Position numbers and translations under genes: made by a program. Shown in pieces: positions 1 through 64,000 of a DNA stretch of 64,000 bases; position 1 is the stretch's first letter; each line of letters begins with the position of its first letter. Below the pieces are notes generated by a model, which was not told where the DNA came from, did no database searches, and saw nothing but the letters and a program-made list of their open reading frames with translations. Where the stretch lies: assembly GCA_051362555.1 (NCBI GenBank), contig CM120642.1:13516001-13580000 (forward strand), in the 5' to 3' direction. The DNA comes from Lingula anatina (taxonomy: Eukaryota > Animalia > Brachiopoda).

Positions 1-3000
1 CCCTGCAAAAAAAATAAAATTTACTAACCTTAGCTTGGATCCAAGAGTGAAGTCCATGTCGGGGTGGGGTCGCTCCTCATCTTCATTGTCCTGTAAAAAG
101 ATATGAAAAACAAGATTAGATTTTTCAATTGAACCATCCCACCACCCGAAAGAAATAAAATTTACTAACCTTAGCTTGGATCCAAGAGTGAAGTCCATGT
201 CTGGGTGGGGTCGCTCCTCATCTTCATTGTCCTGTAAAAAGAAATGAAAAACAAGATTAGATTTATTCAATTGAACCATCCCTCCCCCGCAAAAGAAATA
301 AAATTTACTAACCTTAGCTTGGATCCAAGAGTGAAGTCCATGTCCGGGTGGGGTCGCTCGTCATCTTCATTGTCCTGTAAAAAGAAATGAAAAGCAAGAT
401 TAGATTTATTCAAATGAACCATCCCTCCCCCGCAAAAAAAAATAAAATTCACTAACCTTAGCTTGGATCCAAGAGTGAAGTCCATGTCCGGGTGGGGTCG
501 CTCGTCATCTTCATTGTCCTGTAAAAAGAAATGAAAAACAAGATTAGATTTATTCAATTTACCTATCCCACCACCCCAAAAAAATAAAATTTACTAACCT
601 TAGCTTGGATCCAAGAGTGAAGTCCATGTCCGGGTGGGGTCGCTCGTCATCTTCATTGTCCTGTAAAAAGAAATGAAAAACAAGATTAGATTTATTCAAT
701 TGAACCATCCATCCCCCGCAAAAAAAATAAAATTCACTAACCTTAGCTTGGATCCAAGAGTGAAGTCCATGTCCGGGTGGGGTCGCTCGTCATCTTCATT
801 GTCCTGTAAAAAGAAATGAAAAACAAGATTAGATTTATTCAATTGACCCATCCCACCACCCCCAAAAAATCAAATTTACTAACCTTATTTTGGATCCAAG
901 AGTGAAGTCCATGTCCGGGTGGGGTTGCTCGTCATCTTCTTTGTCCTGTAAAAAGAAATGAAAAACAAGATTAGATTTATTCAATTGAACCATCCCTCCC
1001 CCGCAAAAAAAAAAAATTTAATAACCTTAGCTTGGATCCAAGAGTGAAGTCCATGTCGGGGTGAGGTCGCTCCTCATCTTCATTGTCCTGTAAAAAGAAA
1101 TGAAAAACAAGATTAGATTTATTCAATTGAACCATCCCACCACCCCAAAGAAATAAAATTTACTAACCTTAGCTTGGATCCAAGAATGAAGTCCATGTCC
1201 GTTTGGGGTCACTCGTCATCTTCATTGTCCTGTAAAAAGAAATGAAAAACAAGATTAGATTTATTCAATTTACCTATCCCACCACCCTAAAAAAATAAAA
1301 TTTACTAACCTTAGCTTGGATCCAAGAGTGAAGTCCATGTCCGGATGGGGTCGCTCGTCATCTTCATTGTCCTAAAAAAGAAATGAAAAACAAGATTAGA
1401 TTTATTCAATTTACCCATCCCACCACCCCCAAAAAAATCAAATTCACTAACCTTATTTTGGATCCAAGAGTGAAGTCCATGTCCGGGTGGGGTCGCTCGT
1501 CATCTTCATTGTCCTGTAAAAAGAAATGAAAAACAAGATTAGATTTATTCAATTGAACCATCCCTCCCCCGCAAAAAAATAAAATTTACTAACCTTATTT
1601 TAGATCCAAGAGTGAAGTCCATGTCCGGGTGGGGTCGCTCATCATCTTCATTGTCCTGTAAAAAAAAAATGAAAAGCTAGATTAGATTTATTCAAATGAA
1701 CCATCCCTCCCCCGCAAAAAAAAAATAAAATTCACTAACCTTAGCTTGGATCCAAGAGTGAAGTCCATGTCCGGGTGGGGTCGCTCGTCATCTTCATTGT
1801 CCTGTAAAAAGAAATAAAAAACAAGATTAGATTTATTCAATTTACCTATCCCACCACCCCCAAAAAATAAAATTTACTAACCTTAGCTTGGATCCAAAAG
1901 TGAAGTCCATGTCCGGGTGGGGTCGCTCGTCATCTTCATTGTCCTGTAAAAAGATATGAAAAACAAGATTAGATTTATTCAATTGAACCATCCCGCCACC
2001 CCAAAGAAATAAAATTTACTAACCTTAGCTTGGATCCAAGAGTGAAGTCCATGTCCGGGTGGGGTCGCTCGTCATCTTCATTGTCCTGTAAAAAGAAATG
2101 AAAAACAAGATTAGATTTATTCAATTGAACCATCCCTCCCCCGCAAAAAAATAAAATTTACTAACCTTAGCTTGGATCCAAGAGTGAAGTCCATGTCCAG
2201 GTTGGGTCTCTCGTCATCTTCATTGTCCTGTAAAAAGAAATGAAAAACAAGATTAGATTTATTCAATTAACCCATCCCACCACCCCAAAAAAATCAAATT
2301 TACTAACCTTATTTTGGATCCAAGAGTGAAGTCCATGTCCGGGTGGGGTCGCTCATCATCTTCATTGTCCTGTAAAAAGAAATGAAAAGCTAGATTAGAT
2401 TTATTCAAATGAACCATCCCTCCCCCGCAAAAAAAAATAAAATTCACTAACTTTAGCTTGGATCCAAGAGTGAAGTCCATGTCCAGGTTGGGTCTCTCGT
2501 CATCTTCATTGTCCTGTAAAAAGAAATGAAAAACAAGATTAGATTTATTCAATTAACCCATCCCACCACCCCAAAAAAATCAAATTTACTAACCTTATTT
2601 TGGATCCAAGAGTGAAGTCCATGTCCGGGTGGGGTCGCTCGTCATCTTCATTGTCCTGTAAAAAGAAATGAAAAACAAGATTAGATTTATTCAATTGAAC
2701 CATCCCACCACCCCAAAGAAATAAAATTTACTAACCTTAGCTTGGATCCAAGAGTGAAGTCCATGTCCGGGTGGGGTCGCACGTCATCTTCTTTGTCCTG
2801 TAAAAAGAAATGAAAAACAAGATTAGATTTATTCAATTTACCCATCCCTCCCCTGCAAAAAAAAATAAAATTTACTAACCTTAGCTTGGATCCAAGAGTG
2901 AAGTCCATGTCCGGGTGGGGTCGCTCGTCATCTTCATTGTCCTGTAAAAAGAAATGAAAAACAAGATTAGATTTATTCAATTTACCTATCCCACCACCCA

Positions 3001-6000
3001 AAAAAAATAAAATTTACTAACCTTAGCTTGGATCCAAGAGTGAAGTCCATGTCCGGGTGGGGTCGCTCGTCATCTTCATTGTCCTGTAAAAAGAAATGAA
3101 AAACAAGATTAGATTTATTCAATTTACCTATCCCACCACCCTAAAAAATTAAAATTTACTAACCTTAGCTTGGATCCAAGAGTGAAGTCCATGTCCGGAT
3201 GGGGTCGCTCGTCATCTTCATTGTCCTTAAAAAGAAATGAAAAACAAGATTAGATTTATTCAATTTACCCATCCCACCACCCCCCAAAAAATCAAATTCA
3301 CTAACCTTATTTTGGATCCAAGAGTGAAGTCCATGTCCGGGTGGGGTCGCTCGTCATCTTCATTGTCCTGTAAAAAGAAATGAAAAACAAGATTAGATTT
3401 TTTTAATTGAACCATCCCTCCCCCGCAAAAAAATAAAATTTACTAACCTTAGCTTGGATCCAAGAGTGAAGTCCATGTCCAGGTTGGGTCTCACGTCATC
3501 TTCATTGTCCTGTAAAAAGAAATGAAAAACAAGATTAGATTTATTCAATGAACCCATCCCACCACCCCAAAAAAATCAAATTTACTAACCTTATTTTGGA
3601 TCCAAGAGTGAAGTCCATGTCCGGGTGGGGTCACTCATCATCTTCATTGTCCTGTAAAAAAAAATGAAAAGCTAGATTAGATTTATTCAAATGAACCATC
3701 CCTCCCCCGCAAAAAAAAATAAAATTCACTAACCTTAGCTTGGATCCAAGAGTGAAGTCCATGTCCGGGTGGGGTTGCTCGTCATCTTCATTGTCCTGTA
3801 AAAAGAAATAAAAAACAAGATTAGATTTATTCAATTTACCTATCCCACCACCCCCAAAAAATAAAATTTACTAACCTTAGCTTGGATCCAAGAGTGAAGT
3901 CCATGTCCGGGTGGGGTCGCTCGTCATCTTCATTGTCCTGTAAAAAGATATGAAAAACAAGATTAGATTTATTCAATTGAACCATCCCACCACCCCAAAG
4001 AAATAAAATTTACTAACCTTAGCTTGGATCCAAGAGTGAAGTCCATGTCCGGGTGGGGTCGCTCGTCATCTTCATTGTCCTGTAAAAAGAAATGAAAAAC
4101 AAGATTAGATTTATTCAATTGAACCATCCCTCCCCCGCAAAAAAATAAAATTTACTAACCTTAGCTTGGATCCAAGAGTGAAGTCCATGTCCAGGTTGGG
4201 TCTCTTGTCATCTTCATTGTCCTGTAAAAAGAAATGAAAAACAAGATTATATTTATTCAATTAACCCATCCCACCACCCCAAAAAAATCAAATTTACTAA
4301 CCTTATTTTGGATCCAAGAGTGAAGTCCATGTCCGGGTGGGGTCGCTCATCATCTTCATTGTCCTGTAAAAAAAAATGAAAAGCTAGATTAGATTTATTC
4401 AAATGAACCATCCCTCCCCCGCAAAAAAAAATAAAATTCACTAACCTTAGCTTGGATACAAGAGTGAAGTCCATGTCCGGGTGGGGTCGCTCGTCATCTT
4501 CATTGTCCTGTAAAAAGAAGTAAAAAACAAGATTAGATTTATTCAATTTACCTATCCCACCACCCCCAAAAAATAAAATTTACTAACCTTAGCTTGGATC
4601 CAAGAGTGAAGTCCATGTCCGGGTGGGGTCACTCGTCATCTTCATTGTCCTGTAAAAAGATATGAAAAACAAGATAAGATTTATTCAATTGAACCATCCC
4701 ACCACCCCAAAGAAATAAAATTTACTAACCTTAGCTTGGATCCAAGAGTGAAGTCCATGTCCGGGTGGGGTCGCTCGTCATCTTCATTGTCCTGTAAAAA
4801 GAAATGAAAAACAAGATTAGATTTATTCAATTGAACAATCCCACCACCCCAAAGAAATAAAATTTACTAACCTTAGCTTTGATCCAAGAATGAAGTCCAT
4901 GTCCGTTTGGGGTCACTCGTCATCTTCATTGTCCGGTAAAAAGAAATGAAAAACCAGATTAAATTTATTCAATTTACCTGTCCCACCACCCTAAAAAAAT
5001 AAAATTTACTAACCTTAGCTTGGATCCAAGAGTGAAGTCCATGTCCGGGTGGGGTCGCTCGTCATCTTCATTGTCCTTTTAAAAGAAATAAAAAACAAGA
5101 TTAGATTTATTCAATTGAACCATCCCACCACCCCAAAGAAATAAAATTTACTAACCTTAGCTTGGATCCAAGAGTGAAGTCCATGTCCGGGTGGGGTCGC
5201 ACGTCATCTTCTTTGTCCTGTAGAAAGAAATGAAAAACAAGATTACATTTATTCAATTGAACCATCCCTCCCCTGCAAAAAAAATAAAATTTACTAACCT
5301 TAGCTTGGATCCAAGAGTGAAGTCCATGTCGGGGTGGGGTCGCTCCTCATCTTCATTGTCCTGTAAAAAGATATGAAAAACAAGATTAGATTTTTCAATT
5401 GAACCATCCCACCACCCGAAAGAAATAAAATTTACTAACCTTAGCTTGAATCCAAGAGTGAAGTCCATGTCTGGGTGGGGTCGCTCCTCATCTTCATTGT
5501 CCTGTAAAAAGATATGAAAAACAAGATTAGATTTTTCAATTGAACCATCCCACCACCCGAAAGAAATAAAATTTACTAACCTTAGCTTGAATCCAAGAGT
5601 GAAGTCCATGTCTGGGTGGGGTCGCTCCTCATCTTCATTGTCCTGTAAAAAGAAATGAAAAACAAGATTAGATTTATTCAATTGAACCATCCCTCCCCCG
5701 CAAAAGAAATAAAATTTACTAACCTTAGCTTGGATCCAAGAGTGAAGTCCATGTCCGGGTGGGGTCGCTCGTCATCTTCATTGTCCTGTAAAAAGAAATG
5801 AAAAACAAGATTAGATTTATTCAATTTACCTATCCCACCACCCAAAAAAAATAAAATTTACTAACCTTAGCTTGGATCCAAGAGTGAAGCCCATGTCCGG
5901 GTGGGGTCGCTCGTCATCTTCATTGTCCTGTAAAAAGAAATGAAAAACAAGATTAGATTTATTCAATTGAACCGTCCCTCCCCCGCAAAAAAAATAAAAT

Positions 6001-9000
6001 TCACTAACCTTAGCTTGGATCCAAGAGTGAAGTCCATGTCCGGGTGGGGTCGCTCGTCATCTTCATTGTCCTGTAAAAAGAAATGAAAAACAAGATTAGA
6101 TTTATTCAATTCACCTATCCCACCACCCCCAAAAAATAAAATTTACTAACCTTAGCTTGGATCCAAGAGTGAAGTCCATGCCCGGGTGGGGTCACTCGTC
6201 ATCTTCATTGTCCTGTAAAAAGAAATGAAAAACAAGATTAGATTTATTCAATTGACCCATCCCACCACCCCCAAAAAATCAAATTTACTAACCTTATTTT
6301 GGATCCAAGAGTGAAGTCCATGTCCGGGTGGGGTCGCTCGTCATCTTCTTTGTCCTGTAAAAAGAAATGAAAAACAAGATTAGATTTATTCAATTGAACC
6401 ATCCCTCCCCCGCAAAAAAAAAAAATTTAATAACCTTAGCTTGGATCCAAGAGTGAAGTCCATGTCGGGGTGGGGTCGCTCCTCATCTTCATTGTCCTTT
6501 AAAAAGAAATGAAAAACAAGATTAGATTTATTCAATTGAACCATCCCACCACCCCGAAGAAATAAAATTTACTAACCTTAGCTTGGATCCAAGAATGAAG
6601 TCCATGTCCGTTTGGGGTCACTCGTCATCTTCATTGTCCTGTAAAAAGAAAAGAAAAACAAGATTAGATTTATTCAATTTACCTATCCCACCACCCTAAA
6701 AAAATAAAATTTACTAACCTTAGCTTGGATCCAAGAGTGAAGTCCATGTCCGGATGGGGTCGCTCGTCATCTTCATTGTCCTAAAAAAGAAATGAAAAAC
6801 AAGATTAGATTTATTCAATTTACCCATCCCACCACCCCCAAAAAAATCAAATTCACTAACCTTAGCTTGGATCCAAGAGTGAAGTCCATGTCGGGGTGGG
6901 GTCGCTCGTCATCTTCATTGTCCTGTAAAAAGAAATGAAAAACAAGATTAGATTTATTCAATTTACCTATCCCACCACCCCAAAAAAATAAAATTTACTA
7001 ACCTAAGCTTGGATCCAAGAGTGAAGTCCATGTCCGGGTGGGGTCGCTCGTCATCTTCATTGTCCTGTAAAAAGAAATGAAAAACAAGATTAGATTTATT
7101 CAATTTACCTATCCCACCACCCTAAAAAAATAAAATTTACTAACCTTAGCTTGGATCCAAGAGTGAAGTCCATGTCCGGATGGGGTCGCTCGTCATCTTC
7201 ATTGTCCTTAAAAAGAAATGAAAAACAAGATTAGATTTATTCAATTTACCCATCCCACCACCCCCAAAAAAATCAAATTCACTAACCTTATTTTGGATCC
7301 AAGAGTGAAGTCCATGTCCGGGTGGGGTCGCTCGTCATCTTCATTGTCCTGTAGAAAGAAATAAAAAACAAGATTAGATTTATTCAATTTACCTATCCCA
7401 CCACCCCCAAAAAATAAAATTTACTAACCTTAGCTTGGATCCAAGAGTGAAGTCCATGTCCGGGTGGGGTCGCTCGTCATCTTCATTGTCCTGTAAAAAG
7501 ATATGAAAAACAAGATTAGATTTATTCAATTGAACCATCCCACCACCCCAAAGAAATAAAATTTACTAACCTTAGCTTGGATCCAAGAGTGAAGTCCATG
7601 TCCGGGTGGGGTCGCTCGTCATCTTCATTGTCCTGTAAAAAGAAATGAAAAACAAGATTAGATTTATTCAATTGAACCATCCCTCCCCCGCAAAAAAATA
7701 AAATTTACTAACCTTAGCTTGGATCCAAGAGTGAAGTCCATGTCCAGGTTGGGTCTCTCGTCATCTTTATTGTCCTGTAAAAAGAAATGAAAAACAAGAT
7801 TAGATTTATTCAATTAACCCATCCCACCACCCCAAAAAAATCAAATTTACTAACCTTATTTTGGATCCAAGAGTGAAGTCCATGTCCGGGTGGGGTCGCT
7901 CATCATCTTCATTGTCCTGTAAAAAAAAAATGAAAAGCTAGATTAGATTTATTCAAATGAACCATCCCTCCCCCGCAAAAAAAAATAAAATTCACTAACC
8001 TTAGCTTGGATCCAAGAGTGAAGTCCATGTCCGGGTGGGGTCGCTCATCATCTTCATTGTCCTGTAAAAAGAAATAAAAAACAAGATTAGATTTATTCAA
8101 TTTACCTATCCCACCACCCCCAAAAAATAAAATTTACTAACCTTAGCTTGGATCCAAGAGTGAAGTCCATGTCCGGGTGGGGTCGCTCGTCATCTTCATT
8201 GTCCTGTAAAAAGATATGAAAAACAAGATTAGATTTATTCAATTGAACCATCCCACCACCCCAAAGAAATAAAATTTACTAACCTTAGCTTGGATCCAAG
8301 AGTGAAGTCCATGTCCGGGTGGGGTCGCTCGTCATCTTCATTGTCCTGTAAAAAGAAATGAAAAACAAGATTAGATTTATTCAATTGAACCATCCCTCCC
8401 CCGCAAAAAAATAAAATTTACTAACCTTAGCTTGGATCCAAGAGTGAAGTCCATGTCCAGGTTGGGTCTCTCGTCATCTTCATTGTCCTGTAAAAAGAAA
8501 TGAAAAACAAGATTAGATTTATTCAATTAACCCATCCCACCACCCCAAAAAAATCAAATTTACTAACCTTATTTTGGATCCAAGAGTGAAGTCCATGTCC
8601 GGGTGGGGTCGCTCATCATCTTCATTGTCCTGTAAAAAAAAAATGAAAAGCTAGATTAGATTTATTCAAATGAACCATCCCTCCCCCGCAAAAAAAAATA
8701 AAATTCACTAACCTTAGCTTGGATCCAAGAGTGAAGTCCATGTCCGGGTGGGGTCGCTCGTCATCTTCATTGTCCTGTAAAAAGAAATAAAAAACAAGAT
8801 AAGATTTATTCAATTTACCTATCCCACCACCCCCAAAAAATAAAATTTACTAACCTTAGCTTGGATCCAAGAGTGAAGTCCATGTCCGGGTGGGGTCACT
8901 CGTCATCTTCATTGTCCTGTAAAAAGATATGAAAAACAAGATTAGATTTATTCAATTGAACCATCCCACCACCCCAAAGAAATAAAATTTACTAACCTTA

Positions 9001-12000
9001 GCTTGGATCCAAGAGTGAAGTCCATGTCCGGGTGGGGTCGCTCGTCATCTTCATTGTCCAGTAAAAAGAAATGAAAAACAAGATTAGATTTATTCAATTG
9101 AACCATCCCACCACCCCAAAGAAATAAAATTTACTAACCTTAGCTTGGATCCAAGAATGAAGTCCATGTCCGTTTGGGGTCACTCGTCATCTTCATTGTC
9201 CGGTAAAAAGAAATGAAAAACAAGATTAGATTTATTCAATTTACCTATCCCACCACCCTAAAAAAATAAAATTTACTAACCTTAGCTTGGATCCAAGAGT
9301 GAAGTCCATGTCCGGATGGGGTCGCTCGTCATCTTCATTGTCCTAAAAAAGAAATGAAAAACAAGATTAGATTTATTCAATTAACCCATCCCACCACCCC
9401 AAAAAAATCAAATTTACTAACCTTATTTTGGATCCAAGAGTGAAGTCCATGTCCGGGTGGGGTCGCACATCATCTTCATTGTCCTGTAAAAAAAAATGAA
9501 AAGCTAGATTAGATTTATTCAAATGAACCATCACTCCCCCGCAAAAAAAAATAAAATTCACTAACCTTAGCTTGGATCCAAGAGTGAAGTCCATGTCCGG
9601 GTGGGGTCGCTCGTCATCTTCATTGTCCTGTAAAAAGAAATAAAAAACAAGATTAGATTTATTCAATTTACCTATCCCACCACCCCCAAAAAATAAAATT
9701 TACTAACCTTAGCTTGGATCCAAGAGTGAAGTCCATGTCCGGGTGGGGTCGCTCGTCATCTTCATTGTCCTGTAAAAAGATATGAAAAACAAGATTAGAT
9801 TTATTCAATTGAACCATCCCACCACCCCAAAGAAATAAAATTTACTAACCTTAGCTTGGATCCAAGAGTGAAGTCCATGTCCGGGTGGGGTCGCTCGTCA
9901 TCTTCATTGTCCTGTAAAAAGAAATGAAAAGCTAGATTAGATTTATTCAAATGAACCATCCCTCCCCCGCAAAAAAAAGTAAAATTCACTAACCTTAGCT
10001 TGGATCCAAGAGTGAAGTCCATGTCCGGGTGGGGTCGCTCGTCATCTTCATTGTCCTGTAAAAAGAAATGAAAAACAAGATTAGATTTATTCAATTGAAC
10101 CATCCCACCACCCCAAAGAAATAAAATTTACTAACCTTAGCTTGGATCCAAGAGTGAAGTCCATGTCCGGGTGGGGTCGCACGTCATCTTCTTTGTTCTG
10201 TAAAAAGAAATGAAAAACAAGATTAGATTTATTCAATTGAACCATCCCTCCCCAGCAAAAAAAATAAAATTTACTAACCTTAGCTTGGATCCAAGAGTGA
10301 AGTCCATGTCGGGGTGGGGTCGCTCGTCATCTTCATTGTCCTGTAAAAAGAAATGAAAAACAAGATTAGATTTATTCAATTTACCTATCCCACCACCCCA
10401 AAAAAATAAAATTTACCAACCTTAGCTTGGATCCAGGAGTGAAGTCCATGTCCGGGTGGGGTCGCTCGTCATCTTCATTGTCCTGTAAAAAGAAATGAAA
10501 AATAAGATTAGATTTATTCAATTTACCCATCCCACCACCCTAAAAAAATAAAATTTACTAACCTTAGCTTGGATCCAAGAGTGAAGTCCATGTCCGGATG
10601 GGGTCGCTCGTCATCTTCATTGTCCTTAAAAAGAAATGAAAAACAAGATTAGATTTATTCAATTTACCCATCCCACCACCCCCAAAAAAATCAAATTCAC
10701 TAACCTTATTTTGGATCCAAGAGTGAAGTCCATGTCCGGGTGGGGTCGCTCATCATCTTCATTGTCCTGTAAAAAAAATGAAAAGCTAGATTAGATTTAT
10801 TCAAATGAACCATCCCTCCCCCGCAAAAAAAAATAAAATTCACTAACCTTAGCTTGGATCCAAGAGTGAAGTCCATGTCCGGGTGGGGTCGCTCGTCATC
10901 TTCATTGTCCTGTAAAAAGATATGAAAAACAAGATTAGATTTATTCAATTGAACCATCCCACCACCCCAAAGAAATAAAATTTACTAACCTTAGCTTGGA
11001 TCCAAGAGTGAAGTCCATGTCGGGGTGGGGTCGCTCGTCATCTTCATTGTCCTGTAAAAAGAAATGAAAAACAAGATTAGATTTATTCAATTTACCTATC
11101 CCACCACCCCAAAGAAATAAAATTTACTAACCTTAGCTTGGATCCAAGAGTGAAGTCCATGTCCGGGTGGGGTCGCTCGTCATCTTCATTGTCCTGTAAA
11201 AAGAAATGAAAAACAAGATTAGATTTATTCAATTGAACCATCCCTCCCCCGCAAAAAAATAAAATTTACTAACCTTAGCTTGGATCCAAGAGTGAAGTCC
11301 ATGTCCGGGTGGGGTCGCACGTCATCTTCTTTGTCCTGTAAAAAGAAATGAAAAACAAGATTAGATTTTTTCAATTGAACCATCCCTCCCCTGCAAAAAA
11401 AATAAAATTTACTAACCTTAGCTTGGATCCAAGAGTGAAGTCCATGTCGGGGTGGGGTCGCTCGTCATCTTCATTGTCCTGTAAAAAGAAATGAAAAACA
11501 AGATTAGATTTATTCAATTTACCTATCCCACCACCCCAAAAAAATAAAATTTACTAACCTTAGCTTGGATCCAAGAGTGAAGTCCATGTCCGGGTGGGGT
11601 CGCTCGTCATCTTCATTGTCCTGTAAAAAGAAATGAAAAACAAGATTAGATTTATTCAATTGAACCATCCCTCCCCCGCAAAAAAAATAAAATTCACTAA
11701 CCTTAGCTTGGATCCAAGAGTGAAGTCCATGTCCGGGTGGGGTCGCTCGTCATCTTCATTGTCCTGTAAAAAGAAATGAAAAACAAGATTAGATATATTC
11801 AACTGAACCATCCCACCACCCCAAAGAAATAAAATTTACTAACCTTAGCTTGGATCCAAGAGTGAAGTCCATGTCCGGGTGGGGTCGCTCGTCATCTTCA
11901 TTGTCCTGTAAAAACAAATAAAAAACAAGATTAGATTTATTCAATTCACCTATCCCACCACCCCCAAAAAATAAAATTTACTAACCTTAGCTTGGATCCA

Positions 12001-15000
12001 AGAGTGAAGTCCATGTCCGGGTGGGGTCACTCGTCATCTTCATTGTCCTGTAAAAAGAAATGAAAAACAAGATTAGATTTATTCAATTGACCCATCCCAC
12101 CACCCCCAAAAAATCAAATTTACTAACCTTATTTTGGATCCAAGAGTGAAGTCCATGTCCGGGTGGGGTCGCTCGTCATTTTCTTTGTCCTGTAAAAAGA
12201 AATGAAAAACAAGATTAGATTTATTCAATTGAACCATCCCTCCCCCGCAAAAAAAAAAAAAAAAATTTAATAACCTTAGCTTGGATCCAAGAGTGAAGTC
12301 CATGTCGGGGTGGGGTCGCTCCTCATCTTCATTGTCCTGTAAAAAGAAATGAAAATAAGATTAGATTTATTCAATTGAACCATCCCACCACCCCAAAGAA
12401 ATAAAATTTACTAACCTTAGCTTGGATCCAAGAATGAAGTCCATGTCCGTTTGGGGTCACTCGTCATCTTCATTGTCCTGTAAAAAGAAATGAAAAACAA
12501 GATTAGATTTATTCAATTTACCTATCCCACCACCCTAAAAAAATAAAATTTACTAACCTTAGCTTGGATCCAAGAGTGAAGTCCATGTCCGGATGGGGTC
12601 GCTCGTCATCTTCATTGTCCTAAAAAAGAAATGAAAAACAAGATTAGATTTATTCAATTTACCCATCCCACCACCCCCCAAAAAATCAAATTCACTAACC
12701 TTATTTTGGATCCAAGAGTGAAGTCCATGTCCGGGTGGGGTCGCTCGTCATCTTCATTGTCCTGTAAAAAGAAATGAAAAACAAGATTAGATTTATTCAA
12801 TTGAACCATCCCTCCCCCGCAAAAAAATAAAATTTACTAACCTTAACTTGGATCCAAGAGTGAAGTCCATGTCCAGGTTGGGTCTCTCGTCATCTTCATT
12901 GTCCTGTAAAAAGAAATGAAAAACAAGATTAGATTTATTCAATTAACCCATCCCACCACCCCAAAAAAATCAAATTTACTAACCTTATTTTGGATCCAAG
13001 AGTGAAGTCCATGTCCGGGTGGGGTCGCTCATCATCTTCATTGTCCTGTAAAAAGAAATGAAAAGCTAGATTAGATTTATTCAAATGAACCATCCCTCCC
13101 CCGCAAAAAAAAATAAAATTCACTAACCTTAGCTTGGATCCAAGAGTGAAGTCCATGTCCGGGTGGGGTCGTTCGTCATCTTCATTGTCCTGTAAAAAGA
13201 AAAAAAAACAAGATTAGATTTATTCAATTTACCTATCCCACAACCCCCAAAAAATAAAATTTACTAACCTTAGCTTGGATCCAAGAGTGAAGTCCATGTC
13301 CGGGTGGGGTCGCTCGTCATCTTCTTTGTCCTGTAAAAAGAAATGAAAAACAAGATTAGATTTATTCAATTGAACCATCCCTCCCCCGCAAAAAAAATAA
13401 AATTTACTAACCTTAGCTTGGATCAAAGAGTGAAGTCCATGTCGGGGTGGGGTCGCTCCTCATCTTCATTGTCCCGTAAAAAGATATGAAAAACAAGATT
13501 AGATTTTTCAATTGAACCATCCCACCACCCCAAAGAAATAAAATTTACTAACCTTAGATTGGATCCAAGAGTGAAGTCCATGTCCGGGTGGGGTCGCTCG
13601 TCATCTTCATTGTCCTGTAAAAAGAAATGAAAAGCAAGATTATATTGATTCAAATGAACCATCCCTCCCCCGCAAAAAAAAAAAAAAATTTACTAACCTT
13701 AGCTTGGATCCAAGAGTGAAGTCCATGTCCGGGTGGGGTCGCTCGTCATCTTCATTGTCCGGTAAAAAGAAATGAAAAACAAGATTAGATTTATTCAATT
13801 TACCTATCCCACCACCCCAAAAAAATAAAATTTACTAACCTTAGCTTGGATCCAAGAGTGAAGTCCATGTCCGGGTGGGGTCGCTCGTCATCTTCATTGT
13901 CCTGTAAAAAGAAATGAAAAAGAAGATTAGATTTATTCAATTGAACCATCCCTCCCCCGCAAAAAAAAAAAAATTCACTAACCTTAGCTTGGATCCAAGA
14001 GTGAAGTCCATGTCCGGGTGGGGTCGCACGTCATCTTCATTGTCCTGTAAAAAGAAATGAAAAACAAGATTAGATTTATTCAATTAACCCATCCCACCAC
14101 CCCAAAAAAATCAAATTTACTAACCTTATTTTGGATCCAAGAGTGAAGTCCATGTCCGGGTGGGGTCGCTCATCATCTTCATTGTCCTGTAAAAAGAAAT
14201 GAAAAGCTAGATTAGATTTATTCAAATGAACCATCCCTCCCCCGCAAAAAAAAATAAAATTCACTAACCTTAGCTTGGATCCAAGAGTGAAGTCCATGTC
14301 CGGGTGGGGTCGCTCGTCATCTTCATTGTCCTGTAAAAAGAAAAAAAAACAAGATTAGATTTATTCAATTTACCTATCCCACAACCCCCAAAAAATAAAA
14401 TTTACTAACCTTAGCTTGGATCCAAGAGTGAAGTCCATGTCCGGGTGGGGTCGCTCGTCATCTTCTTTGTCCTGTAAAAAGAAATGAAAAACAAGATTAG
14501 ATTTATTCAATTGAACCATCCCTCCCCCGCAAAAAAAATAAAATTTACTAACCTTAGCTTGGATCAAAGAGTGAAGTCCATGTCGGGGTGGGGTCGCTCC
14601 TCATCTTCATTGTCCCGTAAAAAGATATGAAAAACAAGATTAGATTTTTCAATTGAACCATCCCACCACCCCAAAGAAATAAAATTTACTAACCTTAGAT
14701 TGGATCCAAGAGTGAAGTCCATGTCCGGGTGGGGTCGCTCGTCATCTTCATTGTCCTGTAAAAAGAAATGAAAAGCAAGATTATATTGATTCAAATGAAC
14801 CATCCCTCCCCCGCAAAAAAAAAATAAAATTTACTAACCTTAGCTTGGATCCAAGAGTGAAGTCCATGTCCGGGTGGGGTCGCTCGTCATCTTCATTGTC
14901 CTGTAAAAAGAAATGAAAAACAAGATTAGATTTATTCAATTTACCTATCCCACCACCCCAAAAAAATAAAATTTACTAACCTTAGCTTGGATCCAAGAGT

Positions 15001-18000
15001 AAAGTCCATGTCCGGGTGGGGTTGCTCGTCATCTTCATTGTCCTGTAAAAAGAAATGAAAAACAAGATTAGATTTATTCAATTGAACCATCCCTCCCCCG
15101 CAAAAAAAAATAAAATTCACTAACCTTAGCTTGGATCCAAGAGTGAAGTCCATGTCCGGGTGGGGTCGCACGTCATCTTCATTGTCCTGTAAAAAGAAAT
15201 GAAAAACAAGATTAGATTTATTCAATTGAACCATCCCTCCCCCGCAAAAAAAATAAAATTCACTAACCTTAGCTTGGATCCAAGAGTGAAGTCCATGTCC
15301 GGGTGGGGTCGCTCGTCATCTTCATTGTCCTGTAAAAAGAAATGAAAAACAAGATTAGATTTATTCAACTGAACCATCCCACCACCCCAAAGAAATAAAA
15401 TTTACTAACCTTAGCTTGGATCCAAGAGTGAAGGCCATGTCTGGGTGGGGTCGATCGTCATCTTCTTTGTCCTGTAAAAAGAAATGAAAAACAAGATTAG
15501 ATTTATTCAATTGAACCATCCCTCCCCCGCAAAAAAAATAAAATTTACTAACCTTAACTTGGATCCAAGAGTGAAGTCCATGTCGGGGTGGGGTCGCTCC
15601 TCATCTTCATTGTCCTGTAAAAAGAAATGAAAAACAAGATTAGATTTATTCAATTGAACCATCCCACCACCCCAAAGAAATAAAATTTACTAACCTTAGC
15701 TTGGATCCAAGAATGAAGTCCATGTCCGTTTGGGGTCACTCGTCATCTTCATTGTCCTGTAAAAAGAAATGAAAAACAAGATTAGATTTATTCAATTTAC
15801 CTATCCCACCACCCTAAAAAAATAAAATTTACTAACCTTAGCTTGGATCCAAGAGTGAAGTCCATGTCCAGATGGGGTCGCTCGTCATCTTCATTGTCCT
15901 AAAAAAGAAATGAAAAACAAGATTAGATTTATTCAATTTACCCATCCCACCACCCCCAAAAAAATCAAATTCACTAACCTTATTTTGGATCCAAGAGTGA
16001 AGTCCATGTCCGGGTGGGGTCGCTCGTCATCTTCATTGTCCTGTAAAAAGAAATGAAAAACAAGATTAGATTTATTCAATTGAACCATCCCTCCCCCGCA
16101 AAAAAATAAAATTTACTAACCTTAGCTTGGATCCAAGAGTGAAGTCCATGTCCAGGTTGGGTCTCTCGTCATCTTCATTGTCCTGTAAAAAGAAATGAAA
16201 AACAAGATTAGATTTATTCAATTAACCCATCCCACCACCCCAAAAAAATCAAATTTACTAACCTTATTTTGGATCCAAGAGTGAAGTCCATGTCCGGGTG
16301 GGGTCGCTCATCATCTTCATTGTCCTGTAAGAAGAAATGAAAAGCTAGATTAGATTTATTCAAATGAACAATCCCTCCCCCGCAAAAAAAAAAAATAAAA
16401 TTCACTAACCTTAGCTTGGATCCAAGAGTGAAGTCCATGTCCGGGTGGGGTCGCTCGTCATCTTCATTGTCCTGTAAAAAGAAATAAAAAACAAGATTAG
16501 ATTTATTCAATTTACCTATCCCACCACCCCAAAAAAATAAAATTTACTAACCTTAGCTTGGATCCAAGAGTGAAGTCCATGTCCAGGTGGGGTCGCTCGT
16601 CATCTTCATTGTCCTGTAAAAAGAAATGAAAAACAAGATTAGATTTATTCAACTGAACCATCCCACCACCCCAAAAAAGATAAAATTTACTAACCTTAGC
16701 TTATATCCAAGAGTGAAGTCCATGTCCGGGTGGGGTCGCTCGTCATCTTCATTGTCCTTTTAAAAGAAATAAAAAACAAGATTAGATTTTTCAATTCACC
16801 CATCCCACCACCGACAAAAAATCAAATTTACTAACCTTATTTTGGATCCAAGAGTGAAGTCCATGTCCGGGTGGGGTCGCTCGTCATCTTCATTGTCCTG
16901 TAAAAAGATATGAAATACAAGATTAGATTTATTCTACTGAACCATCCCACCACCCCAAAGAAATAAAATTCACTAACCTAAGCTTGGATCCAAGAGTGAA
17001 GTCCATGTCCGGGTGGGGACGCTCGTCATCTTCATTGTCCTGTAAAAAGAAATGAAAAACAAGATTAGATTTATTCAATTGAACCATCCCTCCCCCGCAA
17101 AAAAAATTAAATTCACTAACCTCAGCTTGGATCAAAGAGTGAAGTCCATGTCCCGGTGGGGTCGCTCGTCATCTTCATTGTCCTGTAAAAAGAAATGAAA
17201 AACAAGATTAGATTTATTCAATTGAACCATCCCACCACCCCAAAGAAATAAAATTTACTAACCTTAGCTTGGATCCAAGAGTGAAGACCATGTCTGGGTG
17301 GGGTCGATCGTCATCTTCTTTGTCCTATAAAAAGAAATGAAAAACAAGATTAGATTTTTTCAATTTACCCATCCCACCACCCCAAAAAAGATAAAATTTA
17401 CTAACCTTAGCTTGGACCCAAGAGTGAAGTCCATGTCCGGGTGGGGTCGCACGTCATCTTCTTTGTCCTGTAAAAAGAAATGAAAAACAAGATTAGATTT
17501 ATTCAATTTACCTATCCCACCACCCCCAAAAAATAAAATTTACTAACCTTAGCTTGGATCCAAGAGTGAAGTCCATGTCCGGGTGGGGTCACTCGTCATC
17601 TTCATTGTCCTGTAAAAAGAAATGAAAAACAAGTTTAGATTTATTCAATTGACCCATCCCACCACCCCCAAAAAATCAAATTTACTAACCTTATTTTGGA
17701 TCGAAGAGTGAAGTCCATGTCCGGGTGGGGTCGCTCGTCATCTTCATTGTCCTGTAAAAAGAAATGAAAAGCAAGATTAGATTTATTCAAATGAACCATC
17801 CCTCCCCCGCAAAAAAAAATAAAATTCACTAACCTTAGCTTGGATCCAAGAGTGAAGTCCATGTCCGGGTGGGGTTGCTTGTCATCTTCATTGTCCTGTA
17901 AAAAGATATGAAAAACAAGATTAGATTATTCAATTGAACCATCCCACCACCCCAAAGAAATAAAATTTACTAACCTTAGCTTGGATCCAAGAGTGAAGTC

Positions 18001-21000
18001 CATGTCCGGGTGGGGTCGCACGTCATCTTCTTTGTCCTGTAAAAAGAAATGAAAAACAAGATTAGATTTATTCAATTGAACCATCCCTCCCCCGCAAAAA
18101 AAATAAAATTTACTAACCTTAGCTTGGATCCAAGAGTGAAGTCCATGTCCGGGTGGGGTCGCTCGTCATCTTCATTGTCCTGTAAAAAGATATGAAAAAC
18201 AAGATTAGATTCATTCAACTGAACCATCCCACCACCCCAAAGAAATAAAATTTACTAACCTTAGCTTGGATCCAAGAGTGAAGTCCATGTCTGGGTGGGG
18301 TCGCACGTCATCTTCTTTGTCCTGTAAAAAGAAATGAAAAACAAGATTAGATTTATTCAATTGAACCATCCCTCCCCCGCAAAAAAAATAAAATTCACTA
18401 ACCTTAGCTTGGATCCAAGAGTGAAGTCCATGTCCGGGTGGGGTCGCTCGTCATCTTCATTGTCCTGTAAAAAGAAATGAAAAGCAAGATTAGATTTATT
18501 CAAATGAACCATCCCTCCCCCGCAAAAAAAAATAAAATTCACTAACCTTAGCTTGGATCTAAGAGTGAAGTCCATGTCCGGGTGGGGTCGCTCGTCATCT
18601 TCATTGTCCTGTAAAAAGATATGAAAAACAAGATTAGATTTATTCAAATGAACCATCCCTCCCCCGCAAAAAAAAATAAAATTCACTAACCTTAGCTTGG
18701 ATCCAAGAGTGAAGTCCATGTCTGGGTGGGGTCGCTCGTCATCTTCATTGTCCTGTAAAAAGATATGAAAAACAAGATTAGATTTATTCAATTGAACCAT
18801 CCCACCACCCCAAAGAAATAAAATTTACTAACCTTAGCTTGGATCCAAGAGTGAAGACCATGTCTGGGTGGTGTCGATCGTCATCTTCTTTGTCCTGTAA
18901 AAATAAATGAAAAACAAGATTAGATTTATTCAATTTACCCATCCCACCACCCCAAAAAAGATAAAATTTACTAACCTTAGCTTGGATCCAAGAGTGAAGT
19001 CCATGTCCGGGTGGGGTCGCTCGTCATCTTCATTGTCCTGTAAAAAGAAATAAAAAACAAGATTAGATTTATTCAATTCACCTATCCCACCACCCCCAAA
19101 AAATAAAATTTACTAACCTTAGCTTGGATCCAAGAGTGAAGTCCATGTCCGGGTGGGGTCACTCGTCATCTTCATTGTCCTGTAAAAAGAAATGAAAAAC
19201 AAGATTAGATTTATTCAATTGACCCATCCCACCACCCCCAAAAAATCAAATTTACTAACCTCATTTTGGATCCAAGAGTGAAGTCCATGTCCGGGTGGGG
19301 TCGCTCGTCATCTTCATTGTCCTGTAAAAAGATATGAAAAACAAGATTAGATTTATTCTACTGAACCATCCCACCACCCCAAAGAAATAAAATTTACTAA
19401 CCTAAGCTTGGATCCAAAAGTGAAGTCCATGTCTGGGTGGGGTCGCTCCTCATCTTCATTGTCCTGTAAAAAGGAATCAAAAACAAGATTAGCTTTATTC
19501 AATTTACCCATCCCAACACCTCAAAAAAATAAAATTTACTAACCTTAGCTTGGACCCAAGAGTGAAGTCCATGTCCGGGTGGGGTCGCACGTCATCTTCT
19601 TTGTCCTGTAAAAAGAAATGAAAAACAAGATTAGATTTATTCAATTGAACCATCCCTCCCCCGCAAAAAAAATAAAATTCACTAACCTAAGCTTGGATCC
19701 AAGAGTGAAGTCCATGTCCGGGTGGGGTCGCTCGTCATCTTCATTGTCCTGTAAAAAGAAATGAAAAACAAGATTAGATTTTTTCAATTGAACCATCCCT
19801 CCCCCGCAAAAAAAATTAAATTCACTAACCTTAGCTTGGATCAAAGAGTGAAGTCCATGTCCCGGTGGGGTCGCTCGTCATCTTCATTGTCCTGTAAAAA
19901 GATATGAAAAACAAGATTAGATTTATTCAATTGACCCATCCCACCACCCCCAAAAAATCAAATTTACTAACCTTAGATTGGATCCAAGAGTGAAGTCCAT
20001 GTCCGGGTGGGGTCGCTCGTCATCTTCATTGTCCTGTAAAAAGAAATGAAAAGCAAGATTATATTGATTCAAATGAACCATCCCTCCCCCGCAAAAAAAA
20101 AATAAAATTTACTAACCTTAGCTTGGATCCAAGAGTGAAGTCCATGTCCGGGTGGGGTCGCTCGTCATCTTCATTGTCCTGTAAAAAGAAATGAAAAACA
20201 AGATTAGATTTATTCAATTTACCTATCCCACCACCCCAAAAAAATAAAATTTACTAACCTTAGCTTGGATCCAAGAGTAAAGTCCATGTCCGGGTGGGGT
20301 TGCTCGTCATCTTCATTGTCTTGTAAAAAGAAATGAAAAACAAGATTAGATTTATTCAATTGAACCATCCCTCCCCCGCAAAAAAAAATAAAATTCACTA
20401 ACCTTAGCTTGGATCCAAGAGTGAAGTCCATGTCCGGGTGGGGTCGCACGTCATCTTCATTGTCCTGTAAAAAGAAATGAAAAACAAGATTAGATTTATT
20501 CAATTGAACCATCCCTCCCCCGCAAAAAAAATAAAATTCACTAACCTTAGCTTGGATCCAAGAGTGAAGTCCATGTCCGGGTGGGGTCGCTCGTCATCTT
20601 CATTGTCCTGTAAAAAGAAATAAAAAACAAGATTAGATTTATTCAACTGAACCATCCCACCACCCCAAAGAAATAAAATTTACTAACCTTAGCTTGGATC
20701 CAAGAGTGAAGGCCATGTCTGGGTGGGGTCGATCGTCATCTTCTTTGTCCTGTAAAAAGAAATGAAAAACAAGATTAGATTTATTCAATTGAACCATCCC
20801 TCCCCCGCAAAAAAAATAAAATTTACTAACCTTAACTTGGATCCAAGAGTGAAGTCCATGTCGGGGTGGGGTCGCTCCTCATCTTCATTGTCCTGTAAAA
20901 AGAAATGAAAAACAAGATTAGATTTATTCAATTGAACCATCCCACCACCCCAAAGAAATAAAATTTACTAACCTTAGCTTGGATCCAAGAATGAAGTCCA

Positions 21001-24000
21001 TGTCCGTTTGGGGTCACTCGTCATCTTCATTGTCCTGTAAAAAGAAATGAAAAACAAGATTAGATTTATTCAATTTACCTATCCCACCACCCTAAAAAAA
21101 TAAAATTTACTAACCTTAGCTTGGATCCAAGAGTGAAGTCCATGTCCAGATGGGGTCGCTCGTCATCTTCATTGTCCTAAAAAAGAAATGAAAAACAAGA
21201 TTAGATTTATTCAATTTACCCATCCCACCACCCCCAAAAAAATCAAATTCACTAACCTTATTTTGGATCCAAGAGTGAAGTCCATGTCCGGGTGGGGTCG
21301 CTCGTCATCTTCATTGTCCTGTAAAAAGAAATGAAAAACAAGATTAGATTTATTCAATTGAACCATCCCTCCCCCGCAAAAAAATAAAATTTACTAACCT
21401 TAGCTTGGATCCAAGAGTGAAGTCCATGTCCAGGTTGGGTCTCTCGTCATCTTCATTGTCCTGTAAAAAGAAATGAAAAACAAGATTAGATTTATTCAAT
21501 TAACCCATCCCACCACCCCAAAAAAATCAAATTTACTAACCTTATTTTGGATCCAAGAGTGAAGTCCATGTCCGGGTGGGGTCGCTCATCATCTTCATTG
21601 TCCTGTAAGAAGAAATGAAAAGCTAGATTAGATTTATTCAAATGAACAATCCCTCCCCCGCAAAAAAAAAAAATAAAATTCACTAACCTTAGCTTGGATC
21701 CAAGAGTGAAGTCCATGTCCGGGTGGGGTCGCTCGTCATCTTCATTGTCCTGTAAAAAGAAATAAAAAACAAGATTAGATTTATTCAATTTACCTATCCC
21801 ACCACCCCAAAAAAATAAAATTTACTAACCTTAGCTTGGATCCAAGAGTGAAGTCCATGTCCAGGTGGGGTCGCTCGTCATCTTCATTGTCCTGTAAAAA
21901 GAAATGAAAAACAAGATTAGATTTATTCAACTGAACCATCCCACCACCCCAAAAAAGATAAAATTTACTAACCTTAGCTTATATCCAAGAGTGAAGTCCA
22001 TGTCCGGGTGGGGTCGCTCGTCATCTTCATTGTCCTTTTAAAAGAAATAAAAAACAAGATTAGATTTTTCAATTCACCCATCCCACCACCGACAAAAAAT
22101 CAAATTTACTAACCTTATTTTGGATCCAAGAGTGAAGTCCATGTCCGGGTGGGGTCGCTCGTCATCTTCATTGTCCTGTAAAAAGATATGAAATACAAGA
22201 TTAGATTTATTCTACTGAACCATCCCACCACCCCAAAGAAATAAAATTCACTAACCTAAGCTTGGATCCAAGAGTGAAGTCCATGTCCGGGTGGGGACGC
22301 TCGTCATCTTCATTGTCCTGTAAAAAGAAATGAAAAACAAGATTAGATTTATTCAATTGAACCATCCCTCCCCCGCAAAAAAAATTAAATTCACTAACCT
22401 CAGCTTGGATCAAAGAGTGAAGTCCATGTCCCGGTGGGGTCGCTCGTCATCTTCATTGTCCTGTAAAAAGAAATGAAAAACAAGATTAGATTTATTCAAT
22501 TGAACCATCCCACCACCCCAAAGAAATAAAATTTACTAACCTTAGCTTGGATCCAAGAGTGAAGACCATGTCTGGGTGGGGTCGATCGTCATCTTCTTTG
22601 TCCTATAAAAAGAAATGAAAAACAAGATTAGATTTTTTCAATTTACCCATCCCACCACCCCAAAAAAGATAAAATTTACTAACCTTAGCTTGGACCCAAG
22701 AGTGAAGTCCATGTCCGGGTGGGGTCGCACGTCATCTTCTTTGTCCTGTAAAAAGAAATGAAAAACAAGATTAGATTTATTCAATTTACCTATCCCACCA
22801 CCCTCAAAAAATAAAATTTACTAACCTTAGCTTGGATCCAAGAGTGAAGTCCATGTCCGGGTGGGGTCACTCGTCATCTTCATTGTCCTGTAAAAAGAAA
22901 TGAAAAACAAGTTTAGATTTATTCAATTGACCCATCCCACCACCCCCAAAAAATCAAATTTACTAACCTTATTTTGGATCGAAGAGTGAAGTCCATGTCC
23001 GGGTGGGGTCGCTCGTCATCTTCATTGTCCTGTAAAAAGAAATGAAAAGCAAGATTAGATTTATTCAAATGAACCATCCCTCCCCCGCAAAAAAAAATAA
23101 AATTCACTAACCTTAGCTTGGATCCAAGAGTGAAGTCCATGTCCGGGTGGGGTTGCTTGTCATCTTCATTGTCCTGTAAAAAGATATGAAAAACAAGATT
23201 AGATTATTCAATTGAACCATCCCACCACCCCAAAGAAATAAAATTTACTAACCTTAGCTTGGATCCAAGAGTGAAGTCCATGTCCGGGTGGGGTCGCACG
23301 TCATCTTCTTTGTCCTGTAAAAAGAAATGAAAAACAAGATTAGATTTATTCAATTGAACCATCCCTCCCCCGCAAAAAAAATAAAATTTACTAACCTTAG
23401 CTTGGATCCAAGAGTGAAGTCCATGTCCGGGTGGGGTCGCTCGTCATCTTCATTGTCCTGTAAAAAGATATGAAAAACAAGATTAGATTTATTCAACTGA
23501 ACCATCCCACCACCCCAAAGAAATAAAATTTACTAACCTTAGCTTGGATCCAAGAGTGAAGTCCATGTCTGGGTGGGGTCGCACGTCATCTTCTTTGTCC
23601 TGTAAAAAGAAATGAAAAACAAGATTAGATTTATTCAATTGAACCATCCCTCCCCCGCAAAAAAAATAAAATTCACTAACCTTAGCTTGGATCCAAGAGT
23701 GAAGTCCATGTCCGGGTGGGGTCGCTCGTCATCTTCATTGTCCTGTAAAAAGAAATGAAAAGCAAGATTAGATTTATTCAAATGAACCATCCCTCCCCCG
23801 CAAAAAAAAATAAAATTCACTAACCTTAGCTTGGATCTAAGAGTGAAGTCCATGTCCGGGTGGGGTCGCTCGTCATCTTCATTGTCCTGTAAAAAGATAT
23901 GAAAAACAAGATTAGATTTATTCAAATGAACCATCCCTCCCCCGCAAAAAAAAATAAAATTCACTAACCTTAGCTTGGATCCAAGAGTGAAGTCCATGTC

Positions 24001-27000
24001 TGGGTGGGGTCGCTCGTCATCTTCATTGTCCTGTAAAAAGATATGAAAAACAAGATTAGATTTATTCAATTGAACCATCCCACCACCCCAAAGAAATAAA
24101 ATTTACTAACCTTAGCTTGGATCCAAGAGTGAAGACCATGTCTGGGTGGTGTCGATCGTCATCTTCTTTGTCCTGTAAAAATAAATGAAAAACAAGATTA
24201 GATTTATTCAATTTACCCATCCCACCACCCCAAAAAAGATAAAATTTACTAACCTTAGCTTGGATCCAAGAGTGAAGTCCATGTCCGGGTGGGGTCGCTC
24301 GTCATCTTCATTGTCCTGTAAAAAGAAATAAAAAACAAGATTAGATTTATTCAATTCACCTATCCCACCACCCCCAAAAAATAAAATTTACTAACCTTAG
24401 CTTGGATCCAAGAGTGAAGTCCATGTCCGGGTGGGGTCACTCGTCATCTTCATTGTCCTGTAAAAAGAAATGAAAAACAAGATTAGATTTATTCAATTGA
24501 CCCATCCCACCACCCCCAAAAAATCAAATTTACTAACCTCATTTTGGATCCAAGAGTGAAGTCCATGTCCGGGTGGGGTCGCTCGTCATCTTCATTGTCC
24601 TGTAAAAAGATATGAAAAACAAGATTAGATTTATTCTACTGAACCATCCCACCACCCCAAAGAAATAAAATTTACTAACCTAAGCTTGGATCCAAAAGTG
24701 AAGTCCATGTCTGGGTGGGGTCGCTCCTCATCTTCATTGTCCTGTAAAAAGGAATCAAAAACAAGATTAGCTTTATTCAATTTACCCATCCCAACACCTC
24801 AAAAAAATAAAATTTACTAACCTTAGCTTGGACCCAAGAGTGAAGTCCATGTCCGGGTGGGGTCGCACGTCATCTTCTTTGTCCTGTAAAAAGAAATGAA
24901 AAACAAGATTCGATTTATTCAATTGAACCATCCCTCCCCCGCAAAAAAAATAAAATTCACTAACCTAAGCTTGGATCCAAGAGTGAAGTCCATGTCCGGG
25001 TGGGGTCGCTCGTCATCTTCATTGTCCTGTAAAAAGAAATGAAAAACAAGATTAGATTTTTTCAATTGAACCATCCCTCCCCCGCAAAAAAAATTAAATT
25101 CACTAACCTTAGCTTGGATCAAAGAGTGAAGTCCATGTCCCGGTGGGGTCGCTCGTCATCTTCATTGTCCTGTAAAAAGATATGAAAAACAAGATTAGAT
25201 TTATTCAATTGACCCATCCCACCACCCCCAAAAAATCAAATTTACTAACCTTATTTTGGATCCAAGAGTGAAGTCCATGTCCGGGTGGGGTCGCTCGTCA
25301 TCTTCATTGTCCTGTAAAAAGATATGAAAAACAAGATTAGATTTATTCTACTGAACCATCCCACCACCCCAAAGAAATAAAATTTACTAACCTTAGCTTG
25401 GATCCAAAAGTGAAGTCCATGTCTGGGTGGGGTCGCTCCTCATCTTCATTGTCCTGTAAAAAGAAAGGAAAAACAAGATTAGCTTTATTCAATTTACCCA
25501 TCCCACCACCCCAAAAAAATAAAATTTACTAACCTTAGCTTGGACCCAAGAGTGAAGTCCATGTCCGGGTGGGGTCGCACGTCATCTTCTTTGTCCTGTA
25601 AAAAGAAATGAAAAACAAGATTAGATTTATTCAATTGAACCATCCCTCCCCCGCAAAAAAAATAAAATTCACTAACCTTAGCTTGGATCCAAGAGTGAAG
25701 TCCATGTCCGGGTGGGGTCGCTCGTCATCTTCATTGTCCTGTAAAAAGAAATGAAAAACAAGATTAGATTTATTCAATTGAACCATCCCTCCCCCGCAAA
25801 AAAATTAAATTCACTAACCTTAGCTTGGATCAAAGAGTGAAGTCCATGTCCGGGTGGGGTCGCTCGTCATCTTCATTGTCCTGTAAAAAGATATGAAAAA
25901 CAAGATTAGATTTATTCAATTGAACCATCCCACCACCCCAAAGAAATAAAATTTACTAACCTTAGCTTGGATCCAAGAGTGAAGTCCATGTCTGGGTGGG
26001 GTCGCTCCTCATCTTCATTGTCCTGTAAAAAGAAATGAAAAGCAAGATTAGATTTATTCAAATGAACGATCCCTCCCCCGCAAAAAAAATAAAATTCACT
26101 AACCTTAGCTTGGATCCAAGAGTGAAGTCCATGTCCGGGTGGGGTCGCTTGTCATCTTCATTGTCCTGTAAAAAGATATGAAAAACAAGATTAGATTTAT
26201 TCAATTGAACCATCCCACCACCCCAAAGAAATAAAATTTACTAACCTTAGCTTGGATCCAAGAGTGAAGTCCATGTCCGGGTGGGGTCGCACGTCATCTT
26301 CTTTGTCCTGTAAAAAGAAATGAAAAACAAGATTAGATTTATTCAATTGAACCATCCCTCCCCCGCAAAAAAAATAAAATTTACTAACCTTAGCTTGGAT
26401 CCAAGAGTGAAGTCCATGTCCGGGTGGGGTCGCTTGTCATCTTCATTGTCCTGTAAAAAGATATGAAAAACAAGATTAGATTTATTCAACTGAACCATCC
26501 CACCACCCTAAAGAAATAAAATTTACTAACCTTAGCTTGGATCCAAGAGTGAAGTCCATGTCTGGGTGGGGTCGCACGTCATCTTCTTTGTCCTGTAAAA
26601 AGAAATGAAAAACAAGATTAGATTTATTCAATTGAACCATCCCTCCCCCACAAAAAAAATAAAATTCACTAACCTTAGCTTGGATCCAAGAGTGAAGTCC
26701 ATGTCCGGGTGGGGTCGCACGTCATCTTCTTTGTCCTGTAAAAAGAAATGAAAAACAAGATTAGATTTATTCAATTGAACCATCCCTCCCCCGCAAAAAA
26801 ATAAAATTCACTAACCTTAACTTGGATCAAAGAGTGAAGTCCATGTCCGGGTGGGGTCGCTCGTCATCTTCATTGTCCTGTAAAAATAAATGAAAAACAA
26901 GATTAGATTTATTCAATTGACCCATCCCACCACCCCCAAAAAATCAAATTTACTAACCTTATTTTGGATCCAAGAGTGAAGTCCATGTCCGGGTGGGGTC

Positions 27001-30000
27001 GCTCGTCATCTTCATTGTCCTGTAAAAAGAAATGAAAAGCAAGATTAGATTTATTCAAATGAACTATCCCTCCCCCGCAAAAAAAAATAAAATTCACTAA
27101 CCTTAGCTTGGATCCAAGAGTGAAGTCCATGTCCGGGTGGGGTCGCTAGTCATCTTCATTGTCCTGTAAAAAGATATGAGAAACAAGATTAGATTTATTC
27201 AATTGAACCATCCCACCACCCCAAAGAAATAAAATTTACTAACCTTAGCTTGGATCCAAGAGTGAAGACCATGTCTGGGTGGTGTCGATCGTCATCTTCT
27301 TTGTCCTGTAAAAATAAATGAAAAACAAGATTAGATTTATTCAATTTACCCATCCCACCACCCCAAAAAATATAAAATTTACTAACCTTAGCTTGAATCC
27401 AAGAGTGAAGTCCATGTCCGGGTGGGGTCGCTCGTCATCTTCATTGTCCTGTAAAAAGAAATAAAAAACAAGATTAGATTTATTCAATTCACCTATCCCA
27501 CCACCCCCAAAAAATAAAATTTACTAACCTTAGCTTGGATCCAAGAGTGAAGTCCATGTCCGGGTGGGGTCACTCGTCATCTTCATTGTCCTGTAAAAAG
27601 AAATGAAAAACAAGATTAGATTTATTCAATTGACCCATCCCACCACCCCCAAAAAATCAAATTTACTAACCTTATTTTGGATCCAAGAGTGAAGTCCATG
27701 TCCGGGTGGGGTCGCTCGTCATCTTCATTGTCCTGTAAAAAGATATGAAAAACAAGATTAGATTTATTCAATTGAACCATCCCACCACCCCAAAGAAATA
27801 AAATTTACTAACCTTAGCTTGGATCCAAGAGTGAAGTCCATGTCTGGGTGGGGTCGCTCCTCATCTTCATTGTCCTGTAAAAAGAAATGAAAAGCAAGAT
27901 TAGATTTATTCAAATGAACCATCCCTCCCCCGCAAAAAAAATTAAATTCACTAACCTTAGCTTGGATCAAAGAGTGAAGTCCATGTCCGGGTGGGGTCGC
28001 TCGTCATCTTCATTGTCCTGTAAAAAGATATGAAAAACAAGATTAGATTTATTCAATTGAACCATCCCACCACCCCAAAGAAATAAAATTTACTAACCTT
28101 AGCTTGGATCCAAGAGTGAAGTCCATGTCTGGGTGGGGTCGCTCCTCATCTTCATTGTCCTGTAAAAAGAAATGAAAAGCAAGATTAGATTTATTCAAAT
28201 GAACCATCCCTCCCCCGCAAAAAAAATAAAATTCACTAACCTTAGCTTGGATCCAAGAGTGAAGTCCATGTCCGGGTGGGGTCGCTTGTCATCTTCATTG
28301 TCCTGTAAAAAGATATGAAAAACAAGATTAGATTTATTCAATTGAACCATCCCACCACCCCAAAGAAATAAAATTTACTAACCTTAGCTTGGATCCAAGA
28401 GTGAAGTCCATGTCCGGGTGGGGTCGCACGTCATCTTCTTTGTCCTGTAAAAAGAAATGAAAAACAAGATTAGATTTATTCAATTGAACCATCCCTCCCC
28501 CGCAAAAAAAATAAAATTTACTAACCTTAGCTTGGATCCAAGAGTGAAGTCCATGTCCGGGTGGGGTCGCTTGTCATCTTCATTGTCCTGTAAAAAGATA
28601 TGAAAAACAAGATTAGATTTATTCAACTGAACCATCCCACCACCCTAAAGAAATAAAATTTACTAACCTTAGCTTGGATCCAAGAGTGAAGTCCATGTCT
28701 GGGTGGGGTCGCACGTCATCTTCTTTGTCCTGTAAAAAGAAATGAAAAACAAGATTAGATTTATTCAATTGAACCATCCCTCCCCCACAAAAAAAATAAA
28801 ATTCACTAACCTTAGCTTGGATCCAAGAGTGAAGTCCATGTCCGGGTGGGGTCGCACGTCATCTTCTTTGTCCTGTAAAAAGAAATGAAAAACAAGATTA
28901 GATTTATTCAATTGAACCATCCCTCCCCCGCAAAAAAAATAAAATTCACTAACCTTAACTTGGATCAAAGAGTGAAGTCCATGTCCGGGTGGGGTCGCTC
29001 GTCATCTTCATTGTCCTGTAAAAATAAATGAAAAACAAGATTAGATTTATTCAATTGACCCATCCCACCACCCCCAAAAAATCAAATTTACTAACCTTAT
29101 TTTGGATCCAAGAGTGAAGTCCATGTCCGGGTGGGGTCGCTCGTCATCTTCATTGTCCTGTAAAAAGAAATGAAAAGCAAGATTAGATTTATTCAAATGA
29201 ACTATCCCTCCCCCGCAAAAAAAAATAAAATTCACTAACCTTAGCTTGGATCCAAGAGTGAAGTCCATGTCTGGGTGGGGTCGCACGTCATCTTCTTTGT
29301 CCTGTAAAAAGAAATGAAAAACAAGATTAGATTTATTCAATTGAACCATCCCTCCCCCGCAAAAAAAATAAAATTCACTAACCTTAACTTGGATCAAAGA
29401 GTGAAGTCCATGTCCGGGTGGGGTCGCTCGTCATCTTCATTGTCCTGTAAAAATAAATGAAAAACAAGATTAGATTTATTCAATTGACCCATCCCACCAC
29501 CCCCAAAAAATCAAATTTACTAACCTTATTTTGGATCCAAGAGTGAAGTCCATGTCCGGGTGGGGTCGCTCGTCATCTTCATTGTCCTGTAAAAAGATAT
29601 GAAAAACAAGATTAGATTTATTCAACTGAACCATCCCACCACCCCAAAGAAATAAAATTTACTAACCTTAGCTTGGATCCAAGAGTGAAGTCCATGTCTG
29701 GGTGGGGTCGCACGTCATCTTCTTTGTCCTGTAAAAAGAAATGAAAAACAAGATTAGATTTATTCAATTGAACCATCCCTCCCCCGCAAAAAAAATAAAA
29801 TTCACTAACCTTAGCTTGGATCCAAGAGTGAAGTCCATGTCCGGGTGGGGTCGCTCGTCATCTTCATTGTCCTGTAAAAAGAAATGAAAAGCAAGATTAG
29901 ATTTATTCAAATGAACCATCCCTCCCCCGCAAAAAAAAATAAAATTCACTAACCTTAGCTTGGATCTAAGAGTGAAGTCCATGTCCGGGTGGGGTCGCTC

Positions 30001-33000
30001 GTCATCTTCATTGTCCTGTAAAAAGATATGAAAAACAAGATTAGATTTATTCAAATGAACCATCCCTCCCCCGCAAAAAAAAATAAAATTCACTAACCTT
30101 AGCTTGGATCCAAGAGTGAAGTCCATGTCTGGGTGGGGTCGCTCGTCATCTTCATTGTCCTGTAAAAAGATATGAAAAACAAGATTAGATTTATTCAATT
30201 GAACCATCCCACCACCCCAAAGAAATAAAATTTACTAACCTTAGCTTGGATCCAAGAGTGAAGACCATGTCTGGGTGGTGTCGATCGTCATCTTCTTTGT
30301 CCTGTAAAAATAAATGAAAAACAAGATTAGATTTATTCAATTTACCCATCCCACCACCCCAAAAAAGATAAAATTTACTAACCTTAGCTTGGATCCAAGA
30401 GTGAAGTCCATGTCCGGGTGGGGTCGCTCGTCATCTTCATTGTCCTGTAAAAAGAAATAAAAAACAAGATTAGATTTATTCAATTCACCTATCCCACCAC
30501 CCCCAAAAAATAAAATTTACTAACCTTAGCTTGGATCCAAGAGTGAAGTCCATGTCCGGGTGGGGTCACTCGTCATCTTCATTGTCCTGTAAAAAGAAAT
30601 GAAAAACAAGATTAGATTTATTCAATTGACCCATCCCACCACCCCCAAAAAATCAAATTTACTAACCTCATTTTGGATCCAAGAGTGAAGTCCATGTCCG
30701 GGTGGGGTCGCTCGTCATCTTCATTGTCCTGTAAAAAGATATGAAAAACAAGATTAGATTTATTCTACTGAAACATCCCACCACCCCAAAGAAATAAAAT
30801 TTACTAACCTAAGCTTGGATCCAAAAGTGAAGTCCATGTCTGGGTGGGGTCGCTCCTCATCTTCATTGTCCTGTAAAAAGGAATCAAAAACAAGATTAGC
30901 TTTATTCAATTTACCCATCCCAACACCTCAAAAAAATAAAATTTACTAACCTTAGCTTGGACCCAAGAGTGAAGTCCATGTCCGGGTGGGGTCGCACGTC
31001 ATCTTCTTTGTCCTGTAAAAAGAAATGAAAAACAAGATTAGATTTATTCAATTGAACCATCCCTCCCCCGCAAAAAAAATAAAATTCACTAACCTAAGCT
31101 TGGATCCAAGAGTGAAGTCCATGTCCGGGTGGGGTCGCTCGTCATCTTCATTGTCCTGTAAAAAGAAATGAAAAACAAGATTAGATTTTTTCAATTGAAC
31201 CATCCCTCCCCCGCAAAAAATCAAATTTACTAACCTTATTTTGGATCCAAGAGTGAAGTCCATGTCCGGGTGGGGTCGCTCGTCATCTTCATTGTCCTGT
31301 AAAAAGATATGAAAAACAAGATTAGATTTATTCTACTGAACCATCCCACCACCCCAAAGAAATAAAATTTACTAACCTTAGCTTGGATCCAAAAGTGAAG
31401 TCCATGTCTGGGTGGGGTCGCTCCTCATCTTCATTGTCCTGTAAAAAGAAAGGAAAAACAAGATTAGCTTTATTCAATTTACCCATCCCACCACCCCAAA
31501 AAAATAAAATTTACTAACCTTAGCTTGGACCCAAGAGTGAAGTCCATGTCCGGGTGGGGTCGCACGTCATCTTCTTTGTCCTGTAAAAAGAAATGAAAAA
31601 CAAGATTAGATTTATTCAATTGAACCATCCCTCCCCCGCAAAAAAAATAAAATTCACTAACCTTAGCTTGGATCCAAGAGTGAAGTCCATGTCCAGGTGG
31701 GGTCGCTCGTCATCTTCATTGTCCTGTAAAAAGAAATGAAAAACAAGATTAGATTTATTCAATTGAACCATCCCTCCCCCGCAAAAAAAATTAAATTCAC
31801 TAACCTTAGCTTGGATCAAAGAGTGAAGTCCATGTCCGGGTGGGGTCGCTCGTCATCTTCATTGTCCTGTAAAAAGATATGAAAAACAAGATTAGATTTA
31901 TTCAATTGAACCATCCCACCACCCCAAAGAAATAAAATTTACTAACCTTAGCTTGGATCCAAGAGTGAAGTCCATGTCTGGGTGGGGTCGCTCCTCATCT
32001 TCATTGTCCTGTAAAAAGAAATGAAAAGCAAGATTAGATTTATTCAAATGAACGATCCCTCCCCCGCAAAAAAAATAAAATTCACTAACCTTAGCTTGGA
32101 TCCAAGAGTGAAGTCCATGTCCGGGTGGGGTCGCTTGTCATCTTCATTGTCCTGTAAAAAGATATGAAAAACAAGATTAGATTTATTCAATTGAACCATC
32201 CCACCACCCCAAAGAAATAAAATTTACTAACCTTAGCTTGGATCCAAGAGTGAAGTCCATGTCCGGGTGGGGTCGCACGTCATCTTCTTTGTCCTGTAAA
32301 AAGAAATGAAAAACAAGATTAGATTTATTCAATTGAACCATCCCTCCCCCGCAAAAAAAATAAAATTTACTAACCTTAGCTTGGATCCAAGAGTGAAGTC
32401 CATGTCCGGGTGGGGTCGCTTGTCATCTTCATTGTCCTGTAAAAAGATATGAAAAACAAGATTAGATTTATTCAACTGAACCATCCCACCACCCTAAAGA
32501 AATAAAATTTACTAACCTTAGCTTGGATCCAAGAGTGAAGTCCATGTCTGGGTGGGGTCGCACGTCATCTTCTTTGTCCTGTAAAAAGAAATGAAAAACA
32601 AGATTAGATTTATTCAATTGAACCATCCCTCCCCCACAAAAAAAATAAAATTCACTAACCTTAGCTTGGATCCAAGAGTGAAGTCCATGTCCGGGTGGGG
32701 TCGCACGTCATCTTCTTTGTCCTGTAAAAAGAAATGAAAAACAAGATTAGATTTATTCAATTGAACCATCCCTCCCCCGCAAAAAAAATAAAATTCACTA
32801 ACCTTAACTTGGATCAAAGAGTGAAGTCCATGTCCGGGTGGGGTCGCTCGTCATCTTCATTGTCCTGTAAAAATAAATGAAAAACAAGATTAGATTTATT
32901 CAATTGACCCATCCCACCACCCCCAAAAAATCAAATTTACTAACCTTATTTTGGATCCAAGAGTGAAGTCCATGTCCGGGTGGGGTCGCTCGTCATCTTC

Positions 33001-36000
33001 ATTGTCCTGTAAAAAGAAATGAAAAGCAAGATTAGATTTATTCAAATGAACTATCCCTCCCCCGCAAAAAAAAATAAAATTCACTAACCTTAGCTTGGAT
33101 CCAAGAGTGAAGTCCATGTCCGGGTGGGGTCGCTAGTCATCTTCATTGTCCTGTAAAAAGATATGAGAAACAAGATTAGATTTATTCAATTGAACCATCC
33201 CACCACCCCAAAGAAATAAAATTTACTAACCTTAGCTTGGATCCAAGAGTGAAGACCATGTCTGGGTGGTGTCGATCGTCATCTTCTTTGTCCTGTAAAA
33301 ATAAATGAAAAACAAGATTAGATTTATTCAATTTACCCATCCCACCACCCCAAAAAATATAAAATTTACTAACCTTAGCTTGAATCCAAGAGTGAAGTCC
33401 ATGTCCGGGTGGGGTCGCTCGTCATCTTCATTGTCCTGTAAAAAGAAATAAAAAACAAGATTAGATTTATTCAATTCACCTATCCCACCACCCCCAAAAA
33501 ATAAAATTTACTAACCTTAGCTTGGATCCAAGAGTGAAGTCCATGTCCGGGTGGGGTCACTCGTCATCTTCATTGTCCTGTAAAAAGAAATGAAAAACAA
33601 GATTAGATTTATTCAATTGACCCATCCCACCACCCCCAAAAAATCAAATTTACTAACCTTATTTTGGATCCAAGAGTGAAGTCCATGTCCGGGTGGGGTC
33701 GCTCGTCATCTTCATTGTCCTGTAAAAAGATATGAAAAACAAGATTAGATTTATTCTACTGAACCATCCCACCACCCCGAAGAAAGAAAATTTACTAACC
33801 TTAGCTTGGATCCAAGAGTGAAGTCCATGTCTGGGTGGGGTCGCTCGTCATCTTCATTGTCCTGTAAAAAGAAATGAAAAGCAAGATTAGATTTATTCAA
33901 TTGAACCATCCCTCCCCCGCAAAAAAAATAAAATTTACTAACCTTAGCTTGGATCCAAGAGTGAAGTCCATGTCCGGGTGGGGTCGCTTGTCATCTTCAT
34001 TGTCCTGTAAAAAGATATGAAAAACAAGATTAGATTTATTCAACTGAACCATCCCACCACCCTAAAGAAATAAAATTTACTAACCTTAGCTTGGATCCAA
34101 GAGTGAAGTCCATGTCTGGGTGGGGTCGCACGTCATCTTCTTTGTCCTGTAAAAAGAAATGAAAAACAAGATTAGATTTATTCAATTGAACCATCCCTCC
34201 CCCACAAAAAAAATAAAATTCACTAACCTTAGCTTGGATCCAAGAGTGAAGTCCATGTCCGGGTGGGGTCGCACGTCATCTTCTTTGTCCTGTAAAAAGA
34301 AATGAAAAACAAGATTAGATTTATTCAATTGAACCATCCCTCCCCCGCAAAAAAAATAAAATTCACTAACCTTAACTTGGATCAAAGAGTGAAGTCCATG
34401 TCCGGGTGGGGTCGCTCGTCATCTTCATTGTCCTGTAAAAATAAATGAAAAACAAGATTAGATTTATTCAATTGACCCATCCCACCACCCCCAAAAAATC
34501 AAATTTACTAACCTTATTTTGGATCCAAGAGTGAAGTCCATGTCCGGGTGGGGTCGCTCGTCATCTTCATTGTCCTGTAAAAAGAAATGAAAAGCAAGAT
34601 TAGATTTATTCAAATGAACTATCCCTCCCCCGCAAAAAAAAATAAAATTCACTAACCTTAGCTTGGATCCAAGAGTGAAGTCCATGTCCGGGTGGGGTCG
34701 CTAGTCATCTTCATTGTCCTGTAAAAAGATATGAGAAACAAGATTAGATTTATTCAATTGAACCATCCCACCACCCCAAAGAAATAAAATTTACTAACCT
34801 TAGCTTGGATCCAAGAGTGAAGACCATGTCTGGGTGGTGTCGATCGTCATCTTCTTTGTCCTGTAAAAATAAATGAAAAACAAGATTAGATTTATTCAAT
34901 TTACCCATCCCACCACCCCAAAAAATATAAAATTTACTAACCTTAGCTTGAATCCAAGAGTGAAGTCCATGTCCGGGTGGGGTCGCTCGTCATCTTCATT
35001 GTCCTGTAAAAAGAAATAAAAAACAAGATTAGATTTATTCAATTCACCTATCCCACCACCCCCAAAAAATAAAATTTACTAACCTTAGCTTGGATCCAAG
35101 AGTGAAGTCCATGTCCGGGTGGGGTCACTCGTCATCTTCATTGTCCTGTAAAAAGAAATGAAAAACAAGATTAGATTTATTCAATTGACCCATCCCACCA
35201 CCCCCAAAAAATCAAATTTACTAACCTTATTTTGGATCCAAGAGTGAAGTCCATGTCCGGGTGGGGTCGCTCGTCATCTTCATTGTCCTGTAAAAAGATA
35301 TGAAAAACAAGATTAGATTTATTCAATTGAACCATCCCACCACCCCAAAGAAATAAAATTTACTAACCTTAGCTTGGATCCAAGAGTGAAGTCCATGTCT
35401 GGGTGGGGTCGCTCCTCATCTTCATTGTCCTGTAAAAAGAAATGAAAAGCAAGATTAGATTTATTCAAATGAACCATCCCTCCCCCGCAAAAAAAATTAA
35501 ATTCACTAACCTTAGCTTGGATCAAAGAGTGAAGTCCATGTCCGGGTGGGGTCGCTCGTCATCTTCATTGTCCTGTAAAAAGATATGAAAAACAAGATTA
35601 GATTTATTCAATTGAACCATCCCACCACCCCAAAGAAATAAAATTTACTAACCTTAGCTTGGATCCAAGAGTGAAGTCCATGTCTGGGTGGGGTCGCTCC
35701 TCATCTTCATTGTCCTGTAAAAAGAAATGAAAAGCAAGATTAGATTTATTCAAATGAACCATCCCTCCCCCGCAAAAAAAATAAAATTCACTAACCTTAG
35801 CTTGGATCCAAGAGTGAAGTCCATGTCCGGGTGGGGTCGCTTGTCATCTTCATTGTCCTGTAAAAAGATATGAAAAACAAGATTAGATTTATTCAATTGA
35901 ACCATCCCACCACCCCAAAGAAATAAAATTTACTAACCTTAGCTTGGATCCAAGAGTGAAGTCCATGTCCGGGTGGGGTCGCACGTCATCTTCTTTGTCC

Positions 36001-39000
36001 TGTAAAAAGAAATGAAAAACAAGATTAGATTTATTCAATTGAACCATCCCTCCCCCGCAAAAAAAATAAAATTTACTAACCTTAGCTTGGATCCAAGAGT
36101 GAAGTCCATGTCCGGGTGGGGTCGCTTGTCATCTTCATTGTCCTGTAAAAAGATATGAAAAACAAGATTAGATTTATTCAACTGAACCATCCCACCACCC
36201 TAAAGAAATAAAATTTACTAACCTTAGCTTGGATCCAAGAGTGAAGTCCATGTCTGGGTGGGGTCGCACGTCATCTTCTTTGTCCTGTAAAAAGAAATGA
36301 AAAACAAGATTAGATTTATTCAATTGAACCATCCCTCCCCCACAAAAAAAATAAAATTCACTAACCTTAGCTTGGATCCAAGAGTGAAGTCCATGTCCGG
36401 GTGGGGTCGCACGTCATCTTCTTTGTCCTGTAAAAAGAAATGAAAAACAAGATTAGATTTATTCAATTGAACCATCCCTCCCCCGCAAAAAAAATAAAAT
36501 TCACTAACCTTAACTTGGATCAAAGAGTGAAGTCCATGTCCGGGTGGGGTCGCTCGTCATCTTCATTGTCCTGTAAAAATAAATGAAAAACAAGATTAGA
36601 TTTATTCAATTGACCCATCCCACCACCCCCAAAAAATCAAATTTACTAACCTTATTTTGGATCCAAGAGTGAAGTCCATGTCCGGGTGGGGTCGCTCGTC
36701 ATCTTCATTGTCCTGTAAAAAGAAATGAAAAGCAAGATTAGATTTATTCAAATGAACTATCCCTCCCCCGCAAAAAAAAATAAAATTCACTAACCTTAGC
36801 TTGGATCCAAGAGTGAAGTCCATGTCCGGGTGGGGTCGCTAGTCATCTTCATTGTCCTGTAAAAAGATATGAGAAACAAGATTAGATTTATTCAATTGAA
36901 CCATCCCACCACCCCAAAGAAATAAAATTTACTAACCTTAGCTTGGATCCAAGAGTGAAGACCATGTCTGGGTGGTGTCGATCGTCATCTTCTTTGTCCT
37001 GTAAAAATAAATGAAAAACAAGATTAGATTTATTCAATTTACCCATCCCACCACCCCAAAAAATATAAAATTTACTAACCTTAGCTTGAATCCAAGAGTG
37101 AAGTCCATGTCCGGGTGGGGTCGCTCGTCATCTTCATTGTCCTGTAAAAAGAAATAAAAAACAAGATTAGATTTATTCAATTCACCTATCCCACCACCCC
37201 CAAAAAATAAAATTTACTAACCTTAGCTTGGATCCAAGAGTGAAGTCCATGTCCGGGTGGGGTCACTCGTCATCTTCATTGTCCTGTAAAAAGAAATGAA
37301 AAACAAGATTAGATTTATTCAATTGACCCATCCCACCACCCCCAAAAAATCAAATTTACTAACCTTATTTTGGATCCAAGAGTGAAGTCCATGTCCGGGT
37401 GGGGTCGCTCGTCATCTTCATTGTCCTGTAAAAAGATATGAAAAACAAGATTAGATTTATTCTACTGAACCATCCCACCACCCCAAAGAAATAAAATTTA
37501 CTAACCTTAGCTTGGATCCAAGAGTGAAGTCCATGTCCGGGTGGGGTCACTCGTCATCTTCATTGTCCTGTAAAAAGAAATGAAAAACAAGATTAGATTT
37601 ATTCAATTGACCCATCCCACCACCCCCAAAAAATCAAATTTACTAACCTTATTTTGGATCCAAGAGTGAAGTCCATGTCCGGGTGGGGTCGCTCGTCATC
37701 TTCATTGTCCTGTAAAAAGATATGAAAAACAAGATTAGATTTATTCTACTGAACCATCCCACCACCCCGAAGAAAGAAAATTTACTAACCTTAGCTTGGA
37801 TCCAAGAGTGAAGTCCATGTCTGGGTGGGGTCGCTCGTCATCTTCATTGTCCTGTAAAAAGAAATGAAAAGCAAGATTAGATTTATTCAAATGAACCATC
37901 CCTCCCCCGCAAAAAAAAATAAAATTCACTAACCTTAGCTTGGATCCAAGAGTGAAGTCCATGTCCGGGTGGGGTCGCTTGTCATCTTCATTGTCCTGTA
38001 AAAAGATATGAAAAACAAGATTAGATTATTCAATTGAACCATCCCCCCCCCCGCAAAAAAAAATAAAATTTACTAACCTTAGCTTGGATCCAAGAGTGAA
38101 GTCCATGTCCGGGTGGGGTCGCACGTCATCTTCTTTGTCCTGTAAAAAGAAATGAAAAACAAGATTAGATTTATTCAATTGAACCATCCCTCCCCCGCAA
38201 AAAAAATAAAATTTACTCACCTTAGCTTGGATCCAAGAGTGAAGTCCATGTCCGGGTGGGGTCGCTCGTCATCTTCATTGTCCTGTAAAAAGATATGAAA
38301 AACAAGATTAGATTTATTCAACTGAACCATCCCACCACCCCGAAGAAATAAAATTTACTAACCTTAGCTTGGATCCAAGAGTGAAATCCATGTCCGGGTG
38401 GGGTCGCTCGTCATCTTCATTGTCCTGTAAAAAGAAATGAAAAGCAAGATTAGATTTATTCAAATGAACCATCCCTCCCCCGCAAAAAAAAATAAAATTC
38501 ACTAACCTTAGCTTGGATCCAAGAGTGAAGTCCATGTCCGGGTGGGATCGCTTGTCATCTTCATTGTCCTGTAAAAAGATATGAAAAACAAGATTAGATT
38601 ATTCAATTGAACCATCCCCCCCCCCCCCCCCCCCCCCCGCAAAAAAAAATAAAATTTACTAACCTTAGCTTGGATCCAAGAGTGAAGTCCATCTCCGGGT
38701 GGGGTCGCACGTCATCTTCTTTGTCCTGTAAAAAGAAATGAAAAACAAGATTAGATTTATTCAATTGAACCATCCCACCACCCCAAAGAAATAAAATTTA
38801 CTAACCTTAGCTTGGATCCAAGAGTGAAGTCCATGTTTGGGTGGGGTCGCACGTCATCTTCTTTGTCCTGTAAAAAGAAATGAAAAACAAGATTAGATTT
38901 ATTCAATTGAACCATCCCTCCCCCGCAAAAAAAATAAAATTCACTAACCTTAGCTTGGATCCAAGAGTGAAGTCCATGTCCGGGTGGGGTCGCTCGTCAT

Positions 39001-42000
39001 CTTCATTGTCCTGTAAAAAGAAATGAAAAGCAAGATTAGATTTATTCAAATGAACCATCCCTCCCCCGCAAAAAAAAATAAAATTCACTAACCTTAGCTT
39101 GGATCCAAGAGTGAAGTCCATGTCCGGGTGGGGTCGCTCGTCATCTTCATTGTCCTGTAAAAAGATATGAAAAACAAGATTAGATTTATTCAATTGAACC
39201 ATCCCACCACCCCAAAGAAATAAAATTTACTAACCTTAGCTTGGATCCAAGAGTGAAGACCATGTCTGGGTGGTGTCGATCGTCATCTTTTTTGTCCTGT
39301 AAAAATAAATGAAAAACAAGATTAGATTTATTCAATTTACCCATCCCACCACCCCAAAAAAGATAAAATTTACTAACCTTAGCTTGGATCCAAGAGTGAA
39401 GTCCATGTCCGGGTGGGGTCGCTCGTCATCTTCATTGTCCTGTAAAAAGAAATAAAAAACAAGATTAGATTTATTCAATTCACCTATCCCACCACCCCCA
39501 AAAAATAAAATTTACTAACCTTAGCTTGGATCCAAGAGTGAAGTCCATGTCCGGGTGGGGTCAGTCGTCATCTTCATTGTCCTGTAAAAAGAAATGAAAA
39601 ACAAGATTAGATTTATTCAATTGACCCATCCCACCACCCCCAAAAAATCAAATTTACTAACCTTATTTTGGATCCAAGAGTGAAGTCCATGTCCGGGTGG
39701 GGTCGCTCGTCATCTTCATTGTCCTGTAAAAAGATATGAAAAACAAGATTAGATTTATTCTACTGAACCATCCCACCACCCCGAAGAAATAAAATTTACT
39801 AACCTAAGCTTGGATCCAAGAGTGAAGTCCATGTCTGGGTGGGGTCGCTCCTCATCTTCATTGTCCTGTAAAAAGAAATGAAAAGCAAGATTAGATTTAT
39901 TCAAATGAACCATCCCTCCCCCGCAAAAAAAATAAAATTCACTAACCTTAGCTTGGATCCAAGAGTGAAGTCCATGTCCGGGTGGGGTCGCTTGTCATCT
40001 TCATTGTCCTGTAAAAAGATATGAAAAACAAGATTAGATTTATTCAATTGAACCATCCCACCACCCCAAAGAAATAAAATTTACTAACCTTAGCTTGGAT
40101 CCAAGAGTGAAGTCCATGTCCGGGTGGGGTCGCACGTCATCTTCTTTGTCCTGTAAAAAGAAATGAAAAACAAGATTAGATTTATTCAATTGAACCATCC
40201 CTCCCCCGCAAAAAAAATAAAATTTACTAACCTTAGCTTGGATCCAAGAGTGAAGTCCATGTCCGGGTGGGGTCGCTTGTCATCTTCATTGTCCTGTAAA
40301 AAGATATGAAAAACAAGATTAGATTTATTCAACTGAACCATCCCACCACCCCAAAGAAATAAAATTTACTAACCTTAGCTTAGATTCAAGAGTGAAGTCC
40401 ATGTCTGGGTGGGGTCGCTCCTCATCTTCATTGTCCTGTAAAAAGAAATGAAAAACAAGATTAGATTTATTCAATTTACCCATCCCACCACCCCAAAAAA
40501 ATAAAATTTACTAACCTTAGCTTGGACCCAAGAGTGAAGTCCATGTCCGGGTGGGGTCGCACGTCATCTTCTTTGTCCTGTAAAAAGAAATGAAAAACAA
40601 GATTAGATTTATTCAATTGAACCATCCCTCCCCCGCAAAAAAAATAAAATTCACTAACCTTAGCTTGGATCCAAGAGTGAAGTCCATGTCCGGGTGGGGT
40701 CGCTCGTCATCTTCATTGTCCTGTAAAAAGAAATGAAAAACAAGATTAGATTTATTCAATTGAACCATCCCTCCCCCGCAAAAAAAATAAAATTCACTAA
40801 CCTTAGCTTGGATCAAAGAGTGAAGTCCATGTCCGGGTGGGGTCGCTCGTCATCTTCATTGTCCTGTAAAAAGAAATAAAAAACAAGATTAGATTTATTC
40901 AATTTACCTATCCCACCACCCCCAAAAAATAAAATTAACTAACCTTAGCTTGGATCCAAGAGTGAAGTCCATGTCCGGGTGGGGTCACTCGTCATCTTCA
41001 TTGTCCTGTAAAAAGAAATGAAAAACAAGATTAGATTTATTCAATTGACCCATCCCACCACCCCCAAAAAATCAAATTTACTAACCTTATTTTGGATCCA
41101 AGAGTGAAGTCCATGTCCGGGTGGGGTCGCACGTCATCTTCTTTGTCCTGTAAAAAGAAATGAAAAACAAGATTAGATTTATTCAATTGAACCATCCCTC
41201 CCCCGCAAAAAAAATAAAATTTACTAACCTTAGCTTGGATCCAAGAGTGAAGTCCATGTCTGGGTGGGGTCGCTCGTCATCTTCATTGTCCTGTAAAAAG
41301 AAATGAAAAGCAAGATTAGATTTATTCAAATGAACCATCTCTCCCCCGCAAAAAAAAATAAAATTCACTAACCTTAGCTTGGATCCAAGAGTGAAGTCCA
41401 TGTCCAGGTGGGGTCGCTCATCATCTTCATTGTCCTGTAAAAAGATATGAAAAACAAGATTAGATTTATTCAATTGAACCATCCCACCACCCCAAAGAAA
41501 TAAAATTTACTAACCTTAGCTTGGATCCAAGAGTGAAGTCCATGTCCGGGTGGGGTCGCACGTCATCTTCTTTGTCCTGTAAAAAGAAATGAAAAACAAG
41601 ATTAGATTTATTCAATTGAACCATCCCTCCCCCGCAAAAAAAATAAAATTTACTAACCTTAGCTTGGATCCAAGAGTGAAGTCCATGTCCGGGTGGGGTC
41701 GCTCGTCATCTTCATTGTCCTGTAAAAAGATATGAAAAACAAGATTAGATTTATTCAACTGAACCATCCCACCACCCCAAAGAAATAAAATTTACTAACC
41801 TTAGCTTGGATCCAAGAGTGAAGTCCATGTCCGGGTGGGGTCGCTCCTCATCTTCATTGTCCTGTAAAAAGAAATGAAAAACAAGATTAGATTTATTCAA
41901 TTAAATCATCCCACCCCTGCAAAAAAAGAAAAAAAAAATTCTAACTTTAGCTTGGATCCCAGAGTGAAGTCCATGTCCGTTTGGGGTCGCTCGTCATCTT

Positions 42001-42453
42001 CATTGTCCTGTAAAAAGAAATGAAAAACAAGATTAGTTTTTTTCAATTTACCCATCCCACCACCCCAAAGAAATAAAATTTACTAACCTTAGCTTGGATC
42101 CAAGAGTGAAGTCCATGTCCGGGTGGGGTCGCTCGTCATCTTCATTGTCCTGTAAAAAGAAATGAAAAACAAGATTAGATTTATTCAATTTACCCATCCC
42201 ACCACCCCCAAAAAATAAAATTTACTAACCTTAGCTTGGATCAAAGAGTGAAGTCCATGTCCGGGTGGGGTCGCACGTCATCTTCTTTGTCCTGTAAAAA
42301 GAAATGAAAAACAAGATTAGATATTTTCAATTTACCTATACCATCACCCCAAAAAGATAAATCTTACTAACCTTAGCTTGGATCCAAGAGTGAAGTCCAT
42401 GTCTTGTTGGGATCGCTAGTCATCTTCTTTGTCCTGTAAAAAGAAATAAAAAA
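1..42453 (-). repeat. Tandem array (satellite) of ~298 x 142-143 bp units; each unit is a 62-nt exon-like segment plus an ~80-nt GT-AG intron-like segment on the minus strand; truncated by the left window edge
   Basis: Minus-strand consensus: ...ctaatcttgtttttcatttctttttacag|GACAATGAAGATGACGAGCGACCCCACCCGGACATGGACTTCACTCTTGGATCCAAGCTAAG|gttagt(a/g)aattttatt... First exon-like copy in the window is 29-90 and the last is 42372-42433. Copy number is estimated as (42372-29)/~142.6+1. Most units carry a BamHI site. Confidence 0.98.
42372..42433 (-). other. Terminal (5'-most on minus strand) exon-like copy of the array unit
   Basis: 62 nt between ttttttatttctttttacag (AG at 42435-42434) and gttagt (GT at 42371-42370). 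The next intron, 42371-42292, is 80 nt. Repeat similarity stops ~20 nt upstream of this acceptor. This copy is more divergent than typical internal copies. Confidence 0.6.
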
Positions 42454-42553
42454 TTTTCAATTGTTGACATAGGAAAAATATCAATAGAACAATTTCAAAT
42501 GTCCTATTTGCTGCATTCTGAGATTCTGAACATAGTGAATGATTGAATTTGAC

Positions 42554-43467
42554 CAAGGAGTTATAACTCCTTGATTTGAGAAACTGTAAAGATATGAGTT
42601 TATTTCCATTTTTGAAACTTTATTACAAAATACACAATAACAGGTTTACCATCATTTTTATATAATCAACTAACAATATTGTTAAGATGCAGAAAAAGTC
42701 AAAAGAACACCTTTACATATCTAATTAGTTAAAAAATGAGACTGTTAACATGCCTAAGAATTAAATCTGAGGAAAAAACACTTATATACAAAAACAAGGC
42801 ATAACTTCAACAAAACTTAACCAATCAAGCTTATTTTTGAACTAAATCTGTATTTCAGTAAGACTGATCATTGGTGGTGCATATATGCAGAAAAAAGTTT
42901 TAAAAAAACGAATAACTTTTATATAAATGGCCTGATCATGCCAATATTCTAACTTGACCTGTGTACTATGAATATTCATCAGCTCTGTGTTTCAATCCAA
43001 ATGTAAAATTTTTTTTTCACATATCGTGTTGTCGGTGTTGCATATATGCTGGAAAAAAGTGAAAAAAAAAAAAAACAGCATAACTTTTATAAAAATGACC
43101 CGATCATGCCGATTTTCGAACTTTCGAACTCATAAGTTCTGTAAGATTCAAGCTAAAAGGTAAAGCATTTTTTCACTTATCGTGTTATTGGTGTTGTATA
43201 TATGCTGAAAAAAGTGGGGGAAAAAACAGCCTTACTTCCATAAAAACGGCCTGATCATGCTGATTTTCAAATCTGACCTGCGTATTATGAATATTCATCA
43301 GTTCTGTAAGTTTCAAGCCAAAAGGTAAAAAGGTTTTAGACTTATCGTGTTATCGGTGAAAGTGCATGGCAACGACAGGGACGACGGAGACGACAGACGC
43401 AAGTGAAGGCTATATGTACAGACACATCTCCAGTATATGTACAGACACATGTGTCTGTACATAAAAA
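42554..43467. mobile_element. Helentron/HINE-like non-autonomous element with internal ~155-165 bp degenerate tandem repeats and a terminal palindrome
   Basis: The motif (tatcgtgtt)..ggtg..gcatatatgc.gaaaaaagt...ataact recurs at ~42870, ~43022, ~43177 and ~43342. A GAC(G/A)-rich tract lies at 43372-43400. A perfect 28-bp palindrome (tatgtacagacacatgtgtctgtacata) is at 43436-43463 and a 20-bp palindrome (caaggagttataactccttg) at 42554-42573. The left boundary is uncertain and the family call is from architecture only. Confidence 0.5.
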
Positions 43468-43793
43468 CAATACTCAAAAGGGAAAAACACTCACTCACAC
43501 TTGAGAGAAAATGCACATCAGCCTTAGAAGAGAAACACGACAACCAAACAAGCGTGACCTAAATAGGGCATATGAAGGTTTTGGTTCTAGCCTCAAAGGG
43601 CATTCAACTTTCAATAACGACCTAGAAATATGGGCATAAGAGGAATATGACAGGAATGAAAAGAGAGTATGATAGTGGCACTAACCCATCTCCAGTAGCT
43701 TGGATTTCAGTCTATTCAATTTTCCTGTGTCGGTTATTTGACGTCCGGACTAAGAGCTTAGTGTTATTTGTACATCTACATTTCCCAGAGCGA

Positions 43794-43871
43794 CGAGTCC
43801 GTAGCGGGTTGAAGAGTCGCGAGTTCGTAGCGGGTTGAAGAGTCGCGAGTCCGTAGCGGGTTCAAGAGTCG
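43794..43871. repeat. Minisatellite, 3 x 26 bp (cgagtccgtagcgggttgaagagtcg), CpG-rich
   Basis: Three adjacent copies read directly, each with at most one substitution. Confidence 0.95.
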
Positions 43872-44307
43872 AATTCACAGAAGCACACTGGAGAAAGACG
43901 AAACATTCGGTGTTTTGTGCAAGTAAACAAACTATCCATCCCGCTGCCATGTGTGATGTAAGGCGATTACAGGTTCACAATTGCCCGCTCTTAGACTTCC
44001 AATCTTAGACTGTCGGCTGGGGGCGTTGCTGTCGTCACCATGTTGTCAGTTTGAACGCGGGGGTGTCGTGTGAGAGTGAGACCCAAATTTCATTGTTATA
44101 TTGTTTCTACACCTACGTTTGAAATACATTCAGCGTTTTCATACCTTAATTTTTTTGTTTAAGAAGAAAAAAATATGCATTTACTTCGGAGGACAGAATC
44201 AATGTAATAATAGTTTATGGGGCAAAGCCTCGCATGCCTCTCCCCCAATTATGATATGCAGTGTCCTTGCATCTTGTTGACGTGATAACAACCTGAAGTT
44301 TACTCAC

Positions 44308-44400
44308 CTGCCCCAGGCCATCATTGGACGACCTTGTCCGCGTACACTGGAACACTGAGCCACAATATACACCGATCCACATTGCACTTTGAAGAAACGT
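44308..44400 (-). other. Candidate upstream (first) exon of the transcript entering the array; 5' end unknown
   Basis: Perfect donor CAG|GTGAGT on the minus strand (plus-strand tactcacctg, 44301-44310), preceded by ATG ATG GCC TGG GGC AG. It has the same orientation as the array's splice signals and lies next to a CpG-rich patch. No transcript evidence. Confidence 0.35.
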
Positions 44401-44690
44401 TCATTTCATTTCATTTCTTGATTCACAAATGATGATAATAAAGATAAAGTGATAATACATTTTTGCTATAAACATTTATGTGGAGTTGTCCAGTTTTTTT
44501 GGTAGCTTTAATTTTGCAAGGAGAAAGGATAACGAAAGGATAATGTACTTGGTGTGATTGAATGTTTCAGTAATTTTAACATTTGCTTAAATATTTTAAC
44601 TACTCCATATATTTGCTTGAAAGATGGTGTGCAGGGCTCCGTAGTTCCCCTGTTTTAGTACTGGCGTGGTTGAAAAAAGTTTCCGTGTGT

Positions 44691-44722
<32 letters not shown>

Positions 44723-44783
44723 TTAGGGGGCTAACCTCCCTCGGCTCCTGTGATCTTTTATGTTGTTTAATTATCAAAATAAA

Positions 44784-44932
44784 TAGGCCTGTAGCCGAGA
44801 GGGGTGTCGAACCCCAGAAGAAGGTCGTCCGCTAAGGGCACTATATGACCTACACGGGGATTTCATGGTAAAAGGACCTCTTTTTTTTAGGAAATGACAC
44901 CCCTTCCTTTGAAATGGCTGGCTACGGGACTT
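44784..44932. mobile_element. Degenerate copy of the CAGGCCCGTAG-TIR MITE family
   Basis: Ends are aggcctgtagcc...ggctacggga. Internal atggtaaaaggacc and tttgaaatggctggctacggg resemble the copy at 48008-48176. Confidence 0.6.
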
Positions 44933-45120
44933 ATAGTCAACATTTTTCTCTTCTTTCAATTTCTTCACTGATTAGTTGGATATATAGGCCTAGATAAAAC
45001 GTCGCATTTTGGCAATCTACATCTCCTACAACTACCTGAATGGTCTTTTATTAAAAAGATTAACAAGAAGCATACAAGCATATAATGAAGAGGACATTGA
45101 GTCTCCAATAACAAAAAAAA

Positions 45121-45595
45121 AACTAGAAAAGCACTCCGAGAGCGCAGACCTCCGCCAAGGCAGCAATTTATTATTATTATTGATTATTAATTGATTATTG
45201 ATCCAGATCACCACCAAAAACTAATCATCTGTTCCTTGGACCACTTCTGACAGTTCCCGAAAATTTCATCAAAATCGGTCCATGGCCGTAGCCTCTGGGG
45301 GGGCAGGGGGGGCAGCTGCCCCCCCCCCCCCCCCCCCGGGATTTGAGGTGCAAAAAAAAATAATTGCAAAGTTGACTGTACTTATGGCAAAATGAACCCA
45401 CAATTGAGCGATAAATAACAGTTAAAATGCACCAGAATGCAGTATTATACATACAGTTTTTAAAAATTTTCCACACCGTGGGAGGGGGACAACCCCTCCC
45501 ACACCCTCCCCCCTCGGGGGCTTCGCCCCCTCGTGTCCGCTTATTGCCCCCCCTGGCATTTTGCTCAGGCTACGGCCCTGCAGACAAACAAACAA
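45121..45595 (+). mobile_element. Helentron-associated (HINE/DINE-like) element fragment interrupted by a MITE
   Basis: Starts aactagaaaagcactccgagagcgcagacctccgccaagg, continues gatccagatcaccaccaaaa...aaatttcatcaaaatcggtc, and resumes with a cagacaaacaaaca tetranucleotide tract after the insert. The motifs resemble widespread aquatic-animal non-autonomous elements (recognised from memory, not searched). Confidence 0.5.
45281..45580. mobile_element. 300-bp GC-rich TIR element (MITE)
   Basis: TIRs catggccgtagcct / aggctacggccctg match at 13 of 14 positions. No matching TSD (cggtc vs cagac). Confidence 0.75.
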
Positions 45596-47147
45596 TCAAT
45601 TAAACAGGGGAAGGGGATGGTCAATTTCTCATCCGCGAACCCCCTTTCAAATTATCCTGGATCCGCCCATGTACATGTTGTTTCGGTGACACTGAAAATC
45701 AGGCAATGATCAAAAGAAGTAAATGAATGGCCTAAGCCCTAATTGGTTTTTTAAAATCATTTTCTTTTCAAACAATAAGAACTGAAGTCGATTAATCAAG
45801 TTGAAACGGCCACTCTTAGAAAAATTAATTTGAAAAAAAGTAATAATAGTTGATTTGGTCGGGAGGTTATTCAACTTTGTCTTTTTCTCCAGTTAGATGC
45901 ACTGTCTTTGGTTGTTGCCTTTCTTGAACCTAAAAAATTCACGAAACAAAAACATGGGCTAGCAGGGCATGTTCTGGGACCCCATGTTCTGGGTCCGTAA
46001 ACAAGTACACATTTGATAAATATTGTGCAATGAATAATACAGAACTTACACATTAAACTGCGTTATATCCCACATTAATTTTAAAAATCAAGTTAAAAAG
46101 CGCGTGTGCCTAACTTTATGATTAAAATCCCGTATGGTGTATCTTTAGAAGATCCCCGCCCTCTCTCCGGACTTGCAGGGTTCTCCTGACTTCAACGCCA
46201 CCTATCTACAGGTTCCTGCATTAGAACCACTGTGTAGCTGGAATAGCAGAAGCACTTGAATGTCTGTATGGACATCATATACTGTATGTATTTGGTTTTC
46301 CTAATTAATAAGAGTCGAATTAAATGCATTTTCACGTTAAAGGTAAATGTGCGTTAATGGACAACCAACAGTTTGCAACTAGACTTATTTAAATAATTTC
46401 AGATTTGCTATAGCATCACTTTCATTTTGAAGTTAGAGTACTCCTCACAAATAGGTATATCAGAAAAATTTTCAAACTGATCAGAAAATTAAAATACTTA
46501 TATCATCTGAAAGGTAATGCAAAAACCGGATGAAATCATTTGGAATTTTTTAAATATTCCTACAAGCAACAAAGATATTGAAGTTTTTTAACTGCAAAAA
46601 TCCACCAAAAGTGTCCACACTTCTCAGCTCAAAACCTGTGCCCACTGACCAGCAGTGATCACTCAGGCGCAGCAGAGCACCGTGTGTCTTTGTGTGCTCA
46701 GCCTATTGTCTGGCTCACATAGCCTGTGACTAATCAGGGCAGAGCTATTTCCCTGTGGTAATTTTCACATCATGTAATATTGCGGATTAAATTAACTATA
46801 CTTCGCAACCTTCAAATTTCATGATTTTTCTACATAATATAGCAAATTTCATAAACTTTGCTGGATATAAATTTCAAAAAGATGATACCAGCACTTACCT
46901 GAAATTTTTTAGCATTTTGTAGAGGCAAAACTTAAAACAAGCAGAACCGAAACTTGTCAAAGACTGCAACATGGGAAAATCATGTGACCGGATTTTACTC
47001 TTTGATTTACAACTTATTTAGTTAATGGCTTGTATTAGTTTTTTTACGCAGCGCTAAAAGAGAGATTTAAAAAAGGGGTTCCATAGGCGAACTGTCAGCA
47101 GGCCGACTTCAGTTTAACACTTCACTGCCCGTGGACAGTTACGACTG

Positions 47148-47162
47148 TAGCGCCCCTAGCGG
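47148..47162 (-). promoter_or_regulatory. CTCF-like motif just upstream of the SKIV2L start codon
   Basis: Minus strand reads CCGCTAGGGGCGCTA, one G short of the canonical CCGCTAGGGGGCGC core; ~40 bp before the ATG. Confidence 0.25.
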
Positions 47163-47200
47163 ATTGTGATCTACCTATCACAAAGTTGCTCTAACTCTGC

Positions 47201-50200
47201 ATGTCCGCAATGGCTGGGCAGGTTGTGGACGGCATTGATATCGACGGCCTTTCCATTCTGTCTGTGGGCACCTGCAATAATTTTGATGTCATTGAGAGGA
47301 GGAAGTCATCCGACACCTCATTACCTCTGGAAACGGTAACTTCTTTTTATTTATGCATGTATGTACTGTACCCCATTTTATTCAAGTTTAACAAGTTTTA
47401 GCTAGTATCGAATTTATTTTTAATGTTATTTATGAATGATGCCTTTGCAACAAATCAACAACTGCACAATAATCAGCTCATCCAATCGACTGAAAATAGA
47501 GTAAACTTGAGGATCATGATCGTCGATGCCTGCTCCAGGCCTGACACTTCAGGCCCGTAGCCAGCAATTTCAAAAGGGGGATTCTTTTTCTGAAAAATTG
47601 GACCTTTTACCATGAAACCTTCATTTGCCTAGATAAAATTTTGTCCAGAGGGGACCTTTTCCCAGCAAAAGGGGGGTTCTTTCAAACCCCCCGAACCCCC
47701 CTGCCTACGGGCCTGCACTTGATGCTGAATGATGAATTTAAGGTGACTGCACAAGGGAATTTTGTCCTCTTGAAACTATTATCTTAAATGAATGATTATC
47801 CATTAGCCCTTATATTGAAGTATGTTTTTATTTTAATTTAGTTTTAATTATTGTTATTATAACTTTTGCAAGCTGAAATCACATGATGAAATACTCAAAG
47901 ATCTAAAGGAATGTAAACAAAAGTGTTGCTGTATGACCATACCAGTACATGCATCTTGTATCCTTTTTGGTAATGAAATAATTAATACCTTGGCCAAATA
48001 GGATATCCAGGCCCGTAGCCAGGGGGGGTTCAGGGGGTTCGAAAGAACCGCCCTTTTTGCTGGAAAAAGGTCCACTTTGGATAGAATTTGATCTAGGTAC
48101 ATGAAGGTTTAATGGTAAAAGGTCCACTTTTTCAAAAAAAAGAACCCCCCATTTGAAATTGCTGACTACGGGCCTGATATCTTTAACACCCCTCATACAT
48201 CTTCAATTGATTTTTTCAGCTGCCTTTGGGGTTACCTCCGGTATTACCCACATTGAAAGCTGACCTGGAAGAGTATCTGTCACATCCAGAGAAGCTACCT
48301 GTGTATGACATTGAACGTACTCAAAGGTAATATTCAAACTGTCTTGAAATGCAAGCTGCCATCAAAGAACAAAAACAGAGGTAAAATTCTACTGATTGCA
48401 TTAGGAAAAGCTTCAATGTGGGTTGATTTAGCAGACAACTTTTAGGGTGCATTTCCAATGAAACTATTGTTCTATGTAGATGGATCCAACTCTGCCAAGA
48501 CTCTCACTGAATGTAATCAGATTAACAGATTAACACACTTCCTATTGGTTCAACATTCTCTTATTTTGTCCAGTTTTTGTTTTCTGCTCAATATCAAGGG
48601 GAGATGAGTTAATCTGTTTGCATTCAGCGTTCGATCAATCTACGTAGAACAATAGTATAATAATACAGAATGAGAACTTAATTACTTGCCTTTTGGTTAT
48701 TCAATCATTGATAGATTTTTTTATGCTGATATTACATATTAGATAAATTAGATTATTTACATTTATTCTGTTTATGATTGGAAAGTCCATTGTTTGTTTT
48801 AGGTTTTTCAGCAGTAAGGGCTGTCCAGACAACTTATACCTTGCAGAGCCCACTCCTGTCCAGACCACTATCAGGGTGGACAGAGATATGACCACTGGTC
48901 AGTTGCTTGGATATAAAGAGGTTAGAGTCCTTTCTGATTGAAAGAGTATTCTTATTCCTTTGCCATCATATTAATGTAAAGATTATTGCAAAAAAGAGAA
49001 AAAATATGTGTAAATGCTATAAGCTGAAGTGTGATTTTTGACATTAAATTGAAGCTTAGGTGCAACTAGAGATTATAACACATTAAGCATAATATTTTGT
49101 TCCTTTGAATCCTTGTTAAGTTCAGGTTATACTATCATTTCTCTTTCACTTTACATGAAACAGGGGTAGTTTTAACTTGTCATCAAATTGCTGAGAAAGT
49201 ATTACTCTAACTGTGCCTTCTTTGAGCTGTAAAATTAATACATGTATATGCTATTGTGATGTTTTAACAGGAGTTTCTGGATGATACTGGAAGTTCAGCC
49301 AAAAACTCGACCTCACTATCTCGTCCCCCAGGTCCACCCTCTGAAGGGATCAAGGGAAATTCCACCAATTATCCTTTCTGGCCAGGTGCATGACTTAGTT
49401 TGTGTTATGAACGTTGAGATGTCATTAAGCCTTACTTTTGTGATTTTAGATAATTGTTATTATAATTACGTTGTGAATAGTGTTGTTTGGGATAAAGAAT
49501 GTGCAATATTTTCCTCACTGCTTCTAACTCTCAGTAAAATATATTTTTGAAATGAGTTGATCTGAATTAGATCTGAATTAGGGCATTTTATTTTGAGCCA
49601 ATGTGGAGTTGCATTTGTTGTAAATGAATTATTTATAATGAGATTTTTTGTTTGCAGGAGGACTTGAGGAACCTGTTTTTACAGACTTAGCGGCTGACAA
49701 CCTAACCCAAATAGATTTTGAAACTGGTGAGTAAATATGGTTGCTGCCCTACGATTGAACTTCAAACTTTTATTATTTTTTTTGTGTAATATACATCTTG
49801 TAGGTGTTTCTTTGTGAATTTTGATTTTGACTTTGGTATTAGAGTTTTGAAAAATTTACTTATATTTTATTTTCAAGTCGGAGTGTCCATATCATATTTG
49901 ATATTGGTCAATCAAATGTTAAGCATATTTTTCAGACCTCCTGTCTTGCCCCCCTGGCTTTGATCATGGCATAGTGTTTGAGTGTAAAAGTCGCACTGAA
50001 AACCCTGAGGGGACACTGCAAAAAGAAGCAAGTCAGACCCCCAATCTCCTGAAACTGAGCGACATTTTAGAAGCGGATGATCTGGACTTCAGTGTAGGGG
50101 AAGAGGAGGAGGAGGAAGATAAGGAAAAAGAAGGAGCAGACAAAGACAAAGTGAATACCCCTATTATTAATGGCATATTTGTCTTAATTCTTATTTAATG

Positions 50201-53200
50201 TATTGAACCCATTCATCAGTAATATTAAATGAATAAGCTAGTATACAAAAGATGAATTTTGTTGCATAGTTCATCAAAAAAATCCTAGCGAAAGAAAGAG
50301 CTAGTTCAGAGGTACCCCAGTATTGTACTCCCTCTCATACATGTATGTTTCATATGATGATTGTCCTATTTTCAAAAGAATTCTAAAAATATAAATATTT
50401 ATAAAAGTTAATTGAAGACATTCTCTTTTATTAGATTATCTAACTATTTAGCATATGGCAATTTTAACATGCAAGGGTTAAACTACTTCCTTAACCTACA
50501 TGTAGCTGTTAATCAAATGCATTGCTTTCTCCTGACATCCTGTATTTTTAGTTTTCATACAATGTCACGTGATACATAACTTATGCAAATTAGTTTCAGA
50601 ATTCTGCTGATATACAGGATCTTCCAAGAAGTGAAAGCTTTGAGAATCTAGTCACAAATACAGACTCTGACCTAGGGGATGTGGTAACAAGGCAGCAGGA
50701 AGAGCCACTGGAAAACTGGGCTATTCCAATAGATCTCACTGACCCTGTCAGTGACTTTCATAAGAGAATTCCTGAGATGGCATGCACAGTAAGCCTTCAT
50801 ATTGTTTGAAGTATTCCTCCAGAATTTTTCAGAAAGTCATGTGAAAATACTTGTTTGGATATCATTCCAGGCATTATTTTATCAAAGTACTTCACATATT
50901 TAATCCTTGATCTTACATAAAACTTAAACTACATGTAGAATACAAGACCATATTACAAATATATACTAGAAGTGAAAGTTTTGCTATCCAAGTGAAAAAA
51001 TATTTAAGTGACGTTTATGCTTGCAAGATACACATACACTGTAACTGCAAAAGATGACAGTGTGACATTAGTATCTTTCATTCCCTGGAAACATTCTGTG
51101 ACTGAATTAGCCTTTTTCTTTTTTTATTCAGTGGCCATTTGAACCAGACATATTTCAGAAACAAGCTATTCTACGTTTGGAGCAAGGCGAGAGTGTGTTT
51201 GTTGCTGCTCACACGTCTGCTGGTAAAACAGTAGTTGCTGAGTATGCCATTGCTCTTTCTATGAAACACATGACCAGGTAAAATACATGTAGATTGATAT
51301 TTGTCTCGATTCCTGTATTGTATTACTCTAAAGGCAGCCTGTATCTACAAGATATTAGCAGAGTTAACCATGCTTTTATTATCTTGTCATACTCGGTCCT
51401 ATATTTTATTTCACTACATAAGTGATAGGCAAATTAATGAAATGAGAAGTGTTGGCCATAAGTTAAAGTAAAGCTCACTGAAAAGTTTGTTTACTATATG
51501 TATTATGATCAGCTACAAATTTTATCTGTTTATTAAATGTCCTTTGTGTTTCCAGGACCATATACACTTCTCCCATCAAAGCCTTATCCAATCAAAAATT
51601 CCGTGACTTCAAGCAGAGGTTCTCTAATGAAGGGGATGTAGGCTTGGTTACAGGAGATGTCCAGATTCACCCCGAGGCTTCTTGCTTGATTATGACCACA
51701 GAGATTTTACGGTATGTGTAGAAGTTATGATTCTCCCTAAAATTATGAGATGTTACAATTCAAAATATTTGTTGAATTGTGCCAGTTTATGTATTTATTT
51801 CCATTTTACCAAATTGAGATAATGAAAGCTTTAGATATAATGGTAATTAATAATGAAATAGATTAAAGATGTTAATTGTTATGAGTATCTTGATTTTTAT
51901 CTTTTGTTTTGTTTTGGGGAATAAAAAGAATAAGTTACAATTTTTTAATATTTCCAGATCTATGCTGTACAATGGCTCGGATGTAGTCAGAGATTTAGAG
52001 TGGGTGATATTTGATGAAGTGCATTATATCAATGACCCAGAGGTATGATATGGCAATAAGCCCACATGTTTGCACAGAGCTAAGAGCTGAGTTTTGAATA
52101 TGACACCCGAGTATTCAAACAAGATATAGCTTGTGACTATTCACTGTAAACATTTCAAAGGCTTTTAGATTAAAAGACACTATTGATTAGAATAAGATTT
52201 TCTGATTTTTCCCTTTCTGTTACAGTTCAGGAAAGCATCTGAATACTATCAGTAATGTTCTCAACTTAATGATTGAGAAGTATTTGATGAATTTTTAATT
52301 GTTACAGCGTGGAGTGGTCTGGGAGGAAGTGCTAATTATGCTACCACACCATGTTAATATTATACTGCTCAGTGCCACTGTGCCAAATACCCGGGAGTTT
52401 GCTGGATGGGTGGGGTGAGTCATTGTGTTCTGTCTCACCTAACACACTGTGTTGCAATTTAGAGGGGCAACTGTCACATCAAAAAAAAAAAAATCTGTCA
52501 AATCTTGTATTTGTTTCATGCTGGGCTGCCTGAAAGACAGCACCACATTAGAAATTAATTTGGCAGATTTTGGGTGTGAGTTTTATTGAATGTAGTCAGC
52601 ACATTTTGTAAATGGTAAATTGGACATTCAGCATGGGTAAATTTCAGCAAAATACTAAAGATAGTTCATATTTTTAACTGTTCACAAATCACAATCAAGT
52701 AGAAATAGTAAGAACAAAATACATGGCTTAAATATTCATCCAACTGGTATGCATTCTGTACATGATTACTTACCTTTCAACAATTAATTTTGTGTATAAT
52801 GTAGGAGAACCAAGAAAAAGAAGATGTATGTTATCAGTACACCTAAAAGACCAGTTCCATTGGAACATTTCCTCTTCACTGGTAACAGCAACAAGACCAG
52901 TCACGAACTCTTCCTGCTCCAGGATGCTAAAGGAAACTTCCTTACTAAAGGGTGAGTAACATTTTCAAGAGCAGCCTTTGAGTTTATTGTTTTCAAAAAG
53001 TTTCCCTTGCCTTTGTTTCCTTCTGTCTTTTTAAAAGTGATTGTATTGCTGGTACCTATGACACCTTATGGTGACTTCAATATTATAGTGGAACATACAG
53101 TAGACAATTAAAGCAGCTTACCTTTCTGCCTAATTGAAATTTCTGCATTATGATGTAAATGCACAGGTTTAATTGTGTCACATGTCAGAGAATTTGTTAC

Positions 53201-56200
53201 TGTGATCATATCTCAATATGCTCCAGGTATTACCAGGCATTAGAGGCTAAGAAGGAGAGGGCCAGCAAGTCATCTCAGAGTTTTGGACCAAAGGGTGCTC
53301 GAGGAGGAAATCCTGCACAGGTAGGTAAAAACAAATCTTAAACGAAAAAGATGTTACAGTTGATGAGAGGGAAGTACTTATTGTAAGTACATGTATTTTG
53401 TAATACATTTTGATGTAAATTGTTTCATTAATATACTGATCAGAAGTGAAAAATTAGGTTACTGCAGATTCATACTTAATGATTGTAAAAGGGTTTAACT
53501 AAAATAGATAAAAGAAACTAGTTGGTCATAAAATGTTTTTTTATTATAGGTTAAAGTGTTCCCATAGAGTTATGAGTAATTTTTACTTTTCTTTTCTAGG
53601 ACAAAAATGTGTGGCTTTCAGTGATAGACATGTTGAAGAAGAAGGACAAGCTGCCTGCTGTGGCCTTCACATTCTCCAAGAAGAAGATTGAGGACAATGC
53701 CAGCAACTTGTCCAGCGTGGACCTCACCACTCAGAGTGAAAAGAGCGAGATACACATCTTCTTCCAGAAGAGTATAGCAAAGCTTAAAGGTTCAGATAAA
53801 ACACTTCCACAGGTGAGCAAGGTGACCTGTGAAATAACAGATGGATTTTTTAAAGCTCTAAATGAACTTGCTACAGTATGTGTTTTTAAATGGCATACAA
53901 AAAAGGTGCAAATAAAAGAATTTGATTAAGAGAAAGACAGCAGATGCAAACTGTACACTGGAATATTATACTTTTAAGACTGATATTTTGAAAGTTTTGT
54001 TTGTATGATAGGTAGATTACCTAGAGTGGAGGGTGCATTGTACATATATTGATCAAGCAGATCATGCTGGTCTTTACCTCCGACAAAAGATAACATTTAA
54101 CTTTTCTGTTGTGGATGTTTTTATGTTTACATGTAAAAACTCTCCCCACCATTTCACATTTACCCACTAGGTTCTTCACATGCAAGACATCCTGAAGCGA
54201 GGTATAGGCATTCACCACAGTGGAATCCTGCCTATCCTCAAGGAGGTGGTAGAGATGTGCTTTCAGAGAGGATTAGTCAAGGTGAATACACTGCATGACA
54301 GAAAGTAATGAGTGTAGCATGTACTGTTGTTCTTTAGTTGGTTTAGGTAATCGTTCATGATTATTGTTCAGTGTTCATAGGATCACTGCTGGTTCAAATA
54401 ATACTTCTGTAACAATTTATTCCAGGTTTTGTTTGCCACGGAAACCTTTGCTATGGGAGTCAACATGCCAGCCAGGACTGTGATATTTGACTCCATCAGA
54501 AAGCATGATGGGACAGCATTCCGTGACCTACTTCCAGGGGAGTACATCCAAATGGCGGGTCGGGCAGGACGTAGAGGTTTGGATGCTACTGGGACGGTGA
54601 TGATTCTGTGTAAAGGAGATGTGCCAGAGATGGCTGACCTGCATAAAATGATGCTTGTAAGATTTTTCTTTATTTTTCCAAAACCATTTGGTTGAGTCAG
54701 GTACAGCAGGTACCATAAGTTGAGAAATAGTCTGAAATGAAAATACACATATCATTATGATTTTGCTTCATTGAAGACTCACATTTTTAATCTGGTGCAA
54801 ATAATTATGAAACCTAGCAATTAATACCTTTGTCACTGTTTTTCATTCATAGGGGAAACCCACACTACTTCAGTCACAGTTTAGACTCACTTATTCCATG
54901 ATTTTAAACCTGCTTCGAGTGGAACAGTTACGCATAGAGGACATGATGAAGAGAAGCTTTTCTGAGTTCCACTCACAGAAGAGCACCACAGAGAGAAAGA
55001 AGACCATGGCAGATCTGCAGGAGAAGATGTCCACAATGCAGGACTTGGATTGCAATGTGTGTTGCATTGACTTGGAGGGCTATTACAAAGCATGCCGAGA
55101 ATACTGTATTACTAAAACAGAGCTTCAGGTAAAATTATAGGCTATAATGTGTGCTATTCAAGTTTTTTCATCTCAAAATATGAGAGATACACTGTACATG
55201 GGCCTCATATAGGAAAATGTATTCAGTCTTATATATCTTATATATCTTAAGCCATGCTGTATCCATTATGAATAATGAAATTAATATAATTATTTCTATA
55301 CTTTTCTTCCCTTTTTTGCATCAAAATTCTGCATATAATCTCTTTCAGTTGACGTTTGAATGATATTCATGAATTTTGAATTTATTTATGCTAAGATCAT
55401 ATTTCAAAATGCAAGTGAATGTTAATTTTCAGTACTTATTAGTGATAAAGTTATCTTTTTTTAAATATTTTGTAGAAAAAAGTTCTCACTCACCCAGCAG
55501 CCATCAAGGCACTGTCACCAGGCAGAGTGGTTATTGTAGACACAGAACTCTATCAAAATACATTGGCAACAGTATTAAAAAGCACACTGGGCCAAAACAA
55601 TGAAAGGACGTTCACATGTTTGGTCATTTGTGAGAAAAATGCCAGCAGAGCTGACTCTGCGTCAAATGCAACCAAAACAGTTGAGGGACCACTGATAAAA
55701 CCAGTTTTAGTCAATCAAGTCTTGTTTCAACCTGAAGGACCAAGCGGCCACGTGATAGTAGACTTAAGAGCTGAACACATTGGTGCCATTAGCAATGTAG
55801 CGTTGAAGGTTAATGCAGACAGAATTCTTGAGGACTTCAAAAAGAGACAGATTGCTCGATTCAAGTAAGGGTGTTTTTTTTTGTTGCATTGGTTCAATGA
55901 TCTTACATTTACAGATGAAGACATGGTCATGATACTCTTAAATGAAACAATTACGATACTTTTGTGCAGCTGCCTCTAATTTCTTTTTGTCTTAAATCCT
56001 TTGATATAATTGTTTGAACCCAGTTTTTGGTGGATTCCAGGATGGAATGAACATAGGAAAGGAAAAATCAACATGGCATGCTTATACTTTTTAATAAGGT
56101 TTATGGCACATCTTAAGATATCTTGTACAGTGTATTCGACTATCAAACGCATATAAATTAAAAATAGATGAATGGTTTCTTTCTTACCTTGACTGAAATT

Positions 56201-58309
56201 TACATGACTCGTTCTCTAAGATTCAGTCACCAGAAATAGAAAAAAAAACTGTGTGAAATTTAATTTTTTTTCACTTTTCAGAAATGATCCACCTGGCCAG
56301 TCTGTAGTGACCACAACTCAGGAACTCCTACGCCTGGCAGAGTCTGATCCTCATGGTCTGCCATCTTTGGACCCAGTCAAGGACTTTGGTCTCCGTGACA
56401 TTGACCTTGTGGAGCAGTTCAGGCGACTACAGTTTCTTCAGGAAGAATTGAAAAATTTTGCCTGCGTGACTTGCTCCAATTTCAGAAAGCATGTAAGAGA
56501 ATGGTTTTGCATAAGAAGTAGTTGCCCAAATAAGAATATGTCATTTTTTAAAACTGTTAGTGCATGGCTATTTTATTTATGCAAAGACTTGGTTTTAGAC
56601 AGCTTAAATTTCCAAACTCATGTTATAAAATATACTTTGGAAAATGTTTAAACTTTTCTCATGCTCAGTTAAGGTTTTTGTGAAGCAAGGTATTCAAGTA
56701 AAATAAATTTTTTTAAACTTAATACATCACTATGTTATGCCACTTCTTACATGTATGCATCCTATTTCAGTTTGAAGAAAAACATAATTATATGAGATTG
56801 AAGGAAGAGTATGCCCACCTCCAGTTTTTGCTGTCAGATGAAAGCCTAACACTGCTGCCAGAATATCAACAGAGAGTTCAGGTATTTAAAAAAAAAAACT
56901 TTATAGTCCTTAGGACAAAAGTAAACAATTTCACCTGTTAGACCACAATATCAGTGGCACAGGGATAACTGGCTGCCTTTCTTGAATTATCTCTGCTTGT
57001 GAAAGAAAAAATGATTATGATACTGTTAAATGAAGAAGGCTTGTGTTGATATAATAATATATATATAATTCTTCTTGTGGGCATATTACTGGCAGGAAAA
57101 GCAGATTAATAAATTAAATTGTGATTCGAGATTAAAAAAAAAAAAACTCATTAATCTAAATTGTATGTTGGTTTTGTTTTCTAGGTGCTGAGAGCACTGA
57201 AGTATATCGACAACACAAATACAGTACAACTGAAAGGGAGAGTGGCTTGTGAACTGGGCAATCAGGAGATCATTATCACTGAACTGGTGTTTGAGAACAT
57301 CCTGACGGATCTCCATCCCACCGAGATAGCCGCCTTGTTGTCCTGTGTTGTGTTTGAACAGAAGAGGTGCAGTGAGCCTAGCCTTACACCAGACTTACAG
57401 AAGGTATACATCACTTGAGTTCTATGTACCAGTCTTAAGAATTTGCCTTTTCAGACTTAGATTTAGATGGATCCAGGTCTGGCTTTGGGGGCATTGCTAT
57501 ATGACAGGCAAATGAATGTTATGGTAATTCAGCTCTCACCTCTGTTACAATTCGCTATAGATATTTTTAGACCTAAGTACTTCTGGGGTAACTTTTTTTC
57601 CCTTTTCTCCTTTTGCCTATTTGAAAAATTTTCTTCATTGCTGTACCTACTGTTTTGTTTCAGGGCAAAGACTTGATTCTGAAAATAGCTACTAGTATTG
57701 GTGAAACTCAGAGAGCCTGTGGGTTACTGACCCCAGTGGACGAGATCGTGGAAAGCCTCAAGTTTGGACTGACAGAGGTTGTGTTTGAATGGGCACGAGG
57801 CATGGTAAGATGGTGTTCTTAATGGGCCTTTGATTTTTAAATTAAAATATTAAATTTCATACAGTGTTGTCCCAAATGATTAATGTAGTGCCTTAAAACC
57901 AATAGCGATGGCATAGCACGGGTTCTGATATATTTACAAAGAAAAAATTAATGTACAATTTCATCCATTAGTTCTTTACAATGATCTTGGTTTTCAGCCA
58001 ATCGACTTGTTGCTGTAATATTAAGTCATATCTTTTATGTAACAAACTGTCCAGGTAGAGAGCAATTGGTATAAGGTGGCAAAGCTCACCCAAATTTGTT
58101 TCTTCCAGCCATTCTCAGAGATCACAGGACTGACCGATGTCCAGGAGGGCATCATAGTGAGATGTATTCAGAGACTGGACGAAACCTTGAAGGATGTCAG
58201 GAATGCAGCCAGGATTATTGGTGACCCTGTACTTTATAGGAAGATGGAGGAGGCCTCCAAACTAATTAAAAGAGACATTGTATTTGCTGCAAGCCTGTAC
58301 ATTCAGTGA
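47201..58309 (+). CDS. SKIV2L: Ski2-like DExH RNA helicase (SKI complex subunit SKIC2/SKIV2L), 23 coding exons, ~1261 aa
   Basis: Manually spliced GT-AG exons: 47201-47335, 48220-48326, 48803-48920, 49271-49385, 49658-49726, 49936-50150, 50600-50788, 51132-51277, 51556-51711, 51958-52042, 52308-52414, 52805-52951, 53227-53320, 53600-53812, 54171-54281, 54426-54656, 54853-55128, 55476-55864, 56282-56492, 56771-56881, 57185-57403, 57664-57804, 58109-58309 (3786 nt, phases consistent). Motifs: [57 protein letters not shown] and C-terminal [11 protein letters not shown]. The Ski2-specific N-terminus ([17 protein letters not shown]) distinguishes it from MTR4. Confidence 0.96.
47550..47715 (+). 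mobile_element. 166-bp MITE, TIR CAGGCCCGTAG, 5-bp TSD CACTT (SKIV2L intron 1)
   Basis: cactt|caggcccgtag...ctacgggcctg|cactt read directly. Confidence 0.92.
48008..48176 (-). mobile_element. 169-bp MITE of the same family in inverted orientation, 5-bp TSD ATATC (SKIV2L intron 1)
   Basis: atatc|caggcccgtag...ctacgggcctg|atatc. The reverse complement aligns end to end with 47550-47715. Confidence 0.92.
48463..48656. mobile_element. ~194-bp fold-back MITE in SKIV2L intron 2
   Basis: Left end actattgttctatgtagatggatccaac vs reverse complement of right end actattgttctacgtagattgatcgaac. Inner inverted pair: tgaatgtaatcagattaac / gttaatctgtttgcattca. Confidence 0.8.
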
Positions 58310-59539
58310 ATGTTGGGATGAAATATTGTGTAGAATGTGAAAATATTTTAGATAAAATACATGGAGATTCTATGACATTGTGGTCAATTTCAGGTCATGT
58401 TGCTGAGATTTGAAAGAGTAAAATAAACTGTTTTTTACTCCAGGTAGAAGACACATCATGTGTCTGGTTCACGTGCATGTTGCACTTCCCGGAAGCACAG
58501 CTTTCAGTCAGATATTTGAGATTAGAATATAACGAGTTTAATTTGAAAGCTTTAGAATTATCCGATTTTTGGTTGGGATGGAAATAGTCAAAATTACAGC
58601 GATAGGTGACCTGCTTGCAAAACTGGATGCCAATATGGCACTTCATACAGCCCATCAAAATGGCATAATTGAATATAAAAGTAATTTATTTTGATAGAAT
58701 GTTTGGATTTGAAAATGGTCCATGTGTGATGCTACACTACTGATTTTTTTTTTCAATATTTTTGTAATATATACATCAGAATGTTGGTGTTTAACATCTG
58801 CAATAATTTCTTTATCACTGTATCATATTTTTACATTCTTCAAAAGAATAAATGTAAATTCATATATGGAAACATTCTTGAGTTTTATTACATTTGTCTT
58901 TCAAAGTGGTCCAACAGTAATGTAACATATTCAAATTTACACAAATGCTAGGCTATACACATGATTACAGGCTTCCTTGTTGTCCTTTTTCATTCAAAAA
59001 TGGTGCAAGAAAAAAGAACAAAAGTCCAAAGATCTTTCTACCGTAACACAAATATCAGACAAAAACACTTTCCTGTAGAAGGTAAAAATTATGTTCAACA
59101 GGCCTAACAATTCCCCTTTCAGACTTGACAAACAAAACCCAAAGTTTGGTCACTTTTTGTGACGTTGGTTCAAATTAAATTTTTGAATTAGCATATCTTT
59201 GTCTGTTCATAATTACAAGACTTACTTTGACTTAACATGTACTACCAATAAACCATCCTCATACAAACTTGAATGAGCAGTCACATAATAACAAAAAAGC
59301 AAAATCACTTCTCAGTACTATGTGTCAGCTTCAATCACACACCAGGGTTTCAGTCCTAGACTACTACTTTTGCAGATGTCAGTAGTGACACCATGAACAA
59401 TGTCACAGCTGCAAAACTGTATGGACAATAGGACATATTAAACTGCCTCAGCACAACAATTCTGCAATTCCTTGCACACGACTTTCAAGACACACAGTAG
59501 TGGCTGCAGAATAGCAATGTTAGTCACTATTAAGGATCC

Positions 59540-61004
59540 CTATGCCCTGGCTGCTGCCTTTACTTGTGCTTGCTGGAACTGATGTTGGATCTTATTTAAA
59601 TTGTCTCTATGAGTCTCTTGCTTCTTCTCTAAATCCTTGATAGTGTTTTCATGTCTTTTTCTGAAAAACAAAAAATCACAAAACCATAAAAGAGTGTTCA
59701 TATAAGAGATGGGCAATCTTTAATAATAGACCTTGCAATTAAACTTCACTTCTTTCAAGCAAAGGTTTTTGAGAGTGCATTACTTCAACAACCTTACACT
59801 ATGTAAAAATTTCTATCCCAAAAAACCGTACATCAGAAAGAAACAAGGTAGTGAGGTTTTCTATAACATAATGAAAATAGTTTTGAGAGCATTTCTTCCA
59901 TTAAGTACTCTAAAATGTCTCTTTTCTGAATAAAAACTAGTCATAAAGAGTCTGCTATCATGACTTGCATGTGTTTCTCTGATTTTCTTAAATGTAGTAT
60001 TTCTTATTATTAGCATCTCATACATTTCACCACTGATATAGTCTATCCTTTTCTGCACTGTCTGCTTGGCTTCCCCCAAGTCCTGCTTCACCAGTACTGG
60101 ACCTATCATTTTGTACACATTAGAGCCATCACTCAACCTGTCCAATTCCTAGGGTAGAAAAGAAATGATGGTACAAATGACAGGAGAAAATTTTATTTTC
60201 ACATGCTTATTGAACTCTTAATTGCCAAACTAAAATATTCGACTTCACATAATTTCTTTCAAAAAAATGTGTAATTTCCAAATCATCGCACAGATAATCA
60301 TCAGTTTCAACAATAAACCCTAAAAAACAGTTTTGTCACAAAATTCAATTTGTTTTTGGATTGAAGATGAACAGGTTATGTTTATGGGTTATTCCATAGT
60401 TATTAGCGACTAAACTGTCATTTAGCAATATGCATTTTAAGTATTATCCCTCCCACTAATCAAATCAAGTTGTATTTTTCTTACTTCTTTGACAAGACTA
60501 TTTTCATTGAGCTGAGCATCCAGCTGCTGACGGGCACTCACATACTTCTGATAATCTGAAAAAATATAAATTATTAATAATAAATATTAACTAGATCTTC
60601 CAAGAATAACATTACACCGATAAAATTATTTTAAACGAGTGAGTCCTAGTATTAAAAGATAGTAAAATGATCTGATCTAGGTACCTATCAAAAGCTTTTT
60701 GTCTACAGTTAGTGCAATCATCATTATCAGAGTCATGGCCATAATCTGCACAAAGAAATTAAGTTAATGTCATTAGTAAAAGCACGCCGTTTCTCTGGTG
60801 TGTCGTGTTTGGGAAGTGTTGCCATGTAACACTGTGATTAACAAGGCATCGCTTTGAAAGTAAAAAGTGTTTTGTCAAAATCGTTTAATGTGCAAGACTT
60901 TTTATCAAAATTCATGACACTAAATTTGAAATTTACTTGCCTTTTTGCACAGCCTGATACTTTTCTAACTCTCCTTGAAGCCGCTTCTGTAGACCTTCCG
61001 CCAT
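59540..61004 (-). CDS. PFDN6: Prefoldin subunit 6, 4 coding exons, 126 aa
   Basis: Exons 61004-60941, 60555-60485, 60148-60024 and 59660-59540 (381 nt) give MAEGLQKRLQGELEKYQAVQKDYQKYVSARQQLDAQLNENSLVKEELDRLSDGSNVYKMIGPVLVKQDLGEAKQTVQKRIDYISGEIKRHENTIKDLEKKQETHRDNLNKIQHQFQQAQVKAAARA*. This matches the PFDN6/KE2 signature (K.IGPVLVKQ). Intron 1 has a GC donor. Confidence 0.96.
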
Positions 61005-61189
61005 ATTGAAATAAATCCAAAAATAAAATGTGTTGGAGATGTTGATTGGCTGCAAAATGGATGATCCAATCAAATGCCTTGTGTAATTTGTGTATACTTG
61101 ACCCAATTTCGCGAATTTTGCAATGTATTTCTTCGTCTATGTTGTGTGTGCACGTTAATACAGTAGCTGTATATGTGAAAGGAAATGCT
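61005..61189. promoter_or_regulatory. Compact bidirectional promoter between PFDN6 and SURF1
   Basis: 185 bp separate the divergent ATGs. It has opposed CCAAT boxes (gattgg ~61043, ccaatc ~61065), a TTCGCGAA palindrome at ~61088 and a YY1-like CCGCCATATT overlapping the PFDN6 ATG. Confidence 0.6.
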
Positions 61190-61524
61190 ATGACTTTGTG
61201 TGAAGTGAAAAATATGATTGGAATCAGACGGCAGTTTTTGAGATTTGCCACATCGTTACATGAGCAGAAAGGACAGGTAGTTTTTCAAGTCACAAAACTT
61301 AATTGTGCTGTGCTCTGGTATAAAAACAACATGTTGGTGCATTGGTAAGATAATATTGTTACAAATACTGGGGTGCAGTGGTTCATATGGATAACTTTTT
61401 CAGAGGTTGCAACTTGTTTTGACATTGTAAATATGTTTGAAAGATGTGTAATGGGTATTTACATATCTTAAAACTTATTTTTGACAGTTGGTACAATGTA
61501 TGTGGTGGCACTTTTGCAGACCCC

Positions 61525-61555
<31 letters not shown>

Positions 61556-63235
61556 ACAACCACCACCATGTAATAACTCTGTTATGATAAATATGAATAA
61601 CTCTGATACTAGAACTTACATTTAGCAACTGACTAATGTTGCTGTCTCAACCTGAGACCTTTCACAAGGTAAATGACCTGGGTGGACTGGTCACCTCAGC
61701 TATTGCCATACCAATATGGTTTGGATTAGTGTCCAATGCCCTGACCCATATGTGGAGGGGTTAAACCTGAGGCCTCCTTTCTTGTTCATTGTTGCATTTC
61801 CACCATTCTAGACCAGGAAGAAAACTGGTACTGCAAAAGTATCAATAAGTTTACTTACTTTCAAGCAAATTGGATAGATATTTTATGTGCTTTTTAAAAG
61901 ATCTTAGATTATTCATACCTTGGCACTGATGGTCTGAATGATGTTATCAATATGCATTTAACTGCTGAAAGCCCTCTGTTCATTTGCAATTTGGAGCACT
62001 TTTGTTTCATAATAATAATAAAGAGCTTTTGTTTTACAGCATGCATTTGTGGCAGTTTTGCAATGCTTTGGAAGGCGTGGATTCAGTACAACAGTGAAGA
62101 GAAATCGTCGCTCCAGCATACCAAAAGGGATTGGTGTCCGTGACAAGGAGTTGCCCTACTGGAAAAGATTTTTAAAGGGTGGCTACCCATTACTGGTATG
62201 CTAAGAGAGAGAGTGAGACGAGATATACGATATAATGTTGACTGGTTAATATGTACATTAGTGGAAACACCCCTGATACTCACCAGAAAAGTTCTTGTGT
62301 AAAGTGTTTCTTAGTAAGTTTTCTTTTGTATCATTGTTTTTTAGGGGGATGGATTGAAAATTATAGTAAAACCTGATAATTATTATTTTCTCACTTTATC
62401 ATTGTTTGAATAACTTTTTCTTTTTAATTGGTTTTCACTACAACATTGGGCGCGTACATAATAGATAATCCCTGGACTAACTGATCCAGGGACTAAATAT
62501 GGCTGTCCTCACTAAAATGAAGCCACCTAATCTCCTAATGGTCTCCCTGCCTCCACATGCTCCATCCATGAAGTGATCTAGCAATTAAACCTTGGAGCAG
62601 AGATTTAGTCCGTTTAATGGAACGTGTGGAGGTCGAGGAGACCATCATAGGTTTAGGTGGCTTGCTTTTAAGTATGGTCGGCCATATTAAATCCGTGGAT
62701 CAGTTGATCTGCAGATCATCTGTTCTGAAAGCACCAATTAACCAACTCTGAGGCTGAATATGATACCTTACTCTAAATGTGAAGAATAACAGTTTCTTAT
62801 CTTAAGACAAAACATTTCATAATAATGTCCTCTTTGTTATAGAAACATATATTAAGCTATATATTATTGTCATCATACATTTCATAATAATGTCCTCTTT
62901 GCTATAGAAACATGTATTAAGCTATATATTATTGTCATCATACTAATGTTATAAAATTTGATCATTTATTTAATGCAAAAACCCAACAGCTTTTATAACT
63001 TGCAAAATTTATCAAAATTATCATGGAGATAGTCTACTCTCCAGGTCAAACTTGTGACACCTCTCTACACTGTTACCAGTTTACTAGAATAAATTAATGT
63101 CATTGTTTTCCAGTTGGCCCCAGCAGTATTCACATACCTTGGTTTTTGGCAGATACAGAGACTCAAATGGAAGACGGGGATAATAGATATGCTTAATGAA
63201 AGGACCAATTCAGATCCAATACCTCTGCCAGAGGA
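61190..63235 (+). CDS. SURF1: Surfeit locus protein 1 (cytochrome c oxidase assembly factor), first three coding exons; gene continues beyond the window
   Basis: Exons 61190-61276, 62040-62195 and 63114-63235 splice in frame. An Arg-rich presequence-like N-terminus is followed by GYPLL|LAPAVFTYLGFWQIQRLKWKTGIIDMLNERTNSDPIPLP, matching the SURF1 motif LGxWQxQRxKWK...PxPLP. Exon 1 and the start codon (61190 or 61214) are less certain. Confidence 0.88.
62448..62736. mobile_element. ~290-bp degenerate fold-back MITE in SURF1 intron 2
   Basis: Inverted pairs: aactgatccagggactaaatatggc / gccatattaaatccgtggatcagtt, aagccacctaa / ttaggtggctt, and tggtctcc..cctccaca / tgtggagg..ggagacca. Confidence 0.75.
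62812..62941. repeat. Direct tandem duplication, 2 x 65 bp
   Basis: acatttcataataatgtcctctttg(t/c)tatagaaacat(a/g)tattaagctatatattattgtcatcat occurs twice, with two differences. Confidence 0.93.
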
Positions 63236-64000
63236 GTAAGTGATAACAGTAAACCTAAAAAGCATTCTATACACACTTGAAAATGTCCCAAAGTCATGTT
63301 TTCATGGCTTAGTTACTGAAAAAGCTTCTGAATATATTTCCCAATTCAAACCTCAAAAGGGATGAATCCTTAAGATAGTTATTTCTCTGAAGAATACCTG
63401 ATGTTGATTTTTCTTTCCCAGTTCTAGACCTCAAAGCTTTAATATTTCTTGATATCTGGTGAAAAATAAATTTGTGGATATGATACAGATAAACAAACTG
63501 CAACTCTGTTGCCAATTTCTTGTTGTAAAGTGGAAAAAAATCCTACGAAATATCAAAAAAAAAAAAAAAATACTGCAGTCTAAATGGATCATGATCCATT
63601 CGGAACTGAGTTATATAGTTAGAAAAGGTACAAAACCAAGACATTGACTCTGAGTGCATGGACAGGTCAAGCAATGATTCATGAGTGGGAAAAAGTAGCC
63701 CCTTTTTTGAGGAAAATTAGGTTTGAAAAAAAATTTGTATAGGAAACCACACAATTGGATCTTTGTTAATTTATTTTTGTTTTGCCAAGGTAATGTATGT
63801 TTATGCTACATGTCTGTTTTAGTCATAGAAATTTTGATCATAGAAATTTGTTCATTCATTTGGTTGCTAAAAACAAAAACAAAAATTTCACAGGTTCAAA
63901 TGACAAAAAAAAAGTCTTAACTTGTTTTTATAATTACCCCCTTTCACAGGACATTTTATTTTGTCAGTCATATTGGTAGACTAAAAGTCAACTGTTTTAA

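What the first reader, a model, noticed from the sequence alone, without database searches (positions are those of the whole stretch)
1..42453. A >42-kb satellite whose monomer is a complete exon plus intron: ~298 tandem splice-competent cassettes
Seen: on the minus strand each 142-143 bp unit has, in the correct order and spacing, a donor (AAG|GTTAGT, GTGAGT in the copy at ~38219), a G-run segment, a CTAAT branch point ~25-30 nt before the acceptor, a pyrimidine tract and CAG. These define a 62-nt exon and an ~80-nt intron. Several acceptor variants keep the AG (ttttttag, tttttaag, ttttatag); a few lose it (e.g. ~4935, ~9060, ~13475). Established: these are canonical U2 spliceosomal signals. 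Inference: this is a massively amplified exon inside a transcription unit rather than an ordinary satellite. It could be a giant multi-exon repeat lncRNA (~18 kb of 62-mers if all are spliced), a Dscam-like pool of alternative cassettes, or a recursive-splicing or delay structure. Caveat: the whole unit is well conserved, so signal retention alone does not prove selection.
Basis: partly seen in the sequence, partly recalled or inferred. Interest (0 to 1): 0.88.

Follow-up and report, generated by a model that had tools for sequence, protein, structure and literature searches.

The report
Satellite built from a spliced exon
In a brachiopod genome one 62-base exon with its 80-base intron is repeated at least 298 times in a row; RNA reads show closely related copies being spliced exon to exon at exactly these signals, so it is likely a runaway expansion inside a weakly expressed non-coding RNA gene, although whether these particular 298 copies are transcribed is untested.

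Summary
Observation confirmed: 298 tandem units (window 1-42453, minus strand), each a 62-nt exon plus a 79-95-nt intron; GT in 298 of 298, AG in 291 of 298. The flanking helicase matches Lingula anatina at 98%. RNA reads laid on one unit show the predicted splice: 6 of 91 reads join donor to acceptor of another copy ('goes back 62'), all minus-strand; 13 more leave the donor into another exon start; about half of sense reads still hold the intron. But the reads come from relatives, not from these copies: two letters seen in 75 of 75 and 68 of 80 reads occur together in 0 of 298 window exons. Read depth suggests about ten repeat exons per transcript, not 300. No reading frame survives splicing, no intronic small-RNA cargo was found, and GT/AG are not significantly more conserved than other sites. 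Best reading: recent unequal-crossover expansion of one exon-intron unit of a lowly expressed repeat-exon non-coding gene. Dscam-like and recursive-splicing readings are not supported. 272 of 297 introns carry AATAAA, which may cut transcripts short.

The parts
1..42453 (-). Tandem array, at least 298 units of 62-nt exon + about 80-nt intron; runs off the window's left edge
42372..42433 (-). First (5'-most) exon copy, the most diverged of the first twelve (6 differences from the commonest letters); its acceptor lacks the CTAAT and abuts a dispersed repeat
42088..42149 (-). Representative exon (third copy); RNA joints fall on its two ends
   Evidence: joint 42148 to 42087, goes back 62, 6 reads
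42008..42087 (-). Representative 80-nt intron: GTTAGT donor, T-run, G-rich segment, CTAAT branch point, pyrimidine tract, CAG
   Evidence: no stable fold of a like intron, z 0.43
42180..42185 (-). Example of the intronic AATAAA present in 272 of 297 introns, 35-37 nt before the acceptor and 44-49 nt after the donor
   Evidence: use as a polyadenylation signal is untested
14755..25169 (-). Recent block duplication inside the array: 36 units repeated 37 units further on, 31 of 36 identical
   Evidence: real duplication or assembly artefact not distinguished
42459..43430 (.). Truncated high-copy dispersed repeat with 151-168-bp internal cores, directly upstream of the first exon; other copies continue with different sequence beyond 42459
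   Evidence: (depth up to 1420, loose ends, back-joints of 139-167)
43686..44127 (-). Candidate start and first exon of the host transcript: CpG-rich, low minus-strand RNA depth, ends at a weak GTTAGT donor (inferred; junction to the array not seen)
   Evidence: X1 depth 2.82 and 0.65 in bins 43720-44127, 0 in 44128-44535; CpG o/e 1.08 and 0.86 in 43601-44400
47201..58309 (+). Neighbouring SKI2W/SKIV2L helicase gene (context; strand control for the RNA runs)
59540..61004 (-). Neighbouring prefoldin subunit gene (context)
   Evidence: Prefoldin_2; 'subunit 6' is my recall

Best explanation
The array is a satellite-like expansion of one genuine exon-intron unit whose splice sites are used in related copies, and it likely lies inside a weakly expressed, minus-strand, multi-exon non-coding RNA gene that in other animals likely carries only about ten, more diverged, repeat exons. 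Shown: unit anatomy; exon-to-exon splicing of the repeat family at the predicted donor and acceptor; no open frame after splicing; block duplications and CpG decay. Inferred: transcription starts in the CpG-rich stretch near 44.1 kb and runs into the array; unequal crossing-over amplified one unit about 30-fold in this haplotype; the extra copies are tolerated rather than selected; transcripts entering them are partly spliced and probably end early at the AATAAA present in most introns, or are degraded because they carry stops ahead of many junctions.
For:: 6 of 91 laid reads show the 62-nt back-joint (X1 1, X2 2, X3 3, X5 0), all with the first mate on + (minus-strand RNA by the SKIV2L control in X1); 13 further reads (X1 7, X3 6) leave the donor into the start of another exon copy; 4 reads enter the acceptor from a diverged exon end, 4 from an unrelated sequence, 4 leave into a diverged exon. 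Sense depth falls at the donor (25 to 12, 15 to 11, 20 to 10) while opposite-strand depth stays flat (8, 8, 2); depth in 43720-43923 follows exon-1 reads across the four runs (X1 2.82 and 22 reads; X7 0.61 and 3-4; X4 0 and 0; X9 0 and 0). Summed exon depth 25-30 in X1 is about ten times that unique-region depth; longest stop-free run in the spliced chain is 61 codons; CpG transitions 20 copies per site against a median of 1 elsewhere; blocks of 36, 20 and 17 near-identical units. GT+AG no more conserved than base-matched sites (P 0.29-0.51).
Against: No read can be assigned to the window's copies: exon position 6 is A in 75 of 75 reads and position 15 is T in 68 of 80, a pair found in 0 of 298 window exons; ten read alleles are absent from all 298. 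The unrelated upstream exon seen in 4 X3 reads is not in the window (20 letters, up to 3 mismatches), so the expressed copies may belong to another locus or lie beyond the left edge. No junction from 43686 to the array was among the 15 joints displayed (156 not shown). Whether 43686-44127 is single-copy is unknown. The joined form could not be checked against DNA runs (table 5b not given). Depth ratios are rough: 6 in 100 of each P1 run was read, polyA libraries are 3'-biased, and both mates are counted.
Confidence: 0.55

Rival explanations
1. Silent offshoot: the window's array is an untranscribed satellite seeded by one exon-intron unit of a repeat-exon gene that is expressed from another locus.
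For: Reads match none of the window's copies; an upstream exon seen in reads is absent from the window; the array starts abruptly at a truncated dispersed repeat; no selection on splice sites.
Against: Minus-strand RNA just upstream (43720-44127) in the same runs that hold array reads; CpG-rich island there; the animals sequenced are not the one assembled, so allele differences are expected.
Confidence: 0.22
2. Functional giant repeat RNA: most of the 298 or more exons are transcribed and spliced, giving an RNA of 18 kb or more, or a nascent transcript that gathers spliceosomes or one RNA-binding protein at its locus, as proposed for chicken LL2R and FIRRE.
For: 280 of 297 introns keep all three signals; exon length invariant in 297 of 297; donor+branch+AG carry fewer variant copies than random sites in 1 of 9 tests (P 0.028); intron middle is the most variable non-CpG part (22.6 variant copies per site against 1.0 at the donor).
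Against: 8 of 9 tests not significant; indels in the intron sit mostly in a T-run; about 30 reads per 12 million records; depth ratio about ten; no fold (z -0.02 to 1.18); AATAAA in 272 of 297 introns while at least 17 of 19 sense reads over that place lack it.
Confidence: 0.13
3. Coding use: a Dscam-like pool of alternative phase 0-to-2 cassettes, or a chain of tiny ORFs (each exon holds an ATG at 11-13 and a stop at 59-61).
For: One frame is open in 251 of 298 exons, with a slight synonymous excess (14 of 32 against 30 of 130, P 0.026); the ATG is present in 298 of 298 and the stop in 288 of 298.
Against: 62 is not a multiple of 3; repeat exons are joined to each other; 47 of 298 have stops in that frame; the synonymous excess is not significant once transitions and transversions are separated (P 0.25, 0.47) and three frames were tested; small-ORF frame pN/pS 0.92; no protein hit among 64 candidates (weak); the exons are near-identical, so a pool would give little diversity.
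Confidence: 0.05
4. Host gene for an intronic small RNA (snoRNA, mirtron), like SNHG14, Bsr or C19MC-HG.
For: Same architecture of repeated non-coding exons.
Against: No Rfam match at E up to 1 in 40000-64000, which holds 17 units; the intron tested folds no better than shuffles (z 0.43); 80 nt leave little room; no C/D boxes in the intron by inspection.
Confidence: 0.04
5. Recursive-splicing or delay device inside a long intron.
For: Closely spaced donors and acceptors over more than 42 kb.
Against: The acceptor is followed by GA, not GT, so removal of the intron regenerates no donor; the exons are kept in polyA RNA; no upstream coding exon on the minus strand between the array and SKIV2L was found.
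Confidence: 0.01

Closest known systems
C19MC-HG (PMC2691840; passages seen)
   Same: Non-coding Pol II transcript made of repeated spliced exons (123 nt, 37 similar segments), ladder of exon-sized steps, no ORF, exons hard to place because of sequence differences.
   Different: Its 400-700-nt units carry a pre-miRNA in the intron; here the unit is 142 bp, no cargo was found, and there are at least 298 copies.
SNORD115/116 host RNA and rat Bsr/RBII-36 (PMC3413130; passages seen)
   Same: Tandem units of repeated exon plus repeated intron in a long non-coding RNA.
   Different: Each intron there encodes a C/D snoRNA; not detected here. Imprinting not testable.
SmPoMuc genes of Schistosoma mansoni (PMC2576457; passages seen)
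   Same: Invertebrate tandem genomic repeat = one short exon plus intron, homogenised by concerted evolution, number varying between genes.
   Different: 27-nt in-frame coding exon, about 1-kb unit, at most about 20 copies; here non-coding, 142 bp, at least 298.
FIRRE RRD (PMC4820808; passages seen)
   Same: lncRNA whose exons are copies of one local repeat (7 of 13 human, 11 of 23 mouse exons).
   Different: Copies are discontinuous, not a head-to-tail satellite; RRD has a shown nuclear-retention role, untested here.
Human F7 intron 7 VNTR (PMC1557585; abstract seen)
   Same: Tandem repeat that multiplies a splice site.
   Different: Only the donor is repeated and the extra sites stay silent; here a whole exon with both sites is repeated and related copies are spliced to each other.
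Chicken LL2R array (bioRxiv 10.64898/2026.03.19.712899; passages seen)
   Same: About 360-copy transcribed tandem array rich in splice signals.
   Different: Excess of donors, proposed to be unspliced and poor in polyA signals; here donors and acceptors are 1:1, splicing is seen, and AATAAA is in most units.

Membership tests
U2-type exon-intron unit | GT donor, branch point, pyrimidine tract, AG in order and spacing | tested here: met
   280 of 297 introns
U2-type exon-intron unit | Junction used in RNA on the right strand | tested here: met
   6 joints plus 13 loose ends of 91 reads, for related copies
U2-type exon-intron unit | The window's own copies are transcribed and spliced | tested here: inconclusive
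   reads carry letters absent from the window's copies; no RNA of this haplotype identified
Satellite DNA under concerted evolution | Long head-to-tail array of similar monomers with block duplications | tested here: met
   169 distinct of 297 units, mean 11.2 differing columns per pair
Repeat-exon non-coding RNA gene | Spliced product without a long ORF | tested here: met
   longest stop-free run 61 codons; no protein hit (weak)
Repeat-exon non-coding RNA gene | Promoter and first exon linked to the repeats at this locus | tested here: inconclusive
   minus-strand depth and CpG island at 43.7-44.1 kb, junction not seen
Small-RNA host gene (C19MC-HG, SNHG14, Bsr) | snoRNA or pre-miRNA in each intron | tested here: not met
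   no Rfam hit, no hairpin; small-RNA data not available
Dscam-like cassette cluster | Mutually exclusive inclusion of diverse in-frame exons | tested here: not met
   repeat exons joined to each other; 47 of 298 with stops
Recursive splicing | Acceptor directly followed by a regenerated donor (AG|GT) | tested here: not met
   acceptor is followed by GA
Architectural repeat RNA (LL2R, FIRRE) | Nuclear retention or locus-bound RNP focus | not testable with these tools
   needs RNA FISH or fractionation

The most novel reading that the evidence does not exclude
A non-coding gene whose exon number varies between animals from about ten to 300 or more, the long allele being transcribed through hundreds of minimal introns, each with a U1 site 44-49 nt ahead of an AATAAA: a natural array for testing exon definition, U1 protection against premature polyadenylation and spliceosome sequestration, possibly acting as an architectural RNA.
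Probability: 0.15. Interest if true: 0.8.

Novelty: new variant of a known kind. Interest (0 to 1): 0.5.

Why it matters
Repeat-exon non-coding genes are known from mammals, where the introns carry small RNAs, and exon-plus-intron repeats are known from coding genes with about 20 copies. Here the unit is minimal (142 bp), shows no cargo, and has reached satellite scale, while the family is demonstrably spliced. It shows that a satellite can arise from a whole working exon, and that repeat-masked DNA can hide spliced transcripts. If the long allele is transcribed it offers about 300 near-identical splice units with natural variants (7 lost acceptors, 25 introns without AATAAA) for a single long-read experiment. 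If it is not, it is a large but functionless curiosity.

Tried and rejected
No whole genome is held, so paralogues and the left end of the array could not be examined. No RNA holder was listed by the run index; nine raw-read runs came by species label, of which seven were laid (X1, X4, X7, X9; X1, X2, X3, X5). One search was swamped by dispersed repeats: 15 joints shown, 156 not. The 3 loose-end reads of X2 at the donor gave a mixed consensus (agreement 0.74) and were left out of the 13. Read likeness classes were not used against the window's copies, because window units themselves spread over the same classes in an ungapped comparison. Exact scan of metagenome contigs for the exon core: 0 matches. 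Rfam: 0. Folding of unit, exon, intron: no signal. Protein search with an array ORF: 0 of 64 candidates. Unit against the 21.5-kb flank: only the first acceptor is significant; two 10-mers at 43696-43722 have E 2.2 each. A 66-nt exon through the weaker GTAAAT donor was considered and dropped, since the joints are 62 nt. A single-exon circle was considered for the back-joint and judged unlikely (62 nt; loose ends show different neighbouring copies). The bacterial promoter scan does not apply to an animal and was ignored. Literature searches returned nothing; a paper on Bsr asked for by a recalled id is not held.

Full report
Observation. The array is as described. Tandem Repeats Finder gives one array at 8-42453, period 142, 297.7 copies. 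On the minus strand 298 exon copies were located; donors are GT in 298 of 298 (AAG|GTTAGT in 276), acceptors AG in 291 of 298. Introns are 79-85 nt (one 95), 286 of 297 have CTAAT with the branch A 25-27 nt before the end, and 280 of 297 keep donor, branch motif and acceptor together. The exon is 62 nt with no gap in 297 of 297 aligned units. The array runs off the left edge.

Setting. The flank holds a Ski2-type helicase gene on the plus strand (47201-58309) and a prefoldin gene on the minus strand. One helicase exon matches Lingula anatina SKI2W at 98% and the next best protein at 49%, so the animal is that brachiopod or a very close relative. Between helicase and array lie several dispersed repeats; one with 151-168-bp internal cores is truncated at 42459, right against the first acceptor. 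No genome is held.

Is the unit spliced? The run search listed no indexed RNA holder but offered nine raw-read RNA runs by species label. In one search, run X1 proved stranded (both helicase exon bins had first mates on minus only) and put 22 reads on exon 1, all in the orientation of minus-strand RNA. In one search one unit (42053-42194) took 91 reads from four runs (32, 24, 33, 2). Six show a joint that goes back 62 letters from the donor to the acceptor (3 letters of ambiguity), all minus-strand RNA. Thirteen more (X1 7, X3 6) leave the donor into the first 27-30 letters of another exon copy; four enter the acceptor from a diverged exon end, four leave into a diverged exon start, four enter from an unrelated sequence. 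These sets may overlap. Sense depth falls at the donor (25 to 12 in X1, 15 to 11 in X2, 20 to 10 in X3), opposite-strand depth is flat (8, 8, 2), an internal control for unspliced material. Strandedness of X2 and X3 is assumed from the shared study. The joined form could not be checked in DNA runs.

Which copies are expressed? Not demonstrably these. Exon position 6 is A in 75 of 75 reads (57 of 298 in the window) and position 15 is T in 68 of 80 (14 of 298); both together occur in 0 of 298. Ten read alleles are absent from all window exons, and the unrelated upstream exon is not in the window. The reads come from a more diverged set of copies: other animals' alleles of this locus, the part beyond the left edge (favoured by polyA selection), or a paralogue. 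For this locus speaks a CpG-rich stretch at 43.6-44.4 kb with minus-strand depth 2.82 in X1, whose depth follows the exon-1 reads over four runs (2.82/22, 0.61/3-4, 0/0, 0/0). Summed exon depth in X1 is about ten times that value, which suggests about ten repeat exons per transcript in those animals (inference, rough). Overall level is low: 32 reads in 12.4 million records.

Coding or cargo? Splicing all 298 exons leaves at most 61 stop-free codons; the one open frame has stops in 47 of 298 copies. Its synonymous excess (P 0.026 pooled) fades when transitions and transversions are separated (P 0.25, 0.47); it may be a relic of a coding origin but is weak. Each exon holds a small ATG-to-stop frame without constraint (pN/pS 0.92). 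No protein hit (0 of 64 candidates), no Rfam family, no fold better than shuffles.

Selection on splice sites? Not shown. GT is invariant, but so are 44 of 143 columns; AG has four alleles. Eight of nine base-matched permutation tests are not significant, one gives P 0.028. The array behaves like a satellite: blocks of 36, 20 and 17 near-identical units at lags 37, 53 and 42, and CpG transitions at 20 copies per site against a median of 1, which suggests germline methylation (inference).

An added feature. 272 of 297 introns carry AATAAA 35-37 nt before the acceptor, followed by a U-rich tract and preceded by the donor 44-49 nt upstream. At least 17 of 19 sense reads over that place lack it. 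One hexamer in an AT-rich 80-mer can be chance, and the read difference may be just allelic, but it predicts that transcripts of the long allele end early unless U1 binding protects them (known mechanism, recalled; untested here).

Mechanism. Most likely a lowly expressed multi-exon non-coding gene with an old set of repeated short exons, one unit of which was amplified by unequal crossing-over to satellite scale in this haplotype and is tolerated (0.55). Rivals: silent offshoot of a gene elsewhere (0.22), functional giant or architectural RNA (0.13), coding cassettes or small ORFs (0.05), small-RNA host (0.04), recursive splicing (0.01).

Known systems. It is built like C19MC-HG (PMC2691840, passages) and the SNORD115/116 and Bsr hosts (PMC3413130, passages), but fails their defining feature, an intronic small RNA. 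SmPoMuc (PMC2576457, passages) has exon-plus-intron repeats under concerted evolution but is coding with about 20 copies. FIRRE (PMC4820808, passages), the F7 VNTR (PMC1557585, abstract) and LL2R (10.64898/2026.03.19.712899, passages) each share one aspect. Searches (listings) found no report of this array or of a satellite with a whole spliced non-coding exon as monomer; the main text of a L. anatina genome paper has no mention of satellite, tandem repeat or lncRNA (PMC13121700, term search; supplements not read and may bear on this); PMC9940879 (passages) was not relevant. The library lacks most subscription papers. Three earlier scan notes describe splice-site minisatellites in other invertebrates without use of the extra sites (unchecked).

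Verdict. Real feature, splicing of the family shown, expression and function of this 42-kb allele open. New variant of a known kind; interest 0.5.

Noticed in passing
window 43794-43871: Three copies of a 26-bp CpG-rich repeat inside the candidate first exon.
   Followed up: no
window 43680-43722 (minus): Two 10-mers of the array unit and a GTTAGT donor cluster within 43 nt; each match alone has E 2.2. Possibly a scrambled old copy of the unit.
   Followed up: partly
window 42459-43430: Abundantly transcribed dispersed repeat with 151-168-bp internal tandem cores (depth up to 1420, mostly one strand in X1); resembles the Helitron-type elements with internal satellites known from molluscs (recalled, not tested).
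   Followed up: partly
window 47201-61004: SKIV2L and a prefoldin subunit (likely PFDN6) are neighbours, tail to tail; both lie in the human MHC region (recalled), so this may be an old linkage.
   Followed up: no
window 47549-47715 and 48008-48177: Two inverted copies of a high-copy short element in the first SKIV2L intron, giving opposite-strand joints in RNA reads.
   Followed up: no
window 1-42453: Two intron types (GGTGG-containing in 177 of 297) are interspersed without a fixed higher-order period.
   Followed up: partly
window 62812-62943: Two copies of a 65-bp unit, 97% alike.
   Followed up: no
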